Shown: positions 1 to 64,000 of the stretch, piece after piece
Layout: the number at the start of each line of letters is the position of its first letter
Numbering within the stretch: position 1 is the first letter of the stretch
IMG/VR virus record: IMGVR_UViG_2927464213_000002
Span: 1 to 64,000 of that record
Reading direction: 5' to 3' (one strand)
DNA from: a virus
Taxonomy: Duplodnaviria; Caudoviricetes
DNA length: 64,000 nt
The notes under the pieces: model-generated
What the model was told of the DNA's origin: nothing
Database searches by the model: none
Seen by the model: the letters and a program-made list of their open reading frames with translations, nothing else
Program-made: the position numbers and the translations under genes

Positions 1-228
1 CTATGCTGCCTTGTTGGTCAGCTTTTTCTGCCACTCGACCACCTCGTCGAGGAAGAAACCGATTCGCATCGGCGACAGTTCGTGGGACTGGGGGAAGCGC
101 TTTTCCTTGACCATGCGATGCAGGGTCGACCTGCTGACTGGCAGCCGCTTCAAGACCTCCGCCACCGAGATCATCGGTCTGACCTCCGGGAAGTTGTCCT
201 GCCTCGTGGTGGTGTTCGTGTCCGTCAT
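1..228 (-). CDS. AlpA-family HTH regulator/excisionase
   Basis: ISVAEVLKRLPVSRSTLHRMVKEKRFPQS..L..RIGF..EV.EW matches the AlpA pattern. Confidence 0.85.
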   Translation of the reverse strand: MTDTNTTTRQDNFPEVRPMISVAEVLKRLPVSRSTLHRMVKEKRFPQSHELSPMRIGFFLDEVVEWQKKLTNKAA

Positions 229-542
229 TTCTTCTTTCCAAATACCGTTTCGATGGTTGGCTCATTGGGCCGCTCGGGAGCGATCCAGCTTCGCGTTGGG
301 TTCTTCGTTCCCTTGACCCTGAAGTCCTGCTCCTGCCGCGCACGGTTGAGCTGGGTGACCATCACCTTGAAGCCGGCGAGGCAGGCCTGGTCCGGATCGC
401 GGAAGGTCTTCGGCTGGCCGTGCTGGTCGTGGACCCACATGGGTGGCTTGCCGGGGATGCCGAAGGTCCCGAAGAAGAGACCTTCGACCTGACCGTGACC
501 CACAGCCGTCGAGTAGTAGGAGGTGGCGACTTTCGTTTTCAT
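225..542 (-). CDS. hypothetical phage protein
   Basis: ATGA overlaps with both neighbours. Confidence 0.7.
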   Translation of the reverse strand: MKTKVATSYYSTAVGHGQVEGLFFGTFGIPGKPPMWVHDQHGQPKTFRDPDQACLAGFKVMVTQLNRARQEQDFRVKGTKNPTRSWIAPERPNEPTIETVFGKKK

Positions 543-1621
543 GCCGCCTCGGCGAAGACTGACCGCTCCAGCATCTTACGGTTCTGATTCCAACCGCGGA
601 GGTTGCCGTGCAGCTCGGGCTGCTGCCAGTGCTCGACCCGCCATTCGCCGTACGGTCCAACCTGTCCCGGAACACGAACGTCAGGCGTGGCCTGGTGCTC
701 GGCCGGCGAGGCGTGGAGAGGGCGCGATCCGACCAGGCGCTCATACAGGTCGAGGTCGGCCAGGCCGCTGGGCTTCTTCCCGTCGTGCGTCAGGTATGAC
801 GTGCGGGCGCAGCGAGCGACGGAGATCTTGATCAGCTCCTCGATCGAGCGCTCACCCATGAAGGTGCCCACATACTGGCTGTTCATCGTCGCCATGTGTC
901 GTGCCTCGTAGGGCAGTGGCTGGATGCAGTGCCGGTCGCTCTCCGTGATGAAGGGCAGGTGCCACTCACCCGGCTTGAGCTGCGTCGGGACGCTGCCGTC
1001 GAAGGCGCCCTTGATCGCCTTTGCCAAGGCCTCGATCTCCGGCTGGGCATCCTTGTGGTCGCGCAGCTCGAAGAAGTTGTCCCACTCCGTCGCCGTGATC
1101 AGCACGTTGATGTGGGCGAACGGCTCCAGGAGCCTGTTGACGATCTGCTTGTGGTAGCCGGCATTGTCATAGGCGCGTGCGAATGCGATGGCGCAGTCGC
1201 GGGCTTCCAACCACATCTGCTGCGGGCTCAGCAGCGAACCCTTGCGGACGTTGTCGTTGGCGAATGGGTGCGGGATGTAGTCGGCGAACGGATGCGTGAT
1301 CGGCGCATCGTTCTCCTGGTCGGCCTGCATGCCCTTCTGGTTCTTGCCCCAGTGGATCGGCATTGCCGTATCGTTGAGGATGTCGTCGATCAGGCGCTTG
1401 ACCGGGATGGCCCGGGAACTCGAAGCGTTGCGGCTCAGGTTGCGGTCGTACATCAAGCCGTCAGGGATCGTGAGGATCTCCATCAGGTCGGGCGTGGACG
1501 TGAGCAGACGATGCGTCAGCTCTTCGGCATGGATGAAGCGCGGGTATCTGGCGAGAACCGTCTTCAGCTCGATGCCTGCAGGCGAGATGCTGTGCAGGAT
1601 TTTTGTCGCGGAGATAGTCAT
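539..1621 (-). CDS. thyX: FAD-dependent thymidylate synthase (ThyX/Thy1, phage type)
   Basis: RFIHAEELTHR...SRNASSSRAIP, HKQIVNRLLEPF, ARCARTSY, HASPAEHQATP. Confidence 0.85.
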   Translation of the reverse strand: MTISATKILHSISPAGIELKTVLARYPRFIHAEELTHRLLTSTPDLMEILTIPDGLMYDRNLSRNASSSRAIPVKRLIDDILNDTAMPIHWGKNQKGMQADQENDAPITHPFADYIPHPFANDNVRKGSLLSPQQMWLEARDCAIAFARAYDNAGYHKQIVNRLLEPFAHINVLITATEWDNFFELRDHKDAQPEIEALAKAIKGAFDGSVPTQLKPGEWHLPFITESDRHCIQPLPYEARHMATMNSQYVGTFMGERSIEELIKISVARCARTSYLTHDGKKPSGLADLDLYERLVGSRPLHASPAEHQATPDVRVPGQVGPYGEWRVEHWQQPELHGNLRGWNQNRKMLERSVFAEAA

Positions 1622-1627
1622 AAAGGG

Positions 1628-1807
1628 TCAGTTTTCCGTTCGGTTGGCAACGAGGTGTTCGGCTTGCTCTTTCGAGTCGTAGGGCCCGATCGCGTCCCAG
1701 CAGCCTTCCGGCTCCAGTTCGAGGATCCACCAGCCGGCCAGCTCCTCGCCGACCTCTTCGGGCGGCAAGAACCTGACCTCGGTCTGGCTCATGGTTGCGT
1801 TGGTCAT
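1628..1807 (-). CDS. hypothetical protein
   Basis: AGGAG RBS before ATG at 1807; coupled to the upstream gene. Confidence 0.6.
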   Translation of the reverse strand: MTNATMSQTEVRFLPPEEVGEELAGWWILELEPEGCWDAIGPYDSKEQAEHLVANRTEN

Positions 1808-1968
1808 CGGAACAGCTCCTTGGCTTTCTGGAATTTGCTGTCGAGGCACAGCGAGAGGTGCCCGGACGAGACGCGGGCTTGGCAGGTGTCGAGCGGACGA
1901 CCGCTGAGGATCAAAGCGAGGGCGAGACCGATGCCCACGCCGACCAAGAGGGTGAGGGCGTCCTTCAT
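1804..1968 (-). CDS. small membrane protein
   Basis: N-terminal hydrophobic helix; ATGA coupling. Confidence 0.55.
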   Translation of the reverse strand: MKDALTLLVGVGIGLALALILSGRPLDTCQARVSSGHLSLCLDSKFQKAKELFR

Positions 1969-2465
1969 GCGTTCGCCGCCTTCGGCTGTTCGCCCGGGAC
2001 CAGCTCCAGGAGCCACTTGACCCGTGCTTCGAGCCGGCGGATTTGCGCGCGTTGCTCTCGGTTCTCGGTCAGCTGGGCGTTGTTGTGCTGGAGCAGCTCG
2101 GTGACTCGAGCCGAGTGCTGTTCCTGCTGATCCAGCGATGCGACGAGGCTGTCGAGCAGGAACGGCATCGTGCGGATGAACCCGACGAGGGCCTTGGCGC
2201 GATCGGCGGCGGTCGGGGAATGGCCGGTGAATGCGTAGACGATGCCGCCTTCGCCGATGACCATGTTCATCTCCGTCGTCTCTTCCATCTCCGGGAAGGC
2301 GACACGGGTCCTGGCCATCGTGACCTGGTAGTCGGCGAGATGTTCGGCGTCGGTCTGCTTGGGGGTGACGGCCCAGATCGGGTCCTGGACTTGAGCGAGC
2401 AGTCGTCTCGCTTCGGCCACGTAGGCAAGCATCTGTTCTTTGGTCACGATGGTGGTATCGGTCAC
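1965..2465 (-). CDS. hypothetical protein with C-terminal coiled coil
   Basis: GTG start after CAGGAG; phage-like codon usage. Confidence 0.65.
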   Translation of the reverse strand: MTDTTIVTKEQMLAYVAEARRLLAQVQDPIWAVTPKQTDAEHLADYQVTMARTRVAFPEMEETTEMNMVIGEGGIVYAFTGHSPTAADRAKALVGFIRTMPFLLDSLVASLDQQEQHSARVTELLQHNNAQLTENREQRAQIRRLEARVKWLLELVPGEQPKAANA

Positions 2466-2487
2466 GTCCTGCTCCTGAAAATTTCCA

Positions 2488-2526
2488 AAATGAAACGCGC
2501 CCCGGGATCGGGCCCAGGGCGCGTCA
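2488..2526 (-). terminator. intrinsic terminator
   Basis: GC-rich stem ACGCGCCC/GGGCGCGT followed by TTCATTTT, just after the TAXI gene. Confidence 0.6.
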
Positions 2527-2532
2527 GAGCCG

Positions 2533-3420
2533 TTACTTCGGCTGAACCAGCTTCGCGATGTCGGGCTTGGCGTTGGCGAAGCCCTGCAGCACCTTCTCGA
2601 ACTCCGTGGAGTGAGCGGCGATCCAGTCACGGTTGGCGACGAACACGGCATCGACCTGGATGGTGTTGACCGCCTTCGACCCGAACATGCCGGAGGGCTG
2701 GATGCCCTTGTAGGTGCCGGCCGGGATCTCGCCGTAGGTGTAGACCTGCTGGCCGCGAGCATCCTTTGCGCCGTTCGCCATGTCGCGGTCGTCGGTGCCG
2801 ACGAGCACGATGCTGTCCGCATACTGCGGCGCCTCGTTCCGGAGGAACGGAGCGTTGAGCGCCGTGATGATCAGCGCGCACTGAGCTTCCGAGCCGTCCG
2901 AGACCATGCTGAGCGCGAGGGTGCCGGCCGCGTCGGTGGTGCGGACCTTGCCGTAGCGCTTCTTGTCGGCCATGACGAACGCGGCCCAGGTCGTGTTGGC
3001 GCCGGAGCCTTCGGGCCCGACCGCGACGGTATAGGTCTCGTTCAGATCGACCATGCGGGCCGAGGTGTAGGCCTTCCGGTTGCAGATCAGGTTCGCCTGC
3101 TCCTGGTAGAGCACGCCGGCACGCTGGAGCGCCGAGATCGCCTTGGCGTTCTTGCTCGAATAGACGAGCAGGGCGTCGGACTGCACGAACGCACCGTCGC
3201 ACTCGCCGGCCGTGACCTTGTCGAGGTTGTCCAGAGATCCCTTGCTCTCGATGACCTCGATGCCCGGGGCGTGGCGCTTCAGGTGCTGACCAGCAGCGTA
3301 GTAGTTCAGCTTGGCGTTGCCGGTGCAGAGACGGAACTTCGTCGCGTCAGCGGCCTGGGCGGTGGTGACTGCCGACAGACCGAAGGCCGCAGCAGCGAGC
3401 AACAGAAACAGCTTCTTCAT
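2533..3420 (-). CDS. TAXI-family TRAP solute-binding-like secreted protein
   Basis: Signal peptide (AQA); TG...NYY, SKGSLDNL, D.AFVQSD, LYQE, VAVGPEGSG motifs. Confidence 0.75.
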   Translation of the reverse strand: MKKLFLLLAAAAFGLSAVTTAQAADATKFRLCTGNAKLNYYAAGQHLKRHAPGIEVIESKGSLDNLDKVTAGECDGAFVQSDALLVYSSKNAKAISALQRAGVLYQEQANLICNRKAYTSARMVDLNETYTVAVGPEGSGANTTWAAFVMADKKRYGKVRTTDAAGTLALSMVSDGSEAQCALIITALNAPFLRNEAPQYADSIVLVGTDDRDMANGAKDARGQQVYTYGEIPAGTYKGIQPSGMFGSKAVNTIQVDAVFVANRDWIAAHSTEFEKVLQGFANAKPDIAKLVQPK

Positions 3421-3499
3421 CTCTTCTCCTTTTGCGAGCCCCACCACGGGGCCCGCTCTCCAAAATCAAAACGTTTGCTTTTGAACAAACGTCAGGGCA

Positions 3500-3613
3500 T
3501 CAAAAGAACCAGCGGCGGATCGGATAGCCGCGGGCGACCTTCACGGCGACGGTGACCACGAAGTAGAGGCCGAGCGCGCCGAGGGCGTGGTTGAGGAGGA
3601 GCGCGACGATCAT
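3500..3613 (-). CDS. 37-aa membrane peptide (not in the ORF track)
   Basis: MIVALLLNHALGALGLYFVVTVAVKVARGYPIRRWFF*; ATGA-coupled to the upstream gene. Confidence 0.5.
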   Translation of the reverse strand: MIVALLLNHALGALGLYFVVTVAVKVARGYPIRRWFF

Positions 3614-3999
3614 GCGCTGACCGGGTTGGGCAAACCCGTCTCCGGATTGTAGGCCTGGTCCGGACGGCGGCTCAGGCGCGTGAGGTCTTCTCCGTTCATC
3701 GCCAGTCTCTTCATCTCCTGGATGAGGAAGGTGACGCCGACGCCGATGTTCGGGAAATCTCCGCCGTAGCTGCGGAAACCGCTCCAGTTCTCGGGATAGA
3801 TCTGCGGCGGCTCGTCGAAGGCGGTGCCGTCGTGGTTGCGGCGATCGAACACCGCGTCCAGCTGGCCGACGCCGGCCTGGAACAGCTCACCCTTCGAGAC
3901 GTCCACGCGCTCGTTGGCCTGTCCCCACATTGCGTTCTGCCGCTCCAGCTCCTTCGCGATGAAGTCGAGGGCGGCCTTTTCTGCTGCGATTGCGTCCAA
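3610..3999 (-). CDS. hypothetical phage protein
   Basis: TTG start after CAGGAG. Confidence 0.7.
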   Translation of the reverse strand: MDAIAAEKAALDFIAKELERQNAMWGQANERVDVSKGELFQAGVGQLDAVFDRRNHDGTAFDEPPQIYPENWSGFRSYGGDFPNIGVGVTFLIQEMKRLAMNGEDLTRLSRRPDQAYNPETGLPNPVSA

Positions 4000-4027
4000 A
4001 TCAGTTAGCTCCTGTTTGCATTACCTC

Positions 4028-4043
4028 TTTGCATTCAAGCAAA
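4028..4043. promoter_or_regulatory. 16-bp dyad TTTGCATTCAAGCAAA (putative repressor operator; representative of ~19 copies)
   Basis: Related copies start at 8758, 9461, 17118, 17833, 20509, 21297, 25173, 28324, 35279, 35379, 39279, 39302, 41873, 46923, 50506, 53678, 61539 and (degenerate) 3474. Confidence 0.75.
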
Positions 4044-4062
4044 CAAATCGTCAAGAGGAAAC

Positions 4063-4446
4063 TCAACGATCGTCGCCGTCTCCTTGCAGTGTGCCGCGAT
4101 CGACACGCCCGCGCAGTTCCATGATGTTGGCCAGCGCGATATCGCCGAGGCTCATGCCCATGCCGTGGGCGAGCGCTGCGAGATACCACAGGTTACCGCC
4201 CATCTCCTTGACGATGTCCTGCTTGCGCTTCGGGGTGAGGACGCCGCCGTCATCCCGGAAGATCTTCTTGACCTTGTTCTGGACCTCGCCGGCCTCACCG
4301 AGGCCCAGCGCCGGGTACCAGAGCTTCATGTCGTCGCCGTACTTGATCGTCTTGATCGACTGCTCCTGGTAGAGGTCGAAGCCACGGATCAGCTCTTCGG
4401 CTCTGATCGGCGCCTTCGTATCGATATCGGTATTCACGATGCTCAC
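4063..4446 (-). CDS. MazG-like nucleotide pyrophosphohydrolase
   Basis: YPALGLGEAGEVQNKVKK...KEMGGNLWYLAALA...NIMELRGR (partly degenerate acidic motif). Confidence 0.8.
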   Translation of the reverse strand: MSIVNTDIDTKAPIRAEELIRGFDLYQEQSIKTIKYGDDMKLWYPALGLGEAGEVQNKVKKIFRDDGGVLTPKRKQDIVKEMGGNLWYLAALAHGMGMSLGDIALANIMELRGRVDRGTLQGDGDDR

Positions 4447-4772
4447 GTCTGCTCCTTGAATCGTAGTTCGTCGGCGAGGTCTTGGAACATCCGGACGACG
4501 TCTCGTTGGTTGCGACCCGACACGTCGTTCCAGTCGAACGGATGCTTGTTGAGCTGACTCTTGATCAGCTTGACGAAGCGCGCGTACGCACTCCGGTCTT
4601 CCTTGCCAGCCGCTCGGCGGATCGCGCCCTCGATGTCGAACGCGCGAGCCTCCTCGCTGAACACGGGGCAGGGCTTACCCTGCCGATCCCGTGCGCACGT
4701 CTTCTGCGTCCACCGTCCGGGTTTCGAGAATAGCAACAGGCACCGCTCCACAATTTCGACTTCGGTGAGCAT
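4443..4772 (-). CDS. hypothetical phage protein
   Basis: WTQ...ARD...WND..GR pattern; coupled to the MazG-like gene. Confidence 0.65.
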   Translation of the reverse strand: MLTEVEIVERCLLLFSKPGRWTQKTCARDRQGKPCPVFSEEARAFDIEGAIRRAAGKEDRSAYARFVKLIKSQLNKHPFDWNDVSGRNQRDVVRMFQDLADELRFKEQT

Positions 4773-4961
4773 TGCGCTTGCTGAACTCCCATTCGAATGA
4801 CGCAATCCGGCTGATGTCGCGGCGCCCGAGCCTCATGAGGTCGTACGCCAGGTGGTGCATGGGGACTCTCGACGGGAGGACGACGAAATCAGGCGGCGTG
4901 TAGACCGCCTGATCCGTTTCCTTGTCGATGATCCAGAGGCGCTTGTGCCTCTTGGCGATTT

Positions 4962-7900
4962 TTAGCTGCACCCGGTGGTCTCGCCACACGTCTCGCACTT
5001 CAAACAGGTGCCGTTCCGCACCATGGTGAAGCTGTGGCAGTTGCCGCACTCGTCCCCGGTGAAGCCGGACATCTTGGCGACGGCCCGCTTGTCGGGGGCC
5101 GCGTCAGCGATTTCCTTCTCCTCCGCAGCCGGAGCGGTGATCACGACGTTGTTGATCACCGTGACAGGCTTATCGACGCCCGTGCCCATGGCCGTGTGGT
5201 TGCTCTCCTCGGGCGTGACATGGGCCAGATCATCGCGACCGAGATAGCTGATCGCGATGTCGCGGAAGACGAAGTCGATGATCGACGTCACCTGCCGGAT
5301 GCGGTCGTGCTCCTGGACGAACCCGGAGGGCTCGAACCGGAAGAACGTGAAGGCGTCGACGAACTCGTCGAGCGGCACGCCGTACTGCAAGCCGAGGCTC
5401 ACAGCGATGGCGAAGGCGTTCATCATCGACCGGAAGGACGCGCCCTCCTTGTGCATGTCGATGAAGATCTCGCCCAGCCGACCGTCCGGATATTCGCCGG
5501 TCCGCAGGTAGATCTTGTGGCCACCCACGATTGCCTTCTGCGTGTAGCCGCCGCGCTTCGACGGGAGTTTCTCCCGCTTGCGGACCAGCTTCTCGACCAC
5601 CTGGACCAACGTCTTCGGCGTCTCGGCCGGCTCGTCACCGGTCGTTTCGTCGTCAACGAGGGCAGAGCTGAGCGGCTGCGACAGCTTCGAACCATCGCGA
5701 TAGATCGCGTTGGCCTTCAGCCCCAGCTTCCAGGACATCATGTACGCCTTCGCCACGTCCTGGACGGTCGCGGTGTTCGGCATGTTGATCGTCTTGGAGA
5801 TCGCACCGGAGACGAACGGCTGCACCGCGGCCATCATCAGGATGTGACCTTCGGTCGCGATGAACCGCGTGCCCAGCCTGCCGCACGGGTTGGCGCAGTC
5901 GAAGATCTGGTAGTGCTCCGGCTTGAGACCGGGGGCGCCTTCCAGCGTCATCGTTCCGCACACTTCCGTGTTGGCCTTCTCCAGCTCGGCGTCCGTGAAC
6001 CCGAGATCCTTCCACTTCGTGAGGAAGCGGATGTCGAAGGTGGACCTGACCTGGGCTTCCGTGACGATGATCGACTTTGCCCGGAGAGCCAGGTCGAACT
6101 TCGACGGCAGAACGCCCGTGCCGATGGCGTACTTCGAGATCGCGTCGATCTGCGACTCGGAGTAGCCGAGCTTGCGGAGCGCGGCCGAGACCTGCTGGTT
6201 GATGATCTTGAAGTAGCCGCCGCCGGCCAGCTTCTTGAACTTCACCAGCGCGAAGTCCGGCTCGATGCCCGTGGTGTCGCAATCCATCAACAGGCCGATC
6301 GTGCCGGTCGGGGCGACGACGGTCGTCTGAGCATTGCGATAGCCATAGAGCACGCCGAGATCGAGCACGTCCGCCCAGATCGCCGTAGCCTTGCCGGCCA
6401 GTTCGGTCTGCGGCAGCGCGTTCCAGTCCAGCCGGGGCGGGCAGATGCTGAGCCCCTCGAACTGTGTCGAACCTGCCTCAGCTGCCGCGTAATGGTTGGC
6501 CATCACACGCAGCATCGCGTCCCGGTTCTCCTCGAACTTGACGAACGGACCCAGCTCCCGCGCCATCTCGGCGGAGGTGCGGTAGGCCACGCCCGTCATG
6601 ATCGCAGAGATAGCACCAGCCATCGCCCGACCTTCGCGGGAGTCGTACGGCAGACCCATTGCCATCAGCAGGCCGCCGAGGTTGGCGAAGCCGAGGCCTG
6701 TGGTCCGGTACTCGTAGGAGAGCAGCGCGATTTCCTTGGAGGGGAACTGCGCCATCGTCACCGAGATTTCCAGAACGATCTGGATCAGGCGACAGACGTG
6801 GATGAAGGCATCAACGTCGAACTCCCACGGGCCACCTTGCTTCAGGACGTTCTTGCCGTAGAACTTCAGCAGGTTCGCCGAGGCCAGGTTGCAGGCCGTG
6901 TCGTCCAGGAACATGTACTCCGAGCACGGGTTCGACGCGCGGATGCGACCGCCAGCCGGGCAGGTGTGCCAGTCGTTCATGGTCGTGTTGAAGTGCAGGC
7001 CGGGGTCGGCCGACTCCCACGCGGCGCGGCAGATCTGATCCCACAGATCCCGGGCTGGCACCGACTTGATGATCTCGCCCGTGGTCCGCGACTTCAGGTC
7101 CCACATGTGACCGCTGTCGACCGCCTTGAGGAAGGCGTCCGTCACCGACACAGTGTTGTTCGAGTTCTGGCCCGACACCGTCTCGTAAGCCGGCGACTGC
7201 CAGTCGACGTCGAACTCCGGGAAGTCGAACGGCTCACCCATCTCAGCGAGCTGGAGAACGCGCTGGATGTAGCTGTCTGGCAGGAACGCCGCACGAGCCG
7301 CACGGATCGCGCTCTTCACGCTCGGGCTCTCGCGGCTTTCGCCGTCGCCCCAGGCCTCATAGATGGCGCTCAGGTGCTTCTTGGCGGCCTTCGAGCCAGC
7401 CACCAGGGCGGCGACCTTCTTCTCTTCCTCGACCTTCCAGCCGATGTATTCCTGGATGTCCGGGTGATCGACATCGACGACGACCATCTTGGCCGCGCGC
7501 CGCGTCGTGCCGCCCGACTTGATCGCGCCGGCAGCCCGGTCACCGATCTTGAGGAAGGACATCATGCCGGACGACTGACCGCCACCGGACAGCTTCTCGC
7601 CCTTGCCACGCAGGTTCGAGAAGTTGGAGCCCGTGCCGGAGCCGTACTTGAACAGGCGGGCCTCGCGGGTCCACAGGTCCATGATGCCGCCGTCGCCGAC
7701 CAGATCATCCTCGATCGACTGGATGAAGCAGGCGTGCGGCTGCGGGCGCTCGTAGGCGCTCTTGGAGCGGAACTCCATGTAGTTCTTGGCGCCCTTGGCG
7801 TCGCGCTCTGCGACGTACCAGTGGCCCTGGGCGGGTCCGTCGATGCCGTATGCCCAGTTCAGGCCGGTGTTGAACCACTGCGGCGAGTTGGGCGCGAACA

Positions 7901-8384
7901 TCTGCTGGGCCAGCATGAAGCGCAGCTCGTCGTAGAATGCGAGAGCGCTGACTTCGGCATCGCGCAGCTTGAAGGGTTCGCCCTGCTTGGTGCCTTCGGG
8001 AGCGAAGTAGCCGTTCTTCCAGCCCCAATAGGTCCAGCAGCCGGCGAGGCGATCGAACACCTGCTTGGCAGAGGTCTCGGAGCCCAGGTGGGCCGACCGG
8101 GTATCGGGATCACCGTTGCCGGCATAGGGGACGGAGCGCTGCAGCCAGACCGGGACCATGTCTTCATGGACCTTGCTGACCTGGTCGGGCACGCCGGCCT
8201 TGCGGAAGTACTTCTGGGCGAGCACGTCGATGGCAACCTGAGACCAGTGGTCCGGCACCTCGATGTTCTCCATGCGGAAAACGATCGAGCCGTCCGGGTT
8301 CTTGATCTCACTGGTCGCCCGCTTGAACTTGATCTTGTCGTAGGGCGAGTTGACGCCGGCAGTGAAGAGTCGGTCGATTCTCAT
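4962..8384 (-). CDS. nrdJ: class II (B12-dependent) ribonucleotide reductase with C-terminal TSCPD and Zn-ribbon
   Basis: [50 protein letters not shown]-terminal CxxC...CxxC. Confidence 0.95.
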
Positions 8385-8413
8385 AAGGGACTGTTTTTCT
8401 CGTTGATGGTGAC

Positions 8414-8743
8414 TCAGCCGCCGCGCTTCGCCGAGGCGTACGGGTAGCGCTTGGAGTTATCGATGCGGGTCTCCCGCTTGAGCGGGACGAACTTCACCGG
8501 CAGCTTGCCGATCTCGGAGAGGATCTCCTTGATGCGCTCACCGTCGCTCTTCGGATCGAGCGCGCGGAGCTGGTCGGTCAGGGAGTCGACGGCTGCGCTC
8601 TCCTCGCGGGTCAGGCGGCGCCGCGCGTGGAGGGCGGTGTAGGAGTTCTCGTAGGTGTACTTCGGCTTCGGAGCAGGCTTCGGTCTGCTCAGGAAGTGGA
8701 AGGCCCTCATCAGGCCGGACAGGGTGTCGGGTGCGGCTTCCAT
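8414..8743 (-). CDS. hypothetical protein
   Basis: AGGAG RBS directly after a dyad motif. Confidence 0.65.
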
Positions 8744-8775
8744 ATGCGTTGGCTCCTTTTGCATTCAAACAAACG

Positions 8776-8997
8776 TCAAGGCAGAGAACGAATGCGGCGT
8801 CTGATCTGCTGTCGGGTGAAGTTGGAAACGTACGGGGTGCGCGGTGACGATGCGAAAGGCACCTGGGCCCACGATGTCCGGACTCGGAAGTGGACCACGT
8901 AGTGTCTTCTGTTCTGATCGAGATAGAACTCGTCTATCTCGCCATTATCCATCAGCTGCTGCGCCTCTTTCTTGATCTCGCGAACATGTGCCTTCAT
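8776..8997 (-). CDS. small hypothetical protein
   Basis: GAGGGA RBS; compact 73-aa ORF. Confidence 0.6.
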   Translation of the reverse strand: MKAHVREIKKEAQQLMDNGEIDEFYLDQNRRHYVVHFRVRTSWAQVPFASSPRTPYVSNFTRQQIRRRIRSLP

Positions 8998-9448
8998 GCT
9001 TCCCTCTCTTCGGGAACGACCTCTTCGGCCACGCCCGTTTGGGCCGCTTCTCGCGAGGCATCTCCACATCGGGATCAACCTTCGCCAGCATGCGGCGTCT
9101 GAACTCTTCGGTGTCCTTGGCAATGCGCTTTGTCCGCGCGATCTCCGTCACGTCGGCCCCACGCTTCGAGGCCTTCGACCCGAAGGTCTTGGCGGCGTGA
9201 CAGTCGACGTGCTTGGCGAAGATGTGCTCCACGTCGTTGGACGGGGGCACAGTGTCCTTCGCCTCTTGATCCCAGCAGCGCAGCTGCACTGCCGGGATAT
9301 GATCGAACTCGGTGTCGACGAGCTTGCCCAGGCGTTCACCACAGGACGAGCATTTGCTGTCCTGCCGGATCACCACCTGGAGCTTCACCTTGTCTGGGAT
9401 CGCTTTTCTGAAACCAGGCGGCGGTGCGAGAGGGAGGGTGGCGTCCAT
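8945..9448 (-). CDS. HNH endonuclease-like protein
   Basis: RQ..KCSSCG...EFDHIP...N...H.DCHAAKT. Confidence 0.75.
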   Translation of the reverse strand: MDATLPLAPPPGFRKAIPDKVKLQVVIRQDSKCSSCGERLGKLVDTEFDHIPAVQLRCWDQEAKDTVPPSNDVEHIFAKHVDCHAAKTFGSKASKRGADVTEIARTKRIAKDTEEFRRRMLAKVDPDVEMPREKRPKRAWPKRSFPKRGKHEGTCSRDQERGAAADG

Positions 9449-9479
9449 GCGCTTTTCGTATTTGCATTCATGCAAACAG

Positions 9480-9713
9480 TCAAGCGGCAGGACGACCTTT
9501 TTTCCTCTCGTAGGCGGCGAGCCCTGCGTCGGTGAATTGCCCGTCCGCCGCAGCGAAACCCTTGCGGACCAGCGCGATCAGGCTGATCCGTTCGAGCTTC
9601 GTGGCGGCCACGGACCCGATGTCCCAGCCGCCTCGGTCGCGCCAGTACTTCTGTGCAGGAACCCACAGATCCATGAACTTCCGCTGCGCCTTCGACAACC
9701 GAGGTCTGGCCAT
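9480..9713 (-). CDS. hypothetical protein (possible winged helix)
   Basis: TGATG coupling; L..LVRKG...TDAG. Confidence 0.6.
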   Translation of the reverse strand: MARPRLSKAQRKFMDLWVPAQKYWRDRGGWDIGSVAATKLERISLIALVRKGFAAADGQFTDAGLAAYERKKGRPAA

Positions 9714-10153
9714 CAGTCCAGCTCCGGGTCGACGTAGAAGCGCCACTCCAATCCCTCGCGGTGCCACTGGCCGGCGCACACCGGGATGACCTTGTTGGCG
9801 GAGTTGAACTCGTTGTCGTTCGCGTGGTCCTCGTCGCCGATCAGCTCGCGCAGCTCTTGCGTGGGGATCAGCGTGCTTGTCCAGACCAGCTCGGTGTTGC
9901 CGACCTTGATCCTGGCGAAGTCCGTCAGCGAATTTTCGACCTGTGATATGGCGTGACGCAGGTCCGCCAACTCGGAGAGGTACATCGCGGCGTTGGTCGG
10001 TCCGCCACCTGGGTCGGTGCTGTCGAGACCGAAGCGGCCGATCTTGCCGTAGATCCGCAGGCAGCGCCCGATCACTTCGACGACCTCGCCAGACTCCTCG
10101 ACGACTCTGGCGACCTTGCCGTCTACTGTGGTGGGTAGGTATCTCGGGTTCAT
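9713..10153 (-). CDS. second MazG-like NTP-PPase fold protein
   Basis: VVEESGEVV...K..RFG...ELADL. Confidence 0.6.
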   Translation of the reverse strand: MNPRYLPTTVDGKVARVVEESGEVVEVIGRCLRIYGKIGRFGLDSTDPGGGPTNAAMYLSELADLRHAISQVENSLTDFARIKVGNTELVWTSTLIPTQELRELIGDEDHANDNEFNSANKVIPVCAGQWHREGLEWRFYVDPELD

Positions 10154-10368
10154 CGCTTATTCCGTATCGCTTGGAGGTTGGAGATCAGCTCGTCGATGTC
10201 TTCCTCCTGCAGGAAGACTGCCTCGCCTTCATAGGTGTCGCCGTGGCCGATCCAGACCGCCACTCCGGATCGGTACGGATCGCCACGATTGTCCTGATAG
10301 CCCCGGATGCAGACGCCTTCTTCGCCTGCGATCCGGAAGCTCCTGATCTGGGTTGGCTTGATGGTCAC
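10150..10368 (-). CDS. hypothetical protein
   Basis: Coupled ORF. Confidence 0.6.
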   Translation of the reverse strand: MTIKPTQIRSFRIAGEEGVCIRGYQDNRGDPYRSGVAVWIGHGDTYEGEAVFLQEEDIDELISNLQAIRNKR

Positions 10369-10907
10369 GCCTTGGCGACCTTCAGCGCGGTTTCGAGCGC
10401 GGCCTGGACCCGCCGGTCGATCTCTTCGTTCGTGATGGCGGAGATCTTGCGGCTGATCAGCTTGTCGACATCCGCCAGCGTCCCTTCGTGCAGCCGCTTG
10501 AAAGTCTGCTCGACCAGCTCGGTGACCAGCTGGCCACCCCGCAGCTTGGCTTCGGCGAGGATCAGGTCGACCTGGGTCTTGATCGCATCGTTGAGTTTCT
10601 CCTTCATCGCCGGGGTGACGTTGTAGGTCTTATTGCCCCAACTGGCCTTGATGTTGCAGACCTCCTTCTCGAACAGGGCGGTGAACCGCGCCTGGAAGGT
10701 GACGTCGTCCTTGACGGCCTCGATCAGCTCGTTGCGCTGCGCCTCGAAGACTGCGTCGATCAGGTTGCGGACGTCGACCGGCACGTACTTATCGAACATG
10801 CGCTTGGTGATTTCGGCGACCACGGCCTGCTGCAACTCCAGCTTGACCTCGTCTTTGTCCTTGAACAGCGCGCCGATGGCGCTGGCATCCAGTTTCAGTG
10901 CGATCAT
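10365..10907 (-). CDS. hypothetical helical protein
   Basis: Coupled ORF with strong codon bias. Confidence 0.75.
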   Translation of the reverse strand: MIALKLDASAIGALFKDKDEVKLELQQAVVAEITKRMFDKYVPVDVRNLIDAVFEAQRNELIEAVKDDVTFQARFTALFEKEVCNIKASWGNKTYNVTPAMKEKLNDAIKTQVDLILAEAKLRGGQLVTELVEQTFKRLHEGTLADVDKLISRKISAITNEEIDRRVQAALETALKVAKA

Positions 10908-11164
10908 TTCGGACTCTTCATCTCGATCTTGAGGGTGGTGAGGTTGTTGCCGACCAGGTAGGCGAGGACTCTCATGGCCTTGAAGTGCCAGACCCGGGTG
11001 CCGTCAGGCTTGACGACGTTGAGCCGACCTCGGGGAAACCGAGGAGGGGCCTTCCAGCCTTTCGGCGTGGTGAGGAGGATGCCCGCTTCCTCGGCTGGCA
11101 TCTTGTTGAGCGTGTAGAAGTTGATGTTCTCCACGCACTGTCTGGCGATGTCGTCAGCGTGCAT
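10904..11164 (-). CDS. hypothetical protein
   Basis: Coupled ORF. Confidence 0.65.
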   Translation of the reverse strand: MHADDIARQCVENINFYTLNKMPAEEAGILLTTPKGWKAPPRFPRGRLNVVKPDGTRVWHFKAMRVLAYLVGNNLTTLKIEMKSPK

Positions 11165-11299
11165 AGGGCGTCTTCCGGATCTTGCCGGCGGCGATGCGCC
11201 GCTCCAGCATCTTGAACGCGGCCTTCAGGGAGGGGGCGACGCAGCAGAAGGCGCCGCCCCAGAACCCGGTCTCGCCGCAGATGATCGGGCGATAGAACT

Positions 11300-11794
11300 T
11301 CACGCCGCCATCTCCTTGCGCTCGTCGTTGTCGTTGGCCGCGTCCTTGTAGTTCGACTGCGCCCTGGCTTCCTTGAGCAGTTCGTCCAGGTCGATGCCCG
11401 GGATGATGTGCGCCTGGATGGTCTCCAGCGCGGCGTCGAAGTAGGCCTTAAACTCCTCCTCGCCCATCGCGTCGAACGCTGTAGAGGAGGGGATCATGAT
11501 GATCTCGCCAGCCGTGGTCATGACCGGCCGCACCACGCCGTTAGACAGCAGCAGCGTGTCGTGCAGCGAGTCCTCGGTCGCGAACAGATCGGTGTTGTGG
11601 GTCACGAGACGGAGGATCACCCGGTACAAGCGATGCCTGGGACCGCTCCGCGGCTGGGCGAACTGCGCCCGCACCGGTACGTTCTCCGGGATCGCCTGGA
11701 ACATCTCCACGTCGTACGAGGCATGCGGGATCAGGTGGCCGTCGACCTTGCGGACGAGGATCCACTTGTTTTTGGACTTGTTGCTCGCGCTCAT
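11300..11794 (-). CDS. DUF1367-like phage recombination-associated protein
   Basis: PRS..RHR.Y, PSS.AFDAM.EEEF..Y motifs; located near the exonuclease. Confidence 0.65.
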   Translation of the reverse strand: MSASNKSKNKWILVRKVDGHLIPHASYDVEMFQAIPENVPVRAQFAQPRSGPRHRLYRVILRLVTHNTDLFATEDSLHDTLLLSNGVVRPVMTTAGEIIMIPSSTAFDAMGEEEFKAYFDAALETIQAHIIPGIDLDELLKEARAQSNYKDAANDNDERKEMAA

Positions 11795-11991
11795 TTGTCC
11801 TCCAGCTGGTACGTCGCCCAGTCTTGGATCAGCTCCATCCAGTCCACGTTTTTCTCGGCATCGAACATCGGCGGGCTGCAATCCGTAGTGCGGCCATCCA
11901 CCATCTGCCGAAGGTCGTTCGCCAGCTCCTCGGTTTCCCGGTAGGTCAGCTGGCCGATCGCTCTCGCGATCGCTTGCAGTTTGTTGCTCAT
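11791..11991 (-). CDS. hypothetical protein
   Basis: GAGGTG RBS. Confidence 0.6.
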   Translation of the reverse strand: MSNKLQAIARAIGQLTYRETEELANDLRQMVDGRTTDCSPPMFDAEKNVDWMELIQDWATYQLEDK

Positions 11992-11997
11992 GTCACC

Positions 11998-12258
11998 TCA
12001 GATCAGAGATCCCTGGCGGGACCGCTGGCTTGTGGATCTCGGTTTTGGTTGTGGTCTCGGCCGGTCGACCTCCTGCAGCTGCTCCACCTTCACCCGGCAC
12101 GCCTCGACGAGCGTTTCGATCTGCTCTTCGGTCAGGCCGTAGTCTTCGCGGTGAACCCGTTCGTCGGCCCACCACTGACGCAGGGTGGAGGGCGGACCCT
12201 CTGAGAGTGCGATCCCCCAGAGGGCCAGCTGCATGTAGGCCGCAGCCTTATCCGGCAT
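11998..12258 (-). CDS. hypothetical protein
   Basis: Overlaps the upstream gene; good codon bias. Confidence 0.6.
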   Translation of the reverse strand: MPDKAAAYMQLALWGIALSEGPPSTLRQWWADERVHREDYGLTEEQIETLVEACRVKVEQLQEVDRPRPQPKPRSTSQRSRQGSLI

Positions 12259-12970
12259 GGGCCGCGCGCTTCAGCTCCTGCGACTTGTCGCTGAGCTTGC
12301 CCATGACGTAGGCCTCGCCGTTCGACGAGAGCTTCTTCATGTCTTCGATGAAGGCCTTGTCGGCGGCGATTTCCATTGCCTGCTTCGTGCGCTCGATGCC
12401 GGCGATCTTGTCGGCCCAGAACGTCACGATCTTCTGACCCTCTTCCTTCGAGACCGAAGCCTCGCGAGCCGGGGGCTTGTCGTCGTTGGCAGCCGGCCGG
12501 CGCTCGTCACGCCGATCGTCGCGACGGTCGTTCGACCGGTTGTCCGGGTCCTGGTTGAAGTCGTCGGCTTCCTCGGACGAGTAGGCGTCGCCGTGCAGGT
12601 CGGCCAGCTTCAGGATCACGCGATCCTTCGCCCGCTTCTCCGCCATGGCGTACGGATACGCAGCCATCTTGCCCTTGACCTTGTAGTTGCCGCCGACCTC
12701 GTTCTCCTTCGAGATCAAGGCCTCGCCGATCGACCACTCGGTCTTGCCGTTGGCCTCGCCCATGACGAGGATGACGGCTTCGTCGCGCTCGGCACGCAGG
12801 ATCTCGGGCTTGGTCCACTTGATGCCGATGGCGGCACCCAGGCGTTCGACGTCCTTGTGCTTGACGACGGGCGTTCCCTGGACTTCCCAGATCGAGTCGC
12901 GATCGATGTCGACTTTGTGCTTGTCGAAGACGTCGTAGATCTTGTCGAGCTTCGGGTTCTTCCGTGCCAT
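12248..12970 (-). CDS. putative single-strand annealing protein (function inferred from position)
   Basis: YPYAMAEKRAKDRVILKL...YSSEEADDF; directly downstream of the YqaJ exonuclease. Confidence 0.55.
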   Translation of the reverse strand: MARKNPKLDKIYDVFDKHKVDIDRDSIWEVQGTPVVKHKDVERLGAAIGIKWTKPEILRAERDEAVILVMGEANGKTEWSIGEALISKENEVGGNYKVKGKMAAYPYAMAEKRAKDRVILKLADLHGDAYSSEEADDFNQDPDNRSNDRRDDRRDERRPAANDDKPPAREASVSKEEGQKIVTFWADKIAGIERTKQAMEIAADKAFIEDMKKLSSNGEAYVMGKLSDKSQELKRAAHAG

Positions 12971-12984
12971 TGTTCTCTCCTTGA

Positions 12985-13941
12985 TTAAGCGGCTTCGGCC
13001 GCGGTGGTGGGTTTGTCGTTGCTGTTGGCGGCCTTGCGGGAACGGGTCGCCTTCGGCTTGGGCTCCGGCTGGGGACGGCCAGCGTCCTTGTCAGCCTGTG
13101 CGACCGCTACCTTGTCGATCTTCACGAGCATCTTGCCGTCGCTCGAATAGGAGATCGTCACGCCCTTGCCGGACGCTTCCTTGGCGTCCTGCGGCATCTT
13201 CTTCTTGATCGCCTTCTTCGCGGTCTCGTGCGCATCGACGGCGGACTTTGTCTCCACCATCTTCTGCGCGAGGTCGCACCACTCGTTGTCCTGGCTCATG
13301 TCGGCGACACGAACTTTCTCGAGCAGCGGGATCTCGATGGTGGGCGTGCCGGGCGTGCGGCCGGTCTGGACGCAATCCCAGAAGTCTTGCTCCGCCTGGA
13401 GCATCTTGGCCTGGTAGAAGATGTCGGCCTCGACCTCCATGACGACGTGCTGGGCAGCGCCGGTGATGATCGACAGGTACGAGAGCGGCAGGTCCATCAC
13501 CATCATGTTGTGCTGGCACTGCGCGTAGTACTTGTCGTAGGCCTTCTGCTTGTCGAAGCCGAAGGGCATCATGAACTTGAACTCGACCATCGCGATGACG
13601 GGAGCCTCGATCGCCTTGCGAACGAGTCCGTCGAGGGTCGCGTGAGCCTTGTCCCAGTCCTTGTAGAAGACCTTGTCCTGCTCGTTGGTCACGGCCAGGT
13701 TCATCTGGAACTCGAACCAGTCAGCATTCAGCTGCTCGGTCGTGTTGCCCATCTGGACCAGCAGGATCTCGGACATGTCCTCCTGCTCCTGTTCGCCGCG
13801 CTTCTCGCGCCACAGTCGCTCAATGGCGCGCTGATCGCCGGACATGATGATCCGCGCGTCCGATCCACCGATGGACGTCATGCGGGCGGCGCGAGCCTCA
13901 TCGCTCATGCCAAGGTGGCGGGTACGACGTAGGAACTGCAT
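12985..13941 (-). CDS. YqaJ/lambda-exonuclease family recombinase
   Basis: IGGSDA, G...E, ATLDG, VEFK, YYAQCQHNM, FW.CV. Confidence 0.88.
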   Translation of the reverse strand: MQFLRRTRHLGMSDEARAARMTSIGGSDARIIMSGDQRAIERLWREKRGEQEQEDMSEILLVQMGNTTEQLNADWFEFQMNLAVTNEQDKVFYKDWDKAHATLDGLVRKAIEAPVIAMVEFKFMMPFGFDKQKAYDKYYAQCQHNMMVMDLPLSYLSIITGAAQHVVMEVEADIFYQAKMLQAEQDFWDCVQTGRTPGTPTIEIPLLEKVRVADMSQDNEWCDLAQKMVETKSAVDAHETAKKAIKKKMPQDAKEASGKGVTISYSSDGKMLVKIDKVAVAQADKDAGRPQPEPKPKATRSRKAANSNDKPTTAAEAA

Positions 13942-13955
13942 TTCACTTCTCCTGT

Positions 13956-14633
13956 TCAGCGGTATTCCCGCCAGATTGCTTTCTCACCGAGGGTCTCGAC
14001 GAAGGCCGCGTGCAGACGCCGCTCCTCGTCGGTCAGCCTGGACGGCAGAGGAACGGGTCGCTGGGGCGCGGCGGGTAGGTTGTCGATGGTCACTTCTTCC
14101 TGTTCGCCGAGCAGCGTGAGGCCGTATTGACGGCCACCACGCAGTTCGACGTAGACTTCGCTGAGCAGCTCGGCGTCGAGGAGGGCGCCGTGCAGCTTTC
14201 TTCGGCTGGTATCGATGTTGAAGGCCGAGCAGAGACCGTCGAGGGTGTGACGGCCACGCGGGCGCTTCGTCTTGGCCAGCTCCAGGGTGTCGACGATTTC
14301 GTTCTGGAGCGGCGGCATATCGAGCCGCTCCAGCTCGTCGTTGATCATCCCGAGATCGAAGGGAGCGTTGTGCGCCACCAGTCGGGCGTCGCCGATGAAG
14401 GCGAGGAACTGGTTGACGACCCGCTTGAACGTCGGCTTCGTCTTCAGAAACTCATTGCTGAGTCCGTGAACGGCGAACGCTTCCCGGTGAACTGGATGCG
14501 TGGGGTTGACGTATTTGTGGAACGTCTTCCCCGTTGGCAGCCAATTGTTGATCTCGACGCAGCCGATTTCCACGATGCGATCGACCTTGCGCTCGATGCC
14601 CGTGGTTTCGGTGTCGATGATGATCTCTCTCAA
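13956..14633 (-). CDS. dnaQ: DNA polymerase III epsilon-like 3'-5' exonuclease
   Basis: DTETTG, VAHNAPFD, HGALLDAELL (DEDDh). Confidence 0.92.
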   Translation of the reverse strand: MREIIIDTETTGIERKVDRIVEIGCVEINNWLPTGKTFHKYVNPTHPVHREAFAVHGLSNEFLKTKPTFKRVVNQFLAFIGDARLVAHNAPFDLGMINDELERLDMPPLQNEIVDTLELAKTKRPRGRHTLDGLCSAFNIDTSRRKLHGALLDAELLSEVYVELRGGRQYGLTLLGEQEEVTIDNLPAAPQRPVPLPSRLTDEERRLHAAFVETLGEKAIWREYR

Positions 14634-14869
14634 AGCGATCTCCGGGTGATCGGGTCGATCCCGTCGTCACGAAGTTGAGCGAACACCTGGTCTCGCAGCC
14701 GATCGGCGAGCGTCTGCGACGAGTCCAGGAGAGCGGAGATCGACAGCTCCACCTGTTCGGGGGAGCCGACGATGAAGGACGCCTCCAGCCGGCAGAGACA
14801 TGCCTCGTGGACACGTCTCGCCGCCTGGAACCGGAGGTAGGCGTCGGTGACTTCCGGGCTACGCGGCAT
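14630..14869 (-). CDS. hypothetical protein
   Basis: Short coupled ORF. Confidence 0.55.
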   Translation of the reverse strand: MPRSPEVTDAYLRFQAARRVHEACLCRLEASFIVGSPEQVELSISALLDSSQTLADRLRDQVFAQLRDDGIDPITRRSL

Positions 14870-15803
14870 TGGGCGCGTGAACGATTGGCAGGCCACGTCC
14901 GATGCTCGGGCGAGCGAGATCGGGGTGGTCCTGCATCCATTTCTGAACGAACCAGAGCTGACCGCAGCCGCCGCCGATCGTGTCCTGGCCGGCCGGATCG
15001 AACACGCGGACGTCATAGCCGCGCTCGACTAGCTTCAGGCTGAAGTCGGAAGCCAGCTCGCGCTGGTGATCGTTGGTCGCCGGCATGCCCTCAGAGCGCT
15101 CGCAGACGACGCTGACGGTCGCGTTCCAGATCAGCGGGTCGAACAGGCCCCAGAGGCGCTCGGCGTCCTGGATGGAGGAGTTGCCGTCGTGAGCGCAGTA
15201 GTTGAAGAACGGCTTGCGACCCGTGACCTCGTGCCAGATCATGCCTTCGGTCGCGATCTGGAACAGGGTCAGCTTCTTCTTGAAGGGGACCAGGGCGTCA
15301 CGCGCAGCGTCGGTCGACTCGTGGACCGAGAACTGCAGGCCGATGGTCGGGATCTCCATGGAGATCTCGCGGACCACCTCGTAGTTGACGATCGGCGCCG
15401 AGGTCGAGATCAGGAGCGCCGCATTCGGATACAACCGGTAGAGCTGGCGGAGCGCCGGGACGAGACCCTTCAGATTCAGGAGCGGCTCGCCCATGGACAT
15501 GAACATGATCTGCAGGCGCTTCATCTCGGACGCCTGGATGCCGGTCTGCTCGATCGAGTGCTCGACCTGGGCGACGATCTCGTCGGTCGAGAGCGAGCGC
15601 ACGAAGTTGTCGCCGGCACCGCAGAAGCGGCAGCCAACGGGGCAGCCCGACTGCGTGGAGCAGCAGATCACGGTGCGGCTGGCGTAGTCCGGGTACTTGT
15701 AGAGCACCGACTCCGCGACGGCAGAGCCGTTGTCGAACACGAACTTGGCGACGTTCTGTGCGGCGTCGTCGATCCGCTTGACGTTATCCCAGGCAGGTCT
15801 CAC
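14859..15803 (-). CDS. RlmN/Cfr-like radical SAM methyltransferase (N-terminal helical domain absent)
   Basis: ESV, ICCSTQSGCPVGCRFC, MSMGEP, ST, SVH, GGGCGQL; GTG start overlapping the upstream TGA. Confidence 0.8.
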   Translation of the reverse strand: MRPAWDNVKRIDDAAQNVAKFVFDNGSAVAESVLYKYPDYASRTVICCSTQSGCPVGCRFCGAGDNFVRSLSTDEIVAQVEHSIEQTGIQASEMKRLQIMFMSMGEPLLNLKGLVPALRQLYRLYPNAALLISTSAPIVNYEVVREISMEIPTIGLQFSVHESTDAARDALVPFKKKLTLFQIATEGMIWHEVTGRKPFFNYCAHDGNSSIQDAERLWGLFDPLIWNATVSVVCERSEGMPATNDHQRELASDFSLKLVERGYDVRVFDPAGQDTIGGGCGQLWFVQKWMQDHPDLARPSIGRGLPIVHAPNAA

Positions 15804-16384
15804 GAGGTGATTTCCTTGAAGCTGATGCCGTCTGCCGGCACGATCCCGATGTCGTTCTTCAAGCCGGTCAGGATGAATCCGACCGTCCTGGTCTTGATCT
15901 CGGCGGTGTTCTGCCGATTGGGCTTCCGGGTGGGGCAGTAGAGCCGGTGGACCAGCTCCTGATCGCCGCCTCGGGCCAGCGCGATAGCTGCCTTGGAGAG
16001 GCGGTCGGGCAGGCGAGCTGCATTGCACCAGCGCATCCACGCCAGGACGCCGAGGGCACGGTCGACGTCGTTTCGCTGAGGCGAAGTCTTCGTCGCGCCG
16101 TCGAAGGGCTTCATCGAGCTGAAGAGCCGAATGCGTTCGATCTCGATCAGCTCGGCGCGGGACATGCCGATCATGTTCCAGCCGCCGGAGCGCTGGCCCG
16201 ATGTCAGCCAGCGACGTTCCTGGTCGGGCGTCTTGTCGATGACCTCGATGGCCTCGACGAGCAGCTGCCAGACGACATCGCTGTGTCGCGCTTTCTCGCC
16301 CTTCAGAGCCCATGCCAGCTCGCCACCATGGACGAGCCAGCTGAGCGCTTGGATGCGAGCCTCAAGCGGGGACGAGTTGGTCAT
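15800..16384 (-). CDS. hypothetical protein
   Basis: Coupled ORF. Confidence 0.65.
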   Translation of the reverse strand: MTNSSPLEARIQALSWLVHGGELAWALKGEKARHSDVVWQLLVEAIEVIDKTPDQERRWLTSGQRSGGWNMIGMSRAELIEIERIRLFSSMKPFDGATKTSPQRNDVDRALGVLAWMRWCNAARLPDRLSKAAIALARGGDQELVHRLYCPTRKPNRQNTAEIKTRTVGFILTGLKNDIGIVPADGISFKEITS

Positions 16385-16712
16385 TCGCCACCGCGGCGTT
16401 GCCGTACATCTGACGGCGTCGCGTTGCCCGGTACTCGTAGCAGCCGTAGTGGACTCGCTTCTGCGAGAGCAGGATCTGCCCCTCGCGGGCATCCTTGTGG
16501 ATGCGGTCAGCGATGACGTTGAGCTGCGCGATGTTCATGCGCTCGACGGTGCGCAGGACATCGGTCTCCGGGATCTCGACCTGGCGGTCGATCTGTAGGT
16601 GGCCGGTCCAGTAGACGAGGGTGTCGCCGGCAGCCGCCTGCTTCAGCCAGTCGTAATAGTCGGACAGCGCACCCGGCGAGATGTCGAGAACTGTGGTTTC
16701 GGTGTCGGACAT
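16362..16712 (-). CDS. hypothetical protein
   Basis: W...A..GD.LVYW.G.L..DR...L.QKR....YEY.A pattern. Confidence 0.7.
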   Translation of the reverse strand: MSDTETTVLDISPGALSDYYDWLKQAAAGDTLVYWTGHLQIDRQVEIPETDVLRTVERMNIAQLNVIADRIHKDAREGQILLSQKRVHYGCYEYRATRRRQMYGNAAVANDQLVPA

Positions 16713-17107
16713 CACGCCCCCACCTTGTTCTGGACGAGGGACGTGTACATGCCGACGATGTAGACCATGTTGTCGATGACGCCGCCGAGATGGTCGACCG
16801 TCTCGCGGTTCTCTTCGCGCTCGATCGCGGCCAGCTCTTCCTCGCTGATCACGTCATCGTCTTCGAAGTCATCATCGTCGTCGAAGTTGTCGTCGAACGG
16901 GTCGTACGGCGGCTCGGCCGCGCCGGAGCCATCGTCGAAGTCGTCATCGTTCATCGCTTGGACGATCACGACGACCTCAGGCATGTCGTCGAGGCCGAGG
17001 CACGGACCATCGGGCGGACAGTTGCAGTCGGCGATCTGGATGCCGCCACGCGCGGCTAGGTCGTCAGCGAGGAAGGGGAGCACGGTGGTGAAGAACGGAT
17101 CTCTCAT
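16712..17107 (-). CDS. highly acidic hypothetical protein
   Basis: D/E-rich; GAGG RBS after a dyad motif. Confidence 0.65.
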   Translation of the reverse strand: MRDPFFTTVLPFLADDLAARGGIQIADCNCPPDGPCLGLDDMPEVVVIVQAMNDDDFDDGSGAAEPPYDPFDDNFDDDDDFEDDDVISEEELAAIEREENRETVDHLGGVIDNMVYIVGMYTSLVQNKVGA

Positions 17108-17145
17108 AGGACCTCAGTTTGCATTCAAGCAAATGGTGTGACGTG

Positions 17146-17189
17146 AAAAGGGGCGCCCTGGCACGCACGAACCAAACAGGGCGCCCCTC
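17146..17189 (-). terminator. intrinsic terminator after ssb
   Basis: GGGGCGCCCTG/CAGGGCGCCCC stem followed by TTTT. Confidence 0.7.
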
Positions 17190-17221
17190 GATTTTCCCCG
17201 CTCAACGGGGAAGCTCAGATC

Positions 17222-17794
17222 TTAGAAGGGGATGTCATCATCCATGTCGCCGCTGCGCGACGGTGCGCGGCTGTTGCTGCCGCGATCCCGATCGTTGCGG
17301 CTGCCGCGATCATCGTCACGGCGCGACGAACCGCGGCTGTCGCGATCATCCCGACCGCGATCATCGCGATCACGGCTCGACGAGCGGCTACCGCGATCGT
17401 CGCCTCGGTCATCGTCGCGGCTGCTGCCGCCGCCGTCGCCGTTGCGCTCCCAGATCTTCTGGAAGTCCTCGGTCTGGGCGAACTGCGGAACGACGATCTC
17501 GGTCGAGTACTTCTCGACGCCGCTCTGGTCGGTCCATTTGCGGGTCTGCAGCTTGCCGACCAGGTAGACCTGATCACCCTTCTTCAGGTTGTTGTCGATG
17601 AACTTGACCGTGTTCTCGTTCCACACAACGATGTTGTGCCACTCGGTCTTCTCCTTCATCTCGCCGCTGCGCTTGTCCTTGTAGCGCTCGCCGGTCGCAA
17701 CGCTGAGGTTCGCGACCTCCTTGCCCTCCTGGGTGCGGCGGATCTCGGGGTCTTTCCCCAGCCGGCCCAAGATGATCACCTTATTGACTGACAT
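17222..17794 (-). CDS. ssb: single-stranded DNA-binding protein
   Basis: SVNKVIILGRLGKDPE, TEWHNIV, GKLQTRKW, C-terminal DDDIPF. Confidence 0.95.
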   Translation of the reverse strand: MSVNKVIILGRLGKDPEIRRTQEGKEVANLSVATGERYKDKRSGEMKEKTEWHNIVVWNENTVKFIDNNLKKGDQVYLVGKLQTRKWTDQSGVEKYSTEIVVPQFAQTEDFQKIWERNGDGGGSSRDDDRGDDRGSRSSSRDRDDRGRDDRDSRGSSRRDDDRGSRNDRDRGSNSRAPSRSGDMDDDIPF

Positions 17795-17855
17795 GTATCG
17801 TCTCCTTTTCTGCCGTTTGCATTATCACGACGTTTGCATTCATGCAAGCGTCAGG

Positions 17856-19424
17856 TCAAAAATCTAGCTTCGTGAAGAGGCCGGTCTTCTCGTTGAAGCC
17901 GACGTCGACCGAGCCCGTGTTGCCGGCGATGCGCTTGAGGCGCACCTTCGGGATGAAGATGGTTCGTTCGTTCGGCGCCTCGTCGGGTCGGCAAGCATGC
18001 ACGACGACTCCGAGATCGGGCTTGTTCGCCCAGTGCGCCGAGTCCGAGATGTTGTAGAGCCCCGGGATCATCTTTCCCTCCAGCTTGGTCGGGTGCGCTA
18101 CAACGCAGGTCGCGCAACCGAACCGATTGCCGAACCGCTTCATCTTCTTGATCGCCTTGCCGACATACTCGGTCAGCGACATCGAGTTGGGGCGATTGTG
18201 CTCCAGCTCGTTCCACGGGTCGATCATCAGCATCTTCACGCCGTAGCGGAAGACGGCAGCTGCGGCCCGGTCGAGCACGAAGTCGAGATCAACCTCAACG
18301 TCGTCGTTATCGTCGTCGTAGTCGATGAAGTAGAAGTAGCGCTCGACGAATGCCTCGGCTCTCTTCCGGTCTTCAGGCGTCCACGCAGCGCGCTCCTTCT
18401 CCAGGAACGCGGTCATCAGCTCGTAGGCCAGGAACGGCTTCACCGACTTTTCGCCGGAGAACATCGCGATCGGCCACTTGTGTCTCATGGCCAGCCGCAC
18501 CGCGACCTGGTTCATGAAGGTCGACTTGCCGACGTTGGGGATACCGGTGCAGACGATGAACTGTCCCTGGTAGAACTTCATCTTCTCGTCCAGCTCCTTC
18601 GAGATGCCGGCCTCGACCATCTCGGGGATCGCGATCTCCGGATAGTCGGACAGCTTGAAGAGACCCTTGACGGGCCACTCCTTGGCATTCTCGATCAGCT
18701 CGCGCACCTTCTCGGCCCCGAGGTACTTCTTGACCTCGTTCAGATCCTTGCAGGACCGCAGCTCGCCGGTCTTCTTGTCGGGCACGACCTCGTCGTCCGG
18801 ATACTGGATCCAGAAACACTTGGCCGGGCCGATGCGTCTGACCAGCTCCTTCGCCAGCCGGCGGCCGGGCTCGTCGGCGTCGGTTGCGATGATGTGGTAC
18901 TTCACCGCCATGATCCGCTGCATGTGGCGCACCATGAACGAGAACTTGTCGTCGTCCTCGGGGTCGACGTCCTTGGCGTCGTCCGGCACGTCGATCAGGT
19001 TGCCGTTCTTGTCGCGGGCAGGGGGCGCACCATCGGGCACGGACACGATGGTCTCGTAGCCGGACTCCTTGCCGGCCTGGACGTCGAACTCACCTTCGAC
19101 CCAGATCAGGGACTCGGTGCCGGCTTCCAGACGCGCCATCGTATCCTCGCTGAGGAGGACGTCGGCGTTGTAGATCGTCTTGACGGCGCCCTTCTTCTGC
19201 ATGAACCGGCGCTCGCCATCCTGCGCCCACCGGTACTTGCAGTTCACCTCGATGCCGTGCTCGTAGTAAGGGAAGCAGAGGACGTTGCCGCGCTCATCCG
19301 GCAGAACGACGAGGTTGTCCTGCGAATCTCGCGAGAGACGCCCGCTGTAGGTCCCCATATCCACCGCCATTTCGCTGGTGAGGCCTCTGTCCTCGATCCC
19401 CCTGGCGTGCTTCTCGCTTAGCAT
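17856..19424 (-). CDS. TOPRIM primase-SF4 helicase (T7 gp4/Twinkle-like), lacking the Zn-binding domain
   Basis: WVEGEFD, SVPDGA, ATDADEPG, KDLNE, Walker A GIPNVGKS, IDPWNEL, VAHPTK, ISDSAHW.NKPD. Confidence 0.9.
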   Translation of the reverse strand: MLSEKHARGIEDRGLTSEMAVDMGTYSGRLSRDSQDNLVVLPDERGNVLCFPYYEHGIEVNCKYRWAQDGERRFMQKKGAVKTIYNADVLLSEDTMARLEAGTESLIWVEGEFDVQAGKESGYETIVSVPDGAPPARDKNGNLIDVPDDAKDVDPEDDDKFSFMVRHMQRIMAVKYHIIATDADEPGRRLAKELVRRIGPAKCFWIQYPDDEVVPDKKTGELRSCKDLNEVKKYLGAEKVRELIENAKEWPVKGLFKLSDYPEIAIPEMVEAGISKELDEKMKFYQGQFIVCTGIPNVGKSTFMNQVAVRLAMRHKWPIAMFSGEKSVKPFLAYELMTAFLEKERAAWTPEDRKRAEAFVERYFYFIDYDDDNDDVEVDLDFVLDRAAAAVFRYGVKMLMIDPWNELEHNRPNSMSLTEYVGKAIKKMKRFGNRFGCATCVVAHPTKLEGKMIPGLYNISDSAHWANKPDLGVVVHACRPDEAPNERTIFIPKVRLKRIAGNTGSVDVGFNEKTGLFTKLDF

Positions 19425-19629
19425 TCTCGTAGCTGCTCCATGTGCAGTGATGACAATTCCAGACCACGCCTGAGGCGTCGATCTTGACGCTCAGGCATTT
19501 GAGTTTCTTGTGGGCTCCCTTCCGCCTGTGGGAGCAGTTGGGGCAGATGGCGTACTGGGTGCCCATCTTCAGGGAGCGGACCTTGATGCCGTTCTCCTGC
19601 AGAGCTTTCTCGACATCGACCCCGGCCAT
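19294..19629 (-). CDS. stand-alone primase zinc-binding domain
   Basis: CPNCSH.R...CLSV......WNCHHC; different frame from the TOPRIM gene. Confidence 0.75.
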   Translation of the reverse strand: MAGVDVEKALQENGIKVRSLKMGTQYAICPNCSHRRKGAHKKLKCLSVKIDASGVVWNCHHCTWSSYENAKREARQGDRGQRPHQRNGGGYGDLQRASLARFAGQPRRSAG

Positions 19630-20465
19630 CAGATCGCCATCCCCGGGCGACCTCGCGGACGAGCCGGTGCGCTCTCGGTTTCCCAACGCGCCTTGTTGAT
19701 CCAGACGCTGGCCGCCGCGATGAAGCGCTCGTTGTTCGGGTCTTCCTTGACCTGAGCGTTCATGCGATCGGCGTAGTGGCGGAGGCCGGCCATCAGGTCG
19801 ACGAACTCGACCTCGTCGTCGTTATGGACCTTGTCGAGCTTCGCCCAAGCATCCTTCCGGCTGTCGCCGCGCTTCTTCGGGTAGAGCTTCCAGAACTGCT
19901 CCCGATAGTCCTCGGGCCAGGGCGCGGTCTTGCGCGCCTTCTTCCGGTTAGCTTTGGGTTCATCTGATGGGTTCAGTGTGGATTCATATGATAGGTTAGG
20001 CGGCATGACGAGCCGCTGGTCACCGGCACCAGATTCCGCACCCACCGGCACGTCGTTCCGGTCCCCACCGGAATCTGATGCCTCTGCCGGAGGCATTTCC
20101 TGCTGCGGCACGTCGTTCCGGTCCTTATCGTTGTCGTTTGCTGCAGTTTTCCTGGCGCTACCACCGGAACGAGATGCCGGTGGTTCTTCCGACGAGCCAG
20201 CAGCAGGCTCAGTCATGTTCAGGTAGATCATGTCCGTGGTATCGCGGCGCTTGACGCGGCGGATCAGGTTCATGTCTTCGAGGTCGGTCATAGCGTTGCG
20301 GACAGCGCGCACGCACGCCTCAACCTCGTCGGCGATCCGCTGCTGCGATGGCCAGCACGCACCATCGGCATCGTTCGCTCTGTTGGCGATCGACATCAGC
20401 ACTGCTTTGCGGAGCGTGCTGCCAGTCTTGATCTTTCTCGCCCAGGATTGCGCGTCGAAGCTCAT
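19629..20465 (-). CDS. phage replication initiator (lambda O-like, N-terminal HTH)
   Basis: KAVLMSIANRAND..G.CWPSQQRIA; C-terminal F..FWKLYPKK...W.N..RW; internal iterons. Confidence 0.85.
   Translation of the reverse strand: MSFDAQSWARKIKTGSTLRKAVLMSIANRANDADGACWPSQQRIADEVEACVRAVRNAMTDLEDMNLIRRVKRRDTTDMIYLNMTEPAAGSSEEPPASRSGGSARKTAANDNDKDRNDVPQQEMPPAEASDSGGDRNDVPVGAESGAGDQRLVMPPNLSYESTLNPSDEPKANRKKARKTAPWPEDYREQFWKLYPKKRGDSRKDAWAKLDKVHNDDEVEFVDLMAGLRHYADRMNAQVKEDPNNERFIAAASVWINKARWETESAPARPRGRPGMAI
19950..20183. repeat. iteron array and A-rich flank within the initiator gene (probable origin)
   Basis: Repeated CCACCGG(C/A)A-N5-T(G/T)CCG dyads, mostly at ~21-bp spacing. Confidence 0.7.
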
Positions 20466-20578
20466 TCGTTAGTTCCCTTGGATTTGACCCGCTCAGCGGG
20501 ATCGTGTATTTGCAGGAATGCAAATGAAAATGCAAGCCACGACATTTCGTGCCTGCTCAACTCGAGTCACACACCAGA

Positions 20579-21190
20579 ATGGGTTCCATCCTCGTCGCCG
20601 GCCTTGACCCGGCCTTCGCCAATTTCGGCATCGCCAGGATGCGCCTCGACCTCGACAGCCTGGAGCTGTCGCTGGAGGCCGTCAGGACGCTCACCACGCG
20701 GGCGATCGATAAGGCGGCCCGCAAGGTGGTGCGGAAGAACAGCGACGATCTGCGCCGCGCCAAGGAGCTGCATGACGGCTTCCACGAGGCCATCGCAGGC
20801 TGCAAAGTAGCGTTCGGCGAGATCCCGACAGGAACCCAGGGGCAGCGCGCCGCCTTAGGCTTCGGCGTGGCGCTCGGCGTGCTGGCGTCGTGTCCGATCC
20901 CGATCATCCAGGTGATGCCGGTCGAGACCAAGATGGCCAGCGTTGGCGATCCCAAGGCCGAGAAACCGGCGATCATCGCCTGGGCCGCGGAGCGCTATCC
21001 GGACATCGACTGGCAACGATATCACGAAAACGTGATGTACCGTGGGAAGCAAACCCGGAGCGCAGGCGATTTGCATGAAGACAACGAGCATGCGGCCGAC
21101 GCGACCGCCGCGTGCCACGCCGGAATCCGCACGGAGCAATTCAAGCAACTGATGGCGCTCTGGAAAGCGGTAGGATTTGGCGGTCACTAA
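20579..21190 (+). CDS. RuvC-like Holliday junction resolvase
   Basis: VAGLDPAFANFG, FGEIP, P.ETK, EH.ADA.A. Confidence 0.8.
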   Translation: MGSILVAGLDPAFANFGIARMRLDLDSLELSLEAVRTLTTRAIDKAARKVVRKNSDDLRRAKELHDGFHEAIAGCKVAFGEIPTGTQGQRAALGFGVALGVLASCPIPIIQVMPVETKMASVGDPKAEKPAIIAWAAERYPDIDWQRYHENVMYRGKQTRSAGDLHEDNEHAADATAACHAGIRTEQFKQLMALWKAVGFGGH

Positions 21191-21419
21191 GAAACCGTTT
21201 ACCTTTCAGACATTTGAAGCCCAATTCCCGGTCGCGGCCCAGACCGGGAACAAAAAACCATTTGCAATCGTGCGAAACCGCCTTTAGAGGTTCGCGTTAG
21301 CATCCGTGCAAACGGTGGGGACCAATTGTGTTTTGCATTCGGAATCATTCTAGATCTGGGGATTTGTGCTGGTGAGTCAGCACTGACTTTCATTCGTTAA
21401 GAGTTTGCACTGCGAAAGC

Positions 21420-22154
21420 ATGATATTGGAGGACCGCAAAGTGTCTGAAGCGGTAGTAGAAATGAAAACCCCGAAGAAGGCTGTGATCGACTGGATCGAT
21501 CACATCCTCGATAGGAAGAAGTGGGACGGAACCCGTCTCGCGCGTGAAGCAAAGCTCGCGCCTTCCACCATATTGCGTCTACTCAACGATCCTGAACATC
21601 CCTTTATTCCAACTCTCAAGACCCTGCAGAAGATCGCCGACGCCTCCGGCTATCCGATCCCTCGCAAGGTGACCGAAGCCCTCGGCGCTCCGAAGATGGA
21701 AGCCCCAGAGACGAGCGAAGAGGAAACCAGCAACGGCACCGAGCGCCGGTCCCGCCTTAGGACGTTCCAAGTCGAGCTTCGTCATGTGTCGTCGTTGCCG
21801 GCCTCACTGCAGGCGGCCACGACTTCAACGCGGCGCGAAGGAACTTACGTCCCGGCGCCAGCCCAGCTGGAGAACGACGAGACTGCGTTCGCATTCTATA
21901 TGCCGGACGACAGCTTCGAGCCTTGGGTGAAGTCTGGTTCCCTTATGTTTGCCACCAAGCGCAGGGATCCAGTGCGGAACGATGTTCTGGTCGTGACCGA
22001 CAAGAACGAGCGCACGAAGCTGCGCTTGCTCCTCGGCATCGACGAAGATGGCCTTCGCATGCTGAAGCAGTTCGGCAGCGAGGAGGAGGAACGGCTTGGG
22101 TTCGACGACATCAAGGATATCGCGATCCTCGTCGGCCTTATCAAGACGATCTAG
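21420..22154 (+). CDS. CI-like repressor (XRE HTH plus S24-like domain)
   Basis: LAREAKLAPSTILRLL...TLQKIA; C-terminal AFAF.MPDDSFEP. Confidence 0.8.
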   Translation: MILEDRKVSEAVVEMKTPKKAVIDWIDHILDRKKWDGTRLAREAKLAPSTILRLLNDPEHPFIPTLKTLQKIADASGYPIPRKVTEALGAPKMEAPETSEEETSNGTERRSRLRTFQVELRHVSSLPASLQAATTSTRREGTYVPAPAQLENDETAFAFYMPDDSFEPWVKSGSLMFATKRRDPVRNDVLVVTDKNERTKLRLLLGIDEDGLRMLKQFGSEEEERLGFDDIKDIAILVGLIKTI

Positions 22155-22164
22155 GGCAGGGGCC

Positions 22165-22566
22165 TCAGCCCCCGCCCTCGACATCGAACGTCCTCTCGAT
22201 AGCTGCGACCAGACCATCAATGCGTGGCACTGATGCTGTCAGGTCGTAGATGTCGAGGCCGTTCCTCAGTTCAGTCAGTCGCTTGAGCCAGGCCTCGTCG
22301 TTCGCGACCTTCTGGACGTTGACGATGCTCTCCCACTTTTCCTGGTTGATGGAGAGCGTCACCTTCTCGATCTCAAAGTCCACGAAGTCGATGAACTCCT
22401 TGATCGGGATTGCGACCTTATCCATCGCCGGCTCGATGATCAGCATCTGCTGACATATGTCCTCCAGTATTCCCTGGAGGCGGCTCTGGAATCGAGCGTT
22501 GATCGGCTGCGGTCGCACAGCCGGCTCGACAGTCCTAGTTTGCTTTTTCGCCATTTGCTGAAGCAC
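22165..22566 (-). CDS. hypothetical protein
   Basis: Open frame of 133 aa convergent on the repressor. Confidence 0.65.
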   Translation of the reverse strand: MLQQMAKKQTRTVEPAVRPQPINARFQSRLQGILEDICQQMLIIEPAMDKVAIPIKEFIDFVDFEIEKVTLSINQEKWESIVNVQKVANDEAWLKRLTELRNGLDIYDLTASVPRIDGLVAAIERTFDVEGGG

Positions 22567-22837
22567 CTTTCTTCAAGGCTTTCATGCGAACGTTCGTTTC
22601 GATCGCCTTGAGATCCTCTTTGGTCGCCCGCCATGGCTTCAGGCCGCGATCGAGCGCAGCCAGAGCCAGGGCGATCGCCTTGGTGGCGCCGCGCATTTCG
22701 TATTTGCTTATTGCCTGAGGTGTCAGACCGAGCCACTCGCCCAGCTTCGCGTGGGTCAAGTTCCTAGAAAGCCTCCAGGCCCGGATTTCCGTGCCCGAAA
22801 GGAATTTTTCGGATGCAGCTCGCCTTCCTGTTGGCAT
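22535..22837 (-). CDS. XRE/Cro-like HTH regulator
   Basis: IRAWR...LTHAKLGEWLGLTPQAISKYE. Confidence 0.8.
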   Translation of the reverse strand: MPTGRRAASEKFLSGTEIRAWRLSRNLTHAKLGEWLGLTPQAISKYEMRGATKAIALALAALDRGLKPWRATKEDLKAIETNVRMKALKKGASANGEKAN

Positions 22838-22970
22838 GGTTTTGTTTCCCAATGCACACAAAAACGAACTGCATTTGCGCAGTCGTAACGAGGTGCTGGT
22901 GGCACCTTTTATCAGGAAGTGCAAATATTAAAGCGGCGTCAATTCGGCAAGGCAGACCTGCCGATCTTAA

Positions 22971-23165
22971 TCACGCCGCATTTGAGATCGGCGCAGCAAT
23001 GATTCGAGCTGGATGGCCCAGCTTCCATTGCTCTTGAACCTTCAGCAGGGCAGACGCTCGCACTGTTGGCTCGCACACGACCTGCCACTTCGGCGGTTTG
23101 TTGCCGCGCATGAACGCCACGACAACCACCTGTGGTTCGGTCTTCGTTTGTTTCCGCTGTTTCAT
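22971..23165 (-). CDS. hypothetical protein
   Basis: GAGGAG RBS. Confidence 0.6.
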   Translation of the reverse strand: MKQRKQTKTEPQVVVVAFMRGNKPPKWQVVCEPTVRASALLKVQEQWKLGHPARIIAAPISNAA

Positions 23166-23175
23166 GTCTCCTCTT

Positions 23176-23445
23176 TTATACCGCCTCCACGAATTTCTCA
23201 ATCGGACCGTCCAGCTCGTCGAAGGCGTTGACGATCGAACGGTTGTGCTTGTCATCGACCCAGATCACGATCGTAACGACGACACCTTGTTCATTAGTGT
23301 ACCGTTCGATCTGGTCGACGACGCCGTCCGTACCGGGCGGCATGGTGTGCTCGATGTCTTCGTGGTCTGCTCCCTTGGTTTCGACGAGGGTTTTGATCTT
23401 TTGGCCGCGCGTCAGGCCGCGCCACTGCGCCACCAGCTCAGCCAT
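23176..23445 (-). CDS. hypothetical protein
   Basis: Coupled ORF. Confidence 0.6.
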   Translation of the reverse strand: MAELVAQWRGLTRGQKIKTLVETKGADHEDIEHTMPPGTDGVVDQIERYTNEQGVVVTIVIWVDDKHNRSIVNAFDELDGPIEKFVEAV

Positions 23446-23810
23446 AGACGATGTCCCCGAGTACGCAGGCCTGGAGGAAGACGTCCGCGGTCTCGGCATC
23501 ACCGGTCTCTTCGATGATCTCGGCGACGCGGTGGGGATGGTTCTTCATCAGCCACGCCAGGCCGGCCTTCACCCTGTCCGGAGGTGAAGCTGTGCGTCGC
23601 GCTGTCCTCGTCGGCCAGCACCTCGATCTCGAAGTCGCCGTCCCACACCTTCGGGTCGGAATACCACGGACCCTCAGTAGCCCGCTCCTTGCCCCGCTTC
23701 GAGGTGAAGCGTTCGAGCCAGTAGTTGGAGCCGCCTTCCAGCGCGGTGACGATCTGGTCGGCGAGCTGTTGCGCCGTAATGGTCGGCGCCTCGATGGTGG
23801 TCGCTGTCAT
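23438..23810 (-). pseudogene. frameshifted phage hypothetical gene
   Basis: After ...HSFT (~23582), skipping one base restores PDRVKAGLAWL...GDAETADVFLQACVLGDIVYG*, which overlaps the next start. Confidence 0.65.
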
Positions 23811-24052
23811 GATGCAATCCTCTTGATGTGAGCTATGTCGATTTCCCCGAAGCGTCGGGGCATCCTGGCGCGCACAGCTGCGCACCAGTCCTTCTTGGTG
23901 GGGATCTCCTTGACCTTGCGGACTGGAGCGCACTGCTCGCAGACCGCAACGTCGGATCTTCTGTGCCAGTGCCTGGTCAGGCCGAAGCAGAAGCAGCAGT
24001 TCTCCGCGGGCTCGGGAAAGCTGGTGCCGTCATGCACGATGGAGATCGGCAT
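23807..24052 (-). CDS. small Cys-rich (Zn-finger) protein
   Basis: CCFC...CEQC. Confidence 0.6.
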   Translation of the reverse strand: MPISIVHDGTSFPEPAENCCFCFGLTRHWHRRSDVAVCEQCAPVRKVKEIPTKKDWCAAVRARMPRRFGEIDIAHIKRIAS

Positions 24053-24246
24053 CAGTTGGTCACTTCTTCAGCGACCATCTCGTGGATCTCCGGATCCTCG
24101 CACTCGTCGCTGCACTGGTGGCAGAGCGACACGAAGTTGTTGTCGCTCTTCTGAGCCAGCTCGACCGCCTCCTCCTTGGAGTTGGCCCAGAACCGACCCA
24201 TGTACTTGCTGGCCGTGACGGTGCCGTACACGCTGTATTGCTTCAT
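24052..24246 (-). CDS. hypothetical protein
   Basis: Coupled ORF, CHQC. Confidence 0.6.
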   Translation of the reverse strand: MKQYSVYGTVTASKYMGRFWANSKEEAVELAQKSDNNFVSLCHQCSDECEDPEIHEMVAEEVTN

Positions 24247-24403
24247 GGCTGGTCCTGATCTCCGTATCCGTCCTGGTTGCGATCGACGCGCCGATACTCT
24301 CGTGGGGTCTTCTGCACTCGATGGTCCCGGCGGTTGGTTCGGATCACGGTTTCGATGTCGTCATCGTCGTAATCGCGATCGAGAAGGGTGATGATGCTGA
24401 ACA

Positions 24404-25183
24404 TCAGGCAACCTCCAGACTCCGGTTGAAGTTGTTCTTGCCGGCGCCGTGGATGGCGATGGTGATGTCGGCATTGGCCTTGGTCCGATTGCCACCGCAC
24501 AGCATGCAGGCAGCGCACTGGACGGCCTTACCCATCTCCGCCGATGCAGGGCAGTGACCCTCGCCCGGGAGCTTCGGATCGGCCTTGCCGCGGACGCGAT
24601 AGGTGCGGAAGCCGAGAGCCTTGGCGAGCACGCGATCGACCTCGGTGTCGCAGGACGCCATGCAGAAGTCCGCCAGCTCAGGGATCTCGCGCCACATGTG
24701 CGTGTAGCCAGTGAGGTCGGCGACCTGGCTCAGCGCCGTCTTCCAGACCTTGACCGGCACAGCTCCGGGATCACCGTAGGCGCCGACGCGGACGACCTTG
24801 CGGGCGAGCAGCTTCCTGGCCTTGGCGAGCGGCACCTCGGGATATTTGCCGCGTGAGTAGGCATCCCAGACCACGCGAGGACCGCGCATCAAGGTGACGT
24901 AGCAGGAGCGGCCGACGTTGGTCAGCAGACCCGTCTTGTGGTCCCTGACGACCTTGCCGCGGTGAGGGCAGGTGCCGCAGATCGAGATATCGTCGCCCGT
25001 CTGCACGGCCTTCATCGGGTTGATGCCGTCGCGCAGGATGTAGATCTGAACCATCGGTCCAGTCTTCGAATTGGAGCCGCCGTCCTCGAGTCCGGTGGCA
25101 ATGCAAATAATCTGCTGGCCGTCGATCACAGACGGGCCGCGGTACAGAACGATTCCGTTCACGGGTCTCTCCTTTGCATTCAT
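24404..25183 (-). CDS. Cys-rich phage protein (GP88-like, possible Fe-S enzyme)
   Basis: NSKTG, CGTCP, CY, VR.G.YGD, GYTH.W, AS.D, CPA, C..C.LC, IHG. Confidence 0.6.
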   Translation of the reverse strand: MNAKERPVNGIVLYRGPSVIDGQQIICIATGLEDGGSNSKTGPMVQIYILRDGINPMKAVQTGDDISICGTCPHRGKVVRDHKTGLLTNVGRSCYVTLMRGPRVVWDAYSRGKYPEVPLAKARKLLARKVVRVGAYGDPGAVPVKVWKTALSQVADLTGYTHMWREIPELADFCMASCDTEVDRVLAKALGFRTYRVRGKADPKLPGEGHCPASAEMGKAVQCAACMLCGGNRTKANADITIAIHGAGKNNFNRSLEVA

Positions 25184-25539
25184 GCAACTAACAGGTCATG
25201 GTTGGGCTTGGTCAGGGCCAGCTCGCGCTCAGCCCTCACCAGTTGCCGGCTGAGGATTTGGATTTGCTTGTTCTTGCGAGCCTTGAAGTCGCGAAGGGCG
25301 TCAGCCTCGGTCTCCGCAAACCTCTTCTTGTACGCAGTGAGCCGAACAAACTCACCGCAGCAGTAAGCGCCTTTCGGCGTCCGGCGATCGACGTGGTACC
25401 ACCGCATCTCCAGGCGGGGAGCGGTGACGCCGTACTCCTCGCGATCGGCGTCGATCACGTAGGAGTAGCTCTTCGCTTCGCAGCGCCAGAGGACATCGAC
25501 GCCCTCTGGCACTGGGCCGTGCGGATGATGCAGCTTCAT
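25180..25539 (-). CDS. hypothetical protein
   Basis: V.R.TPKG and FA.T..DAL.DF.AR patterns. Confidence 0.65.
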   Translation of the reverse strand: MKLHHPHGPVPEGVDVLWRCEAKSYSYVIDADREEYGVTAPRLEMRWYHVDRRTPKGAYCCGEFVRLTAYKKRFAETEADALRDFKARKNKQIQILSRQLVRAERELALTKPNHDLLVA

Positions 25540-25541
25540 GG

Positions 25542-26657
25542 TCAGTCGACGCGACCGTCCTGGTGGAAGTCCGTCACGACCGGGAAGCGGAGCATTCCAT
25601 CCGGCGTGAAGCCGAAGTGACGCACCGTTCCTTCCTTCGGCGTCTTGCCGGCGCGACACTTCGCCAGCAGCTCGGCGGCGAACTCCTGGGTGCCACGCAT
25701 GCCGGAGCCACATTCCTGGCCATCCGGCATCTGGAGGACGACGCGCTTAGCGACGCCAGACCAGTTGCCTTCGCCTTCCTCGACGCGGATGATCGGGAAC
25801 TCCTCGGTCACGAAGCGCTTCCGCTTCATGAGCCACCAGGGCCGGCTGTCGTAGGCGTATGGATCGTTGAAGCGAACCATCTGGCCTTCGTAACCCAGCT
25901 CCACGGCCTCGACCTCGGCGGCGTCCAGCTCCTCCAGGTTGCCCACCTTGGTGGTCGGGACGTAGATCAGCTGGGGATGGCCGATCTTGGTGAGCAGCTC
26001 CTTCAGCTTCTCCGTGCGCTCGGCGAACGGCGCCGGGCTCGGAAGGTCGTAGATGTGGTACTGGATCAGCTCGACGGCACGAGCGGCCTGCTCGGGCGTG
26101 GCCTTCTACTTCCGGATGATCGATCCCAGGCCGTTGAAGTCAGCCTTGAAGTCGTGATTGTACAGCTCGCCGTCGAACTCGATGCCGTCGTGCGCACTGA
26201 ACAGGGGCTCCAGCGCCGCCATCAGGTGACCGCAGTTGAAATGCGGCTGATACTCGCGGGAGGTCGCGCCCCATTTCCGGGTCATCATGGCGCGGATGCC
26301 GTCGAGCTTCGGCTGGGACCAGACGCCGTCAGCGTAGGGGACCTCCTTCTTGAAGTCGTCCCAGGTCTCGGCGAGCATCGGGCCGTTCGGCACGAACTCG
26401 AGTTCCGGGATCGTGCGGCGATACTCGCGCTTCAGCTTCTTGGCTTCTTCAGCCGAGGCCTCCAGCGCTGCCTGCTGCTCCGGGGTCGTGGCGTTGGCCT
26501 TGCCGACGTTCTTCGGCTTGGCCGTCTTCCACTTGCTCTCGACCATCTTGCCGCCGTGGATGCCGGCGATGACGCGATAGTCCGCGCCGTTGACCTCGAC
26601 CTGCCAGCTGCGGATCTTGCCGTCCGAGCCACGTTTGAAAATCTGCTCAGTGATCAT
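25542..26657 (-). pseudogene. ATP-dependent DNA ligase interrupted by an in-frame TAG at 26106-26108
   Basis: PMLA, QPKLDGIR, FDGELY before the stop; YHIYD, GYEGQMVR, LMKRK, LRFP after it in the same frame. Confidence 0.85.
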
Positions 26658-26694
26658 GATGCTTCCTTGATGAAACGGGGCGAAGTGGCGGCCC

Positions 26695-28278
26695 TTAGGC
26701 CGCCTTTGTCGCTGCTACGGTTTGCTTGTTGTCGTTGGCCGGCGGCACTTTCACCTTCGGCAACGGCGGATAGAGATCGATCAGCTCTTCCATGGCGCGG
26801 GTGGCTGCCACGTACTGCAGATTGATCTCCTGCTCCTTCTCCCAGGGCATGCTGGCGTACTTCGACGGGCAGGTGTTCAGCCGGTCGAGCCAGTAGACGC
26901 GCTTCCACTCCCGGCCTTTCGACCGGTGGATGGTGCAGAGGGTCAGGATGCCGGTGACGTCGTCAGCGAAGATGTTGTCGATGTAGGCGGTGACCGCAGC
27001 GATCGAGTCCTGCTTGTCATCGCGGCACGCATCCATGACGACCTTCAGGGTCTCGACCTTGTCCTCGGCCTCCTGGACCTTCGACATCTTCTTCTTCGGC
27101 AGCCAGCGCTCCTTCTCCTTCTCCAACCAGTCCTCCAGCTTGTCCTCCAGCTCCGCGATGGTGCTGATCGACTTCCAGCGGGTGGCCAGCTTCTTGAGCG
27201 AGTTGCCGATGTCGCGGCCTTCGATGCGGCACGGGATCTTCTCGCGGATCAAGGCGAACGCCGCCGAGACCAGCGGCCGGGTGTTGCGGCAGAGGATTGC
27301 CGCGTCACCGTTCAGCTGAGCGCGGGCGTCGATCATCTTCTCGAAGGTCGAGGTGCTGATCTTGCCCTCCGGAGCCGAAGGGTGAGCCTGGATGTGGTTG
27401 ACCCAGGTCTGGGCGAACTTCACCACGTTCTTCGGGCAGCGGTAGGTGACGGTGAGCGGCATCTCCACGGCCCCGAACTCCGCCTTGATCAAGTCGAGGC
27501 TGTCGTTGTCGGCGCCAGTGAAGCCGAAGATGGCCTGGTGGGGATCGCCCACAGCGATGACGCGGCCGGTGCCGGGCTTCATCAGCGCCTTCACCAGCAG
27601 CCGGCGCACCGTGTTGGTGTCCTGTGCCTCGTCGATCCAGACGTTATCGAACTGCCAGAACTTGATCTTGTAGAGCAGGGGCAGGTAGATCATGTCGTTG
27701 AAGTCGATCAGCTCAGGGTTCTTGTTCGACTCCTTGAGCAGCTGGATCGCCAGGTCGATGATGTCCGACGCCTTCTTCTGCAGCGGCTCCTCGTCGAACA
27801 GGTCGAAGTGCTCGGCGATATCCTCCCAGATCGAGGTATCGTCGATATGCCCCTGGCCCTCGATGCCGAGGCCGCTCTGCTTGGCGAGGTCGACGAGCTG
27901 GCATGCGACCGAGACGTGCGGAACGAGCGAAGGCTCGATCTTGGAGTTATCCACCCAGTCAGCGGAAATGCGGCCGACCTTCTCACCGTCGACGCGGGCC
28001 TTCGGGAACGTCTTCTTGTAGTTGCGCAAGCCGATCGCGTGGCAGGTCGAGGACTCGGCCTTCTTCCAGTCGATGCCGAGCTGCTCCAGCTTGCCCTTCA
28101 TCTCCTTGGAGATCTTGTTGCCGAAGGACAGGATGATGCTGCTGCCGCGCATGTCGGCGACCGTGCGGACGATGGTGGTGGACTTGCCGGCGCCGGCCAC
28201 GGCGATGACGATGATGGAGCCGGTGCCGTGCCAGGCTTCATGCTGGACAGCCGCCTGCTGCGGGGAGGGAACGTACAT
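26695..28278 (-). CDS. UvrD/Rep-like SF1 helicase
   Basis: AVAGAGKST, IDEAQD, VGDPHQAIFGF, TYRCP, TIHRSKGREW, YVAATRA. Confidence 0.92.
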   Translation of the reverse strand: MYVPSPQQAAVQHEAWHGTGSIIVIAVAGAGKSTTIVRTVADMRGSSIILSFGNKISKEMKGKLEQLGIDWKKAESSTCHAIGLRNYKKTFPKARVDGEKVGRISADWVDNSKIEPSLVPHVSVACQLVDLAKQSGLGIEGQGHIDDTSIWEDIAEHFDLFDEEPLQKKASDIIDLAIQLLKESNKNPELIDFNDMIYLPLLYKIKFWQFDNVWIDEAQDTNTVRRLLVKALMKPGTGRVIAVGDPHQAIFGFTGADNDSLDLIKAEFGAVEMPLTVTYRCPKNVVKFAQTWVNHIQAHPSAPEGKISTSTFEKMIDARAQLNGDAAILCRNTRPLVSAAFALIREKIPCRIEGRDIGNSLKKLATRWKSISTIAELEDKLEDWLEKEKERWLPKKKMSKVQEAEDKVETLKVVMDACRDDKQDSIAAVTAYIDNIFADDVTGILTLCTIHRSKGREWKRVYWLDRLNTCPSKYASMPWEKEQEINLQYVAATRAMEELIDLYPPLPKVKVPPANDNKQTVAATKAA

Positions 28279-28351
28279 GGATCACCTTTCGGGAATTGGG
28301 ATGGGTTAGGGCGTATCAGGTCATTTGCATTCAAGCAAATGAAAAAGCAAA

Positions 28352-28654
28352 CTACCGCTTCTTTCGGGGCTTCCGCGTGCGGGACAGTTCCCTGGACTTG
28401 CGGATCAGGGCGTAGAGAGCCGACGCATCGCTGCAGAGACGCTCGTCGTCGAGATCGGCCACGATGTCTTCGGTGTGCTCGGTGTTCCGGGCCTTGTCGG
28501 TCGGCGTGTCCATCCTGGAGAGCTGCGACAGGATCTCGCAGGCGCCTTCGACGAACAGCCGAGCCCGCTCGTGCTTGGCGCCATAGCCGCGACCGTCTAC
28601 CGATGCGTCCAGGCCGTCGAGGTAGGTGGTGATCATTGGATGGAGAGCCATCAC
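28352..28654 (-). CDS. hypothetical protein
   Basis: Coupled ORF. Confidence 0.6.
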   Translation of the reverse strand: MMALHPMITTYLDGLDASVDGRGYGAKHERARLFVEGACEILSQLSRMDTPTDKARNTEHTEDIVADLDDERLCSDASALYALIRKSRELSRTRKPRKKR

Positions 28655-29022
28655 GCAGCCTCCTTGCCGGCATCGACTTCCGCGACGCGCAGTTCCTTCA
28701 GGCCCTCGACCACGCGGTTGGCATCCACCTCGTTGTAGACCTTGCAGATGTACCGCTTGTCGTCGAAGATCAGCCAGCCTTCTCCGTGGAAATTGGCCAT
28801 CTTGAACGTCCGCGGATTTTCCCGCCAGAACACGGCCTTGACCTCGTCGTTCAGGTGGCGCGGCTGGATCGAGCCGTAGGCGTGCTGGTCGATCAGGTTC
28901 TTGGCCTTCAGGCTGTTGAGCGAGTTGACCTCGCCCTCGCGGAGCCAGACGTAGTTGGTGGCATGAAGCGTCAGCACCTTGGCGATGATCTGCTCCTGCA
29001 GTTTCGTCAGGGTCTTAGGCAT
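28651..29022 (-). CDS. hypothetical protein
   Basis: Coupled ORF. Confidence 0.65.
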   Translation of the reverse strand: MPKTLTKLQEQIIAKVLTLHATNYVWLREGEVNSLNSLKAKNLIDQHAYGSIQPRHLNDEVKAVFWRENPRTFKMANFHGEGWLIFDDKRYICKVYNEVDANRVVEGLKELRVAEVDAGKEAA

Positions 29023-29386
29023 CGGTCATCTCCTTCGCGCACTCGGCGCAGTAAAACTCGCTCTCGCCGAGGGTCGTCTTCACCTCGGTAGCTTGCTCGG
29101 TGTCGGCCTCGCAGCACTCGCAGATCTTGGTCAGCGCGGTGCCGGCGAAGCTCGCCCAGCTCCAGCCCAGGACGTAGGCGCCGTTGTCATCGCCCTCGGA
29201 GACGATCGCGCCATCGATCTCAAACTCTCCGTCGTCGCCGACGTCGGCCATGTCCGCGATTTTCTTGTCGCGCTCCGACGCTCGGTCGTAGAAGAACTTG
29301 AGCACGTCGCCGATCTCCAGACCGGGAATGGCCGCCAGCGCGAGCTGCTTCGGATCTGGCGGCGTCTCTTTGATTTTCTTGCCCAT
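29015..29386 (-). CDS. hypothetical protein with C-terminal Zn ribbon
   Basis: SEGDDNGAYV..W.W; CECC...CAEC. Confidence 0.65.
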   Translation of the reverse strand: MGKKIKETPPDPKQLALAAIPGLEIGDVLKFFYDRASERDKKIADMADVGDDGEFEIDGAIVSEGDDNGAYVLGWSWASFAGTALTKICECCEADTEQATEVKTTLGESEFYCAECAKEMTDA

Positions 29387-29389
29387 GGG

Positions 29390-29689
29390 TCACCTCAGGT
29401 AAGCAGGGCCGTACGGACCCATCTTCGCGAGACCGTTGTGCTCGTCGAAGACGTTGCCGCGGGCGTGTTTCGCCGGGCGGGCCCAGGTCTCGGCCTTCAG
29501 CACGTCGCCGGTCGCCTTATCGATGAAGCAGTGAACGCCGCTCCCATTCACGATCCGAAATCGCTTCTGCAGCTCCTGCAGCTTCCACTCCGGCGCGGGG
29601 TTGCGTGGGTAGTTCGCCTGCCGATGAGCCTCGGCGATGCGCTTGCAGCCTTCGAAGAAGGTCTGGATTGCTTGTTGCAAGTCGGGCAA
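29390..29689 (-). CDS. conserved phage hypothetical protein
   Basis: VHCFIDK.TGDVLKA.TW..PAKH.RGN. Confidence 0.7.
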   Translation of the reverse strand: MPDLQQAIQTFFEGCKRIAEAHRQANYPRNPAPEWKLQELQKRFRIVNGSGVHCFIDKATGDVLKAETWARPAKHARGNVFDEHNGLAKMGPYGPAYLR

Positions 29690-29859
29690 GTTCGTTACTC
29701 CTCAATTCCTTGGCGATGTCCCGCAGCTTCTGGCGGATGACCTTCGCGGTGCATTCGATCTTCATGGGTTTGCGGTGCATCCGCCCGTCCAGGCGCCAGG
29801 ACTCGCGGCACCCTTTGCAGTGCCACTTCGCTTCCCGGATGAGCGGGTCCACCCTCGGG

Positions 29860-30348
29860 TCACGCGGCATCGGTCGCGTCCCGGATGATCTCGACGATCG
29901 ATGTGTTGGCGACGAAGCCGAAATAGTCCTCGTCGTTGTCGACCGGCTCGACGTAGACGCGCTTGTCCACGTCGGTGTTGTCGACTTCGCCCACGGTGTA
30001 GATCCCGTCAGGCGCATCATCGTCGCCTTCGACGCGGACCCGATCTCCCGGCGTCACCGCCAACACCTTCGCGGCGTTGGGCTCGGCACAGGCCTTGTAG
30101 AGCCAGGCCTGCGGCAATTGCTCTCCGTCCAGGTACAGACCATCCTCGGTGAGGGTGGCTGCGCCGCCGGAGTGCTCCTCAACCGCGACCCGCACGTCGG
30201 CCAGCCGGACGATCTCATCGGAGTCGTCCGAGCCGGAGGTCAACAGTTCCTTGACCTTGTCGTAGTGCGTGTGGTCCGCCGCCAGGGTCCACGGACGGCC
30301 CCTGGCGATGAACGTGATTGAGGTGTCGGTGATGACGCTCGGGATCAT
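29860..30348 (-). CDS. rIIB-like N-terminal domain with a divergent (SH3-like) C-terminus
   Basis: Follows rIIA; IT..SITF...G...T...DH..Y. Confidence 0.55.
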   Translation of the reverse strand: MIPSVITDTSITFIARGRPWTLAADHTHYDKVKELLTSGSDDSDEIVRLADVRVAVEEHSGGAATLTEDGLYLDGEQLPQAWLYKACAEPNAAKVLAVTPGDRVRVEGDDDAPDGIYTVGEVDNTDVDKRVYVEPVDNDEDYFGFVANTSIVEIIRDATDAA

Positions 30349-30362
30349 TGGATCGCTCCGTC

Positions 30363-32588
30363 TCAGGCTGCTTCTGACAGCGGGTCGATCTCGTCCTCGA
30401 CCGGCTCGGCGTTCTGGTTGTTGTCGTTCAGCGCCAGCGCAGCCCTCGCGATGTCCGCCTGCCGCTGCAGGAGCTGCTGCTCTGCATGGAGGAGGTCACA
30501 GTAGTGCTTGAGCTGGCGCTGGGTTTGGGCAGCGTCCGTGCGGTTCGAGTACGAGTAGTACGGGTTCGGCTCGATGATCAGCTTGAGCAGCGCGTACTTC
30601 GAGCACAGCTCGCGGTAGCGCCGTTCCATCGCTGTGATCGGGCACTGCACCTCCGGCTTGTCGATCGCGATCCCCAGCCGGGACAGGGCGGAGTGCGCCT
30701 TGTCGGTCGGGGTATCGACGGTCGAGTTGCCCCGGAGAGCGGTGCCGAGCGCCGTCAGCTCGGTCTTGAACAGCAGCAGGTCGCCCGGCGCATTGGCGAA
30801 CGTCGCCGGCGTCATGCCGACGATGCCCCGCAGAGCCGAGTCGAGATCGTTGAAGGACTTCTGGTGCAGTCCGGTGAACGTCGAGACGTCGATCTTGGCT
30901 TGCAGATCAGGGATCAGGTCATCCCCGAACAGCGTCCAGTTGTCGCCGAGCGCAGCGTGATCCTCGCTCTGGATCAGGATCGTGGTGCCGACCTCGACCA
31001 GGCCCAGCTCGAAGGATGCCGAGATGACTTCCTTCATCACGCTGAGCGAGACGCTGCTCTGTTCGGTCGAGACCTTGACGTATTCGTTACCGCGGCGCCG
31101 GCTGTAGAGGCCGTTGCTGACGCGCTGCAGGTAGAAGCCGCCCTCGGCGAGGTCGACGTCTTCCTGCGACACGAGGACGCCACCACCCTCGGTGACCACC
31201 ATCACCCTGCGGCGACGGACGGTCTTGCCACGGGTCCGCTTGCTCGCCGGCACCTTGAAGGTGTCCAGCTCGACGACCTCGGGATTGCCGAGAGCATTGA
31301 GCACGTCCTCTCGGAACGCTCGCTTGCATCGGATCCAGAGCACCTTCTGGCCGACCAGCTGCGCCATCTGGAAGCGCGAGTAGGAGTAGCTGGGGTTGTG
31401 CTCGATGACGATCTTGGCGTCACGGCACCAGCTCATCCGAACCGTGGTGTCTTCGAACTTGTCGAAGTGAACCCAGCCGTCCGACAGCATGCCGGTCTTG
31501 GCGTTGATCTTCGGAACGGTCGCCGAGAGCGTCAGGCCGCGCCACTTCACGATCTCGCGCAGCTTGTCGGTCCGAGAGACGCCGAGCGACTCGGTTGCTT
31601 CCTCGAACAGCTCGACCGCGCCGATCAGGTCTTCAGCCGTGTCGACTGCCGTCTGACAGTTCCGGATGAAGTTCTGCTCGTACTCCTCGGTCAGGCGGGC
31701 CAAAGTCGACTTGGTGTTGTCGTCGTAGGCCAGCTCTTCGCGGGACAGAGTCACCTTCAGGGAGCCGATCGGCGCATCGAACAGGACGGCATCGCTGTAG
31801 TCGAGGAAGCCCGTCGTCTTGATCTGCCGCATGTCGAACGGGTACATCACGCAGCCCATGCGGACGTGCGGACCGCTGAACGGCACCGTCCCGCTCTTGT
31901 AACGGGTGTAGTTGTCGCCCTGGCTGATGACGACCGGCTCCTTCCAGTCGATCGCCGGGGTGATCTTCGGCCGCGGCGTGAAGGACCAGAGGATGGTGCG
32001 AGCCCGATCGTGGAACTCGCGGATGTCCTCACGGCGAACCGGGAAGGACACTTCGAGGCCGGTCGGCTCGTCGGACGGTGCCTCGATCAGCAGACGCATG
32101 GTCGGCGCACCGCTCTGCGAGAGCGAGAGCACATAGGTCCGCATCATGCCGCCGTGGTAGGACGTCACGGTGTAGGAGCCGGAGCCCGAGTCCGAGATCA
32201 GGTAGGCATAGGGGCTCTTCGAGCCGAGACCCCAGCCGCCGACCTGGTCGTTGCTGCCGCGCTTGGTCGAAGCGTAGAGGCGGGCGTAGACGTTCTTCAT
32301 GTCCTCGGGCGACATCCCGGGGCCGAAGTCACGGAACGAGATCGTCGGCGAGAGCGGCGTCGGCAGCCGGATCTGCGGGATCTTGTCCTCCGGGATGTCG
32401 TCGCCGTACTTCAGGCGCGAGCCGTCCCACATGTTCGTCGTCAGCTCGCGGATCGGGTAGCCGATCTTGTCCTTCGCCAGACCGGAGATCTGAGCGTAGA
32501 ACGCCACCGCGTTGGCTTCGAACGAGATAGCGACTTCATCCTGCACTCCAGAGGCGACGTCCACATGCTCTTGCAATCCGAGTTTCAT
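30363..32588 (-). CDS. rIIA-like protein (GHKL ATPase N-terminus)
   Basis: IREL.TN.WD, RDFGPGMS, YASTK..SN...GGWGLGSKSPYAY, MG.V.YP, SREELAYD. Confidence 0.85.
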   Translation of the reverse strand: MKLGLQEHVDVASGVQDEVAISFEANAVAFYAQISGLAKDKIGYPIRELTTNMWDGSRLKYGDDIPEDKIPQIRLPTPLSPTISFRDFGPGMSPEDMKNVYARLYASTKRGSNDQVGGWGLGSKSPYAYLISDSGSGSYTVTSYHGGMMRTYVLSLSQSGAPTMRLLIEAPSDEPTGLEVSFPVRREDIREFHDRARTILWSFTPRPKITPAIDWKEPVVISQGDNYTRYKSGTVPFSGPHVRMGCVMYPFDMRQIKTTGFLDYSDAVLFDAPIGSLKVTLSREELAYDDNTKSTLARLTEEYEQNFIRNCQTAVDTAEDLIGAVELFEEATESLGVSRTDKLREIVKWRGLTLSATVPKINAKTGMLSDGWVHFDKFEDTTVRMSWCRDAKIVIEHNPSYSYSRFQMAQLVGQKVLWIRCKRAFREDVLNALGNPEVVELDTFKVPASKRTRGKTVRRRRVMVVTEGGGVLVSQEDVDLAEGGFYLQRVSNGLYSRRRGNEYVKVSTEQSSVSLSVMKEVISASFELGLVEVGTTILIQSEDHAALGDNWTLFGDDLIPDLQAKIDVSTFTGLHQKSFNDLDSALRGIVGMTPATFANAPGDLLLFKTELTALGTALRGNSTVDTPTDKAHSALSRLGIAIDKPEVQCPITAMERRYRELCSKYALLKLIIEPNPYYSYSNRTDAAQTQRQLKHYCDLLHAEQQLLQRQADIARAALALNDNNQNAEPVEDEIDPLSEAA

Positions 32589-32627
32589 TGTTCAGTGTCC
32601 TTTGTTTCGTGATGTCGTTGGTGGCGA

Positions 32628-33644
32628 TCAGGCGCTGAGCAGGCCTTCGTCGTCGAAGAGATCGAGGAACGAGGACTGGCGGTGAGGCCGGTTGATGAGG
32701 TAGATGGCGTCATCCAGCTCTTCGGAGCTGACGTTGCTGTCAGCCAGGTACCGAGCGACCTGCCGCGGGTACTTGAAGACCAGATCCTCGAGTTCACGCT
32801 GGCGCAGCTGCTTCAGCATCCGCATGGTTCGCGCGGTCCTGCTGTCGCCGAAGCTGCTGCCAGCCGACGAGCCCGACCAGGTTGAGCGCTTCACCTCCGG
32901 CTCCGTGGCCTTCGGATTGCGCTCGATGACGAACTTCGAGGCGTCGATCTTGACCATGTGATCGCGCAGCTCGAACAGGTGCTGGACGCACTGCGTCTCG
33001 CGATCAGTGTGCTCGTTCTCGTACCCGACCGAGACATTCGAGCACTCCGGCACGATGCCCATGTAGATCTTGGTGTCGGTCAGGATGCCGGTCGGGTCGT
33101 TCTTGAACCGGCTCGGCAGCTGAGCAGCCAGCGAGTCGCCGAATGCATCCGACGCCGTCCGTCCCCGCTGGTGGGTGATGACGGACGTGAAGCCGCGTCG
33201 ATCGAAGGCGATGGCGGCCTGGATGCCGGCCAGGAACTCCGGCGTCTCGTTGGCGATGCCACCCGAGCCCTTGCAGCCAACCTCTTCCCCGAAGTGGAAG
33301 ACGTACAGACCTGGCACCTTGGCCTCGATCATCTTGATCATGATGAAGTTGCCGGCCGCGTCGTCAGCTCCGAGGCAGTTCGACTTGGACTTCTTCGGCA
33401 GGTGGATCTTGGTGCCGGTCATCTCGATCTGCTGGAAGCCCTCATCCCGGTGGACGCTGTCCGTGTGGGAGGACCAGAGGATCATCGGCTTCTCCTCGCC
33501 GACGATCATGAACCGGTTGCCGAACTTGTCGGTCTGCACCCCGAGCGGGGTGATGAACCGATCGATGTAGGCAAGCTCGGTCTTCGAGCCGTAGGGACGA
33601 CGATGCGAGAGCATCGCCTTGAGCATCTCAAGGTCGTTGGACAT
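32628..33644 (-). CDS. M28-family Zn peptidase
   Basis: SHTDSVH, LGADDAAG, GEEVGC.GS, AFDRRG, NVSVGY.NEHT. Confidence 0.85.
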   Translation of the reverse strand: MSNDLEMLKAMLSHRRPYGSKTELAYIDRFITPLGVQTDKFGNRFMIVGEEKPMILWSSHTDSVHRDEGFQQIEMTGTKIHLPKKSKSNCLGADDAAGNFIMIKMIEAKVPGLYVFHFGEEVGCKGSGGIANETPEFLAGIQAAIAFDRRGFTSVITHQRGRTASDAFGDSLAAQLPSRFKNDPTGILTDTKIYMGIVPECSNVSVGYENEHTDRETQCVQHLFELRDHMVKIDASKFVIERNPKATEPEVKRSTWSGSSAGSSFGDSRTARTMRMLKQLRQRELEDLVFKYPRQVARYLADSNVSSEELDDAIYLINRPHRQSSFLDLFDDEGLLSA

Positions 33645-33660
33645 TTCAGTTCCTGTCGGG

Positions 33661-35256
33661 TTAGCGGGTTGGATCGTAGTCGTACCGAGCGGCCGGCTCA
33701 GGGAGGCCCCGGAGCATCTGGTCGCGCAGTTGTCGGTCGATGAGATCACCCATGTAGCGGGTCATCTCTTCTTGCTGGCGCGGATCGAGCTGAGCGAACG
33801 GATCGTCGATGATCACCTGGTCAGCCTGCCGACCGGTGACGCGAGTTTCGACCGTGTTGGTGACGGCGTTGTACTCGCGCTCAAAGCGGCTCTTGCTCAG
33901 GTACCGCATGTCGCGGCGCCAGGGCTTCTCACCGATGAGATCGCCGATGGTGACGTTGCTCCAGCGATCGGCTTCGATCTCCCGGACCTTCTTGGCCGGC
34001 AGCTCTTTGCCGTCGTCATCGAAGCGCCACGCCACGCTGTTGTGGACACGGCGGTCGCCCTTCTGAACCATCTCGGTCTTGGGATAGTTCTTCTTGGTGA
34101 CGGCGCAGTGCTCGCCGTGTTCGGCGAAGTGGTCGTGACCCCAGTAGATGCCTGGCGTGGCCATCGTGACCCGGAACTCATTGGAGTAGAGTTTGCCGGA
34201 GCCCGAGCAGGTGAAGGCGTGAGAGTCGTACGCCTGCTTGGACCATTCCAGGTTGACACCGTGGACCAACTTAAAGCTGTGCGCCGGCTGCCCGGTGCGC
34301 ATCTTCGGGCAGTACTGGTAGAGCATCGATCGCCCCGAACTGCCGCCACAGCTGATGTACTTCGTGCCGAGCGGAAGGTTCGCCAGAATGCCGTCGTAGG
34401 TCTCGAAGTGATCGCCCTTCAGGATGACCATCTCGATGTCGTCGAAGTACGGCATGACGTACTCCCACATTCGCTCCGGGTGCTCGATCTTCAGGAGCTT
34501 CGCACCAGGTGGGAACTTGCCTTCGTCAGCGCGCAGATAGTTGTAACCCTCCGCCTTCATCGCAGCGATCATGCGCTCGATGTCGCCGTAGCAGCGGCCG
34601 AAGATCTTCTTCTCGGGCCAGCACAGGCAGCGAGACTGGATGCGGCCATCGGCGTTCTTGGTGTAGGCCACAGCCAGGTCGCCGGCCCCGTAGGGCTCGG
34701 TCGGCCAGTGCGGCTCCATCCCGGCGAAGGTGTGCTTCGCGTCCATGCACGAGCCGGGGCCCGTCTTGTAGACGTGGACGATTTCCTCCGGGCTGAACGC
34801 GAAGAAGATCTCGCCGTTCGGGTCGATCGCAGCGATCAGCTTGCGACGGTGTGCATCCGGGATCTTGCCATCAGCCTCGTAGAACCGGGTGATGTACCGG
34901 CCCGGATTGAGCGAGGTCGTGCGGTCGATCGTGCCGTGCTCGTCGCTCTCGGTGAAGGCGATCTTGGTGGCGTCGCGCGGGCAGATGTGCGCGAAGTGAT
35001 CCTTGATCGGTTCAAGGTCCCACGCCGCAGGCAGCGCCTTCAGTGCGCCGGTCGCGAGCCGTTCCTGCTGTCGGCCGCGCCAGTCCGGCGCCTGCGCCAT
35101 GCGGCGAGGCTGCACCTTGTAGCCGCGCTGCTCGGTGAGGGTCTTGGCGAATTTCGCCGCTTCGCTGCCCTTGTCGTAAGGGCCGAAGTCCGGGATCGGC
35201 ACATCTTGCATGCCACCGTTCCCGTCCGGTTCGAGCCGGACTAGGTAGAACGACAT
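33661..35256 (-). CDS. large phage hypothetical protein
   Basis: PGRY, GPGSCM, RCL.W, RCYG, MPYFD; GGAGG RBS after a dyad motif. Confidence 0.75.
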   Translation of the reverse strand: MSFYLVRLEPDGNGGMQDVPIPDFGPYDKGSEAAKFAKTLTEQRGYKVQPRRMAQAPDWRGRQQERLATGALKALPAAWDLEPIKDHFAHICPRDATKIAFTESDEHGTIDRTTSLNPGRYITRFYEADGKIPDAHRRKLIAAIDPNGEIFFAFSPEEIVHVYKTGPGSCMDAKHTFAGMEPHWPTEPYGAGDLAVAYTKNADGRIQSRCLCWPEKKIFGRCYGDIERMIAAMKAEGYNYLRADEGKFPPGAKLLKIEHPERMWEYVMPYFDDIEMVILKGDHFETYDGILANLPLGTKYISCGGSSGRSMLYQYCPKMRTGQPAHSFKLVHGVNLEWSKQAYDSHAFTCSGSGKLYSNEFRVTMATPGIYWGHDHFAEHGEHCAVTKKNYPKTEMVQKGDRRVHNSVAWRFDDDGKELPAKKVREIEADRWSNVTIGDLIGEKPWRRDMRYLSKSRFEREYNAVTNTVETRVTGRQADQVIIDDPFAQLDPRQQEEMTRYMGDLIDRQLRDQMLRGLPEPAARYDYDPTR

Positions 35257-35867
35257 TGAAGTCCTCCATTTGCTCTGATTTGCATTCAAGCTAACGTGCA
35301 GGCGCACGTATCCCGTTGGTGGTGCAGGGAAACCCTTTGAAATAGGAGGATCGCCCGGCTGCCGTTCTTGCGTCAGTATTTGCATTCATGCGCATGAAAG
35401 CGCAAGAGTTATTTACAAACAACCGCCTTCTAACGCGGTCTATCTCGCGGATTGTAGAAGCGGACCCGCCGCACGGGGCCGGACTTCGGCTTTTTGACCA
35501 TTGCTCCAACTCATTGGTGGTGAAAATCGAGGTGGAAGCTGAGGGCTGGTCTGTCCCTTGCGTTGTAGTACCGGATCTTTCGCATTCTCACGGCTCCGTC
35601 TCATGGAGTGGGTGGTAGTACGAGAAGATGCAGGGTCGGTCTGTCCCGAGAGTTGAACAGGCGGAACCTCCTGATGGTCCCGCAGAAGTTTAGTGTGAGC
35701 ATTCATGCTCCTCATTTTTGTTTGACGCGCTCTCGGTGTGAGTCGTCTGTTCGTCAAGTTCCCTGCCTACAGTGATGCTAGTCGTAGAGTGACGCCGAAG
35801 CCCAACCGAGCACTTCGAACGTCGGCGGTTGATGGGGACCTCATCAAGCATCCCCAGTTAGACCCGA

Positions 35868-36059
35868 TCAGGTTTCCTCGACGACGTAGTCGATGAGGAA
35901 TGACTCGAGTCCATCCTTGTGCGCCGCGTCACATGCCTCATGGATGCTGAGGTATGCGCCGTGCCAGCGTTTTCCTGGCCACTTGGCGCGAAGCGTGTTG
36001 CCGTTCAGCCTGGCGTACAGCACAGGCTTGCCGGCTTGTTCGTCAGAGACCTCGGACAC
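35868..36059 (-). CDS. hypothetical protein (start uncertain)
   Basis: Short ORF in the operon. Confidence 0.45.
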   Translation of the reverse strand: MSEVSDEQAGKPVLYARLNGNTLRAKWPGKRWHGAYLSIHEACDAAHKDGLESFLIDYVVEET

Positions 36060-36228
36060 GATCGATCCCCTCGAACGCGCGGACCTGCTCGCGGATGCCG
36101 GCGATTGTGATCGCGGCTTCCACACGGTCTTCTTCGATCATCGCCAGCGTTGCGTCGCGGCGCCGACGCTCCAGGTCAGCCCACGATCCACGGTAGGGCG
36201 TGATCGGTCCCTTGGTTGAAAGTCCCAT
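36043..36228 (-). CDS. hypothetical protein
   Basis: GGAG RBS. Confidence 0.5.
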   Translation of the reverse strand: MGLSTKGPITPYRGSWADLERRRRDATLAMIEEDRVEAAITIAGIREQVRAFEGIDRVRGL

Positions 36229-36229
36229 G

Positions 36230-36961
36230 TTATTCGTCTCTCCAGTCGATGGTGAAGGTCCCCTCGGGACCTGGTATGAGCGCAGCGTCGAAGAACTCGA
36301 TCGCCTTGCGGATTGCGGTCATGTTCGGCTTGCTGCCGCGCTGGGCTCGGAGCGCGGCGCAGCTAGTGAAGTAGAGCCCTGTGCCCAGCTCGGCATCGAG
36401 GGCCCGCACCGAGAAGCCATCCTCCCGGGCTCGCTTGCGGATAGCGTCCGCCAACGGCTCACCGAGGATCTTCAGCGGCTGCTCCTTGTTGTTGAACAGT
36501 GCGACGCCCAGCTCCTGGGCGCGCTTGGTGATGTCCCACTTCGTGCGGTGCGGCAGGATGTGGGTGATGCCGGTGGCGCCCTTGGTCGGAGCGTGCCGCC
36601 TGATCTCTTCGTCTTCGCCATGTGTGAACGGCGGCCGGCGATAGGTGAAACCGGTGGAGCCACGCTTGCCCGAGATCGAGTTGCGAGACCGACCGGGCAG
36701 CAAGCCCTGCAGGTCATGCAGTCTCAGATGCCGATTGCGCTTGATGATGTCGATCTCGGCGTTGGTGTACTGCTTGCCGCACCTGACGAAGAAGCCGTCA
36801 TCGGACCTCTCGGCACCAGAATTTCTCTTGGCAGGATGGGCACTCGATGACCTCGCTGGACCGATCTCCTTCTTCGTGGAAGTCGTAGTCGCAATATGGG
36901 CAATCGAAATGGGTTCTGATGTAGCCAAGGACGTGTTCAGAGCAGCTCTCACGGGGATCAC
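36230..36961 (-). CDS. putative DNA-binding protein (two Myb-like HTH repeats plus an XRE-like HTH)
   Basis: YT..E...I...LPGRS..SI..K and FT..ED..IR...LP.RT...I..RA..LG. Confidence 0.6.
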   Translation of the reverse strand: MIPVRAALNTSLATSEPISIAHIATTTSTKKEIGPARSSSAHPAKRNSGAERSDDGFFVRCGKQYTNAEIDIIKRNRHLRLHDLQGLLPGRSRNSISGKRGSTGFTYRRPPFTHGEDEEIRRHAPTKGATGITHILPHRTKWDITKRAQELGVALFNNKEQPLKILGEPLADAIRKRAREDGFSVRALDAELGTGLYFTSCAALRAQRGSKPNMTAIRKAIEFFDAALIPGPEGTFTIDWRDE

Positions 36962-37112
36962 TCATGTGCGGGCAAATCGCTTGTTGATGTCGACGAAGCG
37001 CCGCTCTTGCCGGCGCTGCCGTCCTCGGTCTGATTTCGAGAACGGCTCGTAGTGGCGTTTCCAGGTGCTCGTTTCGAGCGGGAAGCGGAACGCGGCACCG
37101 ATGGCGCGCTGG

Positions 37113-37409
37113 TCAGGTTTTCCCTTGCAGCACGGGTGACGCATTCGGCGATACTGTTGAAGCATTGGAGCGCTCCTTCTGCAGTCGGCAGGCGAGATAG
37201 GGACCGTTGCTGCCGGCCATCTCGCGCAGCTCCAGCGGTTTCGGGCAGCCGATCTCCCAGTTGCCGCACTGTTCGCAGGTCCCACCGCGACCGCAGCTGT
37301 AGATGCCGGTCACCTGGGTGCAGACTTGGCGCGGAAGGGGGAGGCTGCTGTTGCCCTCGTCGCAACCGGCGAGCAGCAACGCGGCGATGAGGATGACGGC
37401 TCGCTTCAT
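37113..37409 (-). CDS. small Cys-rich lipoprotein
   Basis: MKRAVILIAALLLAGC lipobox. Confidence 0.65.
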   Translation of the reverse strand: MKRAVILIAALLLAGCDEGNSSLPLPRQVCTQVTGIYSCGRGGTCEQCGNWEIGCPKPLELREMAGSNGPYLACRLQKERSNASTVSPNASPVLQGKT

Positions 37410-37783
37410 GCTGCGAACCTTGTCTCGTGACGATAGCGCTGCGGCTTCGGCGCCTCGTACCAGAAGGCGATGCGCGGCGGCTCTTCGTAGACCGCTATGA
37501 CGGTCGGCGAACGGCCCATGCGCTTCGTGTACCAGCTGGCGGATTTGCGCAGCGTCTTGCCGCTCTCGCGAGCGGTGTCGATCAGCAGCAGCTCGAACTT
37601 GTCCGGCACGTTGGCGCCGAACGGGATGAAGGGGATGCCAAGGATGTGGGAGGCGTAGACCGCGGCGACAGCGCCCGATCGGCCGGGGCCGGTGACGCAT
37701 CCGACGTGCTCAACCCGCTGGTTGAAGAGGACGGTTCTGATGCGCTGAGCAAACTCAGCTTCGGAGACGATGCGGATGGTCAT
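37406..37783 (-). CDS. minimal phosphoribosyltransferase-like protein
   Basis: VTGPGRSG..AA..AS..LGIP; LLLIDTARESGKTL (PRPP-loop variant). Confidence 0.65.
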   Translation of the reverse strand: MTIRIVSEAEFAQRIRTVLFNQRVEHVGCVTGPGRSGAVAAVYASHILGIPFIPFGANVPDKFELLLIDTARESGKTLRKSASWYTKRMGRSPTVIAVYEEPPRIAFWYEAPKPQRYRHETRFAA

Positions 37784-38052
37784 GCCACGGCTTTCTTGTT
37801 GATGGTGTCGATGATGCAGCGGTGTTCCAGGGGATTGTGATCAGCCAGGAACTGCAGCGCTTTCTGGTGGTACTCACTGCCGGCGTTGGCGTAGTCGACG
37901 ACGAGGCGCCACGCTTCCAGGTCATCCCGGAGGCGGTCGCACTCATCGAGCTTCTGCAATTGCCAAGGACCGTTCTCGCTGCCGTCGCAGTCGAAGATGC
38001 CCCAGCCCTGGTCGAAGGCGATGTTGTTGTCGAAGGAAACTCTGTCCGGCAT
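37780..38052 (-). CDS. hypothetical protein
   Basis: GGAG RBS; GWGIF.C.G...QLQK.D. Confidence 0.65.
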   Translation of the reverse strand: MPDRVSFDNNIAFDQGWGIFDCDGSENGPWQLQKLDECDRLRDDLEAWRLVVDYANAGSEYHQKALQFLADHNPLEHRCIIDTINKKAVA

Positions 38053-38109
38053 GTCGATCTCCAAAGGGAAGGGTGCCCGCCCTCCGAAGAGGACGGGCAG
38101 TTGTTGGGA

Positions 38110-39168
38110 TCAGCGGATGTTCTTGTTCAGCGCCCAGTACGGGTTGGTCCCGTCCTGCGGCTTGACGAACAGCGTCTGGTAGGCGTGATCGCGGGTCTTG
38201 ATGACCTCGACCTGGCGGGTGCCGAAGCGCTGGCGATAGGCCGACACGGTCTGTCCCGGGGCGATCAGGCGCCCGTTCACCCACTTCGCATCCGGATGCG
38301 GCGGAGCAGCCTCGACGACCGCGGCGACAACCTCGTCGCCGGCATCGTCGCCACCCTCGTCGTGCTCCTCTTCCTCGTTGAAGTCCGAACCGTCGCCCTC
38401 GACGACGGTCGACTCGACGACGGCGCTGGCCGAGACGCGCGGCGGGATGACGATCGGGAAGATGCCGAACAGATCTTGGTGGTGGTAGTCGCGCTTGGCT
38501 GCCGCCTCGCTGTCGTAGACCGTCTCGTCGGCGGTGATGACGCGCTCATCGTCGATGAACAGGCGAACGAACTTGGTCTGCGGTTCGGTCGAGATGTTCT
38601 CGAACACCCAGTCGCCGCGGATGTCGTCACCGTCCAGGTCGAACTGGAGGACGACGCGCTCACCCTCGTTGTCGTGGTAGCCGGCGATCACCACCGGATG
38701 GGTGGCATCGGCCAGCACCGAGAGGATCACGACCTCCGTGAGGAAGTCCTGGCTGTCGTCGGTCCGGTAGATCTCGAACGGCTTGTTGAAGTCGACCTTG
38801 CCGACCGGATATTTCGGCGGCGAGGGCGGTGCTTCCGGCGCCGGCAGCGCTTCGACCACCGGCTCTTCGGCCGTGATGGTGGCGAACACTTCCTGGGTCG
38901 AGACGCCGGCAGCGAAGACTTCCGAGGTCTCGGCGACCGGCTGCGAACCGATAGCGGCGGCGAGCAGGGCGCCGTTGTCGATCTCGCTGGTCAGGCCCGA
39001 GGCTTCCGTGCCTGCAGCCTGGTCAGCCTGCATGTCGGCGCGGTTGAGGTAGCCGGACATGCTGACGACGGACGCCGTCTCGGTCGGAGCGGGCAACAGG
39101 TTGGTCGGCTGCTGCTCATTCGCGAGGACGAGACCGTAGGTGGACGTTTGGCCCATGGTGGGGTCCAT
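38110..39168 (-). CDS. acidic hypothetical protein
   Basis: 352-aa ORF with AAGGAG RBS. Confidence 0.75.
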   Translation of the reverse strand: MDPTMGQTSTYGLVLANEQQPTNLLPAPTETASVVSMSGYLNRADMQADQAAGTEASGLTSEIDNGALLAAAIGSQPVAETSEVFAAGVSTQEVFATITAEEPVVEALPAPEAPPSPPKYPVGKVDFNKPFEIYRTDDSQDFLTEVVILSVLADATHPVVIAGYHDNEGERVVLQFDLDGDDIRGDWVFENISTEPQTKFVRLFIDDERVITADETVYDSEAAAKRDYHHQDLFGIFPIVIPPRVSASAVVESTVVEGDGSDFNEEEEHDEGGDDAGDEVVAAVVEAAPPHPDAKWVNGRLIAPGQTVSAYRQRFGTRQVEVIKTRDHAYQTLFVKPQDGTNPYWALNKNIR

Positions 39169-39336
39169 TTGCAGTTCTCCTTTGGTGGTTGCGGCCGACT
39201 GGTTGAGGTCACCCCGTCAGTGACGGCGGCCCGCGCTTGGATTGACGGGGTGTTTCGCTGCGCGCCTATAGACCACCGTTTGCATTCATTGCAAGTGCAA
39301 ATTTGCATTTAAGCAAACGTTCAGGTATAGGGAGGC

Positions 39337-39789
39337 ATGCAGAAAACTGAATTGGTCTATGGGTTACCTTGGCTCCAGACGAAGCCGGAACGCGCAATAT
39401 TCGATGAACTTCAGTTCGCCTGCGTCTATGCAGCCGGCCCCCTCGGGGGTCGGCCGCTACGGCTCGGTGCCTCGACCAACCTCAAGAAGCGGATCGAGTG
39501 CCTGCAGCCCGGTAGCTGGGAGCCGCTGAAGATCCATCATGCGATCTGGACCACGAACGAGGCGTTCGCCGTCAGGATCTTCAACGATGCCGCTGCCATG
39601 TTCGACAAGGCAAACCGCCGCCTGGTCGGTGACTGGTTCGACGTGACGCCGGAGTTCGCCGTCCAGGCATTCCGGCTCGCGGCCGAGAAGGCCAACATCG
39701 GCTTCATCTCGCATGACGTCATGCTGGACAAAGTCAGAGCCATCCGGGAGAAGCGCCTGAACAACGGCATCGTGGTCCGCAAGCGCTAG
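39337..39789 (+). CDS. GIY-YIG/T5orf172-like protein (degenerate)
   Basis: VY..G...LRLG.S.N.KKR...LQ.G....L; RL.GDWF; GGGAGG RBS. Confidence 0.65.
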   Translation: MQKTELVYGLPWLQTKPERAIFDELQFACVYAAGPLGGRPLRLGASTNLKKRIECLQPGSWEPLKIHHAIWTTNEAFAVRIFNDAAAMFDKANRRLVGDWFDVTPEFAVQAFRLAAEKANIGFISHDVMLDKVRAIREKRLNNGIVVRKR

Positions 39790-40133
39790 TTCGGATGGAT
39801 GGTGATGCGCTTGATCACCCTTCCGTCGTTGATCCATCGGCCGATGTCGTCGCCCAGGTTCAGGTTGTCGGAGTATTCGACGCTCCGGCAGCCGTCACTG
39901 TCGATGATCTCGACCATGAAGTTGCCGAGAGCCTCTTCCGTGAAGGTCCCGGTACGCCGATAGCCGCGGCGCCGCTCGATGACGCTGTCGATCTGCTCCT
40001 GGGCCTTGCGGAGAGAGGCGTCCCGGCGACCGTCCATCACCGCCTTGAAGTTTCGATGCCGGCCACTGTAGGATTCCCAGGCCGGTGGATCGAGCGTGTA
40101 GGCCAGCTCCTTAACTTCCTGCGCATACGGCAT
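39786..40133 (-). CDS. hypothetical protein
   Basis: ORF in the operon. Confidence 0.55.
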   Translation of the reverse strand: MPYAQEVKELAYTLDPPAWESYSGRHRNFKAVMDGRRDASLRKAQEQIDSVIERRRGYRRTGTFTEEALGNFMVEIIDSDGCRSVEYSDNLNLGDDIGRWINDGRVIKRITIHPN

Positions 40134-40746
40134 CGGTGCAGTCCTCGATTGCAACTTCACGGGATCGCCGGAGCATGAACTCCAGCGCGCCTTCTCCGTC
40201 ATCCTTCCAGCCGCACTGCGTCGCCAGCTGCAGGAGGTGAGCACCAGTCCGGCGCTGCCGGTCGACCTCCGGTGACATGACTCGAGCTGGCCAGTCCTTG
40301 GGACCGAAGTCGACGACATCGGGCTCTTCGCCGCGTCCGTTCAGCAGCCAGCCGTAGAGGGCGACGTGATAGGCCGCCTTGTACTCCTCGCGGAACACAT
40401 GCGGCGTCACCTCGCGGTCGCCGACCTTGATCGAGACGAAGTAGTCGGTCCTGCCGTCCGACAGGTGCATCGGCTTGATCGATACTTCGGTCGGCGCGAT
40501 GTCCACATCGACCTTCTTCATGTCGACGTGCCTGGCGATCTCCATTGGATCGACGCGGTCTTGCTGGCCGTCCTCTCGGTGGTCGGTCAGCACCAGGAAG
40601 TAGCCGTTCCTGGTGTCGATGCGGATGTTGACGTACTTGAAGCGGCTGTTCTTGATCCACTGGAAGCGCTTCAGCATCGCGATGAAGCGGGTGAGGCCAG
40701 CGTACCAGCGGTTGAACTCGATGCCGTTGTTTGGCCACTCGGTCAT
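40111..40746 (-). CDS. hypothetical protein
   Basis: Coupled ORF with good codon bias. Confidence 0.7.
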   Translation of the reverse strand: MTEWPNNGIEFNRWYAGLTRFIAMLKRFQWIKNSRFKYVNIRIDTRNGYFLVLTDHREDGQQDRVDPMEIARHVDMKKVDVDIAPTEVSIKPMHLSDGRTDYFVSIKVGDREVTPHVFREEYKAAYHVALYGWLLNGRGEEPDVVDFGPKDWPARVMSPEVDRQRRTGAHLLQLATQCGWKDDGEGALEFMLRRSREVAIEDCTDAVCAGS

Positions 40747-40931
40747 TCTCTGAACTCCAGGCCTTCGGCTTTGGCCCAGGCAATCGCCTCGGGCTTCGCC
40801 AGTTCGGGGGTCTTGTAGGAGCCGATTCCGGTCTGGACCGGCTCCGGAAATCCATCGCTGCCGTCGATGAGCACGGCGAAGAACCCGCGCATGCCCGACG
40901 TGATGGTGACGTAAAGAGGCTCGCCCTTCAT
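40743..40931 (-). CDS. hypothetical protein
   Basis: Coupled ORF. Confidence 0.6.
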   Translation of the reverse strand: MKGEPLYVTITSGMRGFFAVLIDGSDGFPEPVQTGIGSYKTPELAKPEAIAWAKAEGLEFRE

Positions 40932-41069
40932 TTCTTGCCCTTCGCTGCCACCCTCTCGCAGTGCCGCAGCATCCAGAGTTTGTCGGTGACCGGGATCAGC
41001 TTGGTGTAGGTCGCCGAGACGACCTCCACTCGAAACTCGATCCCGGCTAAAGTGATGATGCTTCCGTGC

Positions 41070-41657
41070 TCAGGCTGCTGCGGCACGGCGCTCCAGCTCC
41101 TGCTCGGCGAGGCTGACTTGATCGAACGCTGCTCGCCAGATCGAGTACCGGACGTTCCTGATCTTATCGAGGACCAGGATCAGGGCTTTCTTCTCCGGGA
41201 CATAGGTCCGGGCGAACCCGCCGCCGTGCTCCAGGATGTCACGGGTGTTGCTGAGCATGTCAGCGCATTTGACGAACTGTCCCTGCCACGACGCGCCTGC
41301 CAGGAACTGCCGGTCGATCGTCTTGCGCAGGGCACGATTGCCCACGCCGTCCGGCGTCTTGCAGCTGTCCTGGCGGCTCACGTCCGTGACCTCGACCACG
41401 ATGTTGGCGACGACCGCGCCGAAAGCTCCAACCAGCTCCTGGTAGGAGGTGTCGGTATCCTCGATCGTGTCGTGCAGCCAACCGGCGGCGATCACCTCGG
41501 CCGGCGCGGCATACTGGTGCAGCGTCTCCGCGACCTCTTCCAGGTGCAGCCAGTAGGGCGCCTTCGTGAACTTGCGGAGATGCCCTTGGTGCTTCCGTTT
41601 GGCGAAGTCCTCGGCTCTCGTGATCAGGCTGTAGTCCATGTCAGGCGGCTTCCTCAT
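41070..41657 (-). CDS. HD-domain small alarmone hydrolase (Mesh1/SpoT-HD-like)
   Basis: FA..KH.G..RK....PY..H...VA, WLHDTIEDT, VTD, VK.AD...N. Confidence 0.85.
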   Translation of the reverse strand: MRKPPDMDYSLITRAEDFAKRKHQGHLRKFTKAPYWLHLEEVAETLHQYAAPAEVIAAGWLHDTIEDTDTSYQELVGAFGAVVANIVVEVTDVSRQDSCKTPDGVGNRALRKTIDRQFLAGASWQGQFVKCADMLSNTRDILEHGGGFARTYVPEKKALILVLDKIRNVRYSIWRAAFDQVSLAEQELERRAAAA

Positions 41658-41835
41658 TGTCGTTGCAGGGCCGGCTCACGATCGGGAGAAGGCCGAGCAT
41701 GTGGATGTCGAGAGTGATCGGCTCCACCCAGGCGAAGCCGGAGCGATCCCGATGCGTGTGGTTGAAGGTGACGGTCTGGACGACGACCGTGCCGAACGGC
41801 AGGCGTTGTCCTGGTGGCATCCCGATGGCGAACAT
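41641..41835 (-). CDS. hypothetical protein
   Basis: GGGAGG RBS after dyad motifs; ends in CNDNEEAA. Confidence 0.55.
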   Translation of the reverse strand: MFAIGMPPGQRLPFGTVVVQTVTFNHTHRDRSGFAWVEPITLDIHMLGLLPIVSRPCNDNEEAA

Positions 41836-41994
41836 CAGATCCTCCCTTCGTTTGCATTAGAATTGCATAGCATTTGCATTCAAGCAAGTGCTATTTCACG
41901 AGTCCACCCAGAACAACAGCAAACGCTGCGGCCAGGAGGATTGCGAGCCCCAGGTTCCGAACGCTAAGGAACTCGCGCGGGTCCGCCTGGAGCC

Positions 41995-42393
41995 TTACTT
42001 CTTCTTCAGCCAGCCGACGTTGAGCATGACGGCGCCGTACTTGTTGCAGAAGAAGCGGTTGCCCTTCTTGTGATCGACCATCAGCTCTTCGAGGTTCGAG
42101 CGGACCTGCCGTGTTACCTCCGGGATCAGCTTGGAGCGGTCGTACTCCATGTCGGCGATCGCGAAGATGGCGTTCATGGTCGCCGGAGCGAAGGTGTCGA
42201 AGTCCGCGCCGATCTGGTCGGCGGCCTTACGAGGAGCGCCGTCGATGAACTCATAGCCATCGCACTTCAGCAGGACCATGGCAGAGATGGTCGAGAGAGC
42301 GATGAACTCCTTGTTGACGTTCTCGGCCGCGGCCGGGGTGAAGAAGCCAGACGCCAGCGTTGCCGCCAGCGCAGTGATTGCGCGCAGTTTCAT
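41995..42393 (-). CDS. secreted hypothetical protein
   Basis: Signal peptide ending AAA. Confidence 0.7.
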   Translation of the reverse strand: MKLRAITALAATLASGFFTPAAAENVNKEFIALSTISAMVLLKCDGYEFIDGAPRKAADQIGADFDTFAPATMNAIFAIADMEYDRSKLIPEVTRQVRSNLEELMVDHKKGNRFFCNKYGAVMLNVGWLKKK

Positions 42394-42412
42394 GATCGTA
42401 GTTCCTTGTCGG

Positions 42413-42790
42413 TTATGGTTGCTGTCGCTGCTTGATGGAGGCGAAGATCATGTCCATCACCTCAGCGACTCGGAGGCGGGACTCTCGCTGTTGCCGAACG
42501 GCCCGGAGCCGGCAGAAGCGGCCGGACTTATCGAGCTGGGTCACCGGCACGTCTTCATAGCCGTGGCGGTAGGGTGGGGAGGCGGCCAGGATATCGACGA
42601 TGTGACGCATCATCGCCAGCCAGGGGTCGTTGAGGTCTGGATCGGTCGGCTTAGCCTTGTGCTGCTTCTCGATCTCGTACAGCCGGTTCGATGCCATGGT
42701 GAAGACATCCCGCATGTATCTGGTCGGGACGCCGGCAATCGTCGACGTTCCGTTGGGGTGATGCTGCACCCGGATGGCAAGCCGGTTCAC
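42413..42790 (-). CDS. hypothetical protein
   Basis: GTGA coupling. Confidence 0.55.
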   Translation of the reverse strand: MNRLAIRVQHHPNGTSTIAGVPTRYMRDVFTMASNRLYEIEKQHKAKPTDPDLNDPWLAMMRHIVDILAASPPYRHGYEDVPVTQLDKSGRFCRLRAVRQQRESRLRVAEVMDMIFASIKQRQQP

Positions 42791-43083
42791 TGGACCTCTC
42801 CGCAACCGTTGCAGACATAGGCGTTCTGGTCGGGCGTCCATTCCCACTCAGACTCGATGCCGGCGTCGTTGCAGTCGCAGCCGATATCCTCCGCCTCGTA
42901 CACGGGCTCGGGATACTCGTTCATGCTGTTGTCTTCTTCCGGGGCGTCCAGCTTCCATGTCAGGTTGCCGTCGCCGTCGCAGTTCCAGTCGGTGACATGG
43001 CCGTCCTTGACCATGCAGCCGGTGTAGAAGCCGGGCGACTCCACCTTGGCGCACAGGGTGCATTTCGCTGTTGTGACCATCAC
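42787..43083 (-). CDS. Cys-rich hypothetical protein
   Basis: CxxC pairs; coupled. Confidence 0.6.
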   Translation of the reverse strand: MMVTTAKCTLCAKVESPGFYTGCMVKDGHVTDWNCDGDGNLTWKLDAPEEDNSMNEYPEPVYEAEDIGCDCNDAGIESEWEWTPDQNAYVCNGCGEVQ

Positions 43084-43289
43084 TCGCCCTCCGGAGCTTC
43101 GTCGTCGAAGTACTCGCCGCTATCGATCGTGAGCACATCGACCAGTTGGACCGGGCCGCTCACGGTGAGGTCTTCCAGGAACTGGATGGCCGCATAGCAA
43201 CCGCCGGCACCCATCTCATCGCCCTGGAAGATGCGCTCGTGCTCGCCGCCGGACGGGTCGCGGTAGGTGATCTTGACCTTAACGCCCAT
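43080..43289 (-). CDS. hypothetical protein
   Basis: GGAGG RBS. Confidence 0.6.
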   Translation of the reverse strand: MGVKVKITYRDPSGGEHERIFQGDEMGAGGCYAAIQFLEDLTVSGPVQLVDVLTIDSGEYFDDEAPEGE

Positions 43290-43503
43290 TGGATTCCTCC
43301 CGCCGCACTTCCTCGTCGCGGATCTTCAGCAGCGCGATGTCGAGATCATCCCGCAGCTTGCGGGCCTGGATGATGTCGAGAACCTCACAGCAGCGCGTGC
43401 CACCCTTCGGTCCGATCAGGTAGACGATGACGCGGTCGTTCGGGTCGCGGTCGAATGATCCGCCGCTGGTGAAGCCGCTGACGAACTCACGCATCGTCGT
43501 CAT
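43279..43503 (-). CDS. hypothetical protein
   Basis: IGPKGG motif; overlaps its neighbours. Confidence 0.55.
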   Translation of the reverse strand: MTTMREFVSGFTSGGSFDRDPNDRVIVYLIGPKGGTRCCEVLDIIQARKLRDDLDIALLKIRDEEVRREESNGR

Positions 43504-43747
43504 CCTCATCCTCCTCGTCGTCGACGGCGGTGAGCTGGTCGAACGTCCACTCGGCGCCGTTGTCGTCGAGGAAGACGGTCTTACCGTCCTTGGTCTCGGT
43601 GACCTGATCGTCATAGAAGATGACGGTGCCGTCGCCGTCGTGGACTGGCGTTCCGTCGTCCTCGATGCCGCTGATCCCGCAGCGGCCGGTCAACAGCTCC
43701 TTGGTGCCCTTGATCGGCGAGCCGGTTGGTGAGACGTATTCCTTCAC
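43487..43747 (-). CDS. acidic hypothetical protein
   Basis: GTGA coupling. Confidence 0.6.
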   Translation of the reverse strand: MKEYVSPTGSPIKGTKELLTGRCGISGIEDDGTPVHDGDGTVIFYDDQVTETKDGKTVFLDDNGAEWTFDQLTAVDDEEDEDDDDA

Positions 43748-44043
43748 GACTCGCTCCGTTCGGTGATGGTTGCGCTGTAGGTGTGGATGTCGTCCCAGCC
43801 GACGACCGCAGACGGCGCGCCGGCCGGCATGATCGGCACCTCGAACACGCGGACGTGCTCGTCGAGGCCGAGCTTGCTCTCGCTCGTGGTATCCTCGGCG
43901 TCCATTTCGAAGTATTCGCGCCACAGCTTCACGGCTTCGCTGGCGTCGGTGGCCCAGACGAACAAGTCCTGATTGACCACGCCGTCCTCGTCCGAGTTGC
44001 ATTGATCGTTGGTCGGCGCGACCAGATACAGCATGCGTTCCAC
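43744..44043 (-). CDS. hypothetical protein
   Basis: GGAGG RBS. Confidence 0.6.
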   Translation of the reverse strand: MERMLYLVAPTNDQCNSDEDGVVNQDLFVWATDASEAVKLWREYFEMDAEDTTSESKLGLDEHVRVFEVPIMPAGAPSAVVGWDDIHTYSATITERSES

Positions 44044-44044
44044 G

Positions 44045-44527
44045 TCAGCCCTCCGACGAAACGAGCACGGTGGTGAAGGTCGAGCCGTGGGCGTTCTCGA
44101 CGTCGGACCAGTCCTCGATCAGCATGTTGAGGATGCCGACCAGTTCGAGCGGGACCGGCACGTAGCAGGAGTAGGCGTCCTGCTCCTGGTGTTCGGCGAT
44201 TCCCTGCAGCCAGGTATCGAGGCGGGCGCGGTTGGTGACCGGGATGCCTTCCTCGTCCAGCTCCTCGTCGGACGGATGTTCGTCAATCCAGGTAATCAGG
44301 TCGTCCAGCTCGCTGGCGCTGCCGATCGCCAGCATCCACGCCTTGTCGAGCTGCGCCTTCGGCAGCGACTCCAGCACGGTGCGGGTTTCGAGATCCACGT
44401 CGTTCATGTCGCGGATGCGATAGCCGGCGCCGATCATGATGTCGCCGATCGCGGACAGCGTGTCGCTGTCCCATTCCACGCCATCCATCTGTTCCTGGAT
44501 GGCAAGCATTGCCTGATGGTCGTCCAT
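44045..44527 (-). CDS. acidic hypothetical protein
   Basis: TAATG coupling. Confidence 0.65.
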   Translation of the reverse strand: MDDHQAMLAIQEQMDGVEWDSDTLSAIGDIMIGAGYRIRDMNDVDLETRTVLESLPKAQLDKAWMLAIGSASELDDLITWIDEHPSDEELDEEGIPVTNRARLDTWLQGIAEHQEQDAYSCYVPVPLELVGILNMLIEDWSDVENAHGSTFTTVLVSSEG

Positions 44528-45123
44528 TACGGCCTCTCGGGTTTGGTGATTTCGGTGTCGCGGATGGCGTCGATCACGAAGCCGCCCCGGCCGCGGGTTG
44601 CGTAGAGCCTGGCATCGATCAGGAACCACTTCTCGACGTGCTGGCATTTGGCGCACACGCCGACCTTGTCTTTCGGCACCCAGTGCGCCCAGTCACCCCA
44701 CGCGGAAGTGACGACGAACTTGTCCTTGTTCTCGATCTCGAACAGCTTTTCGTCGCGGATCAGGGACTGGCCCTTCTCCAGCGTGACGCCGAAGAACTGC
44801 TCGTATTCCTCCGGGTGCCAGTTGCGGAACGTCTCGACCGCGATGTCGTATTCGCTCCGGTCGGGCTTGCCCTCGATCTTGATGGTGCGCTGGAAGGCGA
44901 TCGGGTGGATCACGGCGGCGATCGACCACTGGCAATCCTCCTCGTACCAGCCAGCCTCGGCCCGCATGTACTTCGGGACCGCCGCGTTGCGCTCACGGGA
45001 CAGCTTGATGCCGCCGTGGCTCGCAGTTGAGACGGTCCAGATGCCGGGCGCCAACTCGCGCTTCTCCTGGATGGCGCCCCACGGCGACGACTGCGGGCAG
45101 GGGGCCCGCTGATACTCGGTCAT
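44527..45123 (-). CDS. DUF7007-like phage protein
   Basis: PWG......A.GI..VSTASHGG..LS.ERNA, WYEEDC.W. Confidence 0.65.
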   Translation of the reverse strand: MTEYQRAPCPQSSPWGAIQEKRELAPGIWTVSTASHGGIKLSRERNAAVPKYMRAEAGWYEEDCQWSIAAVIHPIAFQRTIKIEGKPDRSEYDIAVETFRNWHPEEYEQFFGVTLEKGQSLIRDEKLFEIENKDKFVVTSAWGDWAHWVPKDKVGVCAKCQHVEKWFLIDARLYATRGRGGFVIDAIRDTEITKPERP

Positions 45124-45124
45124 C

Positions 45125-45502
45125 TCAGTCCTCGAATTTGATCTTGCGGAAAGCGAGATGGCTCTTCGCATACGGGGTGATCTCGCCACGGTCGTAGGCG
45201 AGGGCGTAGGTCGGGCAGCGGACGAACACGCAGTTCGACGGCTCTTCGTCCGAGTCGCTTTCGTCATGCTCGGTGGTGAAGCCGAAGTGACATTCGTCGA
45301 AGTGCTTGTCGCCCTTTCGCAACGGACGCCACCACCACTCGTCATCGTCGAGCGACCATCCGGCATCGATTGCCGCCTGATGGATGCGGTGAGCTTTCTC
45401 GATCAGGTCGAGACCCTTCAGCGCGGCGGCGACCTGGCTGCGGCGGATGCCATGCATCGACTGGATGACATGGCGGATATCGTGGGTGAACAGCGGCTGC
45501 AT
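45125..45502 (-). CDS. hypothetical protein
   Basis: ORF with RBS. Confidence 0.6.
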   Translation of the reverse strand: MQPLFTHDIRHVIQSMHGIRRSQVAAALKGLDLIEKAHRIHQAAIDAGWSLDDDEWWWRPLRKGDKHFDECHFGFTTEHDESDSDEEPSNCVFVRCPTYALAYDRGEITPYAKSHLAFRKIKFED

Positions 45503-45504
45503 GG

Positions 45505-45681
45505 TCAGTCCTGTGGGAAGTAGACGGCGATCGCCTCAAGCTGCGTGCAGAGCGTGTGATGACCGACGAACTGTCCCGCCTGCCACCACAGCCATTGAAA
45601 GGTGAAGGGAAGATGCGGGCATGCATCGTTCCCTTCGAGGCCGGCTTGGAGTCCGGCGTCGTAGTAGTCGAACGGGTTCAT
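45505..45681 (-). CDS. small hypothetical protein
   Basis: Y.AG..AG.....CP....W..G pattern. Confidence 0.5.
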   Translation of the reverse strand: MNPFDYYDAGLQAGLEGNDACPHLPFTFQWLWWQAGQFVGHHTLCTQLEAIAVYFPQD

Positions 45682-46331
45682 CGGAAGCCCGGACCAACTG
45701 GCGTCAGGTCGTACTTCTCGCCGAGCCACTTCACGAATGCCGGCGGCGTCTCGCCTTGCTCGAAGGCGGAGAGCATCCGGCTATCGGTTGGATCACCGCT
45801 GCTCTTGCGGTCGTCGGTGACCAGCTCCTCGTAAGCCCACTGTTGGCGAGCCTGGCTCTTGCAATCATCCTCGTAGCGGAGCCACGCGAACTCCTGTGCC
45901 ACCAGCTGGGCCGCGCTGTGTGCGTCGATCAGTCCGCCGCCGGTATAGATGTAGTCGCCGCGATACATCGACGCCTTGCCGTCCTTGCAGACAGCGTGCT
46001 TCAGCATGGCCGGGATCACCTCCCAGTCGTAAGACCAGTAGCTGAAGAACTCCTCGTCGTTGGCGGTGAGGATGTTGTAGATCTCCAGGCACCACAGGCC
46101 GAGGACGATCGACTGCGAGCGCATCTCGGCCGAGCCGCACTGCTCCCGCATCTCGATCCATTCGACGCGGATCGCGGCCATGGAGTGCGGGTCCTTCTTG
46201 GCCGCCTTCTCGAGTTTTGCGACCTGCGCCTCGGTGCCGAGCGTCCACTCGTTGAGGCATTCCCACACGCAGAGGGCGGCCTCCACCTGCAAGGCGGTAT
46301 AGGTCTCGGGCTCTTTCTTCTTCCTAGCCAT
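45678..46331 (-). CDS. hypothetical protein
   Basis: GGAGGAG RBS. Confidence 0.7.
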   Translation of the reverse strand: MARKKKEPETYTALQVEAALCVWECLNEWTLGTEAQVAKLEKAAKKDPHSMAAIRVEWIEMREQCGSAEMRSQSIVLGLWCLEIYNILTANDEEFFSYWSYDWEVIPAMLKHAVCKDGKASMYRGDYIYTGGGLIDAHSAAQLVAQEFAWLRYEDDCKSQARQQWAYEELVTDDRKSSGDPTDSRMLSAFEQGETPPAFVKWLGEKYDLTPVGPGFR

Positions 46332-46686
46332 TGTCGATCTCCTCCAGCAGCTTGACGGCGTCGCCCTTCAGGGCGTTGAGGTCGAGGCGAACGGGGATGC
46401 CGTGCATCACCTCGACGGGGTTGACGAAAGCGCGAACGATCTTGAGCAGCCGCTCGACCCGGTCCTTCGCTCGATCGAGCGGACCGTCGAGGTAGGCCAG
46501 CGAGTCGCATTCGGGGCAGCGTCCGCACGGAGATGCGTCGCCCGGTGTCAGGCTGCAGTCGTCGATCTCGGCGCACTCGATCGCGGTGCCGGACCAGTCA
46601 CAGCTGCCGCAACAGCAGACCAGCTGGTCGGGTGCGCTCATGAACGCGATCTCGGCGGAGTAGGTGTCGCCTTCGAGGTCAGCCAT
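46324..46686 (-). CDS. Zn-ribbon hypothetical protein
   Basis: C.SCDW.G...P.G.CPEC.SLAY. Confidence 0.65.
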   Translation of the reverse strand: MADLEGDTYSAEIAFMSAPDQLVCCCGSCDWSGTAIECAEIDDCSLTPGDASPCGRCPECDSLAYLDGPLDRAKDRVERLLKIVRAFVNPVEVMHGIPVRLDLNALKGDAVKLLEEIDNG

Positions 46687-46913
46687 CAGCCCATCCTCGC
46701 TTTCAGCTTTTCCTGGATCTCCGTTGCGACGCCGACCCATGCGTGGCCGTTGATCAGCGGTGTATTGACCGCAGCCGGCTCGGCCTTCGCGACCAGCTCC
46801 GACCACTTGTCGAGCGCGTCGAGCACGAACAGCTGGGCGAGGGCGCCGTACTTGCTGTGCTCCATCAGCGATCGGACGAACGCCGTGTTCGTCTGTTGTC
46901 TTGTCGTCGCCAT
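46686..46913 (-). CDS. hypothetical protein
   Basis: AGGAG RBS after a dyad motif. Confidence 0.65.
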   Translation of the reverse strand: MATTRQQTNTAFVRSLMEHSKYGALAQLFVLDALDKWSELVAKAEPAAVNTPLINGHAWVGVATEIQEKLKARMG

Positions 46914-46989
46914 TTCGTCTCCTTTGCATTCAAACAAGCGATTGGGCACGGCTCCGCTTTTCCTGAGGCTCAGGAAAAACTCGGCCTCG

Positions 46990-47290
46990 AATTAGTGTGG
47001 TTCGCGAGTGCTCTCTCCACCGCTTCGCCCTGTAGCCGCGGGGGACACGGCATCGACGGAGCAGGTTTCCCTCCAACCACGCTGCATCCTTCGGGGAGCA
47101 GCAGACCTCACAGTGTCCGCATGTGCGGCGTGCCGTATCACGCAAGGCAGGCGCTACACTGCGAGGACATCGAATTGCACCAGCGGATTGGTTTGCCCGC
47201 CGCTGGTCGGGCTGTGCGTCCGGTCGCTCGCGGCTTCACCGGTCCAAAAACTCAGTCACTCTCGTTCGGGGGTCACAGTGGGGGTCGCTT
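46990..47290. ncRNA. candidate structured non-coding RNA
   Basis: Several complementary stems and TTCG loops on the + strand; no convincing ORF. Confidence 0.4.
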
Positions 47291-47293
47291 ACT

Positions 47294-47437
47294 TCATGGC
47301 CGTGCTCCGTCGTCGTTGCTGTAACCGGGGACCTTCGCCTTGCGCTTCTTGTTGGGCACAACGCGGGGCTTGTACTTCGGCGTCCGCAGATCACGGGCGA
47401 TCGGCGAGCGTCGGCTCTGCGTCTTTCGCTTCTTCAT
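47294..47437 (-). CDS. small basic ArfA-like peptide
   Basis: SPIARDLRTPKYKPRVVPNKKRK; GGAG RBS. Confidence 0.5.
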   Translation of the reverse strand: MKKRKTQSRRSPIARDLRTPKYKPRVVPNKKRKAKVPGYSNDDGARP

Positions 47438-47705
47438 GTCTGGAACTCCGGTGAAATTGAATGGCCGGATAGCGCCGGCCTCGCCACTGCGTTTGGGTCG
47501 CAGCAACCTATGAGCGGGTACCCATTTCTCCGGGCCGCAAACTTCTTCATCATGGTCATGGGTGGCCATCATCGCCAGGCGCGGACGAAACGCCGAAGCT
47601 AGGCCGTTTGAAAATGCGAGACGGGATGAAACCGCTACTCGCCTCGTCCTGCGGGATTTTCCCTTGCCTTTGTGTGCAGACCCGCTTCAACCACACACAG
47701 GGACC

Positions 47706-47864
47706 TCAGGACTCGCTGGTGTTCGCCCAGCGAGGATTGATGCCGCGTCCGTCGATCGCCCAGCGGTTGGTCCGCCAGTAGAGATCGGCCTCACAGTGAC
47801 GGCGCTCGGCCGCACGGATGCGAGCCTGATAATCCTCGAACTTCGGCTCTTCACGCGCGTCCAT
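47706..47864 (-). CDS. hypothetical protein
   Basis: GGAGG RBS. Confidence 0.5.
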   Translation of the reverse strand: MDAREEPKFEDYQARIRAAERRHCEADLYWRTNRWAIDGRGINPRWANTSES

Positions 47865-47999
47865 GGCTTGCCTCCAGCTGCGACAGCTCAGTTTCGAGCG
47901 GGTGGTAGTCCTCGAAGCGGGCATTGGCCCAGCCGTTGCGGGACATGTTTGACAGGATACGGATCAACGCCATGCGGCGGCGCTTGCGCTGCTTCTCGG

Positions 48000-48185
48000 T
48001 CATGGGTCCACCACGCGGCTATGGATGACGCTGTGAAACCATTCGTTCACGTTGCCCCGATCGTCCTTGCAGTAGACGCGGCGCTCGTTGAACGACTCGA
48101 CTGTGACCATCTCCTTGCGGAAGGTCGGGACCTTGTCGCCGGGCTTCAGTTCCTGGCCGGTCGGTTCGTAGATCAGCCGCATCAC
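48000..48185 (-). CDS. hypothetical protein
   Basis: Coupled ORF. Confidence 0.6.
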   Translation of the reverse strand: MMRLIYEPTGQELKPGDKVPTFRKEMVTVESFNERRVYCKDDRGNVNEWFHSVIHSRVVDP

Positions 48186-48652
48186 AGCCTCCAGTGCTGC
48201 ATGCGGGCACGCTGGTCCGCACGCTCATTGTCGTTGTCGGCCTTCGGATTGGCCTTGGTCAGCTCGCTGCCCTTGCGCAGCCAGCGCTTGCGGTCGTCGT
48301 CGCGGACGACGTATTCGTCGCCGTCGAGGACTTCCTTGACCTGCCCGACGAACGACCCTTTCGAGCCGACGCGGACCGAGCGCACCCAGTCATCCTTCTC
48401 GAACTTCATGCTCCGCCGAACCTTCCCATTTCGAGATCGAGTGTCGGTGTTCTCGTACGTGGCGATCAGCCGATAGACCCGGCCGTCCCTGATGTGCAGG
48501 GAGGCGAAGACGATGACGTCAGACTTCCTGCACTCCTCGAACGCCTTGCGGGCGTCCGCCTCGAATGCGTAGGTGTCGGTGTAGGCCTCGGTCATCGAGA
48601 CGTGCGTGACCTTGGCCGATTTGCGGACGGTGCCGTTCGCGGTGTCAGTCAC
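48182..48652 (-). CDS. hypothetical protein (possible fusion of two small genes)
   Basis: Internal GGAG-ATG before the SH3-like MKFEKDDWVR segment. Confidence 0.55.
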   Translation of the reverse strand: MTDTANGTVRKSAKVTHVSMTEAYTDTYAFEADARKAFEECRKSDVIVFASLHIRDGRVYRLIATYENTDTRSRNGKVRRSMKFEKDDWVRSVRVGSKGSFVGQVKEVLDGDEYVVRDDDRKRWLRKGSELTKANPKADNDNERADQRARMQHWRL

Positions 48653-48833
48653 GGCTCGCTCCCATGAACTTGCGGACGCCGGCCGCCAGCCCAGCGTCGT
48701 CGACGCCCTTGGCGATCAGATCCTCGGCATGCCTGTGGAGCGCCGGTATCGACATCATCGGGATGATCATGCCGGTGACGGCACGCTGGATGCGGGCGTC
48801 GTCGAGCGCCTGCTGCTTCTTGGTGCGCTTCAT
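48645..48833 (-). CDS. hypothetical protein
   Basis: AAGGAG RBS. Confidence 0.6.
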   Translation of the reverse strand: MKRTKKQQALDDARIQRAVTGMIIPMMSIPALHRHAEDLIAKGVDDAGLAAGVRKFMGASRD

Positions 48834-49165
48834 GTCAGCTCCTTGCCGGGAAGGCCGCCCGTGCGGACGTGCGCTTCGCAGTTGGGGTACACTCGGGCCT
48901 GATCCCGAATGTGCGGGATGATGATCTCGACGCGGGCCAGCTCGGCCTCGCGCTCGGTGGCGTACTGCTTGGCGTTGCTGCGCCAGACGTCCCAGGTGTT
49001 GGCCGTGCCCATCGGGTTGAACCGATCGGTCAGGTACAGCACCTCGCGCTTGCCGCTGTTGTCGGCGGGGATGCCGTTCCACCACACGACGACGAACGTG
49101 TCGGGATTGTTGACGCGGTCGATCGTTGCCTGGGACGGTGGCCGGAAGCCTTCAGGGAACTTCAT
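48830..49165 (-). CDS. hypothetical protein
   Basis: ATGA coupling. Confidence 0.6.
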   Translation of the reverse strand: MKFPEGFRPPSQATIDRVNNPDTFVVVWWNGIPADNSGKREVLYLTDRFNPMGTANTWDVWRSNAKQYATEREAELARVEIIIPHIRDQARVYPNCEAHVRTGGLPGKELT

Positions 49166-49475
49166 CGGCTTGCTCCCGTGGCTTTCCATTCGTGCTTCGG
49201 GCAGTACTGCCAGCACTTCGGCTCCAGCGGGTCCGCGTCACGCAGGGCTTGCGCCTCCTTGTCCGTGACGCGGACCACCTCATCCGAAAGGATGTGTTTC
49301 AGGCACTTCATCTCAGACCCATTTGGCAAATGCCGCACGGCAGGCGCGGGCATCGTTGAAACTGCGAGCAGCGGCGCGGGCGATCCTCATGGACCGCATG
49401 CCGACAGACTCGATGACGCCGTCACGGCGGACGACGAACAGGGTGGGGACGGGGCGTGGGACATTGCGCCGCATG

Positions 49476-49781
49476 TCACGCTCCCGCGCAGGTCAGCGCG
49501 AAGCGGGCGGACCCGACCTTCGCGATGTTCTTGGCGTGGACGAGCTGTCCGTGCTCACGGGCGTCCTTGACGTAGTCCTCGCCCCACTGCAGGGCGAGCG
49601 CCGGAGCGTTTTCCTCGAAGTTGTCCCACTTCACGCGGGCGAAGTCCGGGTTGCTCTCCCAGAACTTCACGAACGTGCCGCGCCGCTGCGGGCCGGCCCC
49701 CGTGAACTGGCCGGTGTTCTTGAGGAAGGCTGCGGCATAGGCGACCCGATCGCCGGGCGCTGGCGCTGATGCGTTTGGCAT
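49476..49781 (-). CDS. hypothetical protein
   Basis: GDRVAY...FL; strong codon bias. Confidence 0.65.
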   Translation of the reverse strand: MPNASAPAPGDRVAYAAAFLKNTGQFTGAGPQRRGTFVKFWESNPDFARVKWDNFEENAPALALQWGEDYVKDAREHGQLVHAKNIAKVGSARFALTCAGA

Positions 49782-49793
49782 TGGATTTCCTGA

Positions 49794-49994
49794 TCAGGTG
49801 CTGATGGGGGACAGCAACTCGCGAAGGGTGTCGGCGCGGGTCCAGCAGTCCGACACATTGCCGACCTCGTTCCATTGGAACGTGTGGGTCAGGGCCTTAT
49901 GTTCGGACGCTTTGATCTCGGCGCCGATCTCGGCCGCGCTCTTGCCGGTGGCCCAGCTGAGCGCGTTGTATCGAGCGTAGGACTGACCGCGCAC
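49794..49994 (-). CDS. hypothetical protein
   Basis: Short ORF in the operon. Confidence 0.55.
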   Translation of the reverse strand: MRGQSYARYNALSWATGKSAAEIGAEIKASEHKALTHTFQWNEVGNVSDCWTRADTLRELLSPIST

Positions 49995-49997
49995 GGC

Positions 49998-50480
49998 TCA
50001 GACCTCCACCACGTTCCAGCCGTGCGGGATGCGACCACGCTCGGCGACCGGCTCGATCGCGGACACGTCGAGCTTGAAGAGGCTGGCGACGCCCTTCAGG
50101 TGATCGGCGAGTCTGTCGTAGTCCCAGCCACGGTGAAACCAGTTGTCGCGCTCGTCGTGAACGCTCTGGAGGCGGGTCAGCAGCCGCTGATGCTCCTTGA
50201 ACCACGGTGGCACGACCTGACCGAAGTGCTCGATCAGATTGTTGAGCGCGTTGCCGCCCGTGTTGGGCTTGTAGAGCGGCATCTCGGACATGTCGTCCAT
50301 CCGCGGATCGTACTTGTCGTCCGGGATGAAGTTGCCGGCGACGCAGCAGCGACCGGTCGGGTCTCTGTAGAGGCAGATGTCGTCGAGGCCAGTCGACGGG
50401 CCGGCGGACGAAGCGAAGAACGCACAGGCGGCGTCGAAAACTTCCTGGGCGGTCGGGGTCTTGTCGAAGAGGTGGGGCAT
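49998..50480 (-). CDS. conserved phage hypothetical protein
   Basis: T.QEVFD, C.YR...G.CC..G..I.D..Y, L..LQ..HD. Confidence 0.7.
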   Translation of the reverse strand: MPHLFDKTPTAQEVFDAACAFFASSAGPSTGLDDICLYRDPTGRCCVAGNFIPDDKYDPRMDDMSEMPLYKPNTGGNALNNLIEHFGQVVPPWFKEHQRLLTRLQSVHDERDNWFHRGWDYDRLADHLKGVASLFKLDVSAIEPVAERGRIPHGWNVVEV

Positions 50481-50564
50481 TGTCGCTCCGTTTGCGTTTG
50501 CGCTATTTGCATTCAAGCGAAGCGGAAGGCAAGCGCAAATTTGCCGTTCCGTGCTTTTCCGGTG

Positions 50565-50674
50565 TGACTGGGGGAGGGCTCGAACCTCCGGCACGTCGCA
50601 TGTCCAGCGTCGATGCTGGCAATCCCATCAAAGGGCGCCGCCTCACCGTTCCCGTTTCCTTGGGGAGCCCAGTC
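50565..50674 (-). ncRNA. tRNA-like RNA (110 nt) with a non-canonical central domain
   Basis: Acceptor stem GACTGGG/CCCAGTC plus A; T arm GGAGG-TTCGAGC-CCTCC; D-like hairpin TCCC/GGGA. Confidence 0.6.
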
Positions 50675-50760
50675 GTCGATTTCGTCCGCTAACTCAGTGA
50701 GTTAGGGTCATAATGCGGCCACCTTCTCGTGAGATAAGGAGGCTGTTCTGAGGTGCAGAT

Positions 50761-51000
50761 TCAGCGCCCCGGAAATTCGAGAATAATTCCCGAGAAAATG
50801 GGCCGCGGAACAATAACCGGACGGCCCGGGGTATTTTCGAAGGCCGCCTCCAGCTCCTCGATCGTGCCCATGAGCACGGGGACCGAGGCTCCTCTCTGGG
50901 AGAGGACACAGGCCGCCTCAGCCAGTATTGCCGACTGGACGGGGGTGATGCCGGACCTGCCTGAGTAGGCACGGTACAGCGCATCGAGACGAGCACGCAT
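50761..51000 (-). CDS. hypothetical protein
   Basis: GGAGG RBS. Confidence 0.5.
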   Translation of the reverse strand: MRARLDALYRAYSGRSGITPVQSAILAEAACVLSQRGASVPVLMGTIEELEAAFENTPGRPVIVPRPIFSGIILEFPGR

Positions 51001-51534
51001 CGGTTCCTCCGGTGATGTGAGACGGGGCGGAAAGCCCTGCGAGACAGGCACTTCCCAGCAAGACGACGAACGAGATCGGGGCCGCCAATCGAGGGCCGCC
51101 GGCGCAACTCAATCCCAAGCCAGTGACACTCAGGCAGGGAGAGATGCAGGGGACAGAGAGGGAGGGAGAGGCACTGTACCTGGCCTCATCGACCTCGCCG
51201 GTCAGACGCAGATTCTCGACTTTCGGATGCAAACGGCCTGCAAACCGCAGAAGTTGGCCGCGTCGACCTTACCCCAAACATAAAAGGGGATTTGCATTTT
51301 CCCGATTTCCAGCCCTATCGGACACTAAATCTAGTGCCGTACATGCCAAAATCGGTACCTCAGTCCGCAAATCAGGGGGTGGAGAGCCCATTTTCAGGGG
51401 TCCACCCACTAGATGTCGAATATTCAGGGGTGCAGCGATCCCATCAGGATGCCAGCGAAGGCGAACGCCATCAGTATCAGGGCGCCGGTTGCGAGATCCA
51501 CGCGGGTGTTGAGCAACTTCATCATGGCGGATCC

Positions 51535-51876
51535 TCAGGCGTACCTGGCGAGGGGCTTCTCGCTCACGGGGTGGTGGACGGTGCCGTCCTTGATGGTCAC
51601 GCGATCGGCGGACCAGACGGTTGCGGGGGCGTTCAGCGAGGCGTGGCGCATGGCGAAGGTGACGTCGCCGAAGGGTTCGCACTCGGACCGGCCTGACCGG
51701 AACGTTTGAACGATGAAGCGGGGCACCTCGGTACGGGGCTTGGCCTGTGTGACCGTGGGGCGGGTCGCGGGTTTTTCCCGAGGGTCAGGAAAAACTCGAG
51801 GAGCGGTCGCGTCCGCTTTCTGGATGGTCGCGGTCACGAGCGAGCGCAGGTATCCGGTCTGACGAGCGGTCAGCAT
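51535..51876 (-). CDS. hypothetical protein
   Basis: GGAG RBS. Confidence 0.55.
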   Translation of the reverse strand: MLTARQTGYLRSLVTATIQKADATAPRVFPDPREKPATRPTVTQAKPRTEVPRFIVQTFRSGRSECEPFGDVTFAMRHASLNAPATVWSADRVTIKDGTVHHPVSEKPLARYA

Positions 51877-51911
51877 GGCGTGGTCTCCGGTGGGTATGGG
51901 GTGGAGCGCGT

Positions 51912-52265
51912 TCAGCGCTGAGCGAAGCGAGCCTTGCGACGGGCATAGCCGGGCGTCGGAGGCTGGAAGCGGGGGCCTACGAAGGGCGTGTAACGCAGGT
52001 GGGGCTCCTTGGCCTCGAAGTGCGTCTCAGCCCATGTGCGGCGTGCCAGCTCGATCCTGTGCATGCCGGCGAGTGTGTCCGGGCTGACGTCCGCCTCCGG
52101 GATCATGAGGCGGGTTTCAGCCAGTGTGGTCTTGGCCTCGTCGCCGCTCTTGGGGGTGATCAGCATTTCCCGACCACCCGGAAAATTTGAAGCCAGCCAG
52201 TCCGCGTCAGACAGGGGGCGGGGGGTCGTTTTCGCATTGGCGAATGCACGATTTTTCCGGGGCAT
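51912..52265 (-). CDS. hypothetical protein
   Basis: GGAG upstream of MPRKN. Confidence 0.5.
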   Translation of the reverse strand: MPRKNRAFANAKTTPRPLSDADWLASNFPGGREMLITPKSGDEAKTTLAETRLMIPEADVSPDTLAGMHRIELARRTWAETHFEAKEPHLRYTPFVGPRFQPPTPGYARRKARFAQR

Positions 52266-52287
52266 GCTCACACTCCGTGGAGGGCAC

Positions 52288-52316
52288 AAAAAAGGCCCCC
52301 GGCGGTGAGGCCGGGA
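52288..52316 (-). terminator. intrinsic terminator
   Basis: CCCGGC-CTCACC-GCCGGG hairpin followed by a T6 tract. Confidence 0.65.
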
Positions 52317-52349
52317 ACCTTGCGATTTGCGGGGGCGAGTGGCGGGGGC

Positions 52350-53381
52350 TTAGGCCGCCTTGCGCTTCCGGGACTTCTTTGCGGGGGCTTCCGCCGTGGT
52401 CTCTTCCGCCTTGCCCTCTTCCGCCGGGGCTTCCGGAGCGGGCCGGGGCAGGAGCAGAATGACGTTTTCCGCAGTGGGGGCTTCCGCCGAAACCGACGCG
52501 CCGACCTTGGCGTTAATGTGCGCCTGAAGCGTCATTAGTGCATCGATCGAAAGCGTATCAACCGCCGCCATGATGGCCGCCAGTTTCTCGCTTTCGGTCA
52601 ACGGGGCGGGGGCTTCCGCTTCCGCCGACTCGGGGGCAGTGGCTTCCGCCTTGGCTTCCGCCTTGTCGTCGCCGCCCTTGTCCGCCTTGTCCGCCTTGGC
52701 CATGTCGTGCCATTCGGCCAAGCGGGATTGCATGATACCCCACTGCCCGGAAAGCAATTCGCCAACCTTGGCGTTCCACATGGTTTCGGCCGACTCGACC
52801 GACGCGGCGCGGGCACATTCCAGAATGACCGGCGCGTGGTTCAGGCGCATGAAAGAGGCAAGGCGCGTTCCGTAGGTCCGGAGCGTTTGCAGGGAGTCGA
52901 TAAGCTTGACGTTGACCGGCTTACCGTTGCTGCCAGTGGCGCCGGTATGCTTCAGTTTCACGTATTCCGACGCCAGCTTGTTCCGCTCGCTTTCGGCCGC
53001 CTTGAGTGCATCGCCCGAAAGCCGGTCAAAGCTTGCGGTAGCGGACATGATCGCCGCCGCATGGGACTCGGTGCCGCGCCAAATCATCTTGCCAGCCTTG
53101 GCGACCGGAACCAAAATGTCGCGGGTGAAAATCCACGCGTCTTTCTGCGGATCATAGTTGTTATCCGTCAGAACGGCGCGGATTTGCTCGCCGCAAAGGT
53201 TCAGCGCCAGCATGGTGACGGCGTTGTAGGTCGACGACTCGGCCGCGCCAAGCGACTTAATCGCAAGGTCCGCCGCACGAGTCTGGATCGTATCGGCATA
53301 CTTTTCCGTTGCGGACTGCAACACGTTGGTTTCTGCCATCTCTTGCGCGGTAGCGGCGCGGGTATCGGTAGCGGTAGCCAT
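52350..53381 (-). CDS. Ala-rich hypothetical protein, first gene of the leftward arm
   Basis: 343-aa ORF with its own terminator and an AT-rich upstream region. Confidence 0.75.
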   Translation of the reverse strand: MATATDTRAATAQEMAETNVLQSATEKYADTIQTRAADLAIKSLGAAESSTYNAVTMLALNLCGEQIRAVLTDNNYDPQKDAWIFTRDILVPVAKAGKMIWRGTESHAAAIMSATASFDRLSGDALKAAESERNKLASEYVKLKHTGATGSNGKPVNVKLIDSLQTLRTYGTRLASFMRLNHAPVILECARAASVESAETMWNAKVGELLSGQWGIMQSRLAEWHDMAKADKADKGGDDKAEAKAEATAPESAEAEAPAPLTESEKLAAIMAAVDTLSIDALMTLQAHINAKVGASVSAEAPTAENVILLLPRPAPEAPAEEGKAEETTAEAPAKKSRKRKAA

Positions 53382-54367
53382 TTTCGTTTCGCCTTTCTCG
53401 TTTCGCCCCCGTCTTTTCCAGACCATCCGGAAAAATCCGAGGTTTTGGCATGGCTCTCCCGTTCTCTGCGAAGGTCATTCGCGAGGTGGAAAAACGCGCG
53501 GGAAAGCCCGCTTGCCTCTCCCGCTATATGCGGGCACAAAATCACCATACGAAACGAGACTTGAGTTTAGAAGCACGAAAAAACAGTAGTAAAATCAATT
53601 GTTTGCAAGGAAAAAATCGGGGTTTTGTATTCCCTCGAAACAAAATCGAGCAAAGAAAATGTAAGCAAATCAATTCGTTAGCATGTATGCAAACGATGAT
53701 TCCAATTCAGAAAAATGATAGATCTAGACAATGGAAAGATTGAGATCGAAACGAGAACAAACATTCAACTATGGTATGATTGACAAGGGTTTCCCAGCAC
53801 TCGAATCGATACCCCTACCAAAGTCTAATTTTTTATTGGACATGGGACTGGGTTGGCCAATACCCATCAACTTCGCACCGCTAAAAGGCCATTTCCCCCA
53901 ATCGACTGGGCGATGATATGAAACTTGGGCCTGAGCTTTGAAATCCAGGGCCGTGGGAGGCTCTGCGGCCCGCCTATGTAGGTTCCGAGGGGTGAAACGG
54001 GCGGCCCTTCCTGGGCCTTCCCTGGGTTTTGGGGGGCGTTTACATTACCACAAATCCGAGGCCGCGAAAAGCGGTATGCCCTTCCAAAAGACCCCCCTGT
54101 TTTGGGGCCCCACGGCCACCGCCGCACTGGCAAAAGGGGATTTGTCCCGTGTCCTGGGACGTGGGACAGCCGACCTGAATTGCCGCATGGGTAGCGAGGG
54201 CTTCGCCCTGGAATAACAGACCAGTCACCGCCGCGGCCGGCGCGCGGCAGCGAGACCTCGGGCTGGGGGCCATGGGGTGAGATCTCGCCGTCGTGGGGTG
54301 GTTGGGGTTCTCAGCCTTGGAGGAGCTGAGGTCTTCATCGAACGCTCATTCAGGCCGCTCGTCAATG

Positions 54368-54627
54368 GTAAGCGCGAATTTCTCCGCACCTTTTGCTTTT
54401 GAGTGCCCTGATGCATGAGGTGTCCACCAAAATAGGTGGACACCTTGTGATGAGCGACGATGATCAGAAACTGCGGGTCAGGCTTGTCGGCCGGAACGGT
54501 CGCCGGCGCTACGAGGCGGCCTCGAAAGAGCGTCTTGTCGCGGCCTGCCTTGAGCCTGGGGTTTCGGTATCGAGGCTTGCACTCGAACATGGGGTCAACG
54601 CGAACCTCCTTCGGAAGTGGATCAAGA
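54368..54627 (+). mobile_element. tnpA: IS66-family remnant: left IR plus truncated tnpA (starts at 54450)
   Basis: GTAAGCG terminus; GRRRY....K..LV..CL.PGVSVSRLALEHGVNANLLRKW; flanked by the 8-bp repeat CGTCAATG. Confidence 0.85.
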
Positions 54628-54889
54628 CGTCAATGAGCATGGGGTCATTCTTGAGCCGCGGCCTACGGGTGGGAATGACCACGACGATCGCCACGCTGAT
54701 CGACCACGACAAAGCGGCGGCCTATTACACGTGAAGATGCTCTTCACGATCCGTTGGCTTGAGCGGCCCCCCTTCGTGCGGTGGGCTCTCCTCACCTGGG
54801 CCACGAAGCCTGGGCGCGGCGGACCGCGGCCGGCGAGCACTTCGCGCTACCGAAATCTCGGCTGGCTGCCGAACAGATGGACGACATTG

Positions 54890-55012
54890 CCAACGCGCAT
54901 CGGCGCGGCTGGCCGACTTCATGGCTGCGGATCTGTCCGCGCTCGACCTTCTGGTGGTCGAAATCGACGGGGTGCATCCCGGCGACGATCTTGTGGTGGT
55001 GGCCGCGACCGG
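54890..55012 (+). pseudogene. IS256-like transposase fragment
   Basis: ARLADFMAADLSALDLLVVEIDGVH..DDLVVVAA.G (first DDE Asp region). Confidence 0.55.
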
Positions 55013-55215
55013 GTTAGGGCCGCGTCTAACCGACCACTTCCAAAGCCATAATCACTGTACTGCTAGAACTAGTAGGTTCGCTGTTCTCAGTTCCCAGCTA
55101 AGCAAGTAGAGCCGTTTTGGAAGAAACCTGTCCTGAACATAAGGCCAGAAGGACCTGAAAAGTGCAATTGACGGTGCTAAGCAAGTCAGGAACTCGCAGA
55201 AAATGGAGAACAAGC

Positions 55216-55824
55216 ATGGCAAACTTACGCCAGGACGACAAGTCTACACCAGGAGCAGATGATGCAGCTCGCCGTGCCGGCGAGCGGGCTGCCGAGCAGA
55301 CTAGCCGTACCGGACAAGCTGCAGCTGATCAGACCGCGCATGTTGGACAAGGTGCCGCTCAAGCCGGAGAAGAAACGGCCCGATCAACTTCCGACTTTCT
55401 TAAGCAGAACCTCGAGACGGTGCAGAACGCATGGCGGATCGGCCTGGAAGCGACGACCTTAGCCGTGGGACGCTCTACCGAGCAACTTGGACGCACGCTC
55501 GGCGTCTCAGGAGAAGGGGTGCAACAGGCAAAAAAGGCAACGGAACGGTCGGCGCGCAATGCGCAAAAGATCCTTTCCACCAGTAATGCTGCTGCCAAAG
55601 TGATGAATGGAATTTCTGAAGAGTACAGCCAGATGGTTCGGCATCAAGTCGGGAAGAACATGGACTACATCAGCGAGCTGTGGACCTCGCGGACCCCTCA
55701 GGAATTTGTAGCCGCACAAAGTGATATTGTGCGGGAGTCTGTGGAAATTGCTCTGGAGGGTAGTCGTCGGATCGCCGACCTGTCGCTCAAAGTGGCCGAG
55801 GAAACCGGAAAGCAGATCAAGTGA
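55216..55824 (+). CDS. phasin-family protein
   Basis: Ala/Gln-rich N-terminus; L...RTPQEFVAAQSD.VR. Confidence 0.8.
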   Translation: MANLRQDDKSTPGADDAARRAGERAAEQTSRTGQAAADQTAHVGQGAAQAGEETARSTSDFLKQNLETVQNAWRIGLEATTLAVGRSTEQLGRTLGVSGEGVQQAKKATERSARNAQKILSTSNAAAKVMNGISEEYSQMVRHQVGKNMDYISELWTSRTPQEFVAAQSDIVRESVEIALEGSRRIADLSLKVAEETGKQIK

Positions 55825-56015
55825 AGTATGGAAGGAGTCCGATTGCCCCATGGGAGCGTTCTTCGTTGTAGTCGCCGCGCTTCCCCAGACAGCGCTCGTC
55901 GGATGGCTGCGCCGGGCTGTGTTGCTGGGCTGCGGCCTGATTCCGGTCCTTCGTGCCCGAGGCCCAGGCCGTCGGCGTGAGCCGCTCCAGCCTGAGCTAT
56001 CCGCCCACGGCGACA

Positions 56016-59000
56016 TCAACCCCTGAGTCGGTTCTGCAGCGCCTGCCGATTGGCAACGACGTTGCTAAGGTTCAGCTGGTCTGGCTCCCATCCTTGCGCC
56101 AATTGCCTAACCAGCTCCCGCGTGCCGTCCACGACAAAGACGCCGCAATCATAAGTGTTCTGCTGCTGGGCCATGTCGGCTAGCTCCAGGGGGAGGTTCA
56201 GCCTTCTTGCGAGATGTGCTGCATCTCTGTTGTTGAGTCCGCCGTAGGAATCGTAGTGATAGGCGACCGGCCGCCACCGGTCGCTGCGATCTACGAACAG
56301 CAGCGACCAATGGTTGCCGCGGCTATTAGGATCTTCAGGATTGCCATTAATCACGGGCAGGAACAGGAAGTCGGCTGTATCATTACCATTATCGTCATAG
56401 ACGATGCGCTGGAACTCGGTTAGCACGACGCCATCGTCGTTAGAGCGCAGATAATTTAGGGCGATGAGGGGATTCACGAACCGCGTCCGGGCGGCGAGAT
56501 CCGGATCGTTCCTCTGCAAATCCTGCTCCTGGAGCCCGTAATCCCTGTCGATATGCTGGTCGCCCAGCCATTCTGTGTCATCGAGCACCAGCCCGTGGCC
56601 GTGAGACGAGACTGTCGGATCTAAAGCCCCGATCTGAGCATTAGCGGAGGTGCTCGGAAACGGGCGTACAGAATTAGCATCGTCACGTGATTCGGACGGC
56701 GTGGGCGCAGTCAGATCGACCAATGGAAAACCGCGGTAGGCGTCTGAGCGAGCCCTGGCAAAAGGCGCCGCCGCAAAGTGAGCATCGTCGCGCAACTCGG
56801 ACGGCGTGGGCGCATCCAGATGCACCAATGACTCAAGACCGCCGTAGGTGTCTGAGCGAGCCCTGGCAGCGGGCGCCGGCGCAAAGTGAGCATCGTCGCG
56901 TAATTCGGACGGCGTGGGCGCATCCAGATGCACCAATGACTCAAGACCGCCGTAGGTGTCTGAGCGAGCCCTGGCAGCGGGCGCCGGCGCAAAGTGAGCA
57001 TCGTCGCGCAATTCGGACGGCGTGGGCGCATCCAGATGCACCAATGACTCAAGACCGCCGTAGGTGCCTGAGCGAGCCCTGGCAGCGGGCGCCGCCGCAA
57101 AGTGAGCATCGTCGCGCAACTCGGACGGCGTGGGCGCATCCAGATGCACCAATGACTCAAGACCGCCGTAGGTGCCTGAGCGAGCCCTGGCAGCCGGCGC
57201 CGGCGCTGCTTCCAGCGTCGGCCACATACTCCAATCAAAGTCGAGCGGCATCTGCGGCGACCAGGTTGAGGCGGACCACGCAGGTTGCTGCCGTCCAGCT
57301 TGGACTATGTCCTGCGCCTGCCCAGGGGGAACCTCGGGCCACGATGGGCCGTCTTTCCCCATCAAACGCAGATCCCGATCGTAACCTTCCGGGAGGACCA
57401 ATGGCCGACTGACAGCTCCCTGCGGCGCGCTGTGCTGCGCGGCGGCGCCCGCGACGTACGTCGCGGCCGCATGCGGCGCCGTTGCATCTTCGTGCCCGCT
57501 CGCCTGCATCATCGGCTGCGCATGCCATGGCGATGCACCCTGTTGATGGGTGGGGGCCGGGGTCGCGGCGATCTCGCTCAGCAGCCGCTCAATAGCAAGG
57601 CCTTGCGGATTGTCTAGGGTCCTCGGCCTCTTCGCTGGCCTTAACTCAGCTGCATCCTGTTCATCGTTGATGAGGATCTCCTCGCTTGGCGGGAGGTTGC
57701 TCCTGGCAAGTGCAGCCATCGGCTCTTCCGAGAACTGCTGGCCGTCCCGGCGCCAGTTCAGGGGACGAATGGAATCTCCGGGATCCGATGCCTGGTCGTG
57801 CCGCGCGACTGGCTCGAGAGATGACGACGGGCCGGGTTCGTCCATCAGCCCCAAAACCAAATCCTGCTCGTGGCGTTCCGCAGGAAGCAGTTTCTCTGGC
57901 CAACTGCCAACTTCCTGCGAGCTGTGCTGCGCTGCGGCGTCGCCGGCCCGCCTCGGCTCCATCAGTGCCGCGCCTTCGGGATCAGGACCGGGGGAAATAT
58001 AGCGCTCGCGCTCCATCGCTTTAGCGCCCGCCTGTGATTTTCGGAGTTGACCTAATGCGGCATCGATCGTCCGGATGCCACCGAAGTCCTTTTTATAGGC
58101 CTCGACATCTTCATCCAACGCCCCGCCGGAAAGCCGAGTAGCAATGCCCTTCTTGTTATTTTCACGCAGGTGGTGACCGAAACTGCGAAGAGCAGTCGCA
58201 TACACACCGCCGGTACTTGTCGCTGCTTCGTTTTGGTACTCTATGATGAGAGCCGCGTCCTGGAGGTAAGGATTTAGCTCAGTGGTGGCTGTGACCGTCA
58301 CTCCGCCCGTCGACTGAAAGGTCCGGAGAAGACCTATTGACCTAATAAGGAGGCGACTGCCCTTACCCTTTTCGATGAACTCACGCGCATCATCGGTCAG
58401 CGACTCTTTTTCGAGCCGATCAACAATGCTCGTTTTGTTATTTGCCAAGAGCCAGCGGCCAAAGGCGCGAAGCGGGCCTACAAGGTCTTTGGCGGTGCGT
58501 TCGGCGGCGTTGCCACTGCGGAGGGCCTCCTCAAGCCCCGAAATAAGGGGAGCATCCTCGGAATAAAGAGGCTTCCTCCGCCCTCTCAAAATCCCAGTTG
58601 ACTGAGCCGGCTGCGGCGCCGACGACGACGGGCCGGGTTCGTCCATCCGGCCCAAATCCTGATCGTGGCCTTCCGCAGGAAGAAATTCCTCTGGCCAACT
58701 GCCAGCTTGCTGCGACGCACTGTGCTGCGCAGCGGCGTCGCCGACCTGCATCGACTCCATCAGGGCCGCGTCTTTGGGATCAATATGCCGCTCGAGCTCC
58801 ATCGCGTTAGCGCCGGCCTGCGATTTTCGGAGTTGAGCCAGAGCGGCACCGATCCTCGAATCAGCACCGGCGCCCTTCTTATAGCTATTGATATCTTCAT
58901 CCAACGCCCCGCCGGAAAGCCGAGTAGCAATGCCCTTCTTGTTATTTTCACGCAGGTAGTGACCGAAACTGCGAAGAGCAGTTGCATACATCCGGCCGGT

Positions 59001-60002
59001 ACTTGTCGCTGTTTCTTTTTTGTACTCGTTGATGAGATCCGCGTCCTGAGGGTGAGGATTTAGCTCAGTGCGGGCTGTGACCGTCACTCCGCCCGTCGAC
59101 TGGAAGGTCCGGAGATGGTTCAATTCCTCTGACCAACTGCCAGCTTGCTGCGACGCACTGTGCTGCGCAGCGGCGTCGCCGACCTGCATCGACTCCATCA
59201 GGGCCGCGTCTTTGGGATCAAAATGGCGCTCGGGCTCCATCGCCTTAGCGCCGGCCTGCGATTTTCGGAGTTGAGCCAGAGCGGCACCGATCCTCGAATC
59301 AGCACCGGCGCCCTTCTTATAGCTATTGACATCTTCATCCAACGCCCCGCCGGAAAGCCGAGTAGCAATGCCCTTCTTGTTGTTTTCACGCAGGTAGTGA
59401 CCGAAACTGCGAAGAGCAGTTGCATACATCCTGCCGGTACTTGTCGCTGTTTCTTTTTTGTACTCGTTGATGAGATCCGCGTCCTGAGGGTGAGGATTTA
59501 GCTCAGTGCGGGCTGTGACCGTCACTCCGCCCGTCGACTGGAAGGTCCGGAGATGGTTCAATGCCGCAAGGATATTCGAGGGACGCCTCTTTTCGAACTC
59601 GCGTGCATCATGGGTCAGCGACGGGTCGTTGAGCCGAGCAACAATGCTCGTTTTGTTATTTGCGAAGAGCCAGCCGCCAAAGCTGCGAAGTGAAGTTAGA
59701 TAGTCCCCAGCGTTGCGGTGGGTGGGGTTGCCGATAAGGGCCTTCTCAAGCCCCGAAATAAGGCGAGCGTCCTCGGAATAAAGGAGATGCTTGCCCTGCC
59801 GTCCTATCAAAACCCAAGTTGACTGAGCCGACTGCAGCGCCGAGGCGGCCGGCATTGCTCCACCACCTCCATCTGAGTTGGCGATCTCGCTCAATTGCCG
59901 CTCAAAGGTCGCCGCGGCTGCGGACGGAGCCGCGGGTGAGCTCTCTTGCGGGCCCGTGCTGTCCGATTGTTCATGCACCGACTTGGTCGAGGGGAAATCC
60001 AT
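56016..60002 (-). CDS. nopD: NopD/Bel2-5-like type III effector with C-terminal C48 (Ulp1-like) SUMO protease
   Basis: WLGDQHI, GNHWSLL, YDS, QQNTYDCGVFV (H-D-C triad); tandem repeats; NLS-like RPAKRPR; upstream tts box. Confidence 0.85.
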   Translation of the reverse strand: MDFPSTKSVHEQSDSTGPQESSPAAPSAAAATFERQLSEIANSDGGGGAMPAASALQSAQSTWVLIGRQGKHLLYSEDARLISGLEKALIGNPTHRNAGDYLTSLRSFGGWLFANNKTSIVARLNDPSLTHDAREFEKRRPSNILAALNHLRTFQSTGGVTVTARTELNPHPQDADLINEYKKETATSTGRMYATALRSFGHYLRENNKKGIATRLSGGALDEDVNSYKKGAGADSRIGAALAQLRKSQAGAKAMEPERHFDPKDAALMESMQVGDAAAQHSASQQAGSWSEELNHLRTFQSTGGVTVTARTELNPHPQDADLINEYKKETATSTGRMYATALRSFGHYLRENNKKGIATRLSGGALDEDINSYKKGAGADSRIGAALAQLRKSQAGANAMELERHIDPKDAALMESMQVGDAAAQHSASQQAGSWPEEFLPAEGHDQDLGRMDEPGPSSSAPQPAQSTGILRGRRKPLYSEDAPLISGLEEALRSGNAAERTAKDLVGPLRAFGRWLLANNKTSIVDRLEKESLTDDAREFIEKGKGSRLLIRSIGLLRTFQSTGGVTVTATTELNPYLQDAALIIEYQNEAATSTGGVYATALRSFGHHLRENNKKGIATRLSGGALDEDVEAYKKDFGGIRTIDAALGQLRKSQAGAKAMERERYISPGPDPEGAALMEPRRAGDAAAQHSSQEVGSWPEKLLPAERHEQDLVLGLMDEPGPSSSLEPVARHDQASDPGDSIRPLNWRRDGQQFSEEPMAALARSNLPPSEEILINDEQDAAELRPAKRPRTLDNPQGLAIERLLSEIAATPAPTHQQGASPWHAQPMMQASGHEDATAPHAAATYVAGAAAQHSAPQGAVSRPLVLPEGYDRDLRLMGKDGPSWPEVPPGQAQDIVQAGRQQPAWSASTWSPQMPLDFDWSMWPTLEAAPAPAARARSGTYGGLESLVHLDAPTPSELRDDAHFAAAPAARARSGTYGGLESLVHLDAPTPSELRDDAHFAPAPAARARSDTYGGLESLVHLDAPTPSELRDDAHFAPAPAARARSDTYGGLESLVHLDAPTPSELRDDAHFAAAPFARARSDAYRGFPLVDLTAPTPSESRDDANSVRPFPSTSANAQIGALDPTVSSHGHGLVLDDTEWLGDQHIDRDYGLQEQDLQRNDPDLAARTRFVNPLIALNYLRSNDDGVVLTEFQRIVYDDNGNDTADFLFLPVINGNPEDPNSRGNHWSLLFVDRSDRWRPVAYHYDSYGGLNNRDAAHLARRLNLPLELADMAQQQNTYDCGVFVVDGTRELVRQLAQGWEPDQLNLSNVVANRQALQNRLRG
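56680..57200 (-). repeat. 108-bp (36-aa) tandem repeat, 4 near-identical copies plus 1 degenerate
   Basis: TYGGLESLVHLDAPTPSELRDDAHFAPAPAARARS units. Confidence 0.9.
58696..59561 (-). repeat. 438-bp (146-aa) near-identical tandem duplication
   Basis: Identical segments offset by 438 bp (e.g. 59083 and 59521); a third, diverged copy lies at ~57900-58330. Confidence 0.9.
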
Positions 60003-60150
60003 CCGTTCTCACCTTCAAAATATGAACATGGGCTTCGATCTGACATGCTGGGAATCAGCAACAAACCACCCTTTACGGCCCTCGACAGGCGCGCACCGTG
60101 AGCATCGGCAGCCGATGTTTTTGCAAGGCGACCAGCCCTGTATGTTTTGT

Positions 60151-60180
60151 TAAATGGGGAAGCTGTCGAGAACCTGATGA
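60151..60180 (-). promoter_or_regulatory. tts box (TtsI-binding promoter element)
   Basis: TCATCAGGTTCTCGACAG-N10-TA matches the tcGTCAG-N5-CGnnAG-N10-TA pattern, ~150 bp upstream of the effector. Confidence 0.8.
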
Positions 60181-60673
60181 CGACAATTGCCGCGCCAAGA
60201 CAGCATGGTGCATGTGCCTGCGCGCTTCGCCGTCAACAGCCGAGAGACCGAAGATACCGAAGATTCAGAGACAAAATACTGCTTCTCATCGGTGAGGCGT
60301 ACGGCCAGCTTTCGCGGCTCCAGCCAACATCTTGACAGGATGCGCTGAACGCGCGAGGCAAAAATCGAAACGCAACCACTTTTGGTGCCTTACAATTCAG
60401 TATTGATCTTAAGACGCCTATTGCTGAATCGGCTTGCAAATTTTGGACGCCGATCCCCCGGCTTAGGGGGGCAGAATTGCAGAATGACACCCACGTCACC
60501 CCAATAGACGAACCATTCACCTGGTCGGTGCTCGTCGTTGTCCCGGCGTCGGGTAAGCTGGGTCAATTGGGACGAACCTGTGGTTTCTGACACTCGGTGC
60601 GGGGTGGAGCGCTTCGCGCTCAGTCCATACCGTAACAGGGCGGCTGGCTGGCCTTACCGGGATTTGTAAGGGA

Positions 60674-60798
60674 CCACCGGCATCTGGTGCCGCGGCATCT
60701 CGTGCCGGTACCACCGGCATCTCGTGCCGGTACCACCGGCATCTGGTGCCGGTACCACCGGAATCTCCTGCCGGTACCACCGGCACCAGGTGCCTACT
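60674..60798 (+). repeat. six 22-bp iteron-like dyad repeats CCACCGGCATCTSGTGCCGGTA
   Basis: Read directly; a short deletion lies at the unit 1/2 junction; flanked by a 13-bp direct repeat (60642, 60843). Confidence 0.9.
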
Positions 60799-60914
60799 AA
60801 CCTATCAAGAAACAACACTGAACCAACATTGAACCCAAAGAGGGCTGGCTGGCCTGTCGTTTGCATTAATTGGAGCGTCATGATAGCGAAAAGCAAACGA
60901 CACCATAGGCGGAG

Positions 60915-61448
60915 ATGATCGAAGTGGACCAGGCCGAGAAGAAGCGCAAGCGCAGAGAGCCGTTTGCGACGGTCTGGGACGAGTACATCGGAAGAGCCCG
61001 CCAAGGCGCCGAGAGCAGGGGACTGAAGTTCGAAATCGATGCCCGCTACATCGAGCAGCTGTTTGCTGAACAAAACGACCGGTGCCGCATCAGCGGCCTC
61101 CCGCTGACGGCCGACCGGAAGGTTATGCACCCGACCGCGTCGCTCGACCGCATCGAAAGCCACCGAGGCTACGAGAAGGGCAACGTGCAGTGGATCCACA
61201 AGGTCGTGAACATCATGAAGAGCGACCATGACGAGGAATACTTCATCGCGATGTGCTCGCAGATCGCGGCGCACCGCGGAAACCCTGACGGACTGACGTC
61301 AAGGGAGCGAGCCGCGCTCGCCGGCCAGGCTCAGTGCTCGAAGCCCGCGAAGCGCACTTCCGGCACCCACAATTTCAAGACAGCGCCGAAGCCTGTCCGG
61401 CCGCCGGCCCCGGATCAGTTCGCCTCGGCGGGAGGGATGCTGTTCTGA
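60915..61448 (+). CDS. HNH/His-Me finger-like phage endonuclease
   Basis: Q..RC.ISG.PL, SLDRI.S..GY..GNVQW....VN.MK. Confidence 0.75.
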   Translation: MIEVDQAEKKRKRREPFATVWDEYIGRARQGAESRGLKFEIDARYIEQLFAEQNDRCRISGLPLTADRKVMHPTASLDRIESHRGYEKGNVQWIHKVVNIMKSDHDEEYFIAMCSQIAAHRGNPDGLTSRERAALAGQAQCSKPAKRTSGTHNFKTAPKPVRPPAPDQFASAGGMLF

Positions 61449-61625
61449 GTGGCATTTCTGCACCACTTGGACCCTCGTTTGCATTCTTTTGATCGACCCT
61501 TGACGGAAACTGCATATGGGGGTATCTACTGCGCTACGTTAGCATTCGTGCAAACGGCCATCATCAAGCCCCCAACCCAGCCAGCCGGTTCCCGCCGGAC
61601 TGGCCGGCGCGGGCAGAGGAACCCA

Positions 61626-61754
61626 ATGACCCTCACGGACCTGCAATTCGTGGCGGCACTCGGCGTGCTCACCATGAAATTGCTCGTCCTGACCTTCGGG
61701 GCGCTCGCCATCACCTCGATGGCGTTTGTGATCACCGCCGTCTGCAAACGCTGA
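61626..61754 (+). CDS. small membrane protein
   Basis: GAGGA RBS; hydrophobic. Confidence 0.5.
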   Translation: MTLTDLQFVAALGVLTMKLLVLTFGALAITSMAFVITAVCKR

Positions 61755-61817
61755 CACCAAGTTACCCAGAGCCCGGTCTCGCCCACGGCAGACCGGGGCA
61801 CCCTTTCCGGAGCGACC

Positions 61818-62111
61818 ATGCCTCGCAGACGCCGACGCCAGGAAGAAGATCTCGTTCATGCCGCCGTCGAGGCGTTGGAGGATGAGATCCGATGCTGGCA
61901 GCAGCGGGAGAGGCCGTATTCCGGCGACATGGTCACGCTGACGCGCTGGCCGCTCAGCCGCATTGCTGGACCAATCGGTCCTGCCGAGGTCGACGCTCAG
62001 GCGATGCAGACCATCGAGCACATCGATCTTCAGAAAAACGAGGTTCCGTTCTTCCTCCGCTATCGCGGCATGGAGGCGGCGATCAAGAAGATCCGCGAGC
62101 TGGAAGCATGA
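61818..62111 (+). CDS. hypothetical protein
   Basis: GGAG RBS; coupled downstream. Confidence 0.6.
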   Translation: MPRRRRRQEEDLVHAAVEALEDEIRCWQQRERPYSGDMVTLTRWPLSRIAGPIGPAEVDAQAMQTIEHIDLQKNEVPFFLRYRGMEAAIKKIRELEA

Positions 62112-62356
62112 AGCAGCTCGGTGACATCCTGCTGGGCCTCGGGCTCGGCCTCACGATCGCGGCCCTGATCGCCAACAACTGGCGGCGGTCGAAGCCTCGC
62201 GTCCATGGCTGGAGCGAAGCCGACGCCGAGCTGCTGACGATGCCGGCGCACGAGCGCCTGGCCCGGCAGCTCGCCGTCCGGGCAGGCGCCCCCGAGTTCA
62301 TGTGGCGGCGGTACACGCCGCTCGCCGTTTCGATCATCCTGAGGAAGCCGTCATGA
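62108..62356 (+). CDS. membrane-anchored hypothetical protein
   Basis: ATGA coupling; N-terminal TM helix. Confidence 0.55.
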   Translation: MKQLGDILLGLGLGLTIAALIANNWRRSKPRVHGWSEADAELLTMPAHERLARQLAVRAGAPEFMWRRYTPLAVSIILRKPS

Positions 62357-62487
62357 GCCGTCGTCGCCAGCTGCAGATCATCCGCGATCAGATCCACGCC
62401 GAGATGCGGGACGGCCTGACGCAGACCATGCTGATCGCCTTCCTGGTGATCGCCGCGATCGACGTCATCGCCCGGAACATCCACTGA
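62353..62487 (+). CDS. small membrane protein
   Basis: Coupled on both sides. Confidence 0.5.
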   Translation: MSRRRQLQIIRDQIHAEMRDGLTQTMLIAFLVIAAIDVIARNIH

Positions 62488-62822
62488 TGGCGCGGACTGG
62501 CAATTACCAGATCCCGTTCGACGAGGCCGGTAACCAGCTCCATTACCCGGAGGTCTGGACCTTCGTGAACGGCAAGCGCGGCGACGTCGTCTGGCGCGAC
62601 AACGTGCCGTTCCAGGCCAAGCTGACCTACACCGGCTTCAACCGCGGCCGGTCGGCGGCCTACCTCGACTTCACCGACGAGAACGGCAAGTCGGTCACCT
62701 TCTTCATGAAGGACTTCGACAAGCTCGTCCCGCACCTGAGCGGGGGCGCCGTCACCGGCACATTCATCTTCGTCAAGCGCGGCCAGAACTACGGCTGCCA
62801 GCTGATCGAGCCCGTCGCGTGA
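62487..62822 (+). CDS. conserved phage hypothetical protein
   Basis: W.DN..F.A.L......RGRSAAY, G.F.FVKRGQNYG. Confidence 0.75.
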   Translation: MARTGNYQIPFDEAGNQLHYPEVWTFVNGKRGDVVWRDNVPFQAKLTYTGFNRGRSAAYLDFTDENGKSVTFFMKDFDKLVPHLSGGAVTGTFIFVKRGQNYGCQLIEPVA

Positions 62823-63014
62823 GCGTCGGCCAGGGCAAGGCGCTTCGCGCTCACCAGCACAAGATGAACCGCAAGCAGGACATCTCCGATCGCCGCGGTC
62901 GCGAGTTGCAGGAGCGCGTCGAGCAGCGCCGCAAGGCGAGGCAGCTCCGCAAACCAGTTTCCAAGAGCCCGTGATCTGCTCCGAGCAGCACGGGTCCACC
63001 CTTCAGAGAGAACC

Positions 63015-63194
63015 ATGCCCGCCAAGAAGACCGCCGAGAAGTCCGCAGCCGTCATCACGGTCAAGGACGCGCCCGAGATGACCAAGCGCGGCCGGCGCCA
63101 GGTCGCCGAGTGGATGCGCAAGCAGGCCGACTTCCTGGAGTTCGAGGGCAAGGCGTTCTCGAAGCGCTTCACCGCGCGCTACCTCTATCGCTGA
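63015..63194 (+). CDS. 59-aa hypothetical protein (not in the ORF track)
   Basis: MPAKKTAEKSAAVITVKDAPEMTKRGRRQVAEWMRKQA...FTARYLYR*; strong codon bias. Confidence 0.6.
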   Translation: MPAKKTAEKSAAVITVKDAPEMTKRGRRQVAEWMRKQADFLEFEGKAFSKRFTARYLYR

Positions 63195-63212
63195 TGGCCA
63201 GCGATACCTGCG

Positions 63213-63602
63213 ATGCCTGCGGCAAAACGGAAGAAGGCGTCGCCTGGTTCGCAGCAGCCTTTCGAAAGGTACGGCTTAAAAAAGATAAGCCTGATCCCGG
63301 AAACCTCTGCGGAGGATGCGCCGGCTCCATCACCGGAAAAGAAATCGGTGCCGAAGTCTCCGGCCGAGCCAAGGCCTGATCCGATCTCGACCAGCCCGTT
63401 CGCGTTGCAAGCCTACGAGCTGATCAAGGTTCTGGATCCGCTCGTCGGTGTGGCCGAGGCGACCTTCTTCATGAACCGCAGCAACGAAATGCTCGGCGGC
63501 ATCACCCCGGTGACCGCGATCAAGCAAGGCCGGCTCGACGACGTCAAGCGCGCCGTGCGCGCGGTCGCAGCAGAGAAGGGCGTCTTCCAGACGCCGTTGT
63601 GA
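63213..63602 (+). CDS. protein with Xre/MbcA/ParS antitoxin C-terminal domain
   Basis: A..FMNRSN.MLGG.TP...I..GR...V. Confidence 0.6.
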   Translation: MPAAKRKKASPGSQQPFERYGLKKISLIPETSAEDAPAPSPEKKSVPKSPAEPRPDPISTSPFALQAYELIKVLDPLVGVAEATFFMNRSNEMLGGITPVTAIKQGRLDDVKRAVRAVAAEKGVFQTPL

Positions 63603-63719
63603 TGAAGACCAAAACCCGGAAGCCGGCGAAGCGGTATCGACCGCTCGCTTGCGGCTGCTGCGACAGCATCGACTGTCGCGAAACCATCAACCATCAAATC
63701 GAGTGGCGCGAGGCACAAG

Positions 63720-63986
63720 ATGAGCTTGCAGACGATCACCCCGTGGTGCGCCGTAGTTGCGGCGAGCGAGACGATCGCTAGGCAGTACATGGACGCCTTC
63801 AAGCTCTCGTCCGAGATCTGGGATGCGCGCCAGCACGACACGGCGCTCGGCGCCCAGTACGAGCACATCGTGCTGATCCGGCCGCACTGGCGCATGGCGC
63901 CCGCCGAGGTCGCCCACTTCGAAAGGAACGTCCTGCCGATGTGGCTGACCCGCCTGTCGCCGAACGGCAAACTGAAAGTCATCTGA
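63720..63986 (+). CDS. hypothetical protein
   Basis: GAGG RBS; good codon bias. Confidence 0.55.
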   Translation: MSLQTITPWCAVVAASETIARQYMDAFKLSSEIWDARQHDTALGAQYEHIVLIRPHWRMAPAEVAHFERNVLPMWLTRLSPNGKLKVI

Positions 63987-64000
63987 GGACATCATGGACG

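Follow-up and report, generated by a model that had tools for sequence, protein, structure and literature searches.

In Alphaproteobacteria, the ANDN box of the tmRNA (ssrA) tag is read by the adaptor SspB, and the terminal residues of the tag are read by ClpX. ClpX also recognizes several proteins of mobile elements, namely MuA (through its C-terminus), lambda O, and the Mu repressor; MuA ends in a basic peptide, the signal of lambda O is an N-terminal motif, and the MuA transpososome is remodeled by ClpX acting as an unfoldase/chaperone. To our knowledge, none of these signals is a copy of the tag or contains an SspB-type box. Cellular degrons of Caulobacter use other adaptors (CpdR, RcdA, and PopA), and we know of no copy of the ANDN adaptor box among them. 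Replacement of the C-terminal AA, VA, or AG by DD stabilizes the Caulobacter ClpXP substrates CtrA, KidO, TacA, GdhZ, and ShkA (bioRxiv 10.1101/2020.04.29.069633). In the engineered E. coli tag DAS+4, the adaptor box is kept, the spacer is longer, and the ClpX-binding end is weakened, which makes degradation dependent on SspB (bioRxiv 10.1101/2023.11.08.566101).

Tag-like C-termini in early genes of a Bradyrhizobium phage

The window, a stretch of 64,000 nucleotides, covers the early half of the genome of a temperate Bradyrhizobium phage (122 kb) related to BDU-MI-1. Five minus-strand genes share a C-terminal layout of [A]-N-[D/S]-N, a spacer, and AA (Table 1); they encode a UvrD-like helicase, a NinB/Orf-like protein, a YqaJ exonuclease, an rIIA homolog, and a 64-residue protein. 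All five tails, originally claimed from the sequence in a preliminary description, were found in independent ORF calls, and the C-termini of three are the same in public proteins (P0001 and P0241, 100% identical; P0121, 99% identical). Two Bradyrhizobium genomes, which host related prophages and may not be the exact host of the record, encode the tmRNA tag ANDNFAPVAQAA. Comparison with this tag bears out the proposed resemblance: the tails copy its constant parts, which are shared class-wide (ANDN, a spacer of 4-7 residues, and terminal AA). The genes for tmRNA, SspB (sspB), and ClpX (clpX) are present in Bradyrhizobium genomes with related prophages, and no tmRNA gene was found in the phage. 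A search of the literature found no earlier report of such phage tails.

Table 1. Minus-strand genes of the window with box tails or a terminal Ala-Ala
Protein	Coordinates	Strand	C-terminus	Tail encoded at	Identification and remarks
AlpA-type regulator	1..228	-	..NKAA		Pfam Phage_AlpA; AA end in 3/3 orthologs
ThyX-like protein	539..1621	-	..FAEAA		Pfam Thy1; AA end in 3/4 orthologs
NinB/Orf-like recombination mediator	11300..11794	-	..AANDNDERKEMAA	11303-11341	PHROG 319 NinB/Orf; DUF1367 in NCBI naming
YqaJ-type exonuclease	12985..13908	-	..AANSNDKPTTAAEAA	12988-13032	Pfam YqaJ
UvrD-like SF1 helicase, 527 aa	26695..28278	-	..PPANDNKQTVAATKAA	26698-26739 (ANDNKQTVAATKAA)	Pfam UvrD-helicase/UvrD_C
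123-aa protein	28651..29022	-	..GKEAA		terminal AA conserved; without NDN box
rIIA homolog	30363..32546	-	..ALNDNNQNAEPVEDEIDPLSEAA	30366-30431 (long acidic tail LNDNNQNAEPVEDEIDPLSEAA)	PHROG 612 RIIA
125-aa protein	37406..37783	-	..TRFAA		terminal AA in 4/5 orthologs
HD-domain protein	41070..41657	-	..RRAAAA		Pfam HD_4; terminal AA conserved; without NDN box
64-aa ORF, family without name	41641..41835	-	CNDNEEAA	41644-41667	ORF call

The tails occur far above chance. ANDN is present five times against 0.28 expected, a count reached in none of 500 within-protein shuffles, and NDN lies within the last 25 residues five times against 0.3 expected. The complete pattern, scored as N[DS]N-x2-18-[AV]A-end, is found five times in the phage genome (0.02-0.05 expected; maximum of one among 100 shuffles) and in none of the 418 host genes that served as background, while each of six related phages has 3-5 such tails against at most 0.07 expected; composition was kept in the shuffles, as were even the two terminal residues. 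Across the 15.2 Mb of the two host genomes, the in-frame pattern closes a real ORF only in the tmRNA tag (2) and in prophage genes (7), and no host ORF bears the tail, prophage genes apart; four further in-frame matches fall in frames of 14-36 codons without a start codon.

Some elements of the preliminary description fared less well. The internal motifs that it also regarded as tag mimics are present (FANDN in ThyX, HANDN at 9713-10153, AANDND in the initiator, AANDD in the annealing protein at 12248-12970, and ADNDN in ORF48182), but they are not kept by orthologs, FANDN being absent among those of ThyX, and therefore add no evidence. At E<=0.001, Pfam does not return the label MazG for 9713-10153, nor DUF1367 for 11300-11794; the latter label nevertheless agrees with the name ('DUF1367 family protein') that NCBI gives to a protein of 98% identity.

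Conservation of the box and of the terminal Ala-Ala

Homologs of 55-100% identity retain the box together with the terminal [A/V]A, and the flanking residues change. The helicase tail follows a Pro-rich linker, the last Pfam domain stopping at residue 500. Its NDN is kept in all six genomes of the set, with an AA end in four and a VA end in two; among the 41 closest database homologs (63-100% identity), 39 carry NxN with [AV]A and 37 have a spacer of 5-9 residues. N515, N517, and A527 are invariant among 36 aligned helicases and their neighbors vary, while homologs of about 50% identity mostly end directly after the helicase core. The NinB tail keeps ANDND in 5/6 and the AA end in 6/6 genomes; AA or VA closes 76 of 81 database homologs, which display a long form, AANDNDER..E[AV]A (26/81), or a short form, ..NWKEAA (50/81). 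In the exonuclease, N[SD]N and AA are present in 6/6 genomes, and 64 of the 65 closest homologs end in AA (61 have NxN with [AV]A).

The two remaining tails depart from this picture. Orthologs of ORF41641 keep NDN in 6/6 cases and end in AA (3), VA (2), or a three-residue extension (1); since the start called for the next gene (41657) lies within the tail, the constraint may partly belong to that gene. The rIIA tail is the weakest of the five: all six orthologs end in AA, and NDN is kept in only three. In both proteins the spacing fits a degron poorly, the spacer having only two residues in ORF41641 and 14-16 in rIIA, which exceeds that of any tag.

The constraint acts on the protein and not on the DNA, because synonymous codons vary and the DNA word of the box has a sense-frame bias (50/59 copies). 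Both AAC and AAT encode Asn in the tails, all four Ala codons are used, and the Ser of the exonuclease box is encoded by AGC (4) or TCC (1).

Terminal AA by itself is a weaker signal than the box tails, about twofold above the host irrespective of gene overlaps. The earlier estimate of about 15 genes ending in AA corresponds to 14 of the 96 called minus-strand genes in 1-53426, against 5/95 among the other genes of the record. The six related phages have 126/1168 such termini and the host 24/418 (OR 2.0, p=0.002). ATGA/RBS overlaps, a possible cause that the preliminary description had set as a test of its own proposal, do not account for it: among genes uncoupled from a downstream start, the counts are 56/500 and 21/348 (p=0.011). 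The excess is marginal in this genome alone (19/191 against 24/418, p=0.087) and is seen in the early block alone (14/96, p=0.008). A terminal dipeptide is kept in 24/82 ortholog families, and AA is the main one (nine families; any other dipeptide at most one). Orthologs of the 123-aa and HD-domain proteins all end in AA (6/6 each), and their preceding eight residues are only 24% and 17% identical, respectively.

Such tails are also present in other phages. Among the matches listed in a scan of IMG/VR, 37/120 are in-frame ORF tails, compared with 17/230 for two permuted-motif controls (p=3e-8), which are thus 4-5 times poorer; Ala precedes NDN in 27/37 of these tails and in 1/17 control tails. 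The 37 listed tails form 20 protein clusters, about 20 unrelated families of viral contigs. Carriers in other phages include lysozymes, methylases, a transposase-like UPF0236 protein, an AAA_24 ATPase, and portal proteins; the portals of Rhizobium phages 16-3, RHph_TM3_3_14B, and RHph_Y3_1 also bear such tails. For a common factor across unrelated phages, a host-conserved reader is simplest, as opposed to a phage-specific partner.

Possible roles of the tails

As the tails mimic the host tag and are conserved in relatives, the phage probably steers its own proteins through the host protease system. We estimate at about 0.5 the probability that the five tails are genome-encoded ssrA-tag copies serving as SspB-aided ClpXP degrons that limit protein lifetime. 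The original proposal of hard-wired SspB/ClpXP degrons is thus retained for the conserved C-terminal tails and dropped for the internal motifs. For binding, degradation, and purpose, we infer the following from the sequences. Each tail, a flexible C-terminal peptide, retains the A-N-D/S-N box and a free Ala-Ala or Val-Ala at a comparable spacing; SspB would read the box and ClpX the terminal residues. The helicase, the exonuclease, the NinB/Orf mediator, rIIA, and the small protein would become host ClpXP substrates, and therefore short-lived unless engaged or assembled, which might limit the lifetime of proteins that pose a danger during lysogeny or are of use only in the early phase. Many more families, and also homologs of greater distance, bear the terminal AA, which may be the older and wider layer, with the NDN box as an enhancer added onto it.

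A functionless by-product of composition, low-complexity linkers, start/stop-RBS overlaps, or a gene-end DNA element is very improbable. It would agree with the frequency of AA ends in host genes (5.7% against an AA dipeptide frequency of 2%), the marginal excess in this genome, an NDN tripeptide no commoner genome-wide than its own permutations, and the unconserved internal motifs. It is contradicted, however, by the shuffles, the uncoupled genes, the invariant residues of the helicases, the codon usage, the host scan, and the permuted-motif controls among the viral matches listed.

The same mimicry would be expected of decoys that bind SspB and/or ClpX and occupy the tag-reading machinery of the host, either shielding other phage proteins or blocking protease-triggered host responses (antitoxin degradation, abortive infection). 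A role as competitive binder would go well with the charge of the tails and their possibly slow processing, and tails on portals and other abundant late proteins fit this role better than an early-protein timer, which explains portals, lysozymes, and methylases poorly. Abundant or hard-to-degrade substrates can saturate ClpXP (bioRxiv 10.1101/2023.11.08.566101). We nonetheless regard decoys as unlikely: three to five specific enzymes per genome bear the tails rather than one dedicated, highly expressed small protein, and the terminal AA kept in many box-less families resembles per-protein control. On the sequence alone, the tails may serve either as a timer or to saturate the protease. Equally doubtful is a docking role, in which the tail would recruit a host factor (ClpX as an unfoldase/chaperone, or another box reader) for remodeling or assembly instead of destruction. 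Conservation at the protein level and the prevalence of oligomeric machines among the carriers (helicase, exonuclease, and recombination mediator; elsewhere portals, UPF0236, and AAA_24 proteins) would be consistent with docking; against it, we know of no partner of ANDN..AA beyond the tag readers, and both constant ends of the degradation tag are copied. The terminal AA/VA is a documented determinant of ClpXP degradation in Caulobacter (bioRxiv 10.1101/2020.04.29.069633).

Comparison with natural tags and known degradation signals

The tails share with alphaproteobacterial tmRNA tags the A-N-D-N box, a similar spacer length, and the terminal AA, and the NinB tail matches the Ala-extended host tag in length and register. 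All 24 natural tags considered end in AA, with a variable residue after NDN; the spacer of ANDN tags has 4-7 residues (six in the host tag) and that of most helicase and exonuclease tails 5-8. In contrast to tags, which are added by trans-translation, the tails are gene-encoded, some end in VA, and their boxes include ANSN, VNDN, LNDN, and DNDN; one natural tag begins with ANSN, like the exonuclease box. Position -3 is hydrophobic or Ala in 20/21 natural tags, whereas K, E, or D occupies it in 107/121 phage tails, and the spacer charge is 0.17 in the former and 0.48-0.78 in the latter. Owing to these charges, the tails may be poor ClpX substrates; direct recognition by ClpX is probably weak and degradation adaptor-dependent.

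Such dependence would resemble that of DAS+4. That tag and the phage tails share an architecture in which the box is followed by an extended polar spacer and a polar residue just ahead of the terminus; unlike the phage tails, which keep AA or VA, it is synthetic and lacks the terminal AA. The hard-wired C-terminal AA or VA recalls the cell-cycle degrons of Caulobacter, a member of the same class as the host (CtrA, AA; KidO, VA; GdhZ, AA; PleC, AA), to which the phage families with AA only (28651, 41070, and 37406) are alike; the box tails differ in carrying the ANDN box of the tag besides. Like MuA, lambda O, and the Mu repressor, the tailed proteins would be replication or transposition proteins of a mobile element with an intrinsic ClpX signal; in contrast to those signals, the phage tails are shared by numerous unrelated families of proteins.

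Tag-like tails in the early gene block

The virus record comprises 121,913 bp, the window being its first 64 kb. Gene calling with a codon-usage model, trained on long ORFs of high third-position GC, yielded 191 genes, 96 of which form a minus-strand block at positions 1-53426. Bradyrhizobium phage BDU-MI-1 matches ~26% of a 10-kb stretch of the window at 73% nucleotide identity and, as it has an annotated integrase, the lineage is temperate. Related prophages reside on contig 10 of G001 and contig 21 of G002, two Bradyrhizobium genomes referred to below as the lysogen genomes. GC content falls to 0.59 at 20001-24000 and 52001-56000 (0.61-0.635 elsewhere); the former stretch contains the sole plus-strand genes within the early block (20579-22154), and the latter corresponds to the end of the block. 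The gene adjoining rIIA matches PHROG 4191, whose 'peptidase' label is doubtful: the gene has no Pfam match, and a dedicated protease was rejected given weak PDB matches to designed beta-propeller ('Pizza') chains.

Coordinates of the features discussed (window positions unless a locus, L, or a genome and contig, G and C, is named; P, database protein)
Feature	Location	Strand	Remark
NinB/DUF1367	11300-11794	-	tail
Exonuclease	12985-13908	-	tail
Helicase	26695-28278	-	tail
rIIA	30363-32546	-	tail
ORF41641	41641-41835	-	tail
PHROG 4191 match	32628-33644	-	adjoins rIIA
AlpA, ThyX, class II ribonucleotide reductase, SSB, primase-helicase	in 1-53426 block	-	
YqaJ exonuclease, UvrD-like helicase	in 1-53426 block	-	
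NinB/Orf-like mediator, rIIA	in 1-53426 block	-	
Double-box helicase orthologues	L005:1448-3061; L006:3001-4614; L010:1-1128		P0024, P0028, P0040
sspB/tmRNA neighbourhood, G002	L016/L018, G002:C2:644764-645906		
sspB/tmRNA neighbourhood, G001	L017/L019, G001:C2:1082997-1084138		
Host AA-ending paralogues	L020:17191-19191; L035:8051-9712; L035:11960-13882		G001:C2
Open frame without start codon	L095, about 1501-1590 (G002:C1:544714-544746)	-	ends ..PPANDNQDKSAAA
Rhizobium phage 16-3 portal	L455:376-1566		ends ..PPTANDNQEDEAEAA
RHph_TM3_3_14B portal			ends ..PPANDNKSDDEAQAA
RHph_Y3_1 portal			ends ..SPTNDNKSDDEAQAA
Rhizobiophage portals with tail, besides L455	L456:253-1521; L458:274-1551		
G411 repeat element	L496:31-1548	+	further copies e.g. 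L491, L502, L513

The preliminary description had reported ssrA-like C-terminal tails and internal motifs in many early proteins. All those quoted are present in called ORFs, and the C-terminal part of the claim was confirmed for five tails and for conserved AA termini. The box is exactly ANDN in the helicase and NinB, with variants in the exonuclease (ANSN), rIIA (LNDN), and ORF41641 (CNDN). Each of the five tails ends with AA, placed 6 residues after the box in NinB, 8 in the helicase and the exonuclease, 2 in ORF41641, and 16 in rIIA. The 64-aa ORF41641 constitutes weaker evidence, because its tail and the called start of the following gene overlap. In the helicase, a Pro-rich linker comes after the last Pfam domain, which ends at residue 500 of 527; distant homologues terminate with the core.

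ANDN occurs five times in the encoded proteins, always in the early block; within-protein shuffling predicts 0.28, and five was not reached in any of 500 rounds. Within the last 25 residues, the corresponding values are 2 versus 0.03 for ANDN and 5 versus 0.3 for NDN. Ala accounts for 10.3% of residues and the AA dipeptide has a frequency of 1.3%; AA terminates 14 of the 96 early-block genes versus 5 of 95 in the rest of the record.

Conservation of the tails and the host background

Six related phage genomes were compared: this record, BDU-MI-1, the two prophages, and the phages G003 and G004. The helicase retains NDN in all six, with AA (four) or VA (two) at the terminus, and the exonuclease retains both N[SD]N and AA throughout. 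In the NinB-like protein ANDND is present in 5/6 and AA in 6/6, the 64-aa ORF keeps NDN in 6/6, and rIIA keeps AA in 6/6 with NDN in only 3/6. Among 82 orthologue families (at least five members each), 24 retain a terminal dipeptide in at least 80% of members; it is AA in nine of them, and every other dipeptide is found at most once.

In a large protein collection, the same families can be followed to larger distances. The 41 closest helicase homologues (63-100% identity) carry N-x-N and terminal [AV]A in 39 cases (NDN itself in 35), at 55-57% identity the box drifts (ANENN, ANQNN, ANSNES, ANTN) with AA retained, and near 50% identity most proteins end directly after the helicase core. In a 36-sequence alignment, the only invariant tail columns are one Pro, two Asn, and the final Ala. 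Some helicase orthologues contain a duplicated box (..PPANDNQKAVAANDNKKGQLALPGVA) and end with GVA instead of KAA. The 65 closest exonuclease homologues end with AA in 64 cases and combine the box with [AV]A in 61, and the next 32, devoid of the box, retain AA in 27. NinB-like homologues terminate with AA or VA in 76 of 81 cases; 50 have the short form ..NWKEAA and 26 of the 81 the long form ..NYKDAANDNDER...E[AV]A. As AA outlasts the box in distant homologues, the terminus is the older, wider layer and the box an addition in sub-lineages, mirroring the two-part logic of the tag.

In a 400-kb part of G001, gene-called in the same way as the phage, AA terminates 19 of 343 genes, ANDN is absent from 103,111 residues, and one NDN falls within a last-25 window. 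Counting all genes, AA termini are more frequent in the six phages than in 418 host genes (126/1168 versus 24/418; OR 2.0, p=0.002), a modest effect; the counts across the phages are not independent, because the genomes are related, and the excess for this genome alone is marginal (p=0.087). The bipartite pattern N[DS]N-x2-18-[AV]A-end is a far sharper signal: it occurs 5, 5, 4, 4, 3, and 4 times per phage (at most 0.07 per genome in shuffles keeping the last two residues), in total 25/1168 versus 0/418 in the host (p=0.0008). Searching the complete 15.2 Mb of the two lysogen genomes for NDN followed by 2-12 codons, [AV]A, and a stop codon gave 17 matches, i.e., two tmRNA tags, seven prophage genes, and eight others; four of the eight are in frame, but in 14-36-codon frames without a start codon, and no ordinary host ORF with an NDN..[AV]A tail was found in the 15.2 Mb. 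A 29-codon open frame lacking a start codon (L095 in G002) is similar to the tail of the helicase and is perhaps the relic of a further prophage gene. Three long paralogues on contig 2 of G001 end alike (..FLNSVRAA, ..FIAGVRAA, and ..FLAHIRAA) and may be host proteins with conserved AA termini.

Constraints acting on the nucleotide sequence could also have produced such termini. Gene overlap (ATGA/GTGA) or ribosome-binding sites might favor a final AA, and the preliminary description had named this control; the enrichment survives removal of the overlap genes, with 81/790 versus 18/316 outside ATGA/GTGA stop contexts (p=0.019) and 56/500 versus 21/348 (p=0.011) in uncoupled genes, defined as lacking any candidate start for a following gene between -40 and +15 relative to the stop. 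The overlap explanation was rejected since the enrichment stays in uncoupled genes. Against a DNA-level motif at gene ends, Asn of the motif is encoded by AAC (65) or AAT (7) and the middle Ser by AGC (four) or TCC (one), all four codons are in use for the terminal Ala, and of the 59 AAYGAYAAY words in the six phages, 50 are in the sense reading frame. Because the codons vary and the word sits in the sense frame, the DNA-level motif was rejected, and a regulatory element or an overlap constraint is an unlikely cause.

The host tag and similar tails in other mobile elements

Both lysogen genomes encode the same two-piece tmRNA tag, ANDNFAPVAQAA (ARAGORN), and contain above-cut-off matches to the tmRNA system, SspB, and ClpX (RF01849, PF04386, and TIGR00382). 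The SspB of the host is similar to the Caulobacter protein, whose solved chains 2qas and 2qaz it matches with E of about 1e-35 to 1e-37. sspB and the tmRNA gene share a strand in both genomes and are ~300 bases apart, so the tag and its adaptor are neighbours. No tmRNA was found in the window (ARAGORN) or in the whole record (RF00023). The tails are therefore not products of trans-translation or of a phage-borne tmRNA: the gene is absent and they are in frame within ordinary ORFs. A phage-encoded SspB was looked for in the phage as part of the system, and none was found.

For the tag survey, 41 genomes of the host's class were sampled, and ARAGORN run on 28 of the tmRNA loci listed returned 24 tags, one locus from a genome flagged unpublished being left out. 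Tags begin with ANDN in 19/24 cases and with ANSN in one, the residue following the box varies (Y, E, S, F, V, R, D, A, or G), the spacer before the terminal AA has 4-7 residues in ANDN tags, and AA terminates all 24. On this basis, the class-wide constants of the tag are its ANDN box, its spacing, and its AA terminus. The phage tails retain the box and the terminus and, in part, the spacing, which is mostly 5-8 in the helicase and exonuclease families versus 4-7 in natural tags. In a 401-genome sample of the host's order, the helicase is present only in the already known genome.

Similar tails recur elsewhere. A scan of IMG/VR for AACGACAAC, 15-24 bases, GCNGCN, and a stop gave at least 117 loci with at least 120 matches; the counts below are among the matches listed and describe recurrence, not frequency. 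Of the 120 matches listed, 37 close an ORF of 60 or more codons in frame, and Ala, absent from the search pattern, precedes NDN in 27 of these 37. Two codon-permuted control scans gave 8/115 and 9/115 in-frame tails among the matches listed, with Ala before the motif in 1/17; three or four of the first control's eight are ANDN tails read one codon later. Among the matches listed, the differences from the controls are significant both for in-frame tails (p=3e-8) and for the preceding Ala (p=4e-6). The 37 tails fall into 20 BLAST clusters, 14 of which have Ala before the box; the present phage's helicase, exonuclease, and NinB-like protein have no match in any of them. According to Pfam, the carriers listed include HK97-type and lambda-type portals, two kinds of DNA methylase, an AAA_24 ATPase, a PD-(D/E)XK nuclease, an SNF2/DEAD helicase, two lysozymes, a PAPS reductase, an RNA ligase, and a Mor activator.

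One of these portals has rhizobiophages as its nearest named relatives, and portals of cultured rhizobiophages end with ANDN/TNDN-x6-AA; no such tail was found in a Labrenzia phage portal (L457). In these rhizobiophages, the portal stop and the prohead protease start overlap, at GCATGA. The same pattern run on five further alphaproteobacterial genomes (30 loci listed) yielded, in frame among the matches listed, five tmRNA tags, one ORF ending ..HNDNGPGSPDRKDVA, and a repeat element. In the alphaproteobacterial genome G411, this element, found at 21 places among the matches listed, carries a UPF0236 ORF, up to about 500 codons open, that ends ..TPANDNISPRAAAMAIAA; the genome's own tag is ANDNSMALAA. 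The transposase-like protein seems to carry a tail of the tag type that somewhat resembles the tag of its own host.

Proposed encoded degrons and other readings of the tails

The interpretation in the preliminary description is supported in part. Tag mimicry is well supported for the tails by statistics, conservation, and convergence; the proposal did not hold for the internal ANDN-like motifs, which were dropped because orthologues do not keep them. Recurrence of the motif on unrelated proteins of unrelated mobile elements calls for a host-conserved reader. To our knowledge, the tag-disposal system is the sole machinery reading ANDN..AA-COOH, and in Alphaproteobacteria SspB reads the tag box. 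In E. coli, the N-terminal part of the tag binds SspB and the terminal LAA binds ClpX, as described in bioRxiv 10.1101/2023.11.08.566101. Replacement of terminal AA, VA, or AG by DD stabilises several ClpXP substrates in Caulobacter, according to bioRxiv 10.1101/2020.04.29.069633. Since the disposal system reads ANDN..AA and AA/VA to DD changes stabilise Caulobacter substrates, the tails are read as encoded degrons. ClpX would recognise the AA/VA end, and the box would act as an enhancer by binding the adaptor; in combination, both might limit the lifetime of the helicase, the nuclease, the recombination mediator, and rIIA in a temperate phage. Degradation, its dependence on SspB, and the purpose of the tails are what we infer from sequence comparison.

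The main sequence-level objection to encoded degrons is that the tails are hydrophilic where the tags are hydrophobic. Natural tags place a hydrophobic residue before AA and have a mostly uncharged spacer: position -3 is hydrophobic or Ala in 20/21 natural tags versus K, E, or D in 107/121 family tails, and the charged fraction of the spacer is 0.17 versus 0.48-0.78. Charged tails could make degradation adaptor-dependent, by analogy with DAS+4 tags as presented in bioRxiv 10.1101/2023.11.08.566101; they could equally be weak substrates acting as competitors. Tail-bearing portals and lysozymes in other phages would also not be expected from a timer for early proteins; they would fit a decoy role, the recruitment of a chaperone, or the clearing of unassembled protein.

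In its widest form, encoded-degron mimicry would mean that alphaproteobacterial mobile elements widely and convergently hard-wire the constants of the host tag (ANDN, spacer, and AA), with SspB-ClpXP serving mobile DNA generally, as a decoy system or as a control of lifetime that the adaptor can tune. Among the carriers would be temperate phages ranging from the present Bradyrhizobium lineage to Rhizobium phage 16-3, plus one or more multi-copy insertion elements; the tails would sit on helicases, nucleases, recombination mediators, portals, methylases, lysozymes, and transposase-like proteins, among others. We assign this reading a probability of roughly 0.4. If the tails function as their sequence suggests, phages would use a signal borrowed from the disposal branch of host ribosome rescue, with its adaptor box, to govern how long their replication and recombination enzymes last, and a proteolytic layer would be added to the timing of phage gene expression and to lysogen safety. 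Alphaproteobacterial SspB would gain natural substrates besides tmRNA-tagged proteins, and the tail boxes would be expected to track the tag class of the host across all phages.

In the literature searched, no prior report of genome-encoded tmRNA-tag copies on phage proteins was found, which does not prove absence. The tag, SspB, ClpXP, C-terminal AA degrons, and ClpX-recognised phage proteins are already known components; new is the recurrent copying of the adaptor box together with the terminus by mobile-element proteins. If they function in this way, the tails would represent a natural counterpart of the adaptor-dependent degron tags engineered in synthetic biology. Their alternation between AA and VA matches the Caulobacter ClpXP substrates stabilised by changes of their termini to DD (bioRxiv 10.1101/2020.04.29.069633).
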